Source: a virus
Lineage: Duplodnaviria > Caudoviricetes
Virus record (IMG/VR): IMGVR_UViG_3300025167_000006
Span: 34,277-98,276 of that record
Reading direction: 5' to 3' (one strand)
Length of the DNA stretch: 64,000 nucleotides
The first letter of the stretch is position 1; every line of letters starts with the position of its first letter. The position numbers and the translations under genes were made by a program. Below the pieces are notes generated by a model, which did no database searches, had not been told where the DNA came from, and worked only from the letters and a program-made list of their open reading frames with translations. Positions 1 to 64,000 of this stretch are shown here, piece after piece.

Positions 1-747
1 GTAGATGTCCCTGGCGCGCCTAAGCCCGTGCATGAACAGGGGCATCGGCGCTTCCTTTCGTTTGTCCGGCCAGTTTCGGATGGCGAAGGATGGGTGGATC
101 AGCGGCATCAGGTTGTAGACCACCTGGTTTTGAACAACGGGCAGTGACCCGTCGCGACGCACCCATGTTCCCTTGCTCGTCTTGTCCGGGAGCCACCCAG
201 CACCTGGTATGGTCACCTGCAACATCTTGCCGCTCTCTGCCTGAATGCCAACCGCCTTCCCGATTAGGGTTTCTGACGCGGCTACTCCGAGCGTGACGAT
301 GAGTACAGGGTCTACGATGTAGATCTGCTGAAGCAGCCGTTCCCTGCAGGCTTCTCTCTGCGCAGGCAGCGGCTCCTCGTCCGTTCTAGTTGGTGCTCCT
401 CCACGCTCGAAACGTTGCTTGCCCTCCCCGTCGTACTGAAACTTCCAGGAGCGGCAGCACACCGCGTTGGCTAGGTAGTAGTTGCGCTTGTCCAGCCCGA
501 TGAGCTCCAGCCTCTTCCGCAAGAACTGCCCGGTGTCCCCTATGAATGGACGACCAGCTTCTTCCTCGTCCTTGCCTGGTCCCTCACCGATGAACATGAT
601 TCCACCGGGGGAGCCCTCCCCGAACACGAAGCTCCCACCGACGTCTTCACGGTACACTCCTAGCGAGCAGCGTCGACAGGTCTCCCACTCGTGCTTCAGG
701 TTGGTGAGAGACCTGCGGACGTCCTGCTTAATCCTGACGGCTTCCAC
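1..747 (-). CDS. Family-4-type uracil-DNA glycosylase (3' end runs off the window)
   Basis: Not in the ORF track; translated by hand from GTG at 747: ...ETCRRCSL...VFGEG...IMFIGEGPGKDEEEAGRPFIG...NAVCCR...CRERLLQQIYIVDPVLIVTLG...PLIHPS. These are the family-4 UDG GEGPG and HPS motifs plus Fe-S cysteines. Confidence 0.9.
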   Translation of the reverse strand, partial: MEAVRIKQDVRRSLTNLKHEWETCRRCSLGVYREDVGGSFVFGEGSPGGIMFIGEGPGKDEEEAGRPFIGDTGQFLRKRLELIGLDKRNYYLANAVCCRSWKFQYDGEGKQRFERGGAPTRTDEEPLPAQREACRERLLQQIYIVDPVLIVTLGVAASETLIGKAVGIQAESGKMLQVTIPGAGWLPDKTSKGTWVRRDGSLPVVQNQVVYNLMPLIHPSFAIRNWPDKRKEAPMPLFMHGLRRARDIY

Positions 748-1144
748 CGCTGAACCCCTGGGCTGCGATGGCCGCGGCTTCCTCGGCAAGCTTCCGCTTT
801 CGAACGGCCTGGTTCAGGTCTTCCAGCATCTTGTGATAACCGTTCGCCTCCTCTGGGTCCATCCAGTCGAACAGGCGGATGCCGTGCACCTGGACCTGCA
901 CACGGGCGAATCCGTGGGTTCCGCAGTCGAGCATGGCTGGTGATGCCGCGTTCATCGTCATCATCCCCTGCGGGGCAGGTACGGCTACGATTGCCAATCG
1001 CAGCTCTACGGCGTCCACCGTGATGACGTCCGCCACTTTGGTGTGCTCATGTACCTTGGCGATTAGCCTCAAGGCGCCTGAGTAGATGATGGCCCAAACA
1101 GTGTTGTCATTGTGCTGGCTGCGGATGTTGGTGTCTTGTTCCAT
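728..1144 (-). CDS. Hypothetical protein
   Basis: 138-aa ORF tiled between the helicase and UDG genes on the same strand. Confidence 0.7.
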   Translation of the reverse strand: MEQDTNIRSQHNDNTVWAIIYSGALRLIAKVHEHTKVADVITVDAVELRLAIVAVPAPQGMMTMNAASPAMLDCGTHGFARVQVQVHGIRLFDWMDPEEANGYHKMLEDLNQAVRKRKLAEEAAAIAAQGFSGGSRQD

Positions 1145-3885
1145 TGTGCTGGGTACTCCACGAGGATGAAATCGTACGGTCCGCCTTCCTCTCTAGGCCA
1201 TGACCGCAAGTGAGACTGAAGCTTCTTTGCCATTCCTATGCACTGGCCTACGTTGTCTACCAGCGCGACCAGTAGCGGTTCTTTCTTGCCGGGCATCGGT
1301 CGAGTGGGCCTGCCCATTAGCTGCTGCAGACCGTTCTTGCTAGAGAACAAGGAGCTCAGCACTACGGTGTCCAGCAGCTGGCAGTCCATGCCCTCTTTTC
1401 CGTACTTGGTGATGGCGAAGACGAGCTGCTTGGTGTCCAGGTACTCTTGCCGCTTGGCGGCCTTAACTCCGTAAGTCAGGAATCCGGCTATGCCCCGCTC
1501 GCTGGCCTCTATGAGATCGTGCACATACTTCTTTTGCCGCTTTGCCAGCTCAGATTGTATCTTCTTGTGCACGCGGTACTGGTCGAGCGACTGAACCACG
1601 AAGTTGAGCTCAGCTTGTACCTGCAGCATGCTGGCCCCCGTGGCTTTTGTTAGCTGAGCCTCCAGCCGGAGCTTGGCCTTTTCTAGCTTCTTGAGCTCGC
1701 GCTCGTTCAAGTCTTGGGGGGTGAGCGTCTCGCCTACTTCCTGGTTGGTAGGAATCGGGATGTCCGTGTACATCATGGAACCTGGGGGTAGGGTACACAG
1801 GGCCATCAAGTTGACCACCTCATCCACGGAGTTAGAGAGGATCAAGATCTTACGGCCAGCTTGCACGGCGGCTCCGCACAGGTTCATCAAGATCTGAAGT
1901 CGTGGCACCCACTGCCCGAAGAACCCGCACAGCTTTGAGATGTGGACTTCTCCGTTGGTGTCCAGCACCTTTTCAGCCACCCTCGGGTCTCGTAGGTCCA
2001 GGGACAGCCCAGTCCAGTAGAACGCGATCTTCGGCTTCATCTCTGGGGTCAGGTCCTTGTAGATAACTGACCCTATGTGAAGGTCGCTGATGATGTGGAA
2101 CCCGTCGGACCTCTCTGGAGTAGCCGTTAGCGAGTACCGGTTGCCGTAGAACAGCGGAGCGCTCTTGGCGTACGTGGGGGCGGAGACGTGGTGACCCTCA
2201 TCCCAGTAGATATTTCCGAACCAGCGACGGACCTCCTCTGGCATCGTCTCAGACCAGTTCGCAACGCTCTGGTACGTGGCGAGGACGAGCGCCTTCTTCC
2301 AGTCCTTCTTGCCCGCCACGATTTGCCCAATGCCGCCCGGAACGTCCAGGAACTGCGCTACATCGTCCTCCCACTGCGCGAGCAGGTTGGTGTTGTCGAG
2401 CAAGATCAACGCGGGTACCTTGGAGGCGGCTATGTGATGGAGCGCTATGACCGTGTTGTGCGTAACAATGAAGTCTCTCGTGAGGTAGCAGGAATCTGGT
2501 GAATCCACGCTGATGCAAACGGTCTCTGCATCTTGTTCACGCTCTATCCTGGTTATGTACTTCACAGTGCGCTGCCCTGGGGAGCTATCCCACAGCTGCA
2601 GGTGCTTTATGGATGATACCGGGATTGCTCCACCTGCTGGAAACGTTATGCGAACTCGGTAGGAAGCACGACCGCTTCTTTTTTCACCGTTGTACTCGTA
2701 CGCGGTCACCCGCATGCGGGTGCTTGCTCGGCCACCTAGCGACCGCGTAAGCCAAGCAACCTGTTCAGCTAGCTTTGGGCTGGTGGTGGAGTACTCTACG
2801 GTCCTTTGCTGGTTGGTGACGCTGCCATCTGTATCCAAAAGCCCACGGAGTAGCGACCATCGATCATCCACTCCGGCTAGAAGAAACTCATCAGGTATGA
2901 ACTTTTCCCAGCTTCTAAGCTTGTACAGACCATGCTTACGAAGTGTGCTGGTGAATGATCCGCCTGTTACTCGAACCTCGTCGCACCGATTTGTGAAGCG
3001 CTCAACAGCCCCTACATCATTTGCTGAGAGGGACGCGCAGAAGCGCTGCTGGAGGTCTGGCTCTGGGTTGTGAAACTTTGGAGTTCCTGATGAGCTGCCG
3101 TCGCCTAACCACGCCCCCATCAACCAGGCATCAGCGCTTAGCTTTCGGTTGTTGAACTGGGCTGGGGCGCAGTACTGAATAGCGAAGCGCAAACCGGCAC
3201 GGGTGCGCAACCCTTCCTGCAGCAGATCTTTGGTGCCCATGACGCGCCAAAGTCTGTTATCTACACGAACCTGCCATAGGTGTTGGTCGTCGCAGCGAAC
3301 GCTGGTCTCGTCGGAGAATGTAACCCTATATACGGGGCGCGTACCCTGCGGAAATACACCAACAACTTTCACAGGTGTACCGCTGGATGACAGCACGTCG
3401 TCACCCACCTTCAGCTCTCCGATAGCGCGTGGCCCTTGGGGGGTAATCACTTTCTCGTCTAGAGGTTGCCCTTTACCCTTACCGCACGCCAGCTGCAGCA
3501 CCCCTCCGAAGGAGTCTGTCATCGCTTGGAAGGATTCTTGCTGAACCTTCCTACCGGTTGATCGTAGCTGTATTACGCCGTCGACAACCTTGGGCAGGAA
3601 GTCCAGATGTATCCTGCTCGCGAACTCTACCCTCTCGTAGCTCTTTGGTCGGCAGTCAACGACCGTGAAGGGCAGTGTGGCTACTGGCCAGAACGCTCTT
3701 GGGAGGAGTAGGTGCCCGCTGGTTTCTTGCCACAGGTACAGCAGCTTGGGTCGCTCGCTGTACGTATCCACCATCTCGTACGTGAGGGCACGTTTGGTGC
3801 CCTCCACATCGACGTAGGTTTTTGGAACCCACAGCCACGTATCGAGATAGCCTTTGGTTGGATCTCTACGAATGACTTTCATCAC
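1069..3885 (-). CDS. Superfamily-2 DEXH helicase (UvsW/Res-like) containing an intein
   Basis: Walker A ACGKGK|T (split by the intein), DEGHH, LTATPER, EGMD, QLMGRPTR motifs. Confidence 0.9.
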   Translation of the reverse strand: MMKVIRRDPTKGYLDTWLWVPKTYVDVEGTKRALTYEMVDTYSERPKLLYLWQETSGHLLLPRAFWPVATLPFTVVDCRPKSYERVEFASRIHLDFLPKVVDGVIQLRSTGRKVQQESFQAMTDSFGGVLQLACGKGKGQPLDEKVITPQGPRAIGELKVGDDVLSSSGTPVKVVGVFPQGTRPVYRVTFSDETSVRCDDQHLWQVRVDNRLWRVMGTKDLLQEGLRTRAGLRFAIQYCAPAQFNNRKLSADAWLMGAWLGDGSSSGTPKFHNPEPDLQQRFCASLSANDVGAVERFTNRCDEVRVTGGSFTSTLRKHGLYKLRSWEKFIPDEFLLAGVDDRWSLLRGLLDTDGSVTNQQRTVEYSTTSPKLAEQVAWLTRSLGGRASTRMRVTAYEYNGEKRSGRASYRVRITFPAGGAIPVSSIKHLQLWDSSPGQRTVKYITRIEREQDAETVCISVDSPDSCYLTRDFIVTHNTVIALHHIAASKVPALILLDNTNLLAQWEDDVAQFLDVPGGIGQIVAGKKDWKKALVLATYQSVANWSETMPEEVRRWFGNIYWDEGHHVSAPTYAKSAPLFYGNRYSLTATPERSDGFHIISDLHIGSVIYKDLTPEMKPKIAFYWTGLSLDLRDPRVAEKVLDTNGEVHISKLCGFFGQWVPRLQILMNLCGAAVQAGRKILILSNSVDEVVNLMALCTLPPGSMMYTDIPIPTNQEVGETLTPQDLNERELKKLEKAKLRLEAQLTKATGASMLQVQAELNFVVQSLDQYRVHKKIQSELAKRQKKYVHDLIEASERGIAGFLTYGVKAAKRQEYLDTKQLVFAITKYGKEGMDCQLLDTVVLSSLFSSKNGLQQLMGRPTRPMPGKKEPLLVALVDNVGQCIGMAKKLQSHLRSWPREEGGPYDFILVEYPAQWNKTPTSAASTMTTLFGPSSTQAP
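2455..3471 (-). mobile_element. Class-3 intein with LAGLIDADG homing endonuclease (339 aa)
   Basis: Runs GQPLDEKV...IVTHN|T; HLW (block B), TVCISV (block F), VTHN (block G); LAGLIDADG motifs MGAWLGDG and LRGLLDTDG; removal restores GKGKT. Confidence 0.9.
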
Positions 3886-3899
3886 TGCCTCGAATAAAG

Positions 3900-3918
3900 G
3901 GGTCGCGCTGCGCGACCC
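3900..3918 (-). terminator. Intrinsic terminator-like hairpin
   Basis: Inverted repeat GGGTCGCG-CAG-CGCGACCC followed by CTTTATT on the - strand, just after the 3926 stop. Confidence 0.5.
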
Positions 3919-3925
3919 ATGACAA

Positions 3926-4792
3926 CTACGAGCCCTTCTTGAACACAGGGCCCATCTGCACGTTGTCGATGATGTTGAGGAAGCTCAAGCCGGCGCCTTT
4001 GATTCCACCGCGAAGCAAGCTCCAGCCGACCATGCTCCACCACCCCTGCGCCTCCATCGATTCTGGATTCGACAGTTGTGCTCCCACTTGCTGGCCTGGG
4101 ATCACGAAGTTTGGCGGGATGTAGGCCGGCATGTTCGCCGGCTGCGGAGCAACCATTGCTTGCTGCGGTTGCGGCGCTGGATGCTGGTAGTAAGGGTACT
4201 GCTGCTGCGGGTAGTACTGCTGCGACTGCTGCGGGTAGTACATCGGCTGGGCTGGCCGTTGTAGCACCTGCTGCGGCGGTTGCTGCGCGTTTACTTGTCC
4301 TTGCTTGATGCCCGCTAGAAGCGAGTTGCTCACCACGCCAGGAAGCCCAGCTAGTGCCGGAGGTGGTTGCGGTATGCTCACTACCGTCGGCTGCTGTGGA
4401 AGTCCAGGTAGTGTTGGGAGCGAATGTGGCAGCCCCGGAAGTGTTGGTAAAGTTACTGGTCTGCTGGTCACCATGGGCGCCATTGGCCTTGGTGGTTGTA
4501 CGGATGTTGATGTTGGTAGCTGCATCGGTTGTGGTTGCACGTGCTGTACCTCTCTATTCCGCGCTGCCGCGCATGCTTGGTAGTGGCCGCATTGTGGCCG
4601 CTTGTGGCCCCGGGTTTCATCCCAGTACGTTGGGTCGTTGCCCCCTCGGCATTTTGGGCTAGAGGCGTCCCACTTGTCGCCGAAGCAGGTGGGTCCACGC
4701 CACCCGCACGCCTCGCATATGCTACGGCTCTTCTTGTCTTCTGCTGAGAAGCCGTTTTTCAGCCCGAACCCGCATCGTGGGCATTGGTGCAT
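3926..4792 (-). CDS. Cys-rich (Zn-finger-like) protein with Gln/Pro low-complexity region
   Basis: CPRC, CEAC and further Cys; long P/Q/Y-rich tract; hydrophobic C-terminus; GGAGG RBS. Confidence 0.75.
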   Translation of the reverse strand: MHQCPRCGFGLKNGFSAEDKKSRSICEACGWRGPTCFGDKWDASSPKCRGGNDPTYWDETRGHKRPQCGHYQACAAARNREVQHVQPQPMQLPTSTSVQPPRPMAPMVTSRPVTLPTLPGLPHSLPTLPGLPQQPTVVSIPQPPPALAGLPGVVSNSLLAGIKQGQVNAQQPPQQVLQRPAQPMYYPQQSQQYYPQQQYPYYQHPAPQPQQAMVAPQPANMPAYIPPNFVIPGQQVGAQLSNPESMEAQGWWSMVGWSLLRGGIKGAGLSFLNIIDNVQMGPVFKKGS

Positions 4793-4834
4793 CAGTGCCT
4801 CCTGGAGCTAGCTCTTGGTCTGCTCTCTGATTCC

Positions 4835-4842
4835 CTTATGCC
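4835..4842 (-). promoter_or_regulatory. Candidate phage promoter motif GGCATAAG
   Basis: Same motif found ahead of the - strand gene blocks at 14820 and 57724. Confidence 0.45.
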
Positions 4843-4859
4843 GCTTTTGTAACGTACCC

Positions 4860-4888
4860 TTGCAAGTGAAGTTCTGCGCGTTTACGCT
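4860..4888 (+). promoter_or_regulatory. Sigma70-like promoter
   Basis: TTGCAA-N17-TACGCT upstream of GGAGAGG and ATG 4906. Confidence 0.55.
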
Positions 4889-4905
4889 CACCTGGAGAGG
4901 CGTAC

Positions 4906-6348
4906 ATGGATAAGCTCAGTGGACTGAAGCTCGACATTTTCGATGATGAGGACGGCTCGATTCTTCGCGGGCTGTTCCCAGCCTACGGTGAGCTTCCAGA
5001 GCTGGTGAAGAACGCCGGAGTACTCACGGAGGAAGACCGCAACAACCTTCCTGACGATGTGTACGCTCTCGTTCTTAGGGACGGGGACGTCACCCTTCGG
5101 AAGTACGCCTGCGTCGATGCTGGTAACGTGATGCTCAACATCGCGTACCTGCTCGCCCAGTCGCACCTTCTTCCAGTTGAAGCCACCAAGGTGGCGGCTT
5201 CTAACTTGTGCGTAGCGTGCCATTGGTACGACATCGAGCCGCCAGACGAGCTCAAGAAGATGAGCACCGGCTCCACTCCTGTGATCGGAAAGCAGCAGGT
5301 GTGGAAGGACATGGACGGCACGTTGTACGGCGTCGATCATCAGGACTGGTCGTTGCACAAGACAGCGGAGATCATCGGGTCTGTGGACATGCCGCTGCAG
5401 AGCCCACCCAGCACCGTCAACGACACCAAGTCCAAGAAGCTGTCCGTCATCCCGAAGACGGCGGAGGTGGACCTGCTCGAGGAGGCGTTTGGAATCAAGG
5501 TGGCGGAGGAGCCGGACCTGGGCAAGGAGCTGCCCACGAAGGACAACCCGGAGTCCTTCCCGCAAGTGAAGGTACTGAAGCCGCACGTCGACGTGACGGG
5601 CAAGGAGCCGCCAAAGCTGGTGCACGAGAAGAACGCCAGCTACTGTTGCATGCCCTCCATCGGGAAGTATCCGATCGACACCTTCAATCAGGTGAAGGTC
5701 GCGAACGTCTACTTCCAAAGCAACCACCGGCTCATGGTGCCCGAGGACCGCAGGGAGTTTGCGGTGAACCTCTGCAAGCGTGCAGAGCAGCTGTCCTACC
5801 CACTGAGCACCGTCGTGGAGGAGTACGGGCTGCCGGGGTTCGCCAAGCGGGCACATGTGCAGAACTGCATCGACACGCGCAAGCTCCTTCTTCAGCCACA
5901 CGCGGAGCAAGGAGACACGGAGCAGCTCAAGGTGGCGAGCGCTGACCTCATGTCGCTGTACGACCAGTTGATGGGGCAGTACGGGCTGATGCACCCGGAC
6001 GTGTTCGCGGCGACCCTGGTGGAGATCGACAAGCGGGCTGGCATCAACCCCCTGTGGGACGCGGATGTGCCGGACCCGTACTACTCCACGTTCGCGAAGA
6101 CGGCCGCGGAGGCTGACCCCAAGGACGCCATCCTGCTCGGCAACGAGTACATGAACGTGCGTGACCTGCAGATCTTCGCCAGGTCCAGGCCGGACACCCT
6201 CAAGACCTTGTTCGGCTGCGAGTTCCTCGAGGAGTTCCAGAAAGATCCAACGGCCATATTTGACTCGTTGCCGGCCGACCAGAAGAAGGTCATCATGCGT
6301 CTGGTGAACAACAGTCATTCGATGGGCTTGGGAGCTTCTGCCTCGTAG
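4906..6348 (+). CDS. Hypothetical head-associated protein with multiple KxA motifs
   Basis: 480-aa ORF with RBS; KNA, KVA and KTA repeats; upstream of the portal in the same operon. Confidence 0.75.
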   Translation: MDKLSGLKLDIFDDEDGSILRGLFPAYGELPELVKNAGVLTEEDRNNLPDDVYALVLRDGDVTLRKYACVDAGNVMLNIAYLLAQSHLLPVEATKVAASNLCVACHWYDIEPPDELKKMSTGSTPVIGKQQVWKDMDGTLYGVDHQDWSLHKTAEIIGSVDMPLQSPPSTVNDTKSKKLSVIPKTAEVDLLEEAFGIKVAEEPDLGKELPTKDNPESFPQVKVLKPHVDVTGKEPPKLVHEKNASYCCMPSIGKYPIDTFNQVKVANVYFQSNHRLMVPEDRREFAVNLCKRAEQLSYPLSTVVEEYGLPGFAKRAHVQNCIDTRKLLLQPHAEQGDTEQLKVASADLMSLYDQLMGQYGLMHPDVFAATLVEIDKRAGINPLWDADVPDPYYSTFAKTAAEADPKDAILLGNEYMNVRDLQIFARSRPDTLKTLFGCEFLEEFQKDPTAIFDSLPADQKKVIMRLVNNSHSMGLGASAS

Positions 6349-6349
6349 A

Positions 6350-7195
6350 ATGCCCGACTTTCACAAGCATGAGCCGGGCGTAGACGAGGCCCAACGTATC
6401 TTCGTGGAGGAGATGCGGAGGCTTGGCATCAAGCCTGATACGAGCAAGGGGCACGTGCCGGGGCTCATAGATGAGGAGTCCGAGCAGAGCACGGCTGTTG
6501 AAGAGACCACCGAGTACGAGGACGACCGCACCAGGACAGATGTGGAGCCGGCGCCCAAGCGCCCGACCACCATCAACTTGTTCCAGCATCCAGACGCTCA
6601 CCCGTTCGTGCTGGACCTAGCGCTGCTTCGGCAGTACGGGCCTGAGTGGCTTCAGTGGGAGCCGGAGACGCTCGAGGACATCATCCTTCGGGACTTCAAG
6701 ACGAAGTCTCTCAGCGACGTGAACCTGGAGAAGCTTCAGGGGATTCGGTCGCTGCACATGCAGGACACGTTCTGGACCGACTGGCACATCTTCATGCCGG
6801 TGGCGCTCGCGCTGAACGGAGTTCCTGCGGACTTCGAAGTGATGCAGCACCTGACGGTTCCGCAGGCCATGATCGCTGTCGACATCGCGTCTCGAATCCG
6901 AGATGACGTGAAGTGGTCTGTGGAGATGGAGACCTTCCTCAGCGTTCTTCATCACCATGAGGGGTTCTTCGTTCCACAAGATCCGCTTGCTTGGGTGAAG
7001 GTCGACCACGAGGAGTACCCCGTGGATGTGGAGGAGGTATCTCGTCGGTGGCCGGCAGTGAAGGCGTCGGGCAAGCCACCAGAGCAGACGAGTGTGGAGA
7101 ACGAGCAGCTTCGTAGAATGCTGGGAGCCCTGGAACTACTACGAGAAGACAGGCGGCGGGTCACAGATCAGCTGCCGCTCATTTACAATGCCTGA
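6350..7195 (+). CDS. Hypothetical protein
   Basis: 281-aa ORF tightly coupled to its neighbours. Confidence 0.75.
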   Translation: MPDFHKHEPGVDEAQRIFVEEMRRLGIKPDTSKGHVPGLIDEESEQSTAVEETTEYEDDRTRTDVEPAPKRPTTINLFQHPDAHPFVLDLALLRQYGPEWLQWEPETLEDIILRDFKTKSLSDVNLEKLQGIRSLHMQDTFWTDWHIFMPVALALNGVPADFEVMQHLTVPQAMIAVDIASRIRDDVKWSVEMETFLSVLHHHEGFFVPQDPLAWVKVDHEEYPVDVEEVSRRWPAVKASGKPPEQTSVENEQLRRMLGALELLREDRRRVTDQLPLIYNA

Positions 7196-8393
7196 GCATG
7201 TAACCCCTGAGATGATGCTCGCGTTCGAAGACGAGCTTCTCAAGTCGGCTTCCGTGGGGGACGCCATCGGCAGGATTGGCGCGCCCATTCTTGGTCGCCT
7301 GGGTGGTCTGCTTCCTCGGATGGGTGGGCGGGCCGCGGGGCAGGAGGCGGGACAAGCCGGGTCTCAGCTGGCCGGAAGGATTGCTGGGGCTGGGGCCGGG
7401 ATGGGTCTCGGGGCTGCTGGTGGCGGCGCCATCGGGGCTGGGGTGGGCGGATACCAGGGTTACCAAGCGGAACGGGAGCAAGGCGGCGGCGGGGTGGGCG
7501 GAGCCCTCACCGGTGCACTGAAGGGTGGGGGCATGGGAGCTGGGCTGGGGGCTGCAGCCGGCGCTGGGCTTGGCGCGTCTGGTGGGAGAGTTGGCGAAGC
7601 CATCGCTGGCGTTGCGGGCGGCGCTGGCCGGGGCTTGAAGCCAGCGGCGCTGGCTCGTTTCGGGCAACGGCAGCTTCACGCCGTGACCGGATTGACTCCG
7701 GGGGGAGCTCCTCGTACGCTGGCCGGCGGGCAGGTCAATCCAGCGTACATGGAAGCCATGGAGAAGATGAAGATGCCGGGGTTGGAGTATGCCGCCACCC
7801 GGCTGCAGGCAGCACGGAGTGCCGTGAACAGCGGTGGTGGGGAGAAGGCGCTCACTGAGCTCGGCCGGGCAGCAGCTGGTAGAGCAACAGCTGAGGAGGC
7901 CGTTGGCAAGGGGATGACCAACTTGCCCGGGATGGTGCAAGCGCTTTCACAGAAGGGTGGGATGTCCGACGCGTGGCGCCTGGGGGTGAAGCCGCAGTGG
8001 ACACAGCAAGGGCGCGGGGGGAAGGCGCTACTGGCGCTTCCGGTGATTGGAGCTGCGCAGGAGGCGATGAACCCCGATGAGGTTGAAGGACGGGGCGGTC
8101 GAGCAGAGCGCGTGGGGAACTCCATCGGGATGGGGCTTGGGTACGCGTCGATGCCGTTCATGCCCATTGCTGGCGCAGAGCTCGCGTCTCGTGGGCTAGC
8201 TGGAGCTGGCGGCGGAGTCGGACGAGGCATCGATCGGTTAGTGGGGAAGATGAAGCCGAAGAACGACTTGGAGCTCGGGAACAACCCTGGAGCTCCAGTT
8301 CAAACTTCTGGTGTTGGAGAGGCGCGAGTGGAGCGTGAGTTCACAGAGCGCGCTCTTGGCAAGGCGCCAGACATGGGATTCGGTGGGCTATGA
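7188..8393 (+). CDS. Glycine-zipper/membrane-type virion protein with AFEDELLKSA leader
   Basis: Start refined to ATG 7188 (MPEHV...); GxxxG-rich hydrophobic segments. Confidence 0.7.
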   Translation: MPEHVTPEMMLAFEDELLKSASVGDAIGRIGAPILGRLGGLLPRMGGRAAGQEAGQAGSQLAGRIAGAGAGMGLGAAGGGAIGAGVGGYQGYQAEREQGGGGVGGALTGALKGGGMGAGLGAAAGAGLGASGGRVGEAIAGVAGGAGRGLKPAALARFGQRQLHAVTGLTPGGAPRTLAGGQVNPAYMEAMEKMKMPGLEYAATRLQAARSAVNSGGGEKALTELGRAAAGRATAEEAVGKGMTNLPGMVQALSQKGGMSDAWRLGVKPQWTQQGRGGKALLALPVIGAAQEAMNPDEVEGRGGRAERVGNSIGMGLGYASMPFMPIAGAELASRGLAGAGGGVGRGIDRLVGKMKPKNDLELGNNPGAPVQTSGVGEARVEREFTERALGKAPDMGFGGL

Positions 8394-10420
8394 GTTACTC
8401 AGCTGGGTTCTTCGGTGGCAGCCCCACCTCCCCAATGCGGTTCGCCAGCGGGGGCATAACCCGCGGTCGTATTCAGGGCGGCTCTACCGGTGGCGTCAAC
8501 TACCCCTCGCCGTTCTTCGACGTCGCGCACACGTACCTGCCGACCACGGTCAAGCAGCTATTCAAGTTTTGCCGGTACTTCTTCCTCACCAACTCGCTCA
8601 TCAACGCCATCATCATGAAGTTGAGCGAGTACCCCGTGACCGACGTGGAGATCGACCACGAGGACCCCGAGGTGGTGCGCAAGTGGAAGGACTACTTGCA
8701 GAACACCGCGCGTATTCGCCCGTTTCAGGTGGAGTGCGGCCTCGACTACAACTGCTACGGCAACACGCTGGTCTCCCTGAGCTTCCCGTTCCAGAAGTAC
8801 CTTACGTGCCCGCACTGCCAGTTCACCGAGCAGGCGCGCAAGATCCGAAACAACTGGCTCTACACCAGCAACGAGTTCCGACTCAGCTGTCCGAAGTGCG
8901 GGAGCACCGGTGCGGCCACCCCGCAGGACTGGTACTACAGGGACGCGAGCTCCATCCGTCCCATTCGTTGGAACGTTGAGGACGTAGAGATCAACTACAA
9001 CGAGCTCACGGGGGACTACACGCACTTCTACACCATCCCTGCCCCCATCCGTGCGGACATCACGTTGGGGAAGAAGGACGTGGTAGAAGGGATGCCTCAG
9101 ATCTTCTTGCAGGCCATTCGTCAGCAGAAGGGCGTGGTCTTCTCAAAGAACAACCTCTTCCATCTACGCCGCGCCACACTGGCTGGACAGGACCGTGGCT
9201 GGGGCATTCCCCTGATCCTGCCGGTGCTGAAGGACGCGTTCTACCTGCAGATCATGCGCAAGGCGCAGGAGAGCATTCTTCTCGAGCACATCGTTCCTCT
9301 GCGCGTCATCTTCCCACAGGCAGCGAGTGGAACGAGCGACCCGTTCACCTCAGTGAGCTTGGTCGACTGGCGTGACCAGGTCGCGCAAGAGATTGCTCGT
9401 TGGAGGCACGACACGAACTACATCCCGATCATGCCGCTGCCGCTTGGGTCGCAGAGCATTGGCGGTGATGGAAAAGCCATGCTGCTCAGCGGCGAGATGA
9501 TGCAGCTGGGTGAGCAGATCATTATGGGCATGGGTGTCCCGCGAGAGTTCCTCCAGGGAGGGCTGAGCTACGCGGGCACCAACATCTCCATGCGCATGCT
9601 CGAGAACATGTTCATCAGCTACACCAGCCGTCAGCTGCAGATGGTCAAGTGGATGGTGGACATGGTCGCCGGCTTCATGGAGTGGCCGCGGGTGAACATC
9701 CGGTTCAAGCCGTTCAAGATGGCCGACGACATGCAGCGGAAGGCGTACCTCTTCCAGCTGAACCAGGCCCAGAAGATCAGCGACACCACACTTCTTGGGG
9801 ACATCGACCTTCATCAGGAGGATGAGGACGAGATCATGGAGGCGGAGCTGGACCGCCGACTGCGCGTGCAGCAGAAGCAGCAGATAGCTCAAGCGCAGAT
9901 TCAAGGTGAGGCGCAGGTGGTGATGATGAAGCTGCAGGCGAAGGCGCAGCAAGCGCAGCTGCAGGCACAGCAGCAGCCTGCAGCTCCTGGAGAGCCCGGT
10001 GGTCCTCCTGTGGGACCTGGTGCTCCTCCAGCCGAGCAGACGGCGTTTACTGGTCCTACGCCTCCTCAACCAATGGCTCTTCCTCCTGGAGGAGCAGTCA
10101 GCGGCAGCGTCCCAGAGCACGCGCAGTCCCCGCTCAACAGCGGTCAAGACCTTGGCGTCTCCCCTGGTCAGCCGGAGAAGATGCCGGTGGACCTCATCAG
10201 ACTCGCCGAGGGGTACGCTCGGCAGATGCTCTCGCTTCCTCCAGCGCAGCAAGACCAGGCGGTGCGAGCGATTGAGCTGCAGTCCCCAGAGTTGGCGCAA
10301 CTGGTGACGGAGTACTTGGCGGCTTTGAAGCAGGAGCAGGGTGCTCCTGCAGCTACTCCCGTAGACATGCGACCGCTGCCTGAAGTTCGGCCGCCCCGGC
10401 GAGAGGCTGCGCTCGTCTGA
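8390..10420 (+). CDS. Probable portal protein (with Zn-ribbon insert and Q/P-rich tail)
   Basis: Portal-like pattern: DYNCYGN, FHLR...RGWGIPLI, IIMGMGVPREFL, W..VNIRF; CPHC/CPKC insert. Confidence 0.7.
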   Translation: MSYSAGFFGGSPTSPMRFASGGITRGRIQGGSTGGVNYPSPFFDVAHTYLPTTVKQLFKFCRYFFLTNSLINAIIMKLSEYPVTDVEIDHEDPEVVRKWKDYLQNTARIRPFQVECGLDYNCYGNTLVSLSFPFQKYLTCPHCQFTEQARKIRNNWLYTSNEFRLSCPKCGSTGAATPQDWYYRDASSIRPIRWNVEDVEINYNELTGDYTHFYTIPAPIRADITLGKKDVVEGMPQIFLQAIRQQKGVVFSKNNLFHLRRATLAGQDRGWGIPLILPVLKDAFYLQIMRKAQESILLEHIVPLRVIFPQAASGTSDPFTSVSLVDWRDQVAQEIARWRHDTNYIPIMPLPLGSQSIGGDGKAMLLSGEMMQLGEQIIMGMGVPREFLQGGLSYAGTNISMRMLENMFISYTSRQLQMVKWMVDMVAGFMEWPRVNIRFKPFKMADDMQRKAYLFQLNQAQKISDTTLLGDIDLHQEDEDEIMEAELDRRLRVQQKQQIAQAQIQGEAQVVMMKLQAKAQQAQLQAQQQPAAPGEPGGPPVGPGAPPAEQTAFTGPTPPQPMALPPGGAVSGSVPEHAQSPLNSGQDLGVSPGQPEKMPVDLIRLAEGYARQMLSLPPAQQDQAVRAIELQSPELAQLVTEYLAALKQEQGAPAATPVDMRPLPEVRPPRREAALV

Positions 10421-10432
10421 GTTGGGGCTAAA

Positions 10433-10457
10433 TGGGGCGCCCGGGAAGGGCGCCCCA
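10433..10457. terminator. Hairpin between convergent genes
   Basis: TGGGGCGCCC-GGGAA-GGGCGCCCCA, perfect 10-bp stem. Confidence 0.7.
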
Positions 10458-10469
10458 CGGTGTGGGACT

Positions 10470-11879
10470 TCAGCCTAGCCTCTGATTCGGGTCGCAGACC
10501 ACGACCTTACCCCAGGGGGCTGGCCTCATCGCCTGCGATGTGCGGACGATGCACCAGATGAAGGCAACTCCTGGGGGTGGGGCTGCAGGTGCTGTTCCGC
10601 AGCCGTCTGTCATGTAGATGAAGACGTTCGGCTTGGGGCGTAGCTTCAGAGCGCGCTCTATCGCCTGGCAGAAGTTGGTGCCGCCTCTTCCTAGCACAGG
10701 TAGTCGCGGTACTTGCGCTGGGGATATTCGTCTGACCGCGTGCACAACAACGTCTGCATCGATGAGCCAGAACTGGGAGATGTCAGCCTTCTTGATAGCA
10801 CCTATGATCTCCACGTTGGTGCTCTGGAGCTCCTTGTCTCCCATGGATAGCGACGTGTCTCTGATGCACACGATCTCCGGGTCTCCGTCGATCGGGCCTG
10901 ATAGAAGAACGCCTAGGAACGGTGAGGACAGTGAGGGTCGACGGACGGAGTAGTCGCGGGAGCCACGACGAATCTCTCCGACCGTCAATCGAACAACGCG
11001 CCGAAGCACCCGGCGCCAGTTGACGTCCGGCTTCTTGTAGCGGCTGTCGATCATCTCCTTGAATCTGCCAGGGTCTCTGCCGATTCCTTTTCTGGAGACC
11101 CAGTCCGCTATGGCGTCCAGCGTGTTTCGGCGGATGGACTCCACCTCAACCTCTGAGCGACCGTGCTCTTGGTCCAGCTTGCCCTCAACCTCCGGGTCTG
11201 GAGCGTTGCCACCAGCAGACCCACACCCGCCGGAGCCGATATCAGGCTTCCACTTCTTTCCAGAACCTCCCGGTGCTTTACCCTCGCCGTCTCCTTCACC
11301 ATCTCCTTTGCCTTCACCATCTTCATTGCCGCCTTCCTCACCCTCTTCACCCTCGCCTTCCTCATCGCCATCGCCAAAGAGCTTGTCCATCATCTCTCTG
11401 GTCGACCCGCCGTAGTCTTGCGCCTTCTCTGTGAGTAGGTCGTAGTACTGCTCTAGCGTGAGGTTGGGCGGGAAGTTGAACTCGGGGCAGTCGTGGTAGA
11501 TGACCCAGTGCGGCAGCTTCCAGCCTTCCTCTCGCAGAGGACCGTTGATGGCCATGTCCCCCGCTATGTTGGCCCTCTCCTTGTCGGCGAGCGCCTCCAA
11601 CCGCCAGATGCCGCGCAGAACGTGCTCAGCTTCATGTACGAGAGCACCCGCCATCACCTCCTTCTTGGAGAGCTCTGGGTCTAGGCACACTCGTTCCGGG
11701 TTGAAGTAGAGCACCAACCCCGTGGTGACACCCATCGCGTGCTTCAGCCCGGGTACTGGCACAGGCGTGAGGTTCAGTAGCGTGTCGGAGATGTACGGGG
11801 CGCACGGGTCCTTGTGGTAGTCCATGATGTACGCCCGTGCCGCGGAGATCAGGTTCAGTGCTTCTACCTCGTAGTTCAT
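10470..11879 (-). CDS. Putative metallopeptidase-vWA protein (DUF2201-like)
   Basis: HEAEH motif, acidic Gly linker, MIDAS DTSLS, GRGGTNF, YMTDG; start refined to ATG 11879, which overlaps the upstream stop (TGATG). Confidence 0.85.
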   Translation of the reverse strand: MNYEVEALNLISAARAYIMDYHKDPCAPYISDTLLNLTPVPVPGLKHAMGVTTGLVLYFNPERVCLDPELSKKEVMAGALVHEAEHVLRGIWRLEALADKERANIAGDMAINGPLREEGWKLPHWVIYHDCPEFNFPPNLTLEQYYDLLTEKAQDYGGSTREMMDKLFGDGDEEGEGEEGEEGGNEDGEGKGDGEGDGEGKAPGGSGKKWKPDIGSGGCGSAGGNAPDPEVEGKLDQEHGRSEVEVESIRRNTLDAIADWVSRKGIGRDPGRFKEMIDSRYKKPDVNWRRVLRRVVRLTVGEIRRGSRDYSVRRPSLSSPFLGVLLSGPIDGDPEIVCIRDTSLSMGDKELQSTNVEIIGAIKKADISQFWLIDADVVVHAVRRISPAQVPRLPVLGRGGTNFCQAIERALKLRPKPNVFIYMTDGCGTAPAAPPPGVAFIWCIVRTSQAMRPAPWGKVVVCDPNQRLG

Positions 11880-13162
11880 CAGTGAATGTGCTCCACTACT
11901 CTGGTGGCGTTGATCGCTGAACACACAACGTCCGCGGCGTCGATAACCGCTCGATCTTGGCAGTCCATTGGGCCGAGGCCGGCTTTGATGAGCTCTGAGA
12001 CTCTGTCCACGACGATGTCCACGTTTCCAGAGTCCATGACTCGCTTGATGAGCACCCAGCACTTGACGGCGTACTCCAGCCGCTCTGCTTCGTCTTTTCT
12101 GTTGAGTACCCAGTCGACGCAGGAGTTCATGGTGGCGCGTACGATGTCTATCCGGCGCGGTATCTTCCACGTACCACTCATGGCCTCCATCGGGCTTGGC
12201 AGGTCTACCTTGGCACAGTACGACGCCCATTCGGTGGCTAGGGCGGGACCGACCAGGCATTCGACCATGTCTATCTCCAGCTTCGGGTCCAGCCCCAAGC
12301 AGCGGATAGTGGTCACCCCAAACATCGCCCAGGACCAAGTACGGTGTGACGGCCAGGCTCCACCCGACTGAGGCTCTTCGGGATCTGGTCGGTTGTGTAG
12401 CTTGGTCTTCTTGACGGTCACCACCTTGCCGTCCTTGTCCTTCTCGTCGGACCGCACTTCATAAGACCCGCCGTTGGCGAGCATGAACTCTGCGGCTAGG
12501 TTGGCCACCGTGGGGTAAAAGTTGAACCAGTTGCCCTTCACGCGAGCTTCGCCGTTTTCGAACCGCAGGACGTCTGGTCGATACCGGCCGCACATGTACG
12601 CGCCCCACTGCTCAGGCGTCGGGTTTTGGTACGGGAAGTGGGCCATTCTGTTGGCCAGAGGAATCTCCAGCTCTTGACCGTGCGCGGCGATGTCAGCGGG
12701 GTTCATCGCCAGCACTATCCGAGTTCGGTTGGGCAGCGCGTACTCGCCCACCTGGCGCTCGTTGACGAACGATAGAAGTGCGGCTTGCACAGAGCTGGAG
12801 GCGCAGGAGACCTCGTCTAGGAATATGATGCCGCCGCGGAAGCACAGCGCATCCTTCACCTGCGGAAGCCCGCACACCACATGAACCTCTCCATCCGGGC
12901 TGGGCACGAATACGCCGGCGAAGTGTTCGGGGGACTTGGTGGACGAATAGATGGTCCACGTCGGCTGTCCGATCATCGCGCCGAGCGTCTTGATGCGCTC
13001 GGTCTTGCCGACGCCCGAGTCACCGATGAAGTTTACTGGGATCCCCCAGCGGCAGTCTTCTAGGTCAATCTTCAACGGATTGATGATGGGCGTCATCATC
13101 GCAGCCGTGAAGAACTGTTCGAACCTACCACCAATGCTTCGTTCAATCTTTGCAGCGTCCAT
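11879..13162 (-). CDS. MoxR-like AAA+ ATPase
   Basis: GDSGVGKT, IIFLDEV, LAMNP, PLANRM, PSHRTW; translationally coupled to the vWA gene. Confidence 0.85.
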   Translation of the reverse strand: MDAAKIERSIGGRFEQFFTAAMMTPIINPLKIDLEDCRWGIPVNFIGDSGVGKTERIKTLGAMIGQPTWTIYSSTKSPEHFAGVFVPSPDGEVHVVCGLPQVKDALCFRGGIIFLDEVSCASSSVQAALLSFVNERQVGEYALPNRTRIVLAMNPADIAAHGQELEIPLANRMAHFPYQNPTPEQWGAYMCGRYRPDVLRFENGEARVKGNWFNFYPTVANLAAEFMLANGGSYEVRSDEKDKDGKVVTVKKTKLHNRPDPEEPQSGGAWPSHRTWSWAMFGVTTIRCLGLDPKLEIDMVECLVGPALATEWASYCAKVDLPSPMEAMSGTWKIPRRIDIVRATMNSCVDWVLNRKDEAERLEYAVKCWVLIKRVMDSGNVDIVVDRVSELIKAGLGPMDCQDRAVIDAADVVCSAINATRVVEHIH

Positions 13163-13433
13163 GATCCTCCAAGAACTTCTTCACTTCAGGGCAGAACTTT
13201 TCTTCTAGGGCCGTGATTACGCAGTCGCATTTCAGGACTAGAAAACCTGGTTTACCGTTTAGGCTGAATGGCATGTACACACCGCCGGGTGTGTTCACAG
13301 ATCTGTTGTGGCGCTTGGCCGTGTCTATCGAGGCCAGCACGTGGGCCATCAGCTGCTCCTGGCTGAGGGAGGAGGCACCAGGCCACCGCTCCCTCAGCCG
13401 TTGAATCGCATGCTCCTTTACCCGGTTACCCAT
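13143..13433 (-). CDS. Hypothetical protein
   Basis: 96-aa ORF tiled in the - strand operon (HAIQRLRER...VITAL). Confidence 0.65.
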   Translation of the reverse strand: MGNRVKEHAIQRLRERWPGASSLSQEQLMAHVLASIDTAKRHNRSVNTPGGVYMPFSLNGKPGFLVLKCDCVITALEEKFCPEVKKFLEDHGRCKD

Positions 13434-13981
13434 GTAGATCGGGTATCTGCTGCCTCGTTGATGGCAGCGATGGCGTCGTTCTCATCCCAGTACACCGTTA
13501 CTTGATCGTTCAGCACCCACAAGCAGGAGGCGCACAGAACGTCGGGAGTTGTTCCCATTGCGACGAAGTCCGACTCTTCTCCATTGGGGCTTTGCTGCGA
13601 GAGAAGTATCCTACCCAAGTGAGCCACCGCTACGATTTCACCGATGGCCACCTGGCTCTTGCAGATGGAGCAACTGCATACGCAATAGTCGGGGACGGAG
13701 GTCGACCCCACTTCTGCATCTTCGTTGCAGGCGTGTACTTGTTCGACCTCGGATGACCAGCACTGCACCTCTAAGAAGTGCGGGTTGAACGCGTAGTCTC
13801 CGTCCGGAGTAAGAACGTCTTCTAGTTCTAGAGTGCAGTCAGACCCTTGGCCCATGACTCGCGTACGCACCACGCGGATGAGGTAGCACTCCTCACCGTA
13901 TCCAATAGAATCTCCGCATGCGCTGCAAGCGAGTGTGGACGTCCAATCGTCCTTGTTACTTGCGGTCATAGCCGCGCCCAT
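13418..13981 (-). CDS. Cys-rich hypothetical protein
   Basis: CSAC, CSIC and CASC motifs; tiled in the operon. Confidence 0.65.
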   Translation of the reverse strand: MGAAMTASNKDDWTSTLACSACGDSIGYGEECYLIRVVRTRVMGQGSDCTLELEDVLTPDGDYAFNPHFLEVQCWSSEVEQVHACNEDAEVGSTSVPDYCVCSCSICKSQVAIGEIVAVAHLGRILLSQQSPNGEESDFVAMGTTPDVLCASCLWVLNDQVTVYWDENDAIAAINEAADTRSTWVTG

Positions 13982-14592
13982 TCGACTGCTCTCCTTTCAG
14001 AGCACTTCCACCGTTGCTCAACGGTTTCTATTCGAGCGTCTGGACCTATTCCAGTGCTCGGGTCTGCATCCCACAGCAGAACATTGACTTCTTCCACGTC
14101 CCTGGTTGAGGACAGGTGAAGTCGTCGTACTGCATCTTGGGGGTTGAGCAGCCCTCCAGGTTGTTGTGCCCGAAGTAGTAGCTCTCTTTCGTACAGGTCG
14201 TCGACCATGTCGAAGGAGTCCATGCACAACCCTACCCATCCTTCTTCTTCTGCGTTGATCCCAGGGTATGTAGAATCTAGCCAGGGGCACCACGAGTTAG
14301 GCCGTGCCAAGTCGATCAGCAGCTCGAAGTCTCTCTGGTTGCAGAAGGTGACGAACCCTTTCTGGTCAATCAGCTTTATGCGAACTCCTCCGATGGCCAG
14401 CCCAGGTATTGGGGAGTAGACGGCGCACACGCGCCAGAACCGCCCAGTCTGCTTCGGGTCTTCTACGACCGCATTCAGCAGACCAAGCTGGTTCTGTAAC
14501 ACGCGCGTGCCCGGTATTACTTGTAGGAGCTCACCCTGCTGGCTTGGATTTATGAGCATGCCACTTGTCCAGCATCCACAAGGCAATCCCAT
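13966..14592 (-). CDS. Hypothetical protein
   Basis: 208-aa ORF tiled in the operon; start uncertain. Confidence 0.6.
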   Translation of the reverse strand: MGLPCGCWTSGMLINPSQQGELLQVIPGTRVLQNQLGLLNAVVEDPKQTGRFWRVCAVYSPIPGLAIGGVRIKLIDQKGFVTFCNQRDFELLIDLARPNSWCPWLDSTYPGINAEEEGWVGLCMDSFDMVDDLYERELLLRAQQPGGLLNPQDAVRRLHLSSTRDVEEVNVLLWDADPSTGIGPDARIETVEQRWKCSERRAVEWARL

Positions 14593-14632
14593 TGAAGAGA
14601 CCAGCGAGTAAACTCCACAGAAAGGTCATCTG

Positions 14633-14782
14633 CTACGGCCCCTCGTCCTCTTCATCGTCATCCTCGTCCTCTTCATCCTCCTCTTCGGAGTCGTCGTTCG
14701 GGATTGCGAAGATGTCTTCCACCGCCTCGGCCAGGCGGTTGTGGTCTTCTAGCTCCACTTTTTTCTCCTTCTTCGTGGACAT
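14633..14782 (-). CDS. Small highly acidic protein (49 aa)
   Basis: GGAG RBS then ATG 14782; MSTKKEKK...DDSEEEDEEDEDDDEEDEGP. Confidence 0.6.
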   Translation of the reverse strand: MSTKKEKKVELEDHNRLAEAVEDIFAIPNDDSEEEDEEDEDDDEEDEGP

Positions 14783-14819
14783 GTTTCTCCATGTGGGCGA
14801 TCGACGCCCCTTCAAAGTT

Positions 14820-14827
14820 CTTATCCC
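14820..14827 (-). promoter_or_regulatory. Candidate phage promoter motif GGGATAAG
   Basis: About 38 nt upstream of ATG 14782; variant of GGCATAAG. Confidence 0.4.
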
Positions 14828-14843
14828 TGGTTCCCCTATGTTC

Positions 14844-14873
14844 TTGCAGCCGCAACGGGGCATGGGGTACGCT
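14844..14873 (+). promoter_or_regulatory. Sigma70-like promoter for the RNAP gene
   Basis: TTGCAG-N18-TACGCT; same -10 hexamer as at 4883. Confidence 0.5.
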
Positions 14874-14884
14874 AGAGCGAGCGC

Positions 14885-17800
14885 ATGGCATACCTGAACA
14901 CGGTCGACGCCTACACAGATCTGAAGGCTGGCGTATTGAAGGGGATTCATGCCAACTTTCCCCTCGAGGGGAAGAAGCAATCGATCCACTTGGAGGGGCT
15001 CACCGTACGCGACGAGAAGTTCGACCCGAACGACATCGAGGCCCAACATCAGGCCCGCATGGAGGGTAAGACGTGGGCGTCTCCCGTGTTCGGTCAGCTG
15101 GTGTTGAAGGACAACCAGACCGGGAACGTCATCGACCGTCAAAGCGTCAAGCTGGCGGACATCCCGCACATGACGAAGCGGTACAGCTACATCGTCGATG
15201 GCAAGGAGATCCAAGTCGACAACCAGTGGCAGCTGAAGCCTGGTGTGTACACGCGCCGTCGTGCCAACGGTGAGCTCGAAACGCAGTTCAACTCCCCCAA
15301 CCGCGCGTTCCACATGCACTTCGACCCGGAGTCGAAGATCTTCCACATGGAACGCGGTAAGTCGGGGAAGATTCCGGTGTACCCATTGATGAAGGCAATG
15401 GGCGTCGATGACGACACGCTGGAGAAGAGCTGGGGGAAAGAGGTTCTGAAGGTAAACCAAGGGCAGCGTGCGGTCAGCACAGCCCTAGAGCGCTTCTTCA
15501 AGGCAGACAGGAAGCGCGCCCCCACTGACAAGAAGGAAGCTCTGGACTACTTCCATCAGTCGATGCGGGAGACAACGTTCGACCCGGAGTCAACGGAGAT
15601 CACGCTCGGTCATCCGCACAAGAGCTTGACGGGAGACGTGTTCACGGCCGTCACCAAGAAGATGCTCGACGTGCAGAACGGGAGCGTCCCAGAAGATGAA
15701 CGCGATGCTCTGGTGTTCAAGAGTCTGAGAACCACTGCCGACTTCGCGCATGACAAGCTCACGGCGTGGAACACGCGTAAGCAGATACTTCCCAAGGTGA
15801 ATCGAAAGATCAACACTGCCAGGAACATCAGGGAGGTCGTCAAGGGGGCGTTGTTCAACGGTGCCGTAAAGTCCACGTTCACCGCTAACGCGTTGGCTCG
15901 CACGGCAGACCAGGTGAACCCGTTGGAGATGATGGAGGGCGCCTTCCAGACAACAGTCATGGGGCCCGGTGGTATTCAGAGCGAGCGCAGCGTAAGCGAA
16001 GAGGCGAAGCTCATCAGCGAGAGCCACTTTGGCTTTCTGGACCCGATACACACCCCGGAGGGGAACAAGACGGGTGTGACGCTCCATCTCCCGCTGGGAG
16101 TTGTGAAGGAAGGGAACAAGCCGACCATTCCCGTGTTCAACATGCGGACGGGTCAGGCGGAACGCATCGATCCCGTGACGTTCTACAAGTCCAAGGTCGC
16201 ACTCCCCGACCAAGTGAAGTGGCAAGGAGGGAAGCCTGTAGCGCTATCCAAGGAGGTTCAGCTTTCAGACCGTGGGAACGCGGTCATAGCTGGCGGCCTG
16301 CATACCGCAGACTACGTGATGCGCTCGCCCAGTCAGTTGTTCAGCACGGCATCAAACCTCATTCCGTGGCTTGGCAGCAACTCCGGCAACCGTGCTAGCT
16401 ATGCCGACACGCAGATGAAGCAGGCCATCTCCTTGAAGCACAGGGAGGCACCGTTGGTTCAGACGGCTACTGGAACCAAGGCTGCTGGGCTTGATACGTT
16501 CGAGGGGTTCTTGGGGTCGCAGTCTGCGCATGTAGCGCCTGTCGGTGGTACGGTCACGACCGTCAACAAGAACCACATCTTGGTGCGCGGTGATGACGGC
16601 AAAGAGCGCAAGGTATCCCTCTACAACAACTTCCCCTTGAACGACCCAAAGGCTGTTCTGGACTCCACGGCCGTGGTGAAGGTCGGGCAGAAGGTCACCC
16701 GTGGGCAGGTTGTTGCGGACAACAACTTCACGCGGGACGGGAAGTTGGCTCTGGGTACCAACCTCCGGGTTGGTTACTTGCCGTACAAAGGACAGAACTT
16801 TGAGGACGGCGTGGTCATCAGCCGCAGCGCTGCGGAGAAGATGACCTCAGTGCACATGCACAAGCCAGAGATTCAGCTTGCCGACACTACCATCACGGAC
16901 GCTCGTCGGTTCGCGATTCATCATCCAGAGGCGTTCACGAGAGATCAGCTAGCCAAAGTTGGTGAGAACGGCATCGTGCAGGTGGGTCAAAAGGTGAAGC
17001 CTGGAGACCCCTTAGTGTTGGCGACGAAGCCGTACGACTTGAAAGGGCGGGACAGCATCGCGGCTGTGCGCAGGAGCTTGTCGACGCAGCAGTCCAACTC
17101 CAGCCTAACGTGGAAGAGCGACTTCCCTGGTGAGGTGGTGGGGGTGCATCGGGACAAGAGTGGAAACGTCCGGGTGCACGTGCGCACCGAAGAGCCGATG
17201 CAGATTGGCGACAAGCTCACAGGCCGCGCCGGCAACAAGGGGATCGTCACCAACATCCTGGAAGACCACGAGATGCCGCGCACGCAGAGCGGGCATCTTG
17301 AGGTGCTGCTCAACCCCGCTGGCATTCCTGGTCGTATGAACATGGGCCAGGTGTTCGAGACGGTGGCCTCAAAGATCGCCCGCAAGACAGGGCAGCCCTA
17401 CGTGGTTCAGAACTTCGAGCATGGGGTCGACCAGCTGGCGAGGATAAAGGCGGACCTTGCCAAGCACGGGATCCCAGACCAGGAAGAGGTTCATGACCCC
17501 ATCTCCGGAAGGAGCTTGGGGAAGGCGCTGGTTGGTGAGCAGCACCTGTTCAAGCTGAACTTTCAGGTGGACAAGAAGATCAGCGCCAGGGCTGGCAACG
17601 TGCTTGAGGGTAACGAGCCGGAGTTCTACGACAACAACCTCATCCCTGCTGGAGGTGGAAAGACGGGTGCGCAGAGCCTTGGCAACCTCGCGCTTTACTC
17701 GATGCTCTCGCACGGGGCCACGGCGAACATCAGGGAGATGCAGACGCTGAAGAGTGAGGGCCCTGACGTCCGCTATGGGGGGAAGAAGTGGGACAGTCAG

Positions 17801-20800
17801 CACCAGCAGGTGTGGAACGCCATTCAGACCGGCGAGAGAATCCCGGCCCCCAAGAAGACCTTCGCGTTCCAGAAGTTCGAGGACATGCTCCGAGCTTCAG
17901 GCGTCGACGTGGTCAAGAAGGGGCACCGTCTGCAGCTGACGCCGCTGACGAACTCGCAGGTGCTGGCGATGAGCTCGGGCGAGGTAAAAGATCCCACGTC
18001 TCTCACGTACTCGAAGTTGGACAAGTCGGGGGAACCGGCTCCGATTCCCGGTGGGTTGTTCGATCCCAAACTGACGGGCGGACATGGCGGGCGCAAGTGG
18101 ACGCACATGAAGCTCGCAGAGCCCATGCCGAACCCGGTGTTCGAGGGGGCCATCCAGAAGGTGCTTGGGATGGGCACGAAGAACTACTCGGCAATCGTCA
18201 ATGGAGAGCGGGCCGTAAAGGACGGCAAGCTGGTGGAGCTGGATACACCGGGGTCGATGGCGGGTGGAGCAGCCATCGCGCACATGCTCAGCCAGATCGA
18301 TACGAAGACGGAGCTAGAGAAGGCGAAGAAGGAGCTGGCAGCAGTCCGTATCCCAGACCAGCTAGCGCACCGTGACAGCACCACTAAGCTGGACCAGGCG
18401 TACAAGCGCGTGAAGTACCTGCAGGCGCTGGACAACGCAGGCATCACGGCAAAGGACGCCTACACGTTGCACAACTTGCCCATCATTCCTCCGGCGATGC
18501 GTCCAGCGTCTGTACTCCCTGATGGGTCCATCAAGTGGGACGACATCAACGGGATGTACAAGCGTCTTGGCGAGAACAACGTCGAGATGAAGCACGAGAA
18601 CTTCATGACGTACTTGCCAGATTCTAGGAAGGCGGAGTTCCGCGCTGAGATGTACGATGGCCTGAAGGCCCTGATGGGCGTTGGCACGTCGAAGTCGGAG
18701 GATGAGAACGAGTCGCGCGGGTTGTTCCAGCAGATAGCGGGGGCCAATCCCAAGCGCGGCTACTTCCAAGGGACGCTGCTGAAGCGCCGTCAGGACATGA
18801 CGATGCGCGGAACTATCACGCCCGATGCCGGGATGGGCCTAGACAACGTAGGCATTCCGCAGGACAAGGCGCTGACTCTTTTCAGGCCCTTCGTGACCAG
18901 GAAGCTCGTGGAGATGGGGTCCGCACCTTCTCCACTGGACGCGCACAAGATGCTGTCGCAGAAGGGCGTTAAGGACAGGTCGGTGTACCGCGCACTGGAT
19001 CTGGTGATGGAGGAGCGCCCGGTGCTTCTAAAGAGAGACCCGGCGCTGCACAAGCACAGCATTCAGGCGTTCAAGGCACACCGCGTTCCTGGAAAGTCGA
19101 TTATGATCCACCCGCTAGTAACGGGCGGCTTTGGGGCGGACTTCGATGGTGACTCGTGCCTCGGGTCTATTCTGTGCTATACCGTAGAAATGGCGCACGC
19201 TGGTTCTGTGGCGTCCTTCAAGGTTATCGACTTGGCTGACTTTCCACGGGTGGAGGAGTCACGTCGAGAGTTGCCTAACGGCGTGGTTGAGTACGATGTA
19301 CCAGCGCAAGTTTACGTTCCAGGTTATCGCAACGGGAGCGTTAGGTTGTTCGAAGCGACCGGGTATTCGGTGCATCAAGATTGTGAAGAATGGATTGTAA
19401 CAACCCGTGGGGGACGAGAGATTCGCTGCTCTTCTGATCATTCATTGGCGCTGCTGAACCCAAACAGCTTTGCTGTGGAACAGACACCTCCCAGGGGCAG
19501 CGTTGGGCTTTGTATGCCCATCATGCGGGACCTGAAGGATGGGTTGTGGGGTAGCGCCGCGGGCAACGCGTCCGGGAGTGCGTTTGCCAATGATATGGTG
19601 GAAGTCTTTGACTTCAACTTTAACAACGGGTGGTTTTTGGGTGTGTTGTGTGGGGACGGGTGGGTGTCTGGATCTAGTGAGCATCGTCAAGTGTCTCTGT
19701 CCCACGGATCTTTGAATCGCAACGTTGTTCAATGCTGGGAGAGTCTTGCGCGCTATCTGGGCGGTACCAACACGGTGACTAAGACAGAGATGCCTCATGA
19801 GTTTGAGGGTGTGCAGTGCCTGTCAGCCCGAGCAACCATTTCGTGCACAGCTTTTGGCAACTGGCTTCTTCCAATGATTGGGCATGGGGCCCGCGGTAAA
19901 CATCTTCCAGAGCGCTTTTTGGAGACGCCAGTTGAGTTCCGTCGGGGTATGTTTATCGGACTTATCGATACGGATGGTACCGCCTGCTGGAGTGCTGGTA
20001 GCGAAAAGAAGAAGCCGCAGTTTTCGCTGTCCTTCACGACCACAAGCGAGCGCTTGGCACATGAAGCGGTTCTTCTCGGGTTGTCGCTGGGAGTAGGTTC
20101 TGGGTCGTCGGAGTACGTAAACCGAGAGCGTCCGGTTTGGATCGTGACGTTTTCAATACCGATGGTGAAGGCAGCACTCCATTGGCTGAAGCTGGTGGAT
20201 ACAGGCAAGCAGCAGGCACTGGATAGATTGGCTGAAGAAGCAGTCGGTGCCTCATCTACAGACGTGGTTCCGCTAGTACCATCCGTGGTGATGGCTCTTC
20301 TCAAAGAGCTGCGCAAAATGGGAGCGGCTCGTAAGGGTAAAAATAGGAACAACCAAGCATTTACTTGGTACACCTCCGTTAAAGCTACTTCTGGGTACAT
20401 GCTTCGAGATACAGCTAGGCGGATACTTGACGCCATCAAAGATCTTCCAGGAGAGCTATCCCCATGGGCACAGGTCGTTGCTAACGAGTCTGTGGGCTGG
20501 GACATCGTGGAGTCAGCGTCTCCTACTGGGGAAGTTCGTACAATGTATGATCTTACGGTCCCAGAATCGTTGACGTTCACGATGATGAACGGAGCAGTCG
20601 TGTGGGACACCATGGCGGTGTACGTCCCGATGTCTTCAGAGGCTGTTCGTGAAGCGCACGGCATGCTGCCCTCGAACAACCTGTACAACGAGGGCTCCGG
20701 GAAGGTGGAGTTCAGGCCCACGAATGAGGCAGCGCTTGGCCTCTACAAGATGTCCAGGGTGACCGGCACCAGCAGCCAGAAGTTCAAGGACCCCACTGAG

Positions 20801-22795
20801 CTGTTGATTGCAGCCCGTGATGGGAAGATCGAGCCCACTGTTGTTGCCAACGTGGGCGGCATGCGCACCACGGCGGGCAGGGTGCTGATGTCGAGCGCTC
20901 TTCCGGACGCGTTGCAGAAGCGCGTTTTGGAAGATCACTCGTTCATGTTTGACAAGAAGGGCATCGATCACCTGTACACGCGGCTGGCCAAGGAGCACAA
21001 GGATTCGTTCGCTGATTCGGCCACGAGCCTCATGCGAATGGGGTACGACGCCGCCTTCGGCGTGGTGAAGATCCAGAACCCAGCCACCAAGGGCACTCCG
21101 TTTCTTGTTGAGAAGGAAGCTGAAGACCCCAAGAAGCACGTCCAGTACATCTCGTTCGGCACGCACTCCTTCGGCTTGGACGACTTCAGCCCTGAGAAGG
21201 GGATTCGTCAGAAGCACGTTGCTGAAGCCCAGAAGAAGATCCGTACCATCGACCGCTCTTCCGGCTTGAGCCACAAGGAAAAGGATCGACGCAAGGTAGA
21301 AGCGTGGTACGACGCTACTGAGGGCATGCTGCGCGAAGCGGTAGACAAATCCAAGTCCTCTCCCAGCAACTTCATGATGATGAATCACGCGGGTCTGAAG
21401 CCCACACACGACAACGTGCAGCAGCTTCGGCTGGCGCCCATGATGATCGTCAACGCGCAGAACCAAGTGCGCCCCAACCCCATTCTCACCAGCTACTCAG
21501 AGGGCCTGAGCGTGGGCGACTACTGGACGCAGCAGTCCGGAGCGCGGCGTGGTTCCGTGTTGAAGGTTCAGGAAGTAATTGGACCTGGGGCGTTCACTAA
21601 GCAGTTGATGAACACCGCCATGGGGTTGATGATCGACGCCGATGACTGTGGCACCAGCCGCGGTATCTCGGTGCATGTGGGCGACAAGGACATTTACGAC
21701 CGGCACCTTGCAAGCGACGTGCACATCAAGGGAAGGACGTACGTCGCCGGTACGGTGCTCACACCGGATATCGTTGGGGCTATCAGGTCTGCGGACAAGA
21801 ACGCCAGGCTTGAAGTGCGCAGCCCGTTGAAGTGCGAGCATGGGTCTGGGCTGTGCCAAAAGTGTGCTGGGTTGGCTCCAAACGGGTCGTACTTCAACAA
21901 GGGCACCAACCTTGGGGTGATCGCCACGCAATCATTGGGGGAGCGCTCGTCTCAGCTGACGTTGAAGGCGTTCCACAGCGGTGGCATCGCGAAGCGTGGC
22001 CCGCAGATGGTCAACGACTTCAAGCGCGTGACGCAGCTGTGCGAGCTGCCTAAGACCATCCCGAACTCCGCTCGCTTGTCCATGAAGTCCGGCACCATAG
22101 AGAAGATCGAGAACGACCCGACCGGCGTCAACGTCTGGGTAGGCGGGGTGAAGCACCACGTTCCAAAGGACCAGTTCGGCAGCCCGTTGTGGCAAGCGTC
22201 GCCGGGGCAGCAGTCGAAGCCGTGGCAGCCACCGAAGGTCGGCATGAAGGTGGTTGCGGGGCAGCCGCTATCCGATCCAAATCGCACCGACATCAACCCG
22301 CATGACCTGTACAAGGCCACAGGCAGCATGGAGAAGGTGCAAAACCACCTGGTGTCCGAGCTACACGGGATCTTCGGTCCGGAGGGTGTCCGTCGTCAGC
22401 ACATCGAGACGGTGGTGAAGGCGATGAGCAATCTTACTAGAGTGACGGACCCTGGCGACGCTCCAGACATCATCAAGGGTGAGTTCGCAGCTACAAGCAA
22501 GCTTGGTGCAACGAACCGCGACCTGAAGAAGCGGGGGCTTCAGCCCGCTACGCACACGCCCGTTTTGAAGGGCATCAAGGTTCTTCCGCTGGAGGTTCAA
22601 GAGGACTGGATGGCCAAGCTGAACCACAGCTACTTGAAGAGCAGCTTGGCTGAGTCTGCTGCTACAGGGGCTTCATCCAACTTGCACGGGACGCATCCCA
22701 TCCCAGGCATCGCGTACGGCGCTGAGTTTGGGATGAATGAGCGACACCGGGTGTTCAAGCCGCACTTGGCTGACGTGAAGAGCTGGCACTACTGA
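14885..22795 (+). CDS. Single-polypeptide beta-beta' fused multisubunit-type RNA polymerase with an intein
   Basis: Beta motifs HFGFLDPIHTPEG, QMKQA, NFEDG, GDKLTGRAGNKG, NPAGIPGRMNMGQ; beta' motifs GGLFD, IPPAMRP, RDPALH, ADFDGD|TMAV, GARRG, RSPLKC..LCQKC, QSLGERSSQLTLKAFHSGG. Confidence 0.95.
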   Translation: MAYLNTVDAYTDLKAGVLKGIHANFPLEGKKQSIHLEGLTVRDEKFDPNDIEAQHQARMEGKTWASPVFGQLVLKDNQTGNVIDRQSVKLADIPHMTKRYSYIVDGKEIQVDNQWQLKPGVYTRRRANGELETQFNSPNRAFHMHFDPESKIFHMERGKSGKIPVYPLMKAMGVDDDTLEKSWGKEVLKVNQGQRAVSTALERFFKADRKRAPTDKKEALDYFHQSMRETTFDPESTEITLGHPHKSLTGDVFTAVTKKMLDVQNGSVPEDERDALVFKSLRTTADFAHDKLTAWNTRKQILPKVNRKINTARNIREVVKGALFNGAVKSTFTANALARTADQVNPLEMMEGAFQTTVMGPGGIQSERSVSEEAKLISESHFGFLDPIHTPEGNKTGVTLHLPLGVVKEGNKPTIPVFNMRTGQAERIDPVTFYKSKVALPDQVKWQGGKPVALSKEVQLSDRGNAVIAGGLHTADYVMRSPSQLFSTASNLIPWLGSNSGNRASYADTQMKQAISLKHREAPLVQTATGTKAAGLDTFEGFLGSQSAHVAPVGGTVTTVNKNHILVRGDDGKERKVSLYNNFPLNDPKAVLDSTAVVKVGQKVTRGQVVADNNFTRDGKLALGTNLRVGYLPYKGQNFEDGVVISRSAAEKMTSVHMHKPEIQLADTTITDARRFAIHHPEAFTRDQLAKVGENGIVQVGQKVKPGDPLVLATKPYDLKGRDSIAAVRRSLSTQQSNSSLTWKSDFPGEVVGVHRDKSGNVRVHVRTEEPMQIGDKLTGRAGNKGIVTNILEDHEMPRTQSGHLEVLLNPAGIPGRMNMGQVFETVASKIARKTGQPYVVQNFEHGVDQLARIKADLAKHGIPDQEEVHDPISGRSLGKALVGEQHLFKLNFQVDKKISARAGNVLEGNEPEFYDNNLIPAGGGKTGAQSLGNLALYSMLSHGATANIREMQTLKSEGPDVRYGGKKWDSQHQQVWNAIQTGERIPAPKKTFAFQKFEDMLRASGVDVVKKGHRLQLTPLTNSQVLAMSSGEVKDPTSLTYSKLDKSGEPAPIPGGLFDPKLTGGHGGRKWTHMKLAEPMPNPVFEGAIQKVLGMGTKNYSAIVNGERAVKDGKLVELDTPGSMAGGAAIAHMLSQIDTKTELEKAKKELAAVRIPDQLAHRDSTTKLDQAYKRVKYLQALDNAGITAKDAYTLHNLPIIPPAMRPASVLPDGSIKWDDINGMYKRLGENNVEMKHENFMTYLPDSRKAEFRAEMYDGLKALMGVGTSKSEDENESRGLFQQIAGANPKRGYFQGTLLKRRQDMTMRGTITPDAGMGLDNVGIPQDKALTLFRPFVTRKLVEMGSAPSPLDAHKMLSQKGVKDRSVYRALDLVMEERPVLLKRDPALHKHSIQAFKAHRVPGKSIMIHPLVTGGFGADFDGDSCLGSILCYTVEMAHAGSVASFKVIDLADFPRVEESRRELPNGVVEYDVPAQVYVPGYRNGSVRLFEATGYSVHQDCEEWIVTTRGGREIRCSSDHSLALLNPNSFAVEQTPPRGSVGLCMPIMRDLKDGLWGSAAGNASGSAFANDMVEVFDFNFNNGWFLGVLCGDGWVSGSSEHRQVSLSHGSLNRNVVQCWESLARYLGGTNTVTKTEMPHEFEGVQCLSARATISCTAFGNWLLPMIGHGARGKHLPERFLETPVEFRRGMFIGLIDTDGTACWSAGSEKKKPQFSLSFTTTSERLAHEAVLLGLSLGVGSGSSEYVNRERPVWIVTFSIPMVKAALHWLKLVDTGKQQALDRLAEEAVGASSTDVVPLVPSVVMALLKELRKMGAARKGKNRNNQAFTWYTSVKATSGYMLRDTARRILDAIKDLPGELSPWAQVVANESVGWDIVESASPTGEVRTMYDLTVPESLTFTMMNGAVVWDTMAVYVPMSSEAVREAHGMLPSNNLYNEGSGKVEFRPTNEAALGLYKMSRVTGTSSQKFKDPTELLIAARDGKIEPTVVANVGGMRTTAGRVLMSSALPDALQKRVLEDHSFMFDKKGIDHLYTRLAKEHKDSFADSATSLMRMGYDAAFGVVKIQNPATKGTPFLVEKEAEDPKKHVQYISFGTHSFGLDDFSPEKGIRQKHVAEAQKKIRTIDRSSGLSHKEKDRRKVEAWYDATEGMLREAVDKSKSSPSNFMMMNHAGLKPTHDNVQQLRLAPMMIVNAQNQVRPNPILTSYSEGLSVGDYWTQQSGARRGSVLKVQEVIGPGAFTKQLMNTAMGLMIDADDCGTSRGISVHVGDKDIYDRHLASDVHIKGRTYVAGTVLTPDIVGAIRSADKNARLEVRSPLKCEHGSGLCQKCAGLAPNGSYFNKGTNLGVIATQSLGERSSQLTLKAFHSGGIAKRGPQMVNDFKRVTQLCELPKTIPNSARLSMKSGTIEKIENDPTGVNVWVGGVKHHVPKDQFGSPLWQASPGQQSKPWQPPKVGMKVVAGQPLSDPNRTDINPHDLYKATGSMEKVQNHLVSELHGIFGPEGVRRQHIETVVKAMSNLTRVTDPGDAPDIIKGEFAATSKLGATNRDLKKRGLQPATHTPVLKGIKVLPLEVQEDWMAKLNHSYLKSSLAESAATGASSNLHGTHPIPGIAYGAEFGMNERHRVFKPHLADVKSWHY
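19154..20608 (+). mobile_element. Intein with LAGLIDADG endonuclease in the RNAP catalytic motif (485 aa)
   Basis: DFDGD|SCLG...MYDLTV...VVWD|TMAV; CSSDHSL block B; FLGVLCGDG and FIGLIDTDG; visibly lower GC than the flanks. Confidence 0.88.
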
Positions 22796-24051
22796 TGACA
22801 AGAGGCACCGTACCGCAGAACACGCACGACCCGGTGAACGACTCACCGACGTCGATGCGTACATCGATGACGCGCGGGTACGGGGCTACCCCCGCGTACA
22901 TCCACGAGGGGCGCGTGGTCGACGTGAACTTCGTGAACTGGACTGTCAGTGTGTGGAGCCAGTTCGACATGCGCTACTGGCCCGACATCCAGGTGGCGTC
23001 TCCGTACCTACATCCCAGCCGTGGTGAGGGCATCTACGTGATGCCGGAGGTGAACTCCAAGGTACTTGTGTGTATCCCCTCGGATGGCCCACCACCCTTC
23101 GTGATCGGGTTCATTGCGTCCATGGAGCGCAGCGGGCGTGACACTGTTCAGGGCGATGCGGAGGGTGAAGGAGACGACAACACCGATTCCGCTGGTGGCA
23201 TGGGCGGCTCCACTTATGCGCTGGGAAGGAAGCGCGCCAAGCCGGGGGACATCTTCATGCGCGGGCGTGACGGCAACTTCATGATCTTGCACCGCGGAGG
23301 GGTGTTGCAGATTGGAGCCACCGACATAGCGCAGCGCATATACATACCGTTGAGGAACCTGGTCACAGACATCAGCCAGAACTATGAGCACTTCAACTCC
23401 GGTGGGTCTATTAACTGGGGCATATCTGTTGGAGAGACCTCCGATAACCCGGAGACTGAATGGCGGCAGGTATTTCGCTTGTACGCCAACGACGAGAGAG
23501 CGGACATACGTGTGGCTGCTGGTAAGGTGCATCAGCCGTTGCCTGAGCCCGCGGCTCCAGACGGGTCGCAGTCGGACTTGAGCGCCCTCAACATCGGTGG
23601 GGACAACACAGTCGTCTACGAGTTCGACATCGCTCCTGGTGGGTTCAACGCGGAAACTGGCGCCCCCGTAGGAGACGTGTCCAGCAAGATGAAGCTGTTC
23701 TTCGACCGAGCCGGAGGAGGGTTTCTTCGTGCTGAGGGCTCTGTTCTTGTGCGTGTAAAGAAGAAGCTGAAGGTGGTCGCAGATGAGGGAATAGAGTTCG
23801 AGACGAACGAGAGCGTGTCCGTCCGTGCCGCTAAGGGCATGCGCCTGACGGCGGGCAGTAACCTCGACATCGGTACGGACGGGGGCATCCTCTCCATGAA
23901 CAGCGGAAAGGATGCTGTCGCGCACGTAGGCTCTGTGGTAGAAGTCACCATCAGCGTGCCAGCCATTGCTCAGGCGCTAGCCGACCCCACCGCGACGTCC
24001 ATCCAGGCCGCTGGAAGTGTGACCACAGGTAGGACAAAGACCCTCGTCTGA
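22795..24051 (+). CDS. Baseplate central spike/hub-like protein (gp5/VgrG-like)
   Basis: N-terminal OB-fold-like segment (GRVVDV...GIYVMPEVNSKVLV); C-terminal short beta-repeat stretch. Confidence 0.55.
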   Translation: MTRGTVPQNTHDPVNDSPTSMRTSMTRGYGATPAYIHEGRVVDVNFVNWTVSVWSQFDMRYWPDIQVASPYLHPSRGEGIYVMPEVNSKVLVCIPSDGPPPFVIGFIASMERSGRDTVQGDAEGEGDDNTDSAGGMGGSTYALGRKRAKPGDIFMRGRDGNFMILHRGGVLQIGATDIAQRIYIPLRNLVTDISQNYEHFNSGGSINWGISVGETSDNPETEWRQVFRLYANDERADIRVAAGKVHQPLPEPAAPDGSQSDLSALNIGGDNTVVYEFDIAPGGFNAETGAPVGDVSSKMKLFFDRAGGGFLRAEGSVLVRVKKKLKVVADEGIEFETNESVSVRAAKGMRLTAGSNLDIGTDGGILSMNSGKDAVAHVGSVVEVTISVPAIAQALADPTATSIQAAGSVTTGRTKTLV

Positions 24052-24683
24052 TGATCACCAACCGGGCAGCGAAAACCCTGGGGGAGTTCAACGTCGGACT
24101 TGCCGCAGCACTCGGGTTCCTCAACCCGTTGGGGGCACAGCTCGACGCCCTCATCGGTCTTGGCATCGGCCCGTTGAGCTTCGACTTGAACGCGCGGTTG
24201 AACGCGTTGCTCGCAGCGCAAGCCAACATCGGTCTTCAGCTGGCCATGGACCCACGTGCTCGGCTGACGGCGATATTGACGGCCATCGCCTCTCTTCAAG
24301 CAGCGCTCGCTGGTGCTCTGTCGCTGGACTTGGGGATTCGGCTCACCGTTGAAGTTGGTCTTCTGGGCGCTATTACCGGGGCCATCAGCGTGCAGCTGGG
24401 CGGACTACAGCTGGCCATTCAGGCGGCGCTCGCCATTAAAATCCCAGCCATGCGGGCTGCAGCGCGCCTAGCCGCTCACATGTCTGCCGGCCCAGCCTTC
24501 TTGATTGCAGCGAACGGGTCGATGAATGCAGTGGGCGCTGACCTTGCAGCAGAGCTTGGGCAGTCGTCGTTGACGTACGACGGGAACACCATCCAGGGGT
24601 TCGACTCCGTCATCGCCATTCTGCTGTTCGCCAAGGAACCTTCCGTTCAGGTAGCTTTGCAGGCCATAATCAAGGCGGGATAG
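24051..24683 (+). CDS. Ala/Leu-rich hydrophobic hypothetical protein
   Basis: 210 aa, TGATG-coupled to the spike-like gene. Confidence 0.7.
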   Translation: MITNRAAKTLGEFNVGLAAALGFLNPLGAQLDALIGLGIGPLSFDLNARLNALLAAQANIGLQLAMDPRARLTAILTAIASLQAALAGALSLDLGIRLTVEVGLLGAITGAISVQLGGLQLAIQAALAIKIPAMRAAARLAAHMSAGPAFLIAANGSMNAVGADLAAELGQSSLTYDGNTIQGFDSVIAILLFAKEPSVQVALQAIIKAG

Positions 24684-24687
24684 AACC

Positions 24688-26826
24688 ATGACCCAACCGC
24701 TGTTCTTCGAGCCCGAGCCGTACAACTACATCGAGAAGGTCGGCGGTGAGGTGGACCTCCCCGATGACCCCAACCAGTGGCCGCAGCAGATTCTCCAGGA
24801 GGTGTACAAGCAAGTACCGTACATCGCCGACTATCAGCCGCACGTGGTCATGAAGCGCGTCGACGCGGAGCGTGGGTATGGACTGGGGCATGTGGAGATC
24901 ATGAACCAGACGGAAGCGCCCCAGGGCTCGCCAGACCAAGAGATGAAGGCGGCGGGCATCCGCACGGTGCGCATCCCGTTCATCATCCGGGAGAGCAAGC
25001 TGTCTCCATTCGATCTCCTGATGAACGACCAGTCCAAGATGATACCGCTGACGGAGAACCGGCTTCGGACGGCCCTGTTCCGACCTCAAGCTTTCGACGT
25101 CACCAGCCGCACGCCTGGCGACCAGAGCATGATCGGACAGCTCTACCCGCCGTACCGGCAGAACTATGGCTTCGGTGGCGGTGGGATGTCCATGAACGCA
25201 TCCGGCGGCATGGCGATGGGCAAGCTGGGGTCAGCGCTCGAGCAGTATCTTGCTGGAGCGGATACCAGCACGGAGAGCCTGGAGCTGCGCAACCGGGCGT
25301 CCGTACGCGTCAAGACAAGCTCCGCCCTCAATACACCCACGATCAAGAAGACCGGGTCGATTCTCGATGCGGTGTTGGGCTCCATCGACCCACGCGACCA
25401 CGAGTCGTTTCTCGACGAGCTTAGCAAGTCGGCTGGCTACCTGACGACTACCACGCGCGAGCAGCACGACAGCGTCATCACATCCCTTCAGAAGGTGGTG
25501 GACGCTACGCCCCTGTCGTTCAAGCTGGCAAGCTGGCTAGATATCGTAGAGCCGTCGGTCACTCAGGTGACGAAGAGGAACGACGGCTACCTGATGAAGG
25601 TAGCCAGCCACGAGGCTTGGGACCCCCAGACCTTCTTGGTAGATCGGGGAATGGTCGTGCGCAGCTTCGGTGAGCGTGTGGCCATGGACGTCGACCAGCA
25701 TGGCTCGGCCACTGTTCAAGAGATGGAGGGCGAGCCGGAGGCGGGCGCCACAGAGGAAAGTGCCCCAGTTCCCACAGCTACATTTGGGTTGTACAAGGTG
25801 CGGGACACCGTCGGCAAAGAGCATGTTGGGTTCGTGATCCCCTCGCTCATCGACCTGAATGGAGACGACGTTCCCATCAAGCTGTTCACCAACGGCACGG
25901 TGGTGGCAGTACAAGCGGACATGGTGGGGGAGCCCGCAGGGACCGGTGGCAACTTGCCCAATGGGCCAGTGAGCGGAGAAGGGTTCTTCTGGGGACCGAA
26001 GGATGATGGCGGCGTGTGCGCCACCATCCCGTTCAAGTTCGAGAGCTCGGCAACGGTTGGGGATCAACCGAAGGTGCTCAACGGACAGACGTTCGACGGC
26101 TCTCCAGCCAGCGTGAGCGTTCAGCCGAACATCATCAAGCCTGTGGGCCAGGGGGGCACTCTCCTGATCCCATCCACGTGGCAGTGGATGCCGCTTGATG
26201 GAGCTAGCTCCGTCACCGTTCTTGGGGATGAGGAGCAGCACAAGGCTGAGGTGGGCGCTGAGAAGAAGAGCCACGTCATCATTCGTTCGGACGGCTCGAC
26301 CTTCTCCTTCGAGGGAGACCCCGTGGAGAAGCTGAGCTACGACCAGACGAAGTTCTTGGATGTGGGCGGCGCCATGTTCCTGCTCGCCGGCCTCGGCGTT
26401 CATCAGGTGGTGGGCACGGAGAAGCTGGCGCAGGCAGTGCAGGGCGGGATGTCTTCGGAGGTCCTTGTTGGCCGGGAGATCACCCTCGACCGAGACATGC
26501 GGAAGCAAGCCACCGCATGGCGAGACGAAGTGCGAGAGATGACGGACAAGATTCGTCAACCGCACCTCATCAAGGAGGCGGCTAGCATCCCAGACCCCAC
26601 GGCGGTCGACACGGTTCTCTCCCTGGGGTTCGTGAACCCCGACAACCTGATGAACTACGTCTCGTACCTCCCGGACCTGGACGGAGCGCAGTCTAAGCTG
26701 TGCGAGCTCCTCTTCGGGGTGCGCCTGGGCATCAGCAACGTTCCGCAGTCCGCGCTGGAGCGGTCGGTGCGCTCGTTGGAAGAGGTCATCGAGGGCCTGA
26801 AGATCATCGCCTTCCAGGGCAACTGA
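24688..26826 (+). CDS. Hypothetical virion protein with KxA motifs
   Basis: 712 aa; FLDELSKSA, FKLAS, MKVAS, RKQAT, IKEAAS. Confidence 0.75.
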   Translation: MTQPLFFEPEPYNYIEKVGGEVDLPDDPNQWPQQILQEVYKQVPYIADYQPHVVMKRVDAERGYGLGHVEIMNQTEAPQGSPDQEMKAAGIRTVRIPFIIRESKLSPFDLLMNDQSKMIPLTENRLRTALFRPQAFDVTSRTPGDQSMIGQLYPPYRQNYGFGGGGMSMNASGGMAMGKLGSALEQYLAGADTSTESLELRNRASVRVKTSSALNTPTIKKTGSILDAVLGSIDPRDHESFLDELSKSAGYLTTTTREQHDSVITSLQKVVDATPLSFKLASWLDIVEPSVTQVTKRNDGYLMKVASHEAWDPQTFLVDRGMVVRSFGERVAMDVDQHGSATVQEMEGEPEAGATEESAPVPTATFGLYKVRDTVGKEHVGFVIPSLIDLNGDDVPIKLFTNGTVVAVQADMVGEPAGTGGNLPNGPVSGEGFFWGPKDDGGVCATIPFKFESSATVGDQPKVLNGQTFDGSPASVSVQPNIIKPVGQGGTLLIPSTWQWMPLDGASSVTVLGDEEQHKAEVGAEKKSHVIIRSDGSTFSFEGDPVEKLSYDQTKFLDVGGAMFLLAGLGVHQVVGTEKLAQAVQGGMSSEVLVGREITLDRDMRKQATAWRDEVREMTDKIRQPHLIKEAASIPDPTAVDTVLSLGFVNPDNLMNYVSYLPDLDGAQSKLCELLFGVRLGISNVPQSALERSVRSLEEVIEGLKIIAFQGN

Positions 26827-26906
26827 GAGCGAAAGCACTGATCTTTCAGGGGGCTACCGCCCTTCGTCTTGACGGGCCGGCCTGAATAGTACACCTTGTC
26901 CTGACG

Positions 26907-36494: not shown

Positions 36495-37361
36495 ATGAAC
36501 CCCCACCTCGCCGCCATGTACAACACGAACGGCTACGGAGAAGCAGTGCAAGCCGAGCAGACCAAGATCGCCCATGTGGACTTGTTCTGCAAGGCTGCAG
36601 CTGCCGAGGGCATCGACCTCTCGACGATGACCGAGGATGTGCGTGCTCAGCTCTTCGAGAACTTCTGCGAGAAGCTCGCCAGCGACGACAAGGATGCCGA
36701 CGACAAGGGCGGCGACAAGGACAAGGCTCCTCCGTTCATGAAGAAGGAGGACAAGGGAGAGAAGAAGGAAGAGAAGAAGGAGGACGACAAGGAAGCGAAG
36801 GAAGCGGCTGCTCGCGCCGAGTTCCTTGCGCAGGCTGAGTGGCAGCAGAAGACTGCCGAGGCCGACTTCCTCGGGCGCCAGATGGCGCACGCCTTCATGG
36901 CGGAGAAGAGCGAGATCGAGAAGGAAGCGAAGGCGTCGGTTGTCGCCAAGGCTGGTGAGGCTGCCCGTGCCGTGGGCAAGCGTCTTGGTGAGGGCGCCAA
37001 GAAGGTGGGTGAGACCGCCGACAAGAACAAGGGCAAGGCAGCTCTGGTCGGAGGTGGTGTGGCGGCTGGTGCCGTGGGCGCTGCGCTGGCCTCGCGGGCG
37101 AAGAAGGACAAGGAAAAGGACAAGAGTGCGAGCGCGCTCGACCTCGCGGCGGCCGAGCAGGGCGTCAAGATCGCGATGGAGTACGGCTACGACGGTGACC
37201 AGGCTACGGAGAGGCTGAACGCGGTTCTCACCCTCGGCCCGGCGGAGTCGGAGAAGATCGCGCACGCCAAGGGCGACTACGCCACGGCACTCAATCTTCG
37301 AGGACTCGAACTGCTCGAGGCGGCGGGGTACCCCATCGCGTGGGACGACATCCTCGGCTGA
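36495..37361 (+). CDS. Scaffold-like/internal head protein with KxA motifs
   Basis: AGGAG RBS and ATG 36495; charged K/E/D tract; KIA, KLAS, KEA, KTA, KSAS. Confidence 0.75.
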   Translation: MNPHLAAMYNTNGYGEAVQAEQTKIAHVDLFCKAAAAEGIDLSTMTEDVRAQLFENFCEKLASDDKDADDKGGDKDKAPPFMKKEDKGEKKEEKKEDDKEAKEAAARAEFLAQAEWQQKTAEADFLGRQMAHAFMAEKSEIEKEAKASVVAKAGEAARAVGKRLGEGAKKVGETADKNKGKAALVGGGVAAGAVGAALASRAKKDKEKDKSASALDLAAAEQGVKIAMEYGYDGDQATERLNAVLTLGPAESEKIAHAKGDYATALNLRGLELLEAAGYPIAWDDILG

Positions 37362-37373
37362 GCGGGAGAACAG

Positions 37374-39416
37374 GTGAGCTTGTGGCTGAAAGAGGCTGTA
37401 GCCGTGGGGTCAGGGGTTCCAGACCCTGTGGCACAGTCCAACATTTCGGCACCGGTCCCTCAGATCGGAATCGAGAACAAGCCCGCCCCAGGTCAAATAG
37501 GCCCTCGAGGCATGCACGGACGAACGACGTACTCTCGCGTGAACACCGGAACCCCTCCCACCCCCGATGCTGGCGCCGCTTCCCAGAAGTCTCAACCGCC
37601 TCGCGGGATGGAGTCTCTGAAGATGGCCCAAGCGGAGATCCCCATGACCTCTTCTACCTACATGCGGCAGCCTAGCCTCCAAGACCTGATCAAGGTCGCG
37701 ATGGAAGGGTCCGCGGCGAAGATCGACCTTTCGCTCGAAGCGGCTCTTCAAATGGCTAGCGATGGCCATACTCCACCCGCCGTTGTGAAGACAGCTGCGG
37801 CAGCGGAGACAATCGATTCCATCCCCACTGAGCTCACGTCGAAGCTCGCCTCGGCGATGTACTTCATGGCGAAGGAGCTGAACCCGAAGCTCGCGAACAT
37901 TGACCTCGCCGCGGGTTCTTCGAACGGGGTGGGCCCCGGATCTGGTCCGGGCGCACTTCCCGTGACTCCAGCGAAGGCCGACGGCGACGGGTCGCTGGAA
38001 GCCGGGCAGTCGGGCAAGGCCACTCCCGCGAATCAGCCGCCACTCAATCCGCCGATGCAGAGTGACCCAACGCGGCCTGGACCTTCGAACCAGCTGCAGA
38101 CCAACGACAAGATGCAGCATCCTTCGCAGCCGGTGGAGCCCATCGCCAACGAGAAGACCACGCTCACCAACGAGAACGTCAAGGCGAGCTCGGCCTACCT
38201 CACCAACTTGGTCGCCTGCGGGTTGGCCAAGGTGGCGATGGCCGAGGATGGGTCCGTGGTGGTTGTACCAGCGGACGGCGTGGAGAAGATTGCCCTCATC
38301 GGTGGCGCCATGGGTGCTGCAGAATCTCCGGCTGGTTACCGCATGCGTGGTGCTGGTGCCGGCGAAGCAGGAACTCAGCTTGGTGGGCTTGCCGGTGGCA
38401 TCGGTGGTGGTGCCATGGGTGCTGGCCTCGGCGGACTTGCCGGTGGTGCCATCGGAACCCTGGCTGGTGGTTTCGCCGGCGCTCCGCTAATAGGCGGCGG
38501 TCTCGGCGCGCTCACCGGTGCCAGCCTTGGTGCCACGGGCGGAGCCATCGGCGGCGGGCTTTACGGCCGACAGAAGGGGTACGAAGCGGCGATGCGGCCG
38601 TACCGCGAGATCAAGGACCTTCGTCAGCAAGCTGCTGCGCAGCAAGCGCCACAGGAAGAGATGCAGGTCACTGCGGCGGCGGCTCTCCCCTCTCCCGGTG
38701 CGCCCACTCCGGCCGTGGCTCCTCCGGGTCGCAACGCAGGTCGTATCGCGGGTGCCGTAGCCGGTATCCCGGCAGGTCCCGTGGGCATTCTCGCCGGTCG
38801 TTCCATTGGTGGTGCCATCGGTCAGCGCATGGGCGGCGGGGTCAAGCAGGCGTCCGCCGAAGACCTCTACGAGAAGAACCGGACGACGGTTGGTCTTCTC
38901 AAGGCGGCTGAGGATGCCATCAACCCGGCGCAGGTGTCGGCTGGCCGCACGCAGTTCGGCGCCACTCCTCCGCAGGGTGCGGCCCCGAGTGAAGAGGGTG
39001 TCCCCTCGGAGCCTTCGGACGTACAGGCGCAGAAGCGGAAGATGCTCGCCTCGAACGAGGCTGCCATCAACTTCACCCGGCGGGATGCCAAGGGCGACCC
39101 GAAGTCGGACCTGAAGGACATCCTGCACGAGCCAGCGCTCAACGCCGGCACTGACACGGTTCTTCAGCAGACGTTGTCTCACAACAACGAGGCGGGGTCC
39201 AAGATCTCGAGCGTGCTCAAGGCTCTCAAGGCCCCGGCTGCGAATGAGGAGCCTTCGAACAGTGTGAAGCTGGCTTCAGCCCGTGCCATCATCTCGAAGA
39301 TGGCGGCGGCCGATTGCGCCAGTGACAAGAAGACCAAGAAGGCGCAGATGGGAGTGACCCCACCGGCACCGACAGCGGCGATGAACGGGCAGCAAGCAGC
39401 CAAGACCAACGTCTGA
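37374..39416 (+). CDS. KxA-punctuated glycine-zipper virion protein
   Basis: 680 aa; more than 10 KxA motifs; long GGxxG tract after VEKIA. Confidence 0.75.
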   Translation: MSLWLKEAVAVGSGVPDPVAQSNISAPVPQIGIENKPAPGQIGPRGMHGRTTYSRVNTGTPPTPDAGAASQKSQPPRGMESLKMAQAEIPMTSSTYMRQPSLQDLIKVAMEGSAAKIDLSLEAALQMASDGHTPPAVVKTAAAAETIDSIPTELTSKLASAMYFMAKELNPKLANIDLAAGSSNGVGPGSGPGALPVTPAKADGDGSLEAGQSGKATPANQPPLNPPMQSDPTRPGPSNQLQTNDKMQHPSQPVEPIANEKTTLTNENVKASSAYLTNLVACGLAKVAMAEDGSVVVVPADGVEKIALIGGAMGAAESPAGYRMRGAGAGEAGTQLGGLAGGIGGGAMGAGLGGLAGGAIGTLAGGFAGAPLIGGGLGALTGASLGATGGAIGGGLYGRQKGYEAAMRPYREIKDLRQQAAAQQAPQEEMQVTAAAALPSPGAPTPAVAPPGRNAGRIAGAVAGIPAGPVGILAGRSIGGAIGQRMGGGVKQASAEDLYEKNRTTVGLLKAAEDAINPAQVSAGRTQFGATPPQGAAPSEEGVPSEPSDVQAQKRKMLASNEAAINFTRRDAKGDPKSDLKDILHEPALNAGTDTVLQQTLSHNNEAGSKISSVLKALKAPAANEEPSNSVKLASARAIISKMAAADCASDKKTKKAQMGVTPPAPTAAMNGQQAAKTNV

Positions 39417-39431
39417 CGGAAAGGCATCACG

Positions 39432-39803
39432 ATGAACCTGGATATGGAGAAGGCTGCAGCGGTGCTCGTTGACGCTGGGCATGCGCTGCAAAAGGTTGCT
39501 TCGGAGCGTGATGGGCTGGCTGTGAAGCTGGCGCAGGCCGAGGCGAACAACGCGCTACTTCTGAAGCGCATGGAGGCGGAGAAGATCGCCGCTGCCATGC
39601 ACGACAAGGGCGTCAACCTGGACACCAGCTTCGACAAGCTGGCCGCGGCGCTCGAGCAGGAGGACGACTCGCGGCTCGAGATCATCAAGGCCGCGCTGCA
39701 GATGCAACCGGGCGACATGATGAATGGCGCTCGGCTGTCCGACGGCATGGCATCGCAGTCCGGCTCAGACTTCGAGAACTTCATTCTGGGAACGGTCGGC
39801 TAA
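39432..39803 (+). CDS. Small coiled-coil scaffold-like protein
   Basis: 123 aa; five KxA motifs; two genes upstream of the capsid gene. Confidence 0.7.
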   Translation: MNLDMEKAAAVLVDAGHALQKVASERDGLAVKLAQAEANNALLLKRMEAEKIAAAMHDKGVNLDTSFDKLAAALEQEDDSRLEIIKAALQMQPGDMMNGARLSDGMASQSGSDFENFILGTVG

Positions 39804-39836
39804 CCCGGCTAGAACCGCAGCAACAGGAACAACATC

Positions 39837-40373
39837 ATGACCATCGAAATCGAGAACTTCCGACCAGTCGGAGATGTCCTGCCCGTGGTTCGCCGGGATA
39901 TTGGACTCGCAGACAAGACTCTCGCGAACCCCCGCAGCTTGACGTTCCTCGTGGACGGCGAGTGGATGACGGTGAACCAGTCGAACAAGCTGGAGCGCGC
40001 CGTCGACATCGCGGCTGCTGGCAACGCACCGGCGACCACCCCCAACGGCTACCTGAAGCGGCTGTACCCGCTGTGGGGGGAGTCTGGGCGGTACGACGTT
40101 CAGGCGATGTTCGAGCGGAAGTGCCCGCTGCTGTGGGCGAACCAGTGGGAGTTCGAGACCCGCATCTTCGACGCAGCGGCCGTCATCGGAGCCGGAGCTG
40201 CCATCACGGATGTTCACCAGCCGCTGAAGGTGGCGAGCATCAGCATCGACGGCAAGATCGTCAGCGGCCTCGTGGGCGCTGGTGCGGCCGACACGGTTCT
40301 GATCGTGGCGTACGTGGAGCGCCTACACACGAGCAACGGTGGTTGGCTCCGCATTCGCGGCGGCTTCGGCTGA
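39837..40373 (+). CDS. Probable capsid decoration/cement protein
   Basis: 178-aa beta-rich ORF immediately upstream of the capsid gene (positional inference). Confidence 0.5.
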   Translation: MTIEIENFRPVGDVLPVVRRDIGLADKTLANPRSLTFLVDGEWMTVNQSNKLERAVDIAAAGNAPATTPNGYLKRLYPLWGESGRYDVQAMFERKCPLLWANQWEFETRIFDAAAVIGAGAAITDVHQPLKVASISIDGKIVSGLVGAGAADTVLIVAYVERLHTSNGGWLRIRGGFG

Positions 40374-40424
40374 TCCGTTCGAGGCGGTACAATCAACTGA
40401 CGACGACGAGAAGAGGAGAACGAC

Positions 40425-41546
40425 ATGGCAAGCGGCCGACAGGTCAATGAGCTGTTCAACACTCGGCTGAGTGAGCCGGGTGGCAAGGAGAAGCTGGCGC
40501 AGTTCGGAGGGTCGTACATCCGCGACAAGCTCCGTGAGGTCTGCTACGTGCGCAAGCTGGTCCCGCCGGAGCAGGTGACGCGTGCAGACTGCCAGGTCAG
40601 CACGCGGCACGACACTCTGGTCAAGATCGTGAACGTCGAGCCCCGGAGCCGGGCGATGGCGCTTTCCTTCCGTGGCCAGCCCACGGCGCGGTTCATCCGC
40701 GGGCCGCGTGCCGAGGTGGCGTTCTTCACGATCTCCAGCGAGGTCTTCCAGAAGACCGAGCAGGAGCTCCTCGCCTACGATATGCCCATCACCAAGGTCA
40801 TCGAGGAGAACTCGGTGAAGGACATCCAGGAGATCGAGGACCGGGAGTTCACGTTCCACATCGAGGCGGCGTGCCAGGCGCTTCAGGCGGAAGCGAACGG
40901 CGTCGCTGCGGCGCCGATTCTCAACGCCACCTCGATCGGCGCGGGCGGCCTCGTGGAGTTCAGCGTTCGCAAGGGCGAGCTGGCGCGCGTGGCTCTCACG
41001 GATGACGCCGTGGTTCGTCCGCTGCAGAGGCGGGACATCGTCTCGGGGTTCAAGCTCCTGGACGGCAACCGGCTCCGCTGTGAGCGGTGGCTCGTAACCG
41101 AAGTGGACTGGGACGACCAGCTGTCTTGGACGGTGGAGGACCAGGGCGACCGCATCCAGTCGGAGACCACGGTCGACGGGTACAAGTACAACACCCTGCT
41201 GGGGCGCCCGTTCGTCCGCACGGTGAAGACAGACATCTTGCGCCCAGGCAACATGTACTTCTTCACGTCGCCCGAGTTCTTCGGCAAGTTCTACGTCCTG
41301 AACCAGACGAAGTTCTACATCGACAAGGTGGCGAACATGATCACCTTCCAGTCGTGGGAGGACATCGCCATGTCGGTGATCAACATCGCCGCGGTCCGGA
41401 AGGTCGAGCTCTACTCGGCGGACGCCACCGAGCACGACAACGAGGGTCTCCGTGCCAGCTTCATCCCGGTGGATGAGGAGGCTCTGGGCGCGGTGAACAA
41501 CCGAGTCGACCAGGGGCTGAAGTTCCCGCAGGTCGTCAGCAACTGA
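40425..41546 (+). CDS. Probable major capsid protein
   Basis: 373 aa; strong RBS (GAGGAG), strongly biased codon usage, follows protease and scaffold genes, followed by a terminator; DIQEIEDREF long-helix pattern typical of HK97-fold capsids. Confidence 0.75.
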   Translation: MASGRQVNELFNTRLSEPGGKEKLAQFGGSYIRDKLREVCYVRKLVPPEQVTRADCQVSTRHDTLVKIVNVEPRSRAMALSFRGQPTARFIRGPRAEVAFFTISSEVFQKTEQELLAYDMPITKVIEENSVKDIQEIEDREFTFHIEAACQALQAEANGVAAAPILNATSIGAGGLVEFSVRKGELARVALTDDAVVRPLQRRDIVSGFKLLDGNRLRCERWLVTEVDWDDQLSWTVEDQGDRIQSETTVDGYKYNTLLGRPFVRTVKTDILRPGNMYFFTSPEFFGKFYVLNQTKFYIDKVANMITFQSWEDIAMSVINIAAVRKVELYSADATEHDNEGLRASFIPVDEEALGAVNNRVDQGLKFPQVVSN

Positions 41547-41602
41547 TCTCCGGTTGCTTGATTACCAGGCTCGGCTGTCTCCGAGACTCGTCGGCCCGAA
41601 GA

Positions 41603-41634
41603 GGGCGCCGGCCCTGGGTGGCTGGTGCCCTTTT
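41603..41634 (+). terminator. Intrinsic terminator
   Basis: GGGCGCCGGCC-N6-GGCTGGTGCCC-TTTT. Confidence 0.8.
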
Positions 41635-41662
41635 CGTGTATCTGCGGTAGGATGTATCCACG

Positions 41663-42265
41663 ATGACCTACATCATTCACAACACCACACGTTCCCCCCA
41701 CACCCGGGCTACACGGTCCGCAAAAGCCGGCCCCATGAACAGCACCAAGAACCTGTTCATCGGAGGCTCCATTCGCGTCGTACGAGGGCAGCCAGTCGAA
41801 GTCAGCGAGAACTTTCTGCGGCGCAACTACGCACAGCTGCTGGACCTGGAGGTCAAGGGGCTGGTGGAGATAACGAACAACAGCCGTCGGCGCGTGCTCA
41901 TGAGCGACTTCGCCCCCGCGGTGGTTGCGGCCGCTCTGCCCGCAGCTCCTTCCGTTGCCCCCACGGGGACACCAGACCCAGCGGGAGGTGGAGAACCAGA
42001 GAAGAAGGAAGAGGAGAAGAAGGAAGAGCCGCCAGTTCCACCTGAGCCGACGGTCGAGGAGCCGGTGGTGGAACCCGTGGCAGAGCCAGCTCCGGAGGCA
42101 GTGCCCGAACCAGAGCTACCGCCTGTGGAAGAGGTGGTCGAATCCCCGATGTTGATCGAGGAGAACCCGTTCTTGGACGAGTTGGTTCCCGCGGAAGCGC
42201 CGGCTGACACCAAGGATGACCGCCCGTCGTTTCAGCGGTCGCACTCCAAGCACCGTAGGCACTGA
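41663..42265 (+). CDS. Hypothetical protein with Pro/Glu-rich tail
   Basis: 200 aa; TGATG-coupled to the next gene. Confidence 0.7.
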   Translation: MTYIIHNTTRSPHTRATRSAKAGPMNSTKNLFIGGSIRVVRGQPVEVSENFLRRNYAQLLDLEVKGLVEITNNSRRRVLMSDFAPAVVAAALPAAPSVAPTGTPDPAGGGEPEKKEEEKKEEPPVPPEPTVEEPVVEPVAEPAPEAVPEPELPPVEEVVESPMLIEENPFLDELVPAEAPADTKDDRPSFQRSHSKHRRH

Positions 42266-42771
42266 TGGCCGTTCTAGAAGGCGTTCAGGGGCTGAGCCCC
42301 GCGATGCAGGCGTTCGTTCAGACGGTACGCTTGTACACGCGTGACTTCGCGCAGCTCAACCGGCTCATAGCTGGTGAGGAGTCCAACGATCGCATCATTG
42401 CCTGGGCGGTGATGGATGCGATGGCGGACTTCAACGGGACGCCTCCATGGATTGGCAACTGGGACATCAGTACGTTTCTTGGGAAGAGCCAGCAAGCTCT
42501 TCTTCTTCGCATGACGGTCATCACGCTGCTCGAGTCGGTGGGTCTACTTCAGACGAGGAACCACATCAACTACTCGAACGGCGGCATCAACGTGGGTGTC
42601 AATGACAAGACCCCGTTGATCATGAACTGGCTGCAGTACTTCAAGAGCAGCACTGACCAGATGAAGCAAAAGGTCAAGGTGGCCGCGAACATCGAGGGTA
42701 TCCTCGGCCCCGGAAATGTTGGGGTGCACTCGGAACTCTTTGCCGTGAACGCGTCCTATCTCAGCTACTAG
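42265..42771 (+). CDS. Probable head-tail adaptor/neck protein
   Basis: 168 aa, helical, located after the capsid gene (positional inference). Confidence 0.5.
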   Translation: MAVLEGVQGLSPAMQAFVQTVRLYTRDFAQLNRLIAGEESNDRIIAWAVMDAMADFNGTPPWIGNWDISTFLGKSQQALLLRMTVITLLESVGLLQTRNHINYSNGGINVGVNDKTPLIMNWLQYFKSSTDQMKQKVKVAANIEGILGPGNVGVHSELFAVNASYLSY

Positions 42772-42781
42772 GGGCCAAAAG

Positions 42782-43228
42782 ATGTTGAAGATTCTACGGT
42801 TTGGCGACACGGACGCTGCAGAGCACACCCTCAACGGTGGCATCGTCAGCGGCAAGCAGATGAGCGGTAAGCTGCTGGGGCTGCATGGTCTCACACTCAT
42901 CTTCGGCACGCCTGCTGGGACGGTGACGTTCAACGACCCAACGGGGGAGGGGTTGTCCGTCGGGGACATCAAAGATCAGATCGTGGCTGTGCACGCAACG
43001 CTCACGGTGCAGTTCTACGAAGGGTCCTTGCGCATCCGGGACACGGACGTTTCGTCCGCGGTGGTGCTGGACAAGGATGGCACGGCCAATGCGTACTTTG
43101 GGTTCAGCAAGGCCAAGGACATCTCGGGGACCGTATACAACCCACCGGATGGGGCTGCCCCACGCCTGATCGACTTCAGTATCAGCCCCCGGATGGACGG
43201 CTTCGTTGCTGTGGTGGAGGTGACATGA
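42782..43228 (+). CDS. Virion protein carrying a sheath-insert-like module
   Basis: GLHGLTLIF...TVTFNDP...IKDQI resembles the sheath repeat GLNGLDLVV...TITFSDP...VVGQI. Confidence 0.6.
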   Translation: MLKILRFGDTDAAEHTLNGGIVSGKQMSGKLLGLHGLTLIFGTPAGTVTFNDPTGEGLSVGDIKDQIVAVHATLTVQFYEGSLRIRDTDVSSAVVLDKDGTANAYFGFSKAKDISGTVYNPPDGAAPRLIDFSISPRMDGFVAVVEVT

Positions 43229-44649
43229 GCTCACTAGAGAAGTTGCTGCTCGAGGCTCGTACCATCCCGCTGTCGGAGGCGAGTGAGTACTTCCTCGAGC
43301 TTCGTGAGTTTCCGAAGACGGCCGCAAAGGAGACGCCCACGGACGACGAGCTCAAGGAGACTGGTCGTCAGCGCGGGGTTTCTTCTACGGCAGCCGAACA
43401 TGAGCGGGACAAGTCTCGCCGTGGTGAGCGCACCGGAAAGGCTCTTGGGGCAATCGGTGGGCTGGCCGCTGGCGGAGCTCTTGGGCGCAGTCTCGTTGGG
43501 GGCCCGATGGGTGCATTGGGGGGAGCTGCCATTGGGGGGCTGGCTGGAAGAAGCCTTGGTGGGGAGCTGGGGACGGAGGTCGACATTGCTCGGTCTGCTT
43601 CTGCTGCATCTCCGGTGGATGCCGTACTGAAGACGGCGGCTGCCAGGATGGCTGCTTGGGTGAAGTCGGCTGCTGATGAACCAGCCTTGGCGCAGGGAGG
43701 TCCAGAGGCCCAGATGACGGCTCCGACGGACAAGCCAGAGCTCATGCCCGCGAACTACCTGCAGGCTGAGGCGATGGGGCAGGAGGCGCAGAACTCCAAT
43801 GAGGCCGACTACTTCAAGAGCAAGGCGCGGGATGCGGAGCAAGCTGTTCAGCAGGCTCAAGATCAAGCGCTTCAGATGTCGGCTGGCACGGAGCAGCTTC
43901 AAGCGGAGGCTGATAGCACTGCTCAGCGCATTCAGGCGTCTTTGCAGGAGGCGATGAAGGCCCGGGATGAGGCGCTGCAGCAGACGGAGATTGCCGCCAA
44001 TCTGCGGATGGCGATGCAGAAGCAGCGGCAGATGATGATGGAGGTGGCTTCGCAGGACCCGGCGGCGGACGCTGCGGGGGCTCTGGGTGGCTCTCTCGGC
44101 GGGGCTTTGCCCCCGGCACCGCCTGCTGAACCGCCGATGGAAGGGCAGGCGATGGCGCCGGAGGGCGGTGCTCCTGGGGCTGGGAAAGCCCCGGACCAGA
44201 AGACGGCTCCTGGGGCTTCGCCGCCGGCGGGGGCAAAAGACATGAACGCCCCGGCCGGGGGGCCTCCTGGACCACCCACCTCGACGGCGCACCCGGCCGG
44301 GGGCGTTCCTCCCATGGGGGAGAAGACGAGCTCGGTGAAGACCGCGTTCTACGGAGCCCTTGGCGGGGCAGCCCTCGGGGCAGCGGTTGGCGCTGGCTCG
44401 GTGGCTGTCGACCGCGGGAAGAACGTTGGTGAGATGCAGGAGCGTCTCAGCGAGCTGCAGCGAACAACTGATGGCAGCTACGCGCAGGCGGCGGCATCAG
44501 CTCGTCTGCAGAAGCAGATCGTGGACACGCAGATGGCGCAGCAGTTTCCCACGCAGGTAGCTGCTCGCCGTGCAGCAGGGACAGCTCTCAACTTTGGTCT
44601 GCGCGGTGCAGGCATCGAGGGGAGCATTCGTCGACTTGGGAGAGCGTGA
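43225..44649 (+). CDS. KxA-punctuated glycine-zipper/coiled-coil virion protein
   Basis: 474 aa; two glycine zippers, Q/A coiled coil, Pro-rich linker. Confidence 0.75.
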   Translation: MSSLEKLLLEARTIPLSEASEYFLELREFPKTAAKETPTDDELKETGRQRGVSSTAAEHERDKSRRGERTGKALGAIGGLAAGGALGRSLVGGPMGALGGAAIGGLAGRSLGGELGTEVDIARSASAASPVDAVLKTAAARMAAWVKSAADEPALAQGGPEAQMTAPTDKPELMPANYLQAEAMGQEAQNSNEADYFKSKARDAEQAVQQAQDQALQMSAGTEQLQAEADSTAQRIQASLQEAMKARDEALQQTEIAANLRMAMQKQRQMMMEVASQDPAADAAGALGGSLGGALPPAPPAEPPMEGQAMAPEGGAPGAGKAPDQKTAPGASPPAGAKDMNAPAGGPPGPPTSTAHPAGGVPPMGEKTSSVKTAFYGALGGAALGAAVGAGSVAVDRGKNVGEMQERLSELQRTTDGSYAQAAASARLQKQIVDTQMAQQFPTQVAARRAAGTALNFGLRGAGIEGSIRRLGRA

Positions 44650-45152
44650 TGTTGGACACCTTCCTGGACGTGTTGGCCGAGCGTGAGAAGACCGCCTCTT
44701 CAGTCGATGAGCTGACTGCGGTGATGAAGGACCTTCCGCTGGAGGAGATTCAGAAGATCGCCTCCGGGAAGATCAAGCTGTCGTACTACGACGGGGACCC
44801 GAAGTGGCTGACCCAGTTCGAGGGAACCCCGTTGTACAACCAGGCGGTTGCCCTGGAGAAGGAGCTGCTTCAAGCGGAGGCTGCAGAGCTGGAGAAGCGA
44901 ATCACGTCCGAGCGGGACGACACCTACGACCAGAAGGACAAGATCCGGCTAAAGAAGAAGCTGTTGGAGCTTCAGCTGGCCATGTCTCACGGAGGAAAGG
45001 CGGCAGAGGAGCCGGTGAAGGAACCCGGGGAGGATCACACAGAAGAATCCGCGGGTGAAATGAAGGAGCCTCCCACCACTGCAGAGCCTGTGAGCGAGAA
45101 GGCTGCCTCCGCGATGAGGAAGGCGGCTGCAGAGATCCTCCCAAAAGCCTGA
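44646..45152 (+). CDS. KxA-containing protein ending at a -1 slippery site
   Basis: 168 aa; EKTAS, QKIAS; ends C CCA AAA GCC TGA. Confidence 0.75.
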   Translation: MMLDTFLDVLAEREKTASSVDELTAVMKDLPLEEIQKIASGKIKLSYYDGDPKWLTQFEGTPLYNQAVALEKELLQAEAAELEKRITSERDDTYDQKDKIRLKKKLLELQLAMSHGGKAAEEPVKEPGEDHTEESAGEMKEPPTTAEPVSEKAASAMRKAAAEILPKA

Positions 45153-45188
45153 AGCTCGCCGCCGTCTCAGGAGTAGCGGGTGGCGAGC
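45140..45188 (+). other. Programmed -1 ribosomal frameshift signal
   Basis: Heptamer CCCAAAA, 7-nt spacer, 10-bp stem GCTCGCCGCC/GGTGGCGAGC. Confidence 0.75.
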
Positions 45189-46129
45189 AGGCAGTAGCCC
45201 AGCTCGTACAGCAGCAGTCTTCCATGCAGGCTAACAAGCCTGCGCCCAAGCCTTCTGCGTTGAGCTCGAACGCCGTGAACGCTGAGAAGGTAGCGAAGAC
45301 ACCAGATATGTGGGAGGCCAGTGAGCTCCTTCCTATGGAAGGAAGTATCACGCCGGAACAGCTGTCGGCTGCAGAGAGGGCGTTTCGTCTTAGTGCTCAG
45401 CAGGTGCAGGAGTCGAAGGCGCGTTCCGCAGACTATGCGGAGAAGCATCCGTTTCTTTACAGAGCCCCTAATGCTCTAGCTCTTGGCATACCTGGTGGAA
45501 TCGCTGGTGGGGTGATTGGTAGAGGAGCAGGGATGTTCTTAGGTAAGCCGGGCATTGGCACCGCGCTTGGAGCGGGTGTCGGAGCAGGCGCAGGAGCTAT
45601 TACAGGAGCTCTTGCTAGCCCCACTGCTGGTAAGCTTCGTCAGGACGCGGAGGGTATTGGGTCCTCTCTTAGATCTTTGTCTTCTGATGACGTACAGAGT
45701 GGTCTGCAAGACGCGAACAAGTGGTGGCGAGGAGAAAAGGTGGCCTTCCTTCAGAAGGTGGCCCTTCTCCCTGTTCTTCTTCCAGCTGCAGCCGGTGGAC
45801 TGGCTGGGTATCGCCAAGGGGGGCTGGAGGGTGCCCGGCAAGGTGCAATCGGGGCTACCAAGGGGGCCCTGAAGGGCGGAGCCTACGAGACCGGTGTTGG
45901 GGCTGCAGGTGGCGCCGCGGGAGGCGCACTGTTCGGCGGAGTAGGTGCAGCCCCAGGTGCCGCCATGGGAGGTGCGACGGGGATGCTCACTGGCGTCATC
46001 GGCGGCGGGATGAAGGGCTACAAGGAGCAGATGGAAAAGATGCGATCGGAGTCTGCTGAGACAGGAGCTCCGATGCCCAACACTCCGCCCATTGCATCAG
46101 CTGGTGCGAGGATGGCTGCCGTCCGATGA
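45146..46129 (+). CDS. Glycine-zipper protein, probably the frameshift extension of the 44646 gene
   Basis: -1 frame open from 45059; no SD before ATG 45224; reads SLKLAAVSG... into two glycine zippers. Confidence 0.65.
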   Translation, partial: SLKLAAVSGVAGGEQAVAQLVQQQSSMQANKPAPKPSALSSNAVNAEKVAKTPDMWEASELLPMEGSITPEQLSAAERAFRLSAQQVQESKARSADYAEKHPFLYRAPNALALGIPGGIAGGVIGRGAGMFLGKPGIGTALGAGVGAGAGAITGALASPTAGKLRQDAEGIGSSLRSLSSDDVQSGLQDANKWWRGEKVAFLQKVALLPVLLPAAAGGLAGYRQGGLEGARQGAIGATKGALKGGAYETGVGAAGGAAGGALFGGVGAAPGAAMGGATGMLTGVIGGGMKGYKEQMEKMRSESAETGAPMPNTPPIASAGARMAAVR

Positions 46130-47070
46130 GTGGTGATGGGCTTTACATCAAAGGCCCTGCGCGCTGCCCCCTGCGCATTGTACGGCTGCGCATTCTGTCC
46201 TTGAGCATCGATTACAACGAGGTCTACTGGGACCTCGCCGACACGATGACGGACGTGTTGGACTTCACGTTCCAGGTGCTGCGCAGCGAGGCCCCGATGG
46301 GGCCGTGGGAGGAGTTGTCACCGGAGCTAGAAGACCGGTACATGTTCGTCGACAACCGGGTCAAGGTCGGCAACATCTACCGCAAGTGGTTCTACTTGCT
46401 CCGGGTGAAGCACAAGGAGACGGGGAACACCTTCGACTTTGGCCCGGAACAGAAGGAGCCCGTACCAGACTTGGTGGCAGAGGAGCTGCGGAGGCATCTG
46501 GGATTGCTGTTCAGCGAGTTCAACGGCCGACGATGCTGGGTTTTGCCGGCGCGCACCATGGGCCAGCGGTGCTCGGAGTGCTGGAACCCCAAGCTGCAGA
46601 AGCGCACGATATCCGGTTGCCGTACTTGCTACGACACTGGGTTCATCCGTGGGTACCACCACCCCATCGAGGCATGGGTGCAGTTCGACCCCACGGCGAA
46701 GAACGAGCAGGCTTCTACACAGGGGCGGCTACAGCAGACGAGTACGACGGCCAGGATGGGGGCATTCCCACCCGTGAAGCCGGATGATCTCGTGATCGAG
46801 GGTGAGAACAAGCGGTGGGTAGTTCGTACCGTGGATGAGACCGAACAAGGGCGAGCTCCGATTCTTCAGAATCTGGGGCTACACTTGTTACCAACGACGG
46901 ATATCGAGTACCTGATACCTCTGATCTTCGACGACGACCTGAAGAACATCTCGTTCAACCCGAAGCGCAACTACATCAACCCGCAGAACCTGACCAACGA
47001 CACCGTTCGAGAGGCCGACTTCCCCTTCATCTTTCAGCTGTACCCTGGGGGCTACCCGAGAAACCCATGA
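46126..47070 (+). CDS. Probable neck/head-closure protein with Zn finger
   Basis: RCSECW...GCRTCYDTGFIRGY; PPVKPDDLVIE...RWVV. Confidence 0.55.
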   Translation: MSGDGLYIKGPARCPLRIVRLRILSLSIDYNEVYWDLADTMTDVLDFTFQVLRSEAPMGPWEELSPELEDRYMFVDNRVKVGNIYRKWFYLLRVKHKETGNTFDFGPEQKEPVPDLVAEELRRHLGLLFSEFNGRRCWVLPARTMGQRCSECWNPKLQKRTISGCRTCYDTGFIRGYHHPIEAWVQFDPTAKNEQASTQGRLQQTSTTARMGAFPPVKPDDLVIEGENKRWVVRTVDETEQGRAPILQNLGLHLLPTTDIEYLIPLIFDDDLKNISFNPKRNYINPQNLTNDTVREADFPFIFQLYPGGYPRNP

Positions 47071-47402
47071 CGCCTTCATTTCGAAGCTTTGCCGATGAGA
47101 TGTTGAAGATCGCGGAGGGAGAAGTTCCTCCGCGCGCTGAGCATCCCATCATGCCCTACGTGAAGGGCGTGGCTGGCATGGCGATTGGGTCTGGGCTTGG
47201 GTACGCCGGGATGGAAGCCTTGAACCGCTACGCGTTGAAGGGCAGAGCCAGCAGTCCCGCCTGGTTGAACTACGGGGTGCCCATCGCTGGAGGGATTGCT
47301 GGGCTGGCGGCCTCTGGGCTGCAGGAGCACATGCTGGGTAAGGCTCGGGAGAACTGGGCTGCGCGAGAGCAGGAGGCGGCCAATGTCGGCGAAGGTACCT
47401 GA
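47067..47402 (+). CDS. Small two-hydrophobic-segment protein with SFADEMLKIA leader
   Basis: 111 aa; ATGA overlap with the upstream gene. Confidence 0.7.
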   Translation: MTPSFRSFADEMLKIAEGEVPPRAEHPIMPYVKGVAGMAIGSGLGYAGMEALNRYALKGRASSPAWLNYGVPIAGGIAGLAASGLQEHMLGKARENWAAREQEAANVGEGT

Positions 47403-48306
47403 AGCCCATCTTGGGCAGTTCCCAGGTAGCTTCAAGTACAACCCGATGGTCGCTCTTCGAGAGACCTTCGTGGGGTTTCTTCAAGGGTTGTTCAGTGCAG
47501 CTCCTCCGGGTGTTGGGTGCTGGCACTGGGATGAGGACGACAGCGTCGCGGAGATAGTTGTTCGGGACGAAGCAACGGTGAAGGAAGAGGTGATCGCCAA
47601 GCGCCCGTTGGTGACGCTGACACGAGGTCCCATTCAGTTCGCCACGCTGGGCCTTGACGACATGATGCAGTACGAGGCGGACACTGGGAGAAAGACCAAG
47701 GGGGTTCTCGTCGCGGGTACGATGACGATGAACTGCTGCAGTCGGGAGTCCATCGAGAGTGAGAGCGTGGCTTGGGTGGTGATGGAGTACACCTGGCTAC
47801 TTAGAGACCTCCTGATTTCCAACAGCCTGTTGTTCGACACTGGGATGCGCCCGCAGATGAGCGCGCCCTCTCCAGCGGGCAGCATTGTTGCGGACGACAA
47901 GGGACGAGAGTGGATCTGCACATCAGTGTCCTTTCCGTTCCAGTTCATCCGCACCTCAGCCTTTACTCCGCTGGGCATGCGCATCGTGCAGAGCATCGAG
48001 GCGCGCGTATCCTCTAGGCTTTCATCCGTGCACAGTTCTGGCCCCCCAGACTTGTCGCACGAGCATGAGGGGTCTGTTCCATTGTTGGTCCAGACGTGCC
48101 CACCTGCCGCGTTTACAACGGCTAGTGACGCGTATGGAAGAACACCAGACCCAGGAGGTAGGAGATCTTACTTCCTGCCCAAGCAACCACATCCCCTAAA
48201 CCCTGCTGTTGAAGTGACGGTGAGATCTGCCCGTCCCTTCCGGCCTGGGTTCCGGGGAGTGCCGGGAGTTCCCATAACGGACCCCTGCGTGAAAGAATCT
48301 GCTTAG
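47383..48306 (+). CDS. Probable tail completion/terminator protein
   Basis: AGGAGG RBS and ATG 47383; immediately upstream of the sheath (positional inference). Confidence 0.5.
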   Translation: MSAKVPEAHLGQFPGSFKYNPMVALRETFVGFLQGLFSAAPPGVGCWHWDEDDSVAEIVVRDEATVKEEVIAKRPLVTLTRGPIQFATLGLDDMMQYEADTGRKTKGVLVAGTMTMNCCSRESIESESVAWVVMEYTWLLRDLLISNSLLFDTGMRPQMSAPSPAGSIVADDKGREWICTSVSFPFQFIRTSAFTPLGMRIVQSIEARVSSRLSSVHSSGPPDLSHEHEGSVPLLVQTCPPAAFTTASDAYGRTPDPGGRRSYFLPKQPHPLNPAVEVTVRSARPFRPGFRGVPGVPITDPCVKESA

Positions 48307-48334
48307 TAACCGCGGTTTCAACAGGAGCGCGTCA

Positions 48335-51300
48335 ATGGCTACTGCTCTAAACACCCTCCCGCGCCCAGGCGTTCAGGTCATCCAGGCGTTCCGTGCTGTC
48401 ACTGCAACGGTCATCACGCCTACGCTGGTTCCCTGCGTCATCGGCGTGTGCAAGCAGATCGTGGAACTTCTGGAGAGCGACGGCGCCGGCGGGCAGCTCT
48501 TGAACACGGATGCGCTCATCTCCCTCCCGGCGTTCTTCCTCGCCAAGGCGGGCACCGGCGCGGTGGTGAAGAAGTACATGGGGTTGAACGGGCTCGACCT
48601 TGTGGTGAGCGTCAACAACTCCCCCGACATCACGATCACGTTCAGCGACCCCGCCGGTGGCGGGCTTCTTCCATCCTCGGTGGTCGGGCAGATCAACGCC
48701 GCGTTTGCGTTGGTGGCGATGACGGCTGCTCGGGCGGAGGTGGTGGGGTCCGACAAGTTCTGGCTGAAGACGGTCGGCACCGGCATCTTTCAGACCATCC
48801 AGGTTCAACCTGGTACGGACGCTGTGGTGGCGAGTACCTTCGCTGTCGGCGTCGGCAGGTTGTACTACGGGCTGGATGCGTACAACCAGTACGACACGGT
48901 CATCCCCCCGGTGGCTTTCCCAGACCCCCGCGGAAACCTGAGCGAGCTGGCGTTCGAGCAGGACAGCTTGCGGGTGTGGATGTCGATGGGTACGGGCACG
49001 AGCGTGCGTGAGGCAAGCCGTACTTCGGCGTTGCTTCGGTACGGAACGGTGACCGGTGGCCAGGCCGTTCTTCTGAGCGACGCGAGCATCATCGACGGTA
49101 CGGTGGTCTTCCCAACCGATGTTCAGGGGGAGACGCTGTTCGTCCGAATCGATGGTGGTGAAGAGCAGTCGGTGCTGGTTTCTTCGAACGTGTTGACGGC
49201 TGCCCAGCTGGCGGCGGAGCTCGACGCCGGCATCGTGGGGGCCACGGTCGACATCGTCACGGTGGCTGGTGGTGATCTCGGCAAGCTTCGGATCACCAGC
49301 TCTACCCCGGGTGGGTCGTCTCGGGTGGAGATCACTGGCGGCACGCTGATGGGCACGGTGGCTGTTCCCATCATCCCGTTTAGCGCTGGTGCCGCTGCCA
49401 TGGTCGGCACGGTGGACCTGACCACGCTGGGCTACGCCCCTGGTGCTGACCTGTTGGGGTTGACGCTCATCTTGTCCATCGACAGCGGCGCCTCACAGAC
49501 CGTGACGTTCACGGACGTGATCAGTGCAGCGGCAGCGGCTGGGGAAATCACGTCTGGTATCACCGGCGTGACGGCCAGTCTCCAGGCGGTGACGAACCTT
49601 CTGGTACTGACGTCGAACGCACTTGGCGAGAACGCCAGCATCTCCGTGATCGGGGGTACTGCTCTTGCCCTGCTCGGGCTGACGGTGGGTGATCTCGAAG
49701 TAGGCACCAGCCCGTTCGACGATGGCGTGGCCATCGAAGCCATCGACGATGGGAATGGCGATGCGGTTACCCCGCTCCTCTCTTTCCCCGGCAACAACTT
49801 CACGGCCGCCGCCACTCGCCCCAGCCTGGTCGGTTCTTCGGTGATGACGAGCGTCACGGACGGCGCCACGCTCATCCTGACGGACGGTGGGCAGGTGCAG
49901 ACTGTGGTGTTTGACGGGGCGACCACGCCAGCGTTGACGGTAGATCAGATCAACGCCGTCATGGGTGCAGCCGCGGGTGGCAAGCTTACGGCCACGCAGA
50001 ACGCTGGCGTCGTCACCCTGCAGCACACCGAGTATGGAGAGGACGGGTACTTCGCTATCCTCGGCGGCACTGCTCTCGCGGAGATCGACCCGGGCACGGC
50101 AGCGGTGTCCATCATCGGCTCGGTCGACCTCGACGGCATCACGCTCCCTGCCGATGTGCAGGGCTTGACCCTGCAGGTGTCGGTGGATGGCGGCGCTGTT
50201 CAGACATGTACCTTCACGGCGGCCTCAGTCAGCGTCGCGACGTTCTTGGGGGAGATCAACGCGGCCATCCTCGGCACTACTGCCAGCCAGTCCGGCTTGC
50301 TGGGTCTCATCTTCACCACGACGGCCACTGGTCAGGGCGCCAGCGTTCGCATTGTTGGCGGCACCGCCATGAACGTGCTCGGACTGTTCGAGCATACCCG
50401 AACGGGTGCCAGTACCATCTACGCTGGCGCCGTCGGTACTGGCGTGTCGCATCCCCCTCTCCCTGGGGATATTCTCTACATCGACGGCGTGCAGTACGGC
50501 ACGGTGCTGAAGGTGAACCCCACGGGGGTCAACTCGGTGCTGAAGATCGACAAGTCGGTGGTCATTGGGGATGTGGGCGCCCGCTTCTGGATTCAGGCGA
50601 TGAACCTGACGGATGCGGTGTCGAACCTCACCCGCCCCTTCCCGGAGATGATTCTCGACCTGAACAACAACGTTACGGTCAAGGACGGCATCGTCCGCGA
50701 CGCGGTGAGCGGCGCCCGCATCACGGTGAACTCCTCGATGTACATCAGCTACACCGCCCTGCGTCGTGACGTGACGGCACTGGCGGCGCAGCAGGGGCTT
50801 CTTCGGTTCGATGACACGGTGGCGCTCGACAATGCGCTCTCCCCGGTCAGCGCATCCAACCCGCTGGCGCTGGGGTTGTTCTACGCTCTCATCAATGCTC
50901 CGTCCGCACAGGTGACGGGGCTTGGCGTGGACGCCATCAGTGCCGACATGCCGGATGGCACGTTGGAGGCGTACGTTCGGGCGGCGGAGTTCATCGAGGC
51001 TTACGAGGTGTACGCCATCGCGCCGCTCACCCACGACGAGACGGTGGCGCAGGTGTTCAACACCCACGTCAACTTCATGTCCGAGCCGACGCAGCGCGGT
51101 GAGCGCATCGTCATGTGGAACCCGTCGGTTCCCACCCGGGACATCGACACCCTGGTAGCGAGCGGTTCGGTTGGTGAAGCCACCAACACGTTCACATTCA
51201 ACACCGGGGTCGGGAACCTGGCGGCGCTGTTGCAGAACGCGGGAATCGACCCGATGCAGCCGGTGATTGCCGTCAGCTCTGGGTTGTTCCTCGACGTGTC

Positions 51301-52138
51301 GGCGGACGACAAGCGTTACTCCATCAAGTCGGTGAGTGGTCAGCAGATCACGGTCCGCATCACCCCAGCGGAGTTCCTAAGCGGCGAGAACGACGACGAC
51401 TTCTACGCCGAGGATGTACTTCCTCTGCCGCTGGTGGGCGAGTTGTTCTCGATCCGCATCCGCGGCCGTGAGCTGGTGACGGTGGATGGCACGCGCGACA
51501 AGCAGGCCATCGCCGAGACCATGAACAAGATGGGACAGGGGTACTCGAACCGCCGGTTCTGGATGACCTTCCCCGACAAGTGCCGAGCCAGCATCGAAGG
51601 TCTCGAGCAGCTGATCGACGGCTACTACATGAACGCGGCGGTGGTTGGCTGCATCGGGCAGCAGCCTCCGCAGCAGTCGTTCACGAACTTCCCGGTCGCG
51701 GGGTTCACTGGGGTGGTCGGCTCGAACGACTCGTTCAGCGAAGCTCAGCTGGACATCATGGCAGGTGGCGGGACTTGGATCTTCATCCAGGAAGGCACCG
51801 GGACCCCCATCTTCGCCCGCATGGCGGTGACCACGGACCAGACCAGCATCGAGACCCGCACGGACTCGGTGACGAAGGTGGTGGACTTCACGGCGAAGTT
51901 CCTCCGCAAGGGGATTCGAAACTTCATCGGCCGGTTCAACATCACCCAGGGGTTCTTGGACTCGCTCGGCACCACGGTGCAGGGCATGTTCGGATTCCTC
52001 GTGGAGCACGGCGTGCTCATCGGTGGCAACCTCGACAACATCATCCAGGACGAGAACAACCGGGACACGGTGCTCATCGACACCACGCTGGATGTCCCGA
52101 TTCCATGCAACTACGTCAAGTTGACTTTACTTGTATGA
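48335..52138 (+). CDS. Contractile tail sheath protein with repeated inserted domains
   Basis: N-terminal RPGVQV; C-terminal FTNFPV, AVTTD...SVTKVVDF, LDVPIPCNYVKLTL. Confidence 0.85.
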   Translation: MATALNTLPRPGVQVIQAFRAVTATVITPTLVPCVIGVCKQIVELLESDGAGGQLLNTDALISLPAFFLAKAGTGAVVKKYMGLNGLDLVVSVNNSPDITITFSDPAGGGLLPSSVVGQINAAFALVAMTAARAEVVGSDKFWLKTVGTGIFQTIQVQPGTDAVVASTFAVGVGRLYYGLDAYNQYDTVIPPVAFPDPRGNLSELAFEQDSLRVWMSMGTGTSVREASRTSALLRYGTVTGGQAVLLSDASIIDGTVVFPTDVQGETLFVRIDGGEEQSVLVSSNVLTAAQLAAELDAGIVGATVDIVTVAGGDLGKLRITSSTPGGSSRVEITGGTLMGTVAVPIIPFSAGAAAMVGTVDLTTLGYAPGADLLGLTLILSIDSGASQTVTFTDVISAAAAAGEITSGITGVTASLQAVTNLLVLTSNALGENASISVIGGTALALLGLTVGDLEVGTSPFDDGVAIEAIDDGNGDAVTPLLSFPGNNFTAAATRPSLVGSSVMTSVTDGATLILTDGGQVQTVVFDGATTPALTVDQINAVMGAAAGGKLTATQNAGVVTLQHTEYGEDGYFAILGGTALAEIDPGTAAVSIIGSVDLDGITLPADVQGLTLQVSVDGGAVQTCTFTAASVSVATFLGEINAAILGTTASQSGLLGLIFTTTATGQGASVRIVGGTAMNVLGLFEHTRTGASTIYAGAVGTGVSHPPLPGDILYIDGVQYGTVLKVNPTGVNSVLKIDKSVVIGDVGARFWIQAMNLTDAVSNLTRPFPEMILDLNNNVTVKDGIVRDAVSGARITVNSSMYISYTALRRDVTALAAQQGLLRFDDTVALDNALSPVSASNPLALGLFYALINAPSAQVTGLGVDAISADMPDGTLEAYVRAAEFIEAYEVYAIAPLTHDETVAQVFNTHVNFMSEPTQRGERIVMWNPSVPTRDIDTLVASGSVGEATNTFTFNTGVGNLAALLQNAGIDPMQPVIAVSSGLFLDVSADDKRYSIKSVSGQQITVRITPAEFLSGENDDDFYAEDVLPLPLVGELFSIRIRGRELVTVDGTRDKQAIAETMNKMGQGYSNRRFWMTFPDKCRASIEGLEQLIDGYYMNAAVVGCIGQQPPQQSFTNFPVAGFTGVVGSNDSFSEAQLDIMAGGGTWIFIQEGTGTPIFARMAVTTDQTSIETRTDSVTKVVDFTAKFLRKGIRNFIGRFNITQGFLDSLGTTVQGMFGFLVEHGVLIGGNLDNIIQDENNRDTVLIDTTLDVPIPCNYVKLTLLV

Positions 52139-52169
52139 GTGTGATGCGCAGTGAGTTGACTCGCTATCG

Positions 52170-52430
52170 ATGCCAGGAGCCGCCATGATCACTAGCGCAA
52201 TGATGTTCGCGATGCGTGACGAGATGATGAAGGCCGCCGGCCTTCCACCCGAGGTGTTGGCCCGCCTTCATGGCGTGGCCGACACGCTCGTGCGGTCGGA
52301 GAGGGCGGGCAAGCCGGCGGCTTCAGCGGCAAAGAAGCTGATCCAGCCCAAGAGTTTGGGTGGCATGGCACACCCGGCGATTGGCGGTGGAAAGATGTCG
52401 CCTGACGCAGTGGACTGGGGCGGTTTCTAA
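52170..52430 (+). CDS. Small protein with AMRDEMMKAA leader
   Basis: 86 aa (or from the second Met after AGGAG). Confidence 0.6.
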   Translation: MPGAAMITSAMMFAMRDEMMKAAGLPPEVLARLHGVADTLVRSERAGKPAASAAKKLIQPKSLGGMAHPAIGGGKMSPDAVDWGGF

Positions 52431-52520
52431 TGATTTCACAATACTCGCCAGGCCCAGCTGCCTCTGGGACTGAGGATGCCCGGGCATCTGGTAGACTACA
52501 AGGTAGAAGGATACCGGTAA

Positions 52521-53144
52521 GTGCGTAACGAGGATGGAACGACGCGAGACATTACGGGGGAGACCTTTGGTCTTCTTACGGCGGTCTCACGCGCGCCGAA
52601 CGATAAGTTCGGCACCATCTATTGGAACTGCACGTGCCAATGCGGGGAGACGAAGCTAGTACGCGCTAATCAGCTGCGGCACGGTAAGTTCTTCACGTGT
52701 GGTAAACCCCTGTGTCGCTTTTGGGAGAAGGTATACATCCCAGGGTCCAGCGATGGTTGTTGGGAATGGACTGGAGCTCTGCACGATGAGGGATACGGTA
52801 TTCTCAAGGTGCTGGGCAAGACCGTCAGAGCGCACGTGTTCTCCTACGAGTTGATCAACGGCTTGGTGCCGGACAACTTGTTCGTACTTCACACCTGTGA
52901 CAACCGCAAGTGTGTAAGAGTGGACCACTTATTTCTGGGCACGCATGCGGACAACATGGCCGACATGGCCGGTAAGGGTAGAGCTGCTACTACCGGTAAA
53001 GTGTTTCTGCTGCCCTCAGAGAAGCAGAGGATGAAGGAACTGTATCAGCTAGGCGGGTTGTCTCACCCCGACCTCGCCGCGCAGTTTCACGTTAGCCTCA
53101 TTACAGTGAGACGGACGCTCCGAAGGGCGTCTAGCCGGAGGTAA
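52521..53144 (+). CDS. Free-standing HNH homing endonuclease
   Basis: WNCTCQCG N-terminal domain; CWEWTG, RAHVFSY, VLHTCDNRKCVRVDHLFLGTHADN; C-terminal HTH. Confidence 0.88.
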   Translation: MRNEDGTTRDITGETFGLLTAVSRAPNDKFGTIYWNCTCQCGETKLVRANQLRHGKFFTCGKPLCRFWEKVYIPGSSDGCWEWTGALHDEGYGILKVLGKTVRAHVFSYELINGLVPDNLFVLHTCDNRKCVRVDHLFLGTHADNMADMAGKGRAATTGKVFLLPSEKQRMKELYQLGGLSHPDLAAQFHVSLITVRRTLRRASSRR

Positions 53145-53149
53145 GGAAC

Positions 53150-53962
53150 ATTAGCGGCAACTTCAGTGACTGGGCACCGTACACCAACTACGTTCAGTCG
53201 GGGATGGTGGACGGGCAGTACGTCAACGCCGGCTTCTTGATGATTGCCGCGGGTCCTCCGCGCATCGCGAACATCGGCGGTGCCACCTTCTTCGGGCAGG
53301 CGCTGAGCGGCACGGGTGAGAACGCGAATCAGATCGTGCTCCCCATCGGGGTGCTGCAGAACTTCAACGTGACGCACACCCGGCAGTTCAGCCGCATCTT
53401 CGAGCTGGGCTCGGAGCGCAGCTACTTCATCTCGGGTCGTACTGTGGGGCAGCTCAGCCTGGGGCGGGTCTACTACCACGGTGCGAGCTTGCTGCGCATC
53501 CTGTACGCCTACTACAACGACACGATCAGCCCCACCATCGTCGCTCCGATGTGGCCGAACCTCGGCTCGTCACCGCAGAACATGGTGAACCAGCACGACG
53601 TGATCATCCCGCCGGGGTACGAGAACATCTTCTACAACCTGGCGTCCGACCTCTTCGCGCAGCCCATAGGGCTCTTGATGTACATCCGGGACATCAACCT
53701 CGATGCTCTCGGCGCCGGGTACTTCGAAGCGTGCTACCTGCCGAACCACGCCATGGCGACGGACGCACAGGGCGTGCTCCTGCAGGAGAACGTCAGCGTG
53801 CAGTTCGAGCGGATGGTGCCGGTGTCCATCAGCCAGCTGACCCTGATCAGTTCCAACTCCGCCAATGCCGGTGGGGCCAACCAGAGCAGCGCGTTCTTGG
53901 GCATCCCAGAAGCTCCAGCTCACTCCACTCGCGCGGTTCGTGGCGCCAACCTACCGGGGTAA
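53150..53962 (+). CDS. Probable tail tube protein (likely ATT start)
   Basis: Follows the sheath; IGVLQNFNV...RIFELGS..YFISG, ENVSVQFER; GGAGGT SD 7 nt before ATT 53150. Confidence 0.7.
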   Translation: MSGNFSDWAPYTNYVQSGMVDGQYVNAGFLMIAAGPPRIANIGGATFFGQALSGTGENANQIVLPIGVLQNFNVTHTRQFSRIFELGSERSYFISGRTVGQLSLGRVYYHGASLLRILYAYYNDTISPTIVAPMWPNLGSSPQNMVNQHDVIIPPGYENIFYNLASDLFAQPIGLLMYIRDINLDALGAGYFEACYLPNHAMATDAQGVLLQENVSVQFERMVPVSISQLTLISSNSANAGGANQSSAFLGIPEAPAHSTRAVRGANLPG

Positions 53963-53965
53963 TGA

Positions 53966-54355
53966 ATGGCCCTTCTATTCACCGTTCAGTTCTCCGGCAC
54001 CTTCCAGACGCCGCCCTACACGGGGCAGCCTGAGTGCCCCATCCCCGTCAACTTCACATCGCAGTACACGCGGAAGACCATACAGCGATTCGAGAAGACG
54101 GGGGTGGGCACGGATGCCGTGGACCTCTCCAACCTGCCTGCTGAAGGCGCCAAGCTGGTGGTGGTGCAGGTCGACCCGGACAGCAGCCTTTCTGCGCTGC
54201 CGATTCAGGTCCAAACCAACGGTGGAACGGACGACATCGAGATATCCCAGGGTGGGTTCCTCGCCTTGGGAAGCCCACGTCCTGCGGTTGGCATCACGGC
54301 GCTCACGTTCTCGCACGCGTCCAACGTATCCCTTTGGGTTTGGGCCTACGGATGA
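53966..54355 (+). CDS. Hypothetical beta-rich virion protein
   Basis: 129 aa, tiled after the tube gene. Confidence 0.65.
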   Translation: MALLFTVQFSGTFQTPPYTGQPECPIPVNFTSQYTRKTIQRFEKTGVGTDAVDLSNLPAEGAKLVVVQVDPDSSLSALPIQVQTNGGTDDIEISQGGFLALGSPRPAVGITALTFSHASNVSLWVWAYG

Positions 54356-54798
54356 CGCTGGCAGCGGTCTCGGACGTGAAGTCGGTCACCGAGACTGCTG
54401 TTTACGTGATCGTGCGGGATAGCGCCTTCGGGGCGCTACTTGTCGTGGCCATAGCCGCGCTCTATCTACTGGTCCAGCAGCTGCTGAAGGTCCAGGACAA
54501 GCGCGTTACGGACCTGCAGAAACTGAACGAGCGGGTAGAAGCCCGTGAGGACAGTACGCGGCGCTTGGTTGAGAAGATGACCGAGACGTTCCAGCAGGTG
54601 AAGTCTTCGCTTGATGCGTTGAAGGATACGGGCGAAGACCAAGTGGAGGCGCTGTCCAGGAACACGCAGGCGGTGAGCAAAGTGGAGAGCACTTTGGACT
54701 CAGTGATTCGTGAGCATGCACGAACCGCTGCGCACGCCGCGGGGTACAGAAGGACCTCTTCTACAACGACGTCTGCGCCACCAAAGGGAGGTGCTTGA
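54352..54798 (+). CDS. Membrane protein with coiled coil (holin-like candidate)
   Basis: ATGA overlap; TM segment FGALLVVAIAALYLLV. Confidence 0.55.
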   Translation: MTLAAVSDVKSVTETAVYVIVRDSAFGALLVVAIAALYLLVQQLLKVQDKRVTDLQKLNERVEAREDSTRRLVEKMTETFQQVKSSLDALKDTGEDQVEALSRNTQAVSKVESTLDSVIREHARTAAHAAGYRRTSSTTTSAPPKGGA

Positions 54799-55007
54799 TG
54801 TCTCTAGTCGCGTTGTACAGGCGGCTCATGGGTACAGACGCGGCAACGACAGCTGAAGAAGCGCGCCTGCATCGCAATCTCAGCGGGATGGAAACGAACA
54901 ACCACGACCTAGACAGGTTGGGGGCAGAGTTGGACGACATCCTTTACGAGGTGGACCGGCATAGTATACAGATGTCCCTGCCACCGGAGGGTGTGAACCA
55001 TGGTTGA
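54798..55007 (+). CDS. Small hypothetical protein
   Basis: GGAGG RBS; TGATG overlap. Confidence 0.6.
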   Translation: MSLVALYRRLMGTDAATTAEEARLHRNLSGMETNNHDLDRLGAELDDILYEVDRHSIQMSLPPEGVNHG

Positions 55008-55599
55008 TGTAGCGGGCGCAGAGAGCGAGCAGACCATTCGAAGGCGTGACCTTCGAGACCTGGGTGAAGCCTTCAGGAAGGCGTTGACCCCGTTGTCTGG
55101 GGTGCTCGACCACATGAAGGGGCTCAACGCGCGCTGGGACCGTTCGGGCGCCCAGATGCGCTCGATCTTGCGTCTGCAGTTCTTGCTGCTGGCCCTCAGC
55201 GTAGTCAGCTTGCTTGCTGTGGGATGGGCGATTCATGTGATGGACCGTACGCGCGTCCAGATGGACGCCAGCGCGCTCAAGATGCATCAGCTGGACATCG
55301 GGTTGGCCAGTACTCTGTCCGAGCTGCGGGAGCTGAAGAGCACTGCCAGCAACACGGAAGCGGCGGTCAAGCAGGTGAAGCAGGCGGAAGAAGACCGACC
55401 GAAGTTGGAGCTCGTGGCTGAGACCGACCCGGTGAAGGCGGTATCTGCGCCGATGAAGCTACGCGTGACGAACGCCGCGCCCAGCGCTGCTCCATCCTCC
55501 AGCGGGGACTCCGTGTTCAGCCGTGTGCCGCTGCTGCCCTCGCCTGCGGCAGACGCACCGGCCATGGCCGAGATTCCAATCCCCCGCAGGGTGCCATGA
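55000..55599 (+). CDS. Single-pass membrane coiled-coil protein
   Basis: TM segment FLLLALSVVSLLAVGWAI; GGAGG RBS. Confidence 0.65.
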   Translation: MVDVAGAESEQTIRRRDLRDLGEAFRKALTPLSGVLDHMKGLNARWDRSGAQMRSILRLQFLLLALSVVSLLAVGWAIHVMDRTRVQMDASALKMHQLDIGLASTLSELRELKSTASNTEAAVKQVKQAEEDRPKLELVAETDPVKAVSAPMKLRVTNAAPSAAPSSSGDSVFSRVPLLPSPAADAPAMAEIPIPRRVP

Positions 55600-56420
55600 C
55601 AAGTGGTCCTGACCCGCGGCTGCTGGAAGCCTACGGGACGAACGAGCTCTACTTCGAGAACCTGGAGAAGAGAGCCGACACGCAGTTCTCCATCCCGATG
55701 GCGGCAGCCACCGCTGGTGAGTGGGGTAGGCTGCTGACAGCCAAGGGGACGCAGGAGAAGGTCGACCGGCAGCGCCTCCACGCGCAGGCGCTGAACCTTC
55801 AGTTCCGTGAGCTCGAGGCGGCACGGATGCAGGAGACCAACGAGCGCTTTGGCGGCCCCGGCACGGTGCGGGCCCGCTACCAGCGTCTGATGATGTCCCA
55901 GCCCTACATGGTCCATCCCATGATGGCCGGGGCAGCCCTTCAGGGGATTGAGGGGGAGCAGGTGGTCACGGCCTCGGCTCGCCGGTGTGGGGCCGCGATG
56001 GCCAAACTCGCCTATCACAACCTACCTGAGCTGCCGGAGGTTCAACCAGACGCCGGTGGGGCGATGCCCCGCAACATGGCTGCCCCGCATCTTCAAGCGG
56101 CCAGGCAGCACGTCGGGGAGGCAGTGGGGCAGACGGCTGTGGGTGCTGGGCACGCTTTGGGGTCGTCGTCGGGGCGCATCGGGGCCCGGATGGGAGACAC
56201 AGCGGTTGCCTTGGGAGGGCGTCTTCAGGCGCGCGCTCGACAGCCTGGGGTTCTGCAGCGGGCTGCTGGCATTCCAGGCCGTCTGTTTGGCGGCTTTGGG
56301 CGCGGTGTTGAGGACTTCATGCAGGGCGAGGTGCAGCCCACGGTTCGTTGGGGGGCGGGCATTCACCCGGCAGCGAACGTCAACGAGTACGGGATTGCCA
56401 TTGGTGGGGGCGGCTACTAG
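55596..56420 (+). CDS. Gly/Ala-rich protein with KxA motifs
   Basis: 274 aa; LEKRA, MAKLA. Confidence 0.7.
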   Translation: MTSGPDPRLLEAYGTNELYFENLEKRADTQFSIPMAAATAGEWGRLLTAKGTQEKVDRQRLHAQALNLQFRELEAARMQETNERFGGPGTVRARYQRLMMSQPYMVHPMMAGAALQGIEGEQVVTASARRCGAAMAKLAYHNLPELPEVQPDAGGAMPRNMAAPHLQAARQHVGEAVGQTAVGAGHALGSSSGRIGARMGDTAVALGGRLQARARQPGVLQRAAGIPGRLFGGFGRGVEDFMQGEVQPTVRWGAGIHPAANVNEYGIAIGGGGY

Positions 56421-57113
56421 CCCTTCCACCAGAAGCTGGAGACGTCCTCTGGGGGTTCGAAGGACAGGGAGCCGCGCGACGGCCCGTTGTGGCCCCACGG
56501 GACTTCCTCTTCGTCTTCCTCGTCATCGAGCTCCAGGGGTTTGGGGAGCTCCTTCGGCTCGGGCTTCTTGGGGGTGTACTGGATGAAGGAGACGACGGCC
56601 TCGTCCAGCTTCTTCATCTCGTCGTCCGTCAGGTCCTCCAGCTTCTTCTGTTGGCCAACGAGTTTCAGGAGGAGGTGTCCCGTCTCCTCCTCGAACATAT
56701 CCGGCTGTTCCAGGTATTCCTGATAGAGGATGGCGGGATCTCTTATCAAGGATGTGAAAAGCCCTTCTTGCCGCTTTCGCACCGCGGGAGCCGGCGGCGA
56801 AAGCAGCTCGTTGAATGTAGGAAAACGCGGGGGTTCCGGTGGTAGCGGCGGTTGCAAGGGAGGGATCTGCAAGAACTGCGGCGACTCCAGCCTCGGCAAA
56901 ACGCTGAGTGCATCTGGCGTGCTCGGCCACGATCCACTTTTCGTGTTGCTCGACGAAGTCTTCAATGATGGCGGCGACAACCTGACCGACGGTAACTTGT
57001 AGCTCATCGTCTCGAATCCGGTAGTAAGAGAGAATCTGCGCGTACATGTCGACCAAGCGCCAAACGCGCTCGGCCGACATGCGCAACTTGTACACGCGTA
57101 GGATTCGGCTCAC
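56417..57113 (-). CDS. Hypothetical gene split by a +1 frameshift near 56757-56760
   Basis: GTG 57113 overlaps the upstream TGA; protein-like sequence switches frame at GCT TTT CAC. Confidence 0.5.
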
Positions 57114-57454
57114 CCGGGTAGGATGACCCAGGCTTGCTTCTGCCACAAGTCTTCTTCGACGTGGACGAAGCCAACCACCTTGAACGGGGAGTATCCCCCT
57201 CCTCTGTTTTTCTTGTCGCTGTTCTCCCTGGCGATATCTGACAAGGCCACGCTCTGATGCCCGCTGCTCAGCGCGTACACGTAAAGTTTTCGCGCGCTTC
57301 CATTCGTAAGGATGACTATCAGCGGGTGTCCAATCTCAACCATGTCTCTGGTGCTGAACTCCGAAGTAGTGAACTCGACCTTGCTGACGTGCGTGGGTTC
57401 ATGCTTGTCGTTGAGGGCTTCAACGTTTGCGACGTACTTCGCTCTAGTAGACAT
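57110..57454 (-). CDS. Hypothetical protein
   Basis: From ATG 57454 (MSTRAKY...), preceded by GGAGAG. Confidence 0.6.
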   Translation of the reverse strand: MSTRAKYVANVEALNDKHEPTHVSKVEFTTSEFSTRDMVEIGHPLIVILTNGSARKLYVYALSSGHQSVALSDIARENSDKKNRGGGYSPFKVVGFVHVEEDLWQKQAWVILPG

Positions 57455-57695
57455 CGTCTCTCTCCGCAGCTGGTGGCAGGGTGTCATGGTGGGCTGCCCA
57501 GTCGGGGGCGAAGCCGCCGTTGGAAAGCCAAGTTGTAAGGTTGAGCACGTCTTCCACAATCTGGTCGACGTCCTCCACGATGCCGTTTTCCATCTGCCTT
57601 TCGAACTCGGCCACCGGGTCGTCCGTTCTATCGAGCGTGACCCGCATGGCCTTGCAGTTGGTGAGCAGCCGAAGAAGTAGTTCGTTGGGATCCAC
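57444..57695 (-). CDS. Hypothetical protein
   Basis: TAAGGAGG RBS before GTG. Confidence 0.7.
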   Translation of the reverse strand: MDPNELLLRLLTNCKAMRVTLDRTDDPVAEFERQMENGIVEDVDQIVEDVLNLTTWLSNGGFAPDWAAHHDTLPPAAERDDVY

Positions 57696-57723
57696 AGAGC
57701 CTCCTTATTCTTCCCTCGATTCT

Positions 57724-57731
57724 CTTATGCC
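57724..57731 (-). promoter_or_regulatory. Candidate phage promoter motif GGCATAAG
   Basis: CGGCATAAGAGAATC here versus CGGCATAAGGGAATC at 4835. Confidence 0.5.
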
Positions 57732-57787
57732 GGGTTCCGGTGGGAAACTGTGTACTCGAGCTAAGCTGCACCAGCAGGAGGAGCAAC

Positions 57788-58816
57788 ATGACAGTCGGAT
57801 CTGGTCTTTTCAGCAATGCACGTGCCGTGAACCCGAGCTATGCCGCTCCGGGCAAGTCGGGTCTTCCGGGTGAAGTAGGTGACCTTCGAAGGGACATCGC
57901 GCTCGCGTTGGCTCCGCTTGCTTCCATCGTGGTAGAGGAGTTCACCAACGCGCTGGCAGCCGCAGCCAACAACATGATGGCAGCTACCGCGTCGCAGGCC
58001 GCGGCGCGGACTCTGCTCCCCGGCGTCACGCCGGCGGTGGGAGTTCTCACGCAGGCGACCATCACCAACCTGCAGGCGGCCCCGCGTCAGATCGTGTTCA
58101 CCACAGCAGGTGGTACTGCGGCACATCAGCCGGCGCAGGCCACTGTTGTGGGGAAGGGTCTTCGGGGAGAGCCACTGACGGAGGTTCGAACGCTGATGCA
58201 GACGGCGGGCGCGGTGCACACCGTCAACTTCTTCACCGACATCGACAGCATCACGCTCACCGTCGGTCAGGGCGTGGGTGCCACGCTGGCCATCGGTCTC
58301 GGGAGCAAGATCGGACTCAGCCAGCCCATCAAGACCCGAGCTGGTCTGACTACGGCCATCAAGGAGATTGCGGTTGGCTCCGTGGTCACCAACGGTACGT
58401 TCTTGGCGGCGGCGGCGGGCACGGCAGCTTCCGTCACGGGCACGGTGGACCTCGTCACCCCGGTCCCGGCGATGCCGACCACGGAGACGCTGGTGGTGGC
58501 GATCGACGGTGGGGCGGATCTCACCGTTACTTTCGCCACTCCGGCGGACCTGGCTGCCATCCTGGTGGCGATCAACGCGGTGTGCGGAGCTGGGTTCGCC
58601 ACGGCCAGCACCAACTACTTGATGTTGACCAGCCCAACGACGGGGCCGACCAGCAAGATCGACATCAAGGCGTCCAGTACTTCCCTCGCCATCCTCGGGC
58701 TGACCGCAGCGGTTACCGAGGGTGAGGGGAACGGCCAGTACGGCTCGTACTGGCCGAACTCGGCTCCGAACGGCACTCAGGACTACGCCATCTACTACGA
58801 GAGCGTGGCGGCCTGA
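57788..58816 (+). CDS. Ala/Thr-rich virion protein with one sheath-insert-like module
   Basis: AGGAGGAG RBS and ATG 57788; GTVDL...TLVVAIDGG...TVTF...AINA module. Confidence 0.75.
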   Translation: MTVGSGLFSNARAVNPSYAAPGKSGLPGEVGDLRRDIALALAPLASIVVEEFTNALAAAANNMMAATASQAAARTLLPGVTPAVGVLTQATITNLQAAPRQIVFTTAGGTAAHQPAQATVVGKGLRGEPLTEVRTLMQTAGAVHTVNFFTDIDSITLTVGQGVGATLAIGLGSKIGLSQPIKTRAGLTTAIKEIAVGSVVTNGTFLAAAAGTAASVTGTVDLVTPVPAMPTTETLVVAIDGGADLTVTFATPADLAAILVAINAVCGAGFATASTNYLMLTSPTTGPTSKIDIKASSTSLAILGLTAAVTEGEGNGQYGSYWPNSAPNGTQDYAIYYESVAA

Positions 58817-58842
58817 CCTGAGCCCTCCGCGTAGAAAGCGGC

Positions 58843-58882
58843 ACAAGTGGGCCGGGGTCCTTCGGGGCCTCGGCCCACTTGT
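58843..58882 (+). terminator. Long hairpin with cUUCGg loop
   Basis: ACAAGTGGGCCGGGGTCC-TTCG-GGGCCTCGGCCCACTTGT. Confidence 0.75.
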
Positions 58883-58992
58883 TGAAACAACCAGCCAAAG
58901 TACGGTAAAACATCCGGGGAAGAGTAAAGCTCTTCTTTTTCTGTTGAACAATAGGGCCGGCGGACTTATACCAAAGCCTCGGCCGTGGAACC

Positions 58993-59232
58993 ATGAACAA
59001 GGTACTCACGACCATCCCGTTTCTCAGCGACGACAGAAAGAACAGCGGGGCAGTTCTGGTTACCCGAACGGACTATCAGGACCGTACCGTGATTGGGGTG
59101 GCGCTACGCATTGGGAACCGCACGATGCCGCTACCCCGCAACAAGTTGCGCCATATCATTGAGGCGCTGGAACAAGGCGAAAAGGCGGCCTCTTTCGCCT
59201 ATCAGGAACTGCTCGAGGAGATGAACAGATGA
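58993..59232 (+). CDS. Hypothetical protein
   Basis: 79 aa; ATGA-coupled to the next gene. Confidence 0.6.
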   Translation: MNKVLTTIPFLSDDRKNSGAVLVTRTDYQDRTVIGVALRIGNRTMPLPRNKLRHIIEALEQGEKAASFAYQELLEEMNR

Positions 59233-59897
59233 GTTTTGCACAGTTCAAGGACAACCTGAAGAACGGCAAGTACGAGAGCGTCACCGGTGCCCGTCGGGGC
59301 ATTGGCAAGTTCAAGGACATGACCGAGGAAGAGAAGAACGCGGCCCGCAAGATCGCGGACAAGCATTTCGGTGCGGAGCCGGCGGCTGCGGCGGCGCCGA
59401 AGGCGGCCGCGAAGAAGGTGGCCAAGAAGGCCGCGAAGAAGGCGGCCCCGGTGGCGGAGCCGAAGGCAGCGGCGGCAACTGCGGCCGGTCCGGGGCCGGG
59501 TCGTGGTCGGAAGAAGAAGGCGGCGTCGAAGCCTGGTCCGGCGGCCAAGCGGGCGGCCACCACCGAGGGCGTCGACCCTGTGGTGCAGGCCGGTGTGGAC
59601 GCAGTGAACAGCGCCGGTGTTCAGGCGGACCTTCTGCTCCGGGCCGTGAACGAGTCCAGGAGCGCCGCGCAGGTGTTTGGCAACAGCAACACCATCTACG
59701 AGCAGTTGTCCGCCGCGGCGTCAGCTCGGCTGCTCGAGATCGTGGGTGGCATGGGTGCGCTGAAGACCGACCTCAACACCGCGGTGGCCAACGCGGCCTC
59801 GAGCGGGAACGGGGTCTCGGAGACTACGGCTCCGCAGGGTCTGCAGTCGGCGATGCCTGGAATGCCGTCTACGCTCCCCGGGCTGCCGGTGCGGTAG
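59229..59897 (+). CDS. Histone H1-like Lys/Ala-rich DNA-binding protein
   Basis: PKAAAKKVAKKAAKKAAP, GRGRKKK; GAGGAG RBS. Confidence 0.7.
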   Translation: MSFAQFKDNLKNGKYESVTGARRGIGKFKDMTEEEKNAARKIADKHFGAEPAAAAAPKAAAKKVAKKAAKKAAPVAEPKAAAATAAGPGPGRGRKKKAASKPGPAAKRAATTEGVDPVVQAGVDAVNSAGVQADLLLRAVNESRSAAQVFGNSNTIYEQLSAAASARLLEIVGGMGALKTDLNTAVANAASSGNGVSETTAPQGLQSAMPGMPSTLPGLPVR

Positions 59898-60306
59898 GCG
59901 ACCACAGCAAGCCGATGTGATCGGCGTCGGCCTTCTCCTCGGGCGCTCCGAGTATGGCGACGTCGCCATGGTTTTCGATGGGCAGGTGCCAGCTGTTGGC
60001 GCCTGCCCTCGATTCCATTATGGCCACTACTTCATGATCCCGTTGCTCGACCAGGAGAAGAGCGAAGGCTGCGTTCTGCAGAGCCTTCTCCGCCAGGAAC
60101 TTGGCCCACTCGCCTCGTTCCTTTGGCATGTCGAAGCCAACGGACTGGTTGGTGTTCATCCCCAGCCACTGGACCCGCTTGCGCGGCCAGATCAGGACGA
60201 AGGAGTCGATGCGCCCCTCCTTCTTCCACACATCGTACAACGCGGGAAGTGTCTCACGGGCGTCCCGCAGGACATACTCATGACCCTGCACCGTCAGGTC
60301 GTTCAT
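59869..60306 (-). CDS. Hypothetical protein
   Basis: 145-aa protein-like ORF filling the gap between + strand genes. Confidence 0.65.
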   Translation of the reverse strand: MNDLTVQGHEYVLRDARETLPALYDVWKKEGRIDSFVLIWPRKRVQWLGMNTNQSVGFDMPKERGEWAKFLAEKALQNAAFALLLVEQRDHEVVAIMESRAGANSWHLPIENHGDVAILGAPEEKADADHIGLLWSPTAPAARGA

Positions 60307-60820
60307 GCCCAGTAAGCTAGCAGAAGAGCGGCAGGCGCACTACCGGGAGATGCTGATGCCGATCGCCATGGTGGTGTGTAACCACCTGCATATGCGCGTA
60401 GAGGATGCCTTTTCTAACGCGCGTCAGCGTCTCGTGCTGTTGTCCAGGTCCCTCATCATGTACTACGCCAGAGAGCGCACAGCCCTGGGGTACACAGAGA
60501 TAGGAGCGGCCTTCAACACGACTCATGAATCTCCGTACCATCACCACCATCGGTTCTCCAATAAGTTGGAGCTGAAGCCACACGACGCTCGGTACCTTCG
60601 TGAGTTGGACGCGGTGTTCACAGATCTAGATAAGGTCGGCGCCCTTCCTACTGCAGAACCCAAGGACTTGGAGTGGACGGTGACGGTCACGCTTGAACCA
60701 CTGGCATTTCAGCGCTTGCTCTCGTTCCATCAAACCGGGATGTTTGGTGGCACCGTTGCCGAAACCACAAAGATGATCTTGTCTCACCGCCTGTATGACA
60801 TGGGGGAGCCAAACCAGTGA
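60305..60820 (+). CDS. DnaA C-terminal-like HTH protein
   Basis: SRSLIMYYARERTALGYTEIGAAFNTTH resembles DnaA domain IV (RQ.AMYL.R.LT..SL..IG..F..DH). Confidence 0.65.
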   Translation: MPSKLAEERQAHYREMLMPIAMVVCNHLHMRVEDAFSNARQRLVLLSRSLIMYYARERTALGYTEIGAAFNTTHESPYHHHHRFSNKLELKPHDARYLRELDAVFTDLDKVGALPTAEPKDLEWTVTVTLEPLAFQRLLSFHQTGMFGGTVAETTKMILSHRLYDMGEPNQ

Positions 60821-61233
60821 GCAGACCCACCTTTCAAAGCATCTACATGCGCTTGGCCTTCATGCTGGCTGAGCGAAGCACGTGCTCCCGACTTCAGGTT
60901 GGGTGCGTCATCACTAGTAACGACTACCGGTACGTCTATGGAGTCGGCTACAACGGCAACGCCGCTGGTCTTCCAAACCGGTGTGACCGAACAACACCAG
61001 GTGACTGCGGGGACCTGCACGCTGAAGAGAACGCCATCATCAACTGCTCGACGCCGAGGTATGTGCCGAAGGTGGTGTTCGTCACCGATATTCCCTGCCC
61101 GATGTGCGCCAAGCGCCTCATCAACTTGGGTGGGGTAGAACGCCTCTACTACGCCCGTGAGTACCGGATAAGGGACAGTCTTCAAACCCTACAGGATATG
61201 GGCATCGACGTTTTCTGCGAGGAGGTTTCATGA
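60817..61233 (+). CDS. dCMP deaminase
   Basis: RSTCSRLQVG, GYNG, HAEENA, PCPMC. Confidence 0.92.
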   Translation: MSRPTFQSIYMRLAFMLAERSTCSRLQVGCVITSNDYRYVYGVGYNGNAAGLPNRCDRTTPGDCGDLHAEENAIINCSTPRYVPKVVFVTDIPCPMCAKRLINLGGVERLYYAREYRIRDSLQTLQDMGIDVFCEEVS

Positions 61234-62174
61234 TCATCGCACTCAGCGGTCTCTGCTACGACCCGCAAGGCAACAAGTGCAGCGCCGGTGCCGGTAAGGA
61301 CACCGTGGCGAACGTTCTGCTGGAGCATTTCAGCTTCGTGAAGATCGGGTTCGCCGATCCGATGAAGCGCTTCGTGCAGGACGTGTTCAACTTCAGCGAC
61401 GACCAGGTGTGGGGTGAGTCGAAGTACCGTAACGATCCCGATAAGCGCTACATCCGTCGTCGGAGGGCGCCGCACGGCGTAGAAGACGGCATGGCTTACG
61501 AGGATGGACGTTGCCTCGCCTATCTTAACGCCGCGGTGGAGAGTCGTTATCCCACCAAAGAAGAGATTGAGGCGTCCATCGCGGCGGAGTACGAGAGAGT
61601 ATTCGTCGAGTACCTTACCCCGCGCTACGCCCTTCAAACACTGGGTACGGAATGGGCTAGAGCCTGTTATGAGAACGTGTGGGCAGCGTACTTGATGCGC
61701 GTAGCAGCTTGCCTGCAGGAAGGCGGTTGTCACTACGACCAGAAGCGTGGGCTGCAGTTCTCATCAACGGTGTCCAGCCACGTGGTGCAGGACAGCATGA
61801 TGCGGCCGAAGGTCAACGTGGTCATCAACGACCTGCGCTTCAAGACAGAGATGAACTACGTGCAGGATGGGGGCGGCTACATCGTCAGGATCAAGAGGCC
61901 AGTGCCGGAGATCTCCGTAGGCTCTGAGCATCAGTCGGAGAACGACCTGGTGGATGTCCCTGACTCCGCCTTCGACTACGTCATCGAGGGCAAGTCCAAG
62001 GATGTTCCTGACCTGCAGAACAAGACCCGTCTCATGATGCTGGACTTCCCAGCGTTGGGGGTGAAGCTCCCAGCTGACCTGCTGAAGAAGCGCGAGGAAG
62101 ACGTCAGGGCTGGGAAGATTCGCCCGTACAACCCGGAGTTGGAGTACGTTCCTCCGTTCATGCGCAATAAGTAG
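61230..62174 (+). CDS. Deoxynucleoside monophosphate kinase
   Basis: GAGKDT, FADPMK, PRYALQTLGTEW, INDLRF..E, HQSE. Confidence 0.88.
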   Translation: MIIALSGLCYDPQGNKCSAGAGKDTVANVLLEHFSFVKIGFADPMKRFVQDVFNFSDDQVWGESKYRNDPDKRYIRRRRAPHGVEDGMAYEDGRCLAYLNAAVESRYPTKEEIEASIAAEYERVFVEYLTPRYALQTLGTEWARACYENVWAAYLMRVAACLQEGGCHYDQKRGLQFSSTVSSHVVQDSMMRPKVNVVINDLRFKTEMNYVQDGGGYIVRIKRPVPEISVGSEHQSENDLVDVPDSAFDYVIEGKSKDVPDLQNKTRLMMLDFPALGVKLPADLLKKREEDVRAGKIRPYNPELEYVPPFMRNK

Positions 62175-62191
62175 TGTGGTACGCTGCCGGT

Positions 62192-62575
62192 ATGGACATC
62201 ACTCTGACCCAAGAAGAGTATGAGGCCCTAGTAGCCCTGGCGCGCGTTGGGGTAGAGGGAAAACCCAACCACGCCAGGGAACTGGCAGCGTACCTCTCGA
62301 TGATAGAAACGAAGAATGGCATCACGCGCCATTTTTTAGCCATCCGTTGGCAGGAGATGAACGCCCCGCTCCCTCCCGGCGTTCGCTTCCCAGACAGTTG
62401 GCCTCCTTCGTTGAGCGACGCGATCGAGCTCATCACCCGGCCAATAGCTCGTGCTGACGTCGACACACTGCTGGCTTCTAAAGCCAGTAACCCCACCAGT
62501 GTCATGGTCACCAACGACCGCGGGATGCGGCTAGGATGGACGCTTGTCGATGACTACTTCTTCGAAACCCAGTAG
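62192..62575 (+). CDS. Hypothetical protein
   Basis: From ATG 62192 (MDITLTQEEY), just downstream of TGGTACGCT. Confidence 0.65.
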   Translation: MDITLTQEEYEALVALARVGVEGKPNHARELAAYLSMIETKNGITRHFLAIRWQEMNAPLPPGVRFPDSWPPSLSDAIELITRPIARADVDTLLASKASNPTSVMVTNDRGMRLGWTLVDDYFFETQ

Positions 62576-62858
62576 TGAGTTCCCCATCGGATTTGGACAT
62601 CCAGGGCTGACGAAGGACCCGCTGGATGACCTGGGTACTGTGGAGATACGAACGCACACCGGGGCGGTATACACCTTCCCTGACATGAGCTTGCAGGCTC
62701 TGAAGGCAGTGCTTCCAGAGAATGGTCGCACCCCGGGCAGCCAACCAACTCTCATGATCATGAACATCAGCGCCTCACTGCTGTCGGTGCCGTTCTGTAT
62801 CATCGACCAAGTCAGCTGCGGCTCTACTTGCTTGTGGAGCAGCAAGGAGATTCAGTGA
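62550..62858 (+). CDS. Hypothetical protein
   Basis: Tiled ORF; start uncertain. Confidence 0.55.
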   Translation: MTTSSKPSSEFPIGFGHPGLTKDPLDDLGTVEIRTHTGAVYTFPDMSLQALKAVLPENGRTPGSQPTLMIMNISASLLSVPFCIIDQVSCGSTCLWSSKEIQ

Positions 62859-63130
62859 CCGACAACGGCGTCCCTCTTCAGGAGTTCTTCAAGGAGCTGG
62901 AGGCGAAGTGCAGCTGTGGGCGGGTCGTCATTCTCACATTCAAGTACGGGAACAACTTGAAGCCCGGAGACAAGTTGTGGTCTGACCCAGGAAACCCAAA
63001 CTTTGGAAGGTGCCCAGCATGCAAACGCACGAACATGATAGTGCAACGAGTGGCGGAAATACCGCCATCACCTGGAGAGCCGCACCCCGGCTTCTGGAAA
63101 CCCCCAACGGGTGGGGACTCTATCGGCTGA
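62855..63130 (+). CDS. Zn-ribbon hypothetical protein
   Basis: AAGGAG RBS, GTGA overlap; CSCG...CPAC. Confidence 0.65.
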   Translation: MTDNGVPLQEFFKELEAKCSCGRVVILTFKYGNNLKPGDKLWSDPGNPNFGRCPACKRTNMIVQRVAEIPPSPGEPHPGFWKPPTGGDSIG

Positions 63131-63441
63131 ACCAACGCGTGGCACGAGCCGAGGGGGTTCGTCAGCAGCGACGCACGCTGCACGACGGGGAGGTGGTCGT
63201 CACCATCTTCGAGATCGAGAAGCTCTATTGGGACCACACTCGCGGGCTGCAGCAGCTTCAAGGGATGCCGGTCTCCGAGATGCTGGGGCCCAACTACCTG
63301 ATCCTCGACGCCGCATGCGGAGATGCAGCATCCCCGCGGCCCCACTTGCGCGGGGTCAAGGTGGCGGTTCTGCACAAGGTCCCCAAGACCATGAAACTGT
63401 TGGAGTTGTTCTCTGAGCTGAGGAAACTTCGGCCGGCCTGA
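63010..63441 (+). CDS. Hypothetical protein (true start probably near 63110)
   Basis: The C-terminal 105 aa or so look protein-like and tile the gap. Confidence 0.5.
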   Translation: MPSMQTHEHDSATSGGNTAITWRAAPRLLETPNGWGLYRLNQRVARAEGVRQQRRTLHDGEVVVTIFEIEKLYWDHTRGLQQLQGMPVSEMLGPNYLILDAACGDAASPRPHLRGVKVAVLHKVPKTMKLLELFSELRKLRPA

Positions 63442-63494
63442 CGTTTTCTCTAGCCCTGGAATGGGTGCACATGGTACACCCTTGAAGGAGAGGC

Positions 63495-64000
63495 ATGCCT
63501 AAAGGAATCACTGACTTGAACCAGCACGACGCCAGAAATCAGGCGTACATCGACCCTGCGCTGGCAGCTAGGAACCCGAGGGCGGCTGCGCTGGCGGCTA
63601 CCTCTGCGGTGCGTCGGCAGCAGTCGGCGCTTCCTCGGTACACCACGCCGATTGCGGGTGGTCCACCACCGCCCATCCCTGCGTTGGAGCAGCCGCACCG
63701 GGAGGGGATGCCCATGGCGGCGCAGGCGATGGGCACGATGGGAGCGGACAGCGGAAGGGTGCAGCAAGCGGCTTTCGCGCAGCATGAGCAGAGGGCAGGG
63801 TCGATCATCTCAGCGGGTGGAACTCCGCTTGGGGCCCAGACGAGGCAGCCTGCTATGGCCATCCTTCCGAACGATGTCCTGCCACAGGAGGCGATGAAGG
63901 ACCCGAACTATCACCAGGGGGCATCTAGCCAGCTGGCGATGAACCAGCCGCACATGGCTGCGAAGTACGGGGTCATTCGCGCGGGGCAGCAGGCGCCACA
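63495..64000 (+). CDS. Hypothetical Ala/Pro/Gln-rich protein (runs off the window)
   Basis: AAGGAG RBS and ATG 63495, MPKGITDLNQ...; no stop seen before the window end. Confidence 0.7.
   Translation, partial: MPKGITDLNQHDARNQAYIDPALAARNPRAAALAATSAVRRQQSALPRYTTPIAGGPPPPIPALEQPHREGMPMAAQAMGTMGADSGRVQQAAFAQHEQRAGSIISAGGTPLGAQTRQPAMAILPNDVLPQEAMKDPNYHQGASSQLAMNQPHMAAKYGVIRAGQQAP

Follow-up and report, generated by a model that had tools for sequence, protein, structure and literature searches.

The head-assembly module and its protease gene

The window, a 64,000-nucleotide stretch of a Caudoviricetes virus (positions 34,277 to 98,276 of IMG/VR record IMGVR_UViG_3300025167_000006), contains a head-assembly module with genes for the terminase (28581), a predicted protease (32732), a scaffold-like protein (36450) and the capsid protein (40425), in that order (Table 1). 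The tripeptide K-x-A recurs in ORFs of this region, as the first-pass annotation had pointed out, and every example cited there was found.

Table 1. Features of the window considered in this analysis; arrows mark bonds predicted to be cut
Feature	Position	Strand	Basis or remark
480-aa protein, ~2 kb upstream of portal gene; 14 K-x-A; candidate head protein	4906..6348	+	
Gly-rich protein, leader MPEHVTPEMMLAFEDELLKSA↓S (K19-A21 at nt 7242-7250)	7188..8393	+	sequence only
Portal protein, negative control	8390..10420	+	30% identity, E 1e-83, to Arash gp204 (annotated portal)
Fused beta-beta' RNA polymerase with intein, negative control	14885..22795	+	Pfam
712-aa protein, downstream of RNA polymerase and spike genes; 7 K-x-A; candidate head protein	24688..26826	+	
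All-helical 358-aa protein, between terminase and protease genes; 11 K-x-A	31172..32248	+	
Prohead protease polyprotein, 1,223 aa	32732..36403	+	Pfam intein/LAGLIDADG match; AF2 fold of homologue
N-extein, ending in DVSMG	32732-33262	+	sequence and intein-less homologues
K31-R-A33, predicted N-terminal self-processing site (…GEFEKRA↓SPHLL)	32822..32830	+	homologue conservation
LAGLIDADG intein, 392 aa, Cys178 to His-Asn569, +1 Ser570	33263-34438	+	sequence, Pfam, intein-less homologues
C-extein: remaining protease domain, two inserted domains, conserved C-terminal domain	34439-36403	+	
K706-A-A708 (VGMDKAA↓SASDE), directly after protease domain	34847..34855	+	PWM, conservation
Module-border site KEA↓SASS	35312-35320	+	protease ORF
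Module-border site KEA↓SADD	35666-35674	+	protease ORF
Module-border site KVA↓STGE	36254-36262	+	protease ORF
Lys/Ala-rich scaffold-like protein, between protease and capsid genes; 12 K-x-A	36450..37361	+	alternative start ATG 36495
680-aa Ala/Gly-rich protein; 14 K-x-A	37374..39416	+	
123-aa helical protein; 6 K-x-A	39432..39803	+	
HK97-fold major capsid protein	40425..41546	+	phrog_2522; NF042927 below its cut-off
K23-L-A25 site of capsid protein	40491-40499	+	homologue conservation
ORF with N-terminal leader REFPKTA↓A, K-x-A at residue 31	43225-44649	+	
ORF with N-terminal leader AEREKTA↓S, K-x-A at residue 15	44646-45152	+	
ORF with similar leader MRDEMMKAA↓G	52170-52430		leader read from the letters alone

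The protease ORF is interrupted by an intein with class 1 features (C178, H568-N569 followed by S570, and an endonuclease domain), and its Pfam matches are Intein_splicing and LAGLIDADG_3. The intein-free junction in 35 homologues reads DVSMG-(S/T)KVP, placing the homing intein, as read from the sequence, two residues past the catalytic-type Ser. The protease itself had no match at E ≤ 0.1 in Pfam or PHROGs, none in NCBIfam and none among PDB sequences, and the A1 profile yielded no alignment with T4 gp21. An AF2 model (pLDDT 81; residues 1-28 disordered) was built for a homologue that lacks the intein; its best structural match is T4 gp21 (5jbl_B; Z 8.6, rmsd 2.7, 131 of 164 residues; VIA-align), and herpesvirus proteases take the next ranks (Z 5-6.6). 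H117/H118 and S174 (P-D-V-S-M-G) are invariant in the 35 homologues and resemble T4 gp21 in sequence (P-D-V-S174 and H117/H118 versus P-G-V-S140 and H85) and in spacing (55 versus 56 residues). We take H85 and S140 to be the catalytic residues of gp21. By the model, this ORF carries at its N terminus a domain of the T4 gp21/herpesvirus assemblin fold, a divergent serine protease with predicted activity, which agrees with the earlier description of a spliced protease with a VSMG serine.

K-x-A sites in the exteins start at residues 31, 683, 706, 720, 861, 979, 994, 999 and 1175, and K-x-A followed by S or A occurs 6 times in the ORF, against 1.2 expected from shuffles. At the N-terminal site, K30 is invariant and A32 is conserved at 90% or more in the 35 homologues. 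Among 105 protease representatives sharing at most 50% identity, K-x-A lies upstream of an LVNA anchor in 103, with the spacing fixed at 25-28 residues in 74 of them, and the two exceptions carry K-L-G and K-T-S. By flank-only PWM, the site after the protease domain outscores all others in the window (7.3), and it is kept as (M/L/F)-x-K-x-A↓S in homologues. The inserted domains, in which a Pfam search found nothing, start and finish at K-x-A↓S in the window phage and in L073 alike. Across the C-terminal extensions of 95 protease-family representatives, K-x-A was observed 786 times against 314.8 expected, with S enriched 3.3-fold after A, and with M, F and L enriched at position -2. The proposal that many head ORFs are polyproteins finds support in this ORF only, its inserts being bordered by the motif.

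Distribution of K-x-A among ORFs

Among some 1,590 gapped pairs, X(0-3)Y, compared in an unbiased scan, K-x-A is the second most over-represented pair of the contig proteome, behind C-x-x-C, with 192 occurrences against 127.5 expected (z 5.7). Roughly ten ORFs in the neighbourhood of the portal, protease and capsid genes account for this excess, and in all remaining ORFs the pair drops to rank 371 of 1,588 (91 observed, 84.1 expected). Expected numbers per ORF came from 1,000 within-protein shuffles, so the composition of each protein is corrected for. No excess was found in the RNA polymerase, terminase, portal, sheath and replication genes. The terminase (1 observed, 2.0 expected), portal (2 and 2.0) and sheath (1 and 2.3) bear out the impression, formed by eye, that the motif is rarer there, and the RNA polymerase, of similar Lys/Ala content, has 15 sites against 15.2 expected. 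Applied to T4 head proteins, the same scan recovers the known gp21 motif (I-x-E ranked first, L-x-E fourth).

The largest individual excesses are in ORFs 4906 (14 sites, 2.8 expected, z 7.2) and 31172 (11, 2.3 expected, z 6.3), followed by 39432 (6, 1.4 expected, z 4.5; top pair in its family), 37374 (14, 6.3 expected, z 3.6; top pair across 62 homologues) and 24688 (7, 2.2 expected, z 3.4). ORF 36450, which may act as a scaffold, has 12 sites against 7.0 expected (z 2.3), rising to z 4.6 for K-(T/L/I/V/E/Q/S)-A (9 against 2.4), and K-x-A is the top pair in its family. ORF 44646 has four K-x-A sites followed by S or A, against 0.4 expected. ORFs 43225 (z 0.6) and 55596 (z 1.9), both on the original list, are individually weak, and 45224 is likewise not significant on its own. 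ORFs 4906 and 24688 lie far from the capsid gene. The enrichment of ORF 59229-59897 comes entirely from a low-complexity AKKA run. The AF2 model of ORF 31172 (pLDDT 82) is helical throughout, with residues 108-151 disordered, and a structural search with it found no match.

The sites share flanking preferences, with V enriched 4.2-fold at the position preceding K and S 3.8-fold at the one following A, and the full form of the motif is acidic-x-(L/M/F/I)-(V/E/D)-K-(V/L/T/I)-A, then S, A, G or E. In 11 ORFs (4906, 7188, 31172, 32732, 36450, 39432, 40425, 43225, 44646, 52170 and 55596), the first K-x-A falls at residues 7-39, and acidic and hydrophobic residues precede most of these leader sites. 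The first site is conserved in homologues of ORF 31172, ORF 43225 (0.87 at residue 31), the capsid protein and the protease, and partly conserved in 39432 (0.51) and 44646 (0.24). Sites at composition or glycine-zipper boundaries, described as frequent in the first-pass annotation, amount to three cases, none conserved in homologues, and this part of the annotation is unsupported.

The capsid protein contains two K-x-A (1.4 expected from shuffles), one of which is the previously noted site near its N terminus, at residues 23-25. In 61 homologues, conservation at this site is 1.00 for K, 0.36 for x and 0.98 for A, and mean conservation is 0.50 over residues 1-22 versus 0.73 over residues 26-70. 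Cutting at this site would remove a propeptide of 25 residues and leave Q26 as the mature N terminus. The equivalent site occupies residues 27-29 both in Salmonella phage Arash, where it reads LVKEA↓G, and in Vibrio phage D69, where it reads LTKEA↓G.

Conservation of the motif in relatives

Both outer residues of the motif are conserved beyond expectation for their kind: conservation in homologues is 0.62 for K in K-x-A versus 0.39 for other K (P = 3e-6), and 0.69 for A versus 0.46 for other A (P = 2e-7), with the middle residue at just 0.37. At 25 sites, K and A are jointly kept in at least 70% of homologues, and in homologues at 30-45% identity both are conserved and the middle residue varies. 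This pattern recurs in ORF 36450 (residues 39, 48, 134 and 269; K and A 0.88-1.0, x 0.07-0.23 in 40 homologues), in ORF 39432 (residue 51; K 0.98, A 1.00 in 47 homologues), at seven sites of ORF 31172 (K and A jointly kept in at least 75% of 44 homologues), and at most sites of ORF 4906, whose orthologues are 34-54% identical and vary at x.

In G003, an independent complete relative genome of 186 kb, K-x-A is the fifth-ranked pair genome-wide. Six of its ORFs reach z ≥ 3, and those orthologous to 4906 (13 sites, 2.7 expected), 24688 (16, 3.2 expected, z 7.3), 31172 (11, 2.6 expected) and 39432 have motif-like sites. The K-x-A sites in the other two, orthologues of 22795 and 42782, look like chance. 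The orthologue of 24688 has lineage-specific sites of the same type (e.g., KTAS and KLAS); such sites in both the window phage and G003 indicate turnover under selection for the motif itself.

Arash and D69, which are cultured and distant, encode the same protease family (30-32% identity) and have the same head-module gene order as the window phage. K-x-A is the top pair in the head modules of both (z 5.4 in Arash, 6.0 in D69), and a flank-only PWM trained on these two phages separates sites in candidate ORFs of the window from those in other ORFs (P = 4e-10). In the Arash virion paper, gp220-gp226 were detected in virion preparations; it reports no processing, and its coverage table leaves processing undecided.

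Candidate cleavage sites of a prohead protease

The enrichment and conservation of K-x-A, the fold of the protease, and the co-occurrence of its family with the motif are what is observed. The sites are likely to be protease cleavage sites with the consensus Φ-x-K-x-A↓(S/A/G), most likely recognised by the prohead protease that the phage itself encodes as the N-terminal domain of ORF 32732-36403. The cut probably falls after Ala, making K P3, A P1, and S, A or G P1'. We infer that the motif is cut, at which bond, and what becomes of the fragments; the mechanism we propose is modelled on T4, phiKZ/SPN3US and the herpesviruses. A precursor of the protease would be incorporated in the procapsid and release itself at K-x-A sites at its N terminus and behind its catalytic domain. 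It would then take the propeptide off the capsid protein, trim short N-terminal leaders from several further proteins, and cut the scaffold-like helical proteins of neighbouring genes at many sites.

The motif might instead be a docking or capsid-targeting signal that is not itself scissile and brings proteins into the procapsid by binding to the scaffold, the protease or the inside of the shell. It terminates short leaders of unrelated proteins, many internal sites lie within stable, confidently predicted helices where access for a protease is not obvious, and what the conservation pattern demonstrates is that some common factor recognises the motif, rather than that it is cut. Docking leaves unexplained, however, the sites bordering the inserted domains of the protease ORF, the fixed site ahead of the protease fold, the 10 or more copies per scaffold-like protein, and the P4 and P1' preferences shared with a proven cleavage motif, and we consider it unlikely. 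It overlaps with the cleavage reading, since targeting and cleavage signals coincide in T4.

A purely structural origin of K-x-A in helical or coiled-coil scaffolds, for example as a helix surface pattern, convergent in Lys/Ala/Glu-rich proteins and without a common reader, is improbable. Counts were already corrected for each protein's own composition, the RNA polymerase lacks an excess at similar Lys/Ala content, and a T4 helical scaffold set has none (rank 49 in the same pair scan). Although several carriers are all-helical and Lys/Ala-rich, and A-x-x-x-A and K-x-x-x-E are also mildly in excess in the whole-contig scan, sites occur as well in disordered segments and at the N termini of the capsid protein and protease, and the flank preferences transfer between lineages at about 30% identity.

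A host protease or a lysine-modifying enzyme is a very improbable reader of the motif, which co-occurs with the protease family across unrelated hosts (Salmonella, Vibrio and uncultured) and saturates the protease's own extensions family-wide. The invariant Lys would fit a modification site, the one, indirect, point in favour, but no candidate modifying enzyme was found, and Pfam is blank in the inserted domains. Chance or a compositional artefact, to which the individually nonsignificant ORFs and the AKKA run might point, is refuted: K-x-A ranks second among the pairs, its excess recurs in an independent genome, its sites are more conserved than other K and A, and its flank signal carries over from one lineage to another.

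Cleavage of K-x-A by the prohead protease would fit a T4-like arrangement. As in T4, the protease gene adjoins scaffold (here putative) and capsid genes. The T4 capsid protein has an N-terminal propeptide, predicted here; T4 internal proteins have capsid-targeting leaders ending in the cleavage motif, as window ORFs have short leaders ending in K-x-A; and T4 scaffold proteins have many (L/I)-x-E sites where the scaffold-like ORFs have many K-x-A. The window protease differs from gp21 in lacking detectable sequence similarity to it, in its long C-terminal extension with inserted domains and its active-site intein, and in its predicted P3 Lys and P1 Ala, which are Leu/Ile and Glu in T4. To our knowledge, Glu at P1 is the rule of every characterised T4-type phage protease.

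Herpesvirus assemblins (S21), which have the same fold class, cut at (V/L/I)-x-A↓S. They share the Ala at P1 and Ser at P1' predicted here, where the scissile bond is placed by analogy, and they release themselves from a fused scaffold-like C-terminal extension, as predicted for the window protease. In contrast to the hydrophobic P3 of assemblins, the corresponding position in the window phage is an invariant Lys, and its sites are far more numerous and spread over many proteins.

The prohead proteases phiKZ gp175 and SPN3US gp245 cut after (S/A/G)-x-E, and gp245 cuts after A-x-E, favouring V at P4 and S at P1' (PMC10052503). The window motif has the same three-residue P3-x-P1 layout and flank preferences, but P1 is Ala rather than Glu, and P3 is Lys rather than a small residue. 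Processing of many head proteins, self-cutting and several sites per propeptide, all features of phiKZ/SPN3US, are predicted for the window phage, whose capsid and RNA polymerase organisation is unrelated to that of phiKZ-like phages.

On balance we lean towards a broader reading: that a large unannotated branch of gp21-like prohead proteases, comprising some 2,700 clusters at 50% identity, shares a herpesvirus-like specificity with Ala at P1, reading K-x-A followed by S, A or G, and that the motif, serving also as a modular junction for domain inserts and leaders, forms a load-and-cut code for head contents that can be read from the sequences of uncultured phages. The prediction is directly testable, since the cultured phages Arash and D69 carry both protease and motif. 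If true, Ala at P1 combined with Lys at P3 would define a third specificity class among the head proteases of phages, and phage and herpesvirus assemblins would be linked not only by fold but also by substrate. In thousands of uncultured 100-200-kb phages without an annotated protease, sequence alone would then suffice to predict mature termini of head proteins, scaffold proteins, and candidate head-internal or ejected proteins.

Lys-x-Ala excess in the head module

All of the K-x-A examples quoted in the first-pass annotation, which had read them as cutting sites of the head protease, are found in the ORFs, and the excess of the motif in head-module ORFs survives correction for composition, both against 1,000 within-protein shuffles (see the table) and in a scan of all residue pairs. 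The scan was run because scoring the proposed motif alone was to be avoided; it scored all ~1,590 pairs of the form X(0-3)Y, conditioned on the composition of each protein. Over the whole contig, K-x-A ranks second (z 5.7), after C..C; among the ORFs that are not candidates its rank is 371 of 1,588 (91 observed vs 84.1 expected). The rarity by eye in the sheath, terminase and portal was borne out by the shuffle test, with K-x-A there only at expectation; nor is there an excess in the RNA polymerase (15 vs 15.2). In a positive control with T4 gp67, gp68, gp21, gp22, gp23 and gp24, the same scan recovered the known gp21 motif, with I.E first and L.E fourth of 872 pairs, and placed K-x-A 49th.

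A bias in the flanking residues is confined to the enriched ORFs, with Glu favored at -3, F/I/L/M at -2 and V/E at -1, and with Ser directly following Ala 22 times vs 5.9 expected. Val before Lys is enriched 4.2-fold and Ser after Ala 3.8-fold. The suggestion that sites fall at glycine-zipper or composition boundaries was dropped, the cases being too few and unconserved in homologues. Searches of the K-x-A-rich ORFs against Pfam, PHROGs and NCBIfam gave nothing usable. The model of ORF 31172 is all-helical, with K-x-A sites both inside helices and in one disordered stretch, and Foldseek found no meaningful match for it in BFVD. The 222-aa product of ORF 59229 has a low-complexity tract, AKKAAKKA, that resembles histone H1; the K-x-A excess of this ORF was ruled out as an instance of the motif, the AKKA run being the sole source.

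Genes identified in the window and K-x-A counts (observed vs expected) in window ORFs and their orthologues in G003, a complete relative. ORFs with a single coordinate are named by their start.
Feature	Coordinates	Strand	Window count	G003 orthologue	Remark
Helicase with intein	1069-3885	-			
ORF 4906	4906		14 vs 2.8	13 vs 2.7	
Portal	8390-10420	+			30% identity, E 1e-83 to Arash gp204
Fused beta-beta' RNA polymerase with intein	14885-22795	+			
Spike	22795			z>=3	
ORF 24688	24688		7 vs 2.2	16 vs 3.2	
Large terminase	28581-30392				
ORF 31172	31172		11 vs 2.3	11 vs 2.6	
Intein-bearing ORF (head protease)	32732-36403	+	6 vs 1.2 (K-x-A-[SA])		1,223 aa
ORF 36450	36450		12 vs 7.0		
ORF 37374	37374		14 vs 6.3		
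ORF 39432	39432		6 vs 1.4	z>=3	
HK97-fold capsid protein	40425-41546	+			
ORF 42782	42782			z>=3	
ORF 44646	44646		4 vs 0.4 (K-x-A-[SA])		
Tail sheath	48335-52138				
Free-standing HNH endonuclease	52521-53144				between tail genes
ORF 53204	53204-53962	+			252 aa
ORF 59229	59229-59897	+			222 aa

The window forms the final 64 kb of one 98,276-bp viral contig. Its capsid protein has 250 IMG/VR relatives at 70-86% identity, and complete relatives are 185-195 kb long with direct terminal repeats, so that the contig amounts to about half a genome. Three LAGLIDADG inteins lie within these 64 kb, in the helicase, RNA polymerase and head protease genes. ORF 53204, between the sheath gene and the downstream tail genes, contains zero lysines; it may encode the tail tube protein, and its G003 orthologue (71% identity) is likewise devoid of K-x-A. 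The beta-beta' RNA polymerase is a single ORF of 2,636 aa that matches two separate genes of the Salmonella phage Arash, gp206 and gp216 (L099 and L097). Both products are among the most abundant proteins of virion preparations (Arash paper), which suggests that the polymerase is packaged in the virion.

The head protease and its inserts

The protease ORF reads …PDVSMG/C178…H-N569/S570-KVPYD… (slashes mark the insert borders), and the insert, an intein of 392 aa that includes a LAGLIDADG endonuclease, is absent from 35 homologues. The protease family has at least two intein insertion points close to the active site: one follows DVSMG, in the window, L073 and L026, and another follows VPYDT, in L039 (all three being relatives; L039:4058-6922 compared with window 32732-36403). 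The protease part has no match in Pfam, PHROG, NCBIfam or PDB sequences, an intein-less homologue gave nothing usable in Pfam, PHROGs and NCBIfam, and a profile of the alignment found nothing among PDB sequences. The AF2 model of an intein-less homologue (pLDDT 81, pTM 0.80) has as its best structural match T4 gp21 (5jbl_B; Z 8.6, rmsd 2.7, 131 residues); herpesvirus proteases take the next places as a group, at Z 5-6.6. Invariant H117/H118 and S174 (P-D-V-S) match T4 H85 and P-G-V-S140 in local motif and spacing, H85 and S140 being the catalytic residues of the T4 enzyme.

Residues 1-28 of the model are disordered, and an invariant K30-x-A32 comes next. Searched with a profile, 1.84 billion representatives gave 2,731 clusters, 951 of them at E<=1e-30, and many of the 2,731 are broken by one to three inserts. 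Among the best 150 clusters, K-x-A lies upstream of the fold in 103 of the 105 representatives with a recognizable anchor, and 74 of those anchored representatives have it at a fixed spacing (25-28 residues). K-L-G and K-T-S, the sequences of the two exceptions, suggest a small residue where Ala sits. Three or four matched stretches in some representatives, e.g., P0019 (1,691 aa), imply several inserts. The protease domain ends with a conserved GAD-(K/R)-T-A-K (about residues 668-674 in the window); in most family members K-T-A comes straight after the last strand of the fold, the window having R-T-A, and this element may be structural or a further self-processing site.

Beyond the fold, the C-terminal extensions, taken from 95 representatives, show K-x-A well ahead of every other pair (786 vs 314.8), with Ser after Ala enriched 3.3-fold and M/F/L enriched at -2. 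In the C-terminal alignment, insert-free homologues read …(M/L)-x-K-A-A↓S-A-E-D… (arrows mark the predicted cut) and continue without a break into the C-terminal domain, which is conserved. In L073 there is a single additional domain, between K-V-A↓S-A and K-E-A↓S-A-D, and the window ORF has two, with D-T-K-E-A↓S-A-S-S between them, so that the borders of these indels fall at the Ala-Ser junction; they are the sole sequence evidence for the position of the putative cut. Pfam gives no identity for the inserted domains, PHROGs and NCBIfam nothing usable. The labels ADP-ribosyltransferase-like and ParB-like, proposed earlier, lack profile support in the three databases.

Conservation of the motif among relatives

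In the complete sequence of G003 (186,443 bp, assembled from ten fetched stretches), K-x-A ranks 5th of ~1,590 pairs genome-wide and reaches z>=3 in six of ~200 ORFs. The excess in two of these, the orthologues of 22795 and 42782, is probably due to chance; their sites have no flank pattern and are unshared, and both were rejected as motif carriers. Pairwise comparison of window and G003 reveals shared plus lineage-specific sites of one type (such as KTAS and KLAS), which points to selection on the motif itself rather than on local structure.

Homologues at 30-45% identity often conserve the Lys and Ala at 0.9-1.0, with the middle residue at 0.07-0.4 and the flanks at 0.3-0.4, and at 25 sites 70% or more of the homologues retain both. 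Pooled over seven families, conservation averages 0.62 for Lys within K-x-A vs 0.39 for other Lys (P = 3e-6) and 0.69 vs 0.46 for Ala (P = 2e-7); the middle residue averages 0.37, under the overall mean of 0.46. Orthologues of ORF 4906 were taken from the genome search, a single-sequence search for related loci having yielded one relative only. Capsid residues 20-25 are G-K-E-K-(I/L/M/V)-A, with K conserved at 1.00 and A at 0.98; the first 22 residues average 0.50 vs 0.73 for the next 45.

The signal extends to two cultured distant relatives, Arash and the Vibrio phage D69, whose capsid proteins are 26-28% identical to that of the window and whose protease homologues, Arash gp222 and D69 0270, are 30-32% identical (E 1e-24 and 1e-27). 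K-x-A is the top pair both in the Arash head module, gp218-226 (46 vs 21.1; L.K second), and in D69 ORFs 0266-0275 (51 vs 22.4; K..S second), with ten (L/M)-x-K-x-A-(S/A) sites in ORF 0271. Both capsid proteins, that of Arash being gp226, contain QGL(V/T)KEA↓GAAMS, in which the motif occupies residues 27-29. The N-terminus of the D69 protease reads …GLEKSA↓AANE. A position weight matrix built from the flanks alone of the Arash and D69 sites scored window K-x-A sites at a median of -1.3 in candidate ORFs vs -6.4 in other ORFs (P = 4e-10); the 95th percentile of controls was exceeded by 34 of 96 candidate sites and by 5 of 86 others. Neither the Arash paper nor its supplement lists peptides, and neither mentions a protease, cleavage or processing. 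Phage G was rejected as support: K-x-A is not among the top pairs of its head region, where the signal is weak and only gp19 reaches z 3.9, its capsid protein has no N-terminal K-x-A site, and the 2025 phage G paper holds no processing data.

A candidate maturation code

The most economical reading of these analyses is a maturation system like that of T4 or SPN3US that uses another code. In SPN3US, gp245 cleaves after A-x-E, with P4 preferably Val and P1' preferably Ser (PMC10052503). The layout in the window phage is the same, with V before K and S after A preferred, but the predicted P3 residue is Lys and the predicted P1 residue Ala. No relevant paper on a K-x-A prohead-protease motif turned up in the literature searched. 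Under such a system, the protease would release itself, a 25-residue propeptide would be taken off the capsid protein, leaders of about 6-40 residues would be removed from about ten proteins, and the helical proteins 31172, 36450, 37374 and 39432 would be cut at multiple sites. The mature capsid protein would then begin at Q26, and the protease fragments would have their bounds at residues 33/34, 708/709, 863/864 and 981/982. That the proteins are cut at all, what becomes of the pieces, and that ORFs 4906 and 24688 belong to the head are inferences. As a conserved recognition motif K-x-A is well supported, and it is probably a cleavage code, a reading that is testable in cultured phages.
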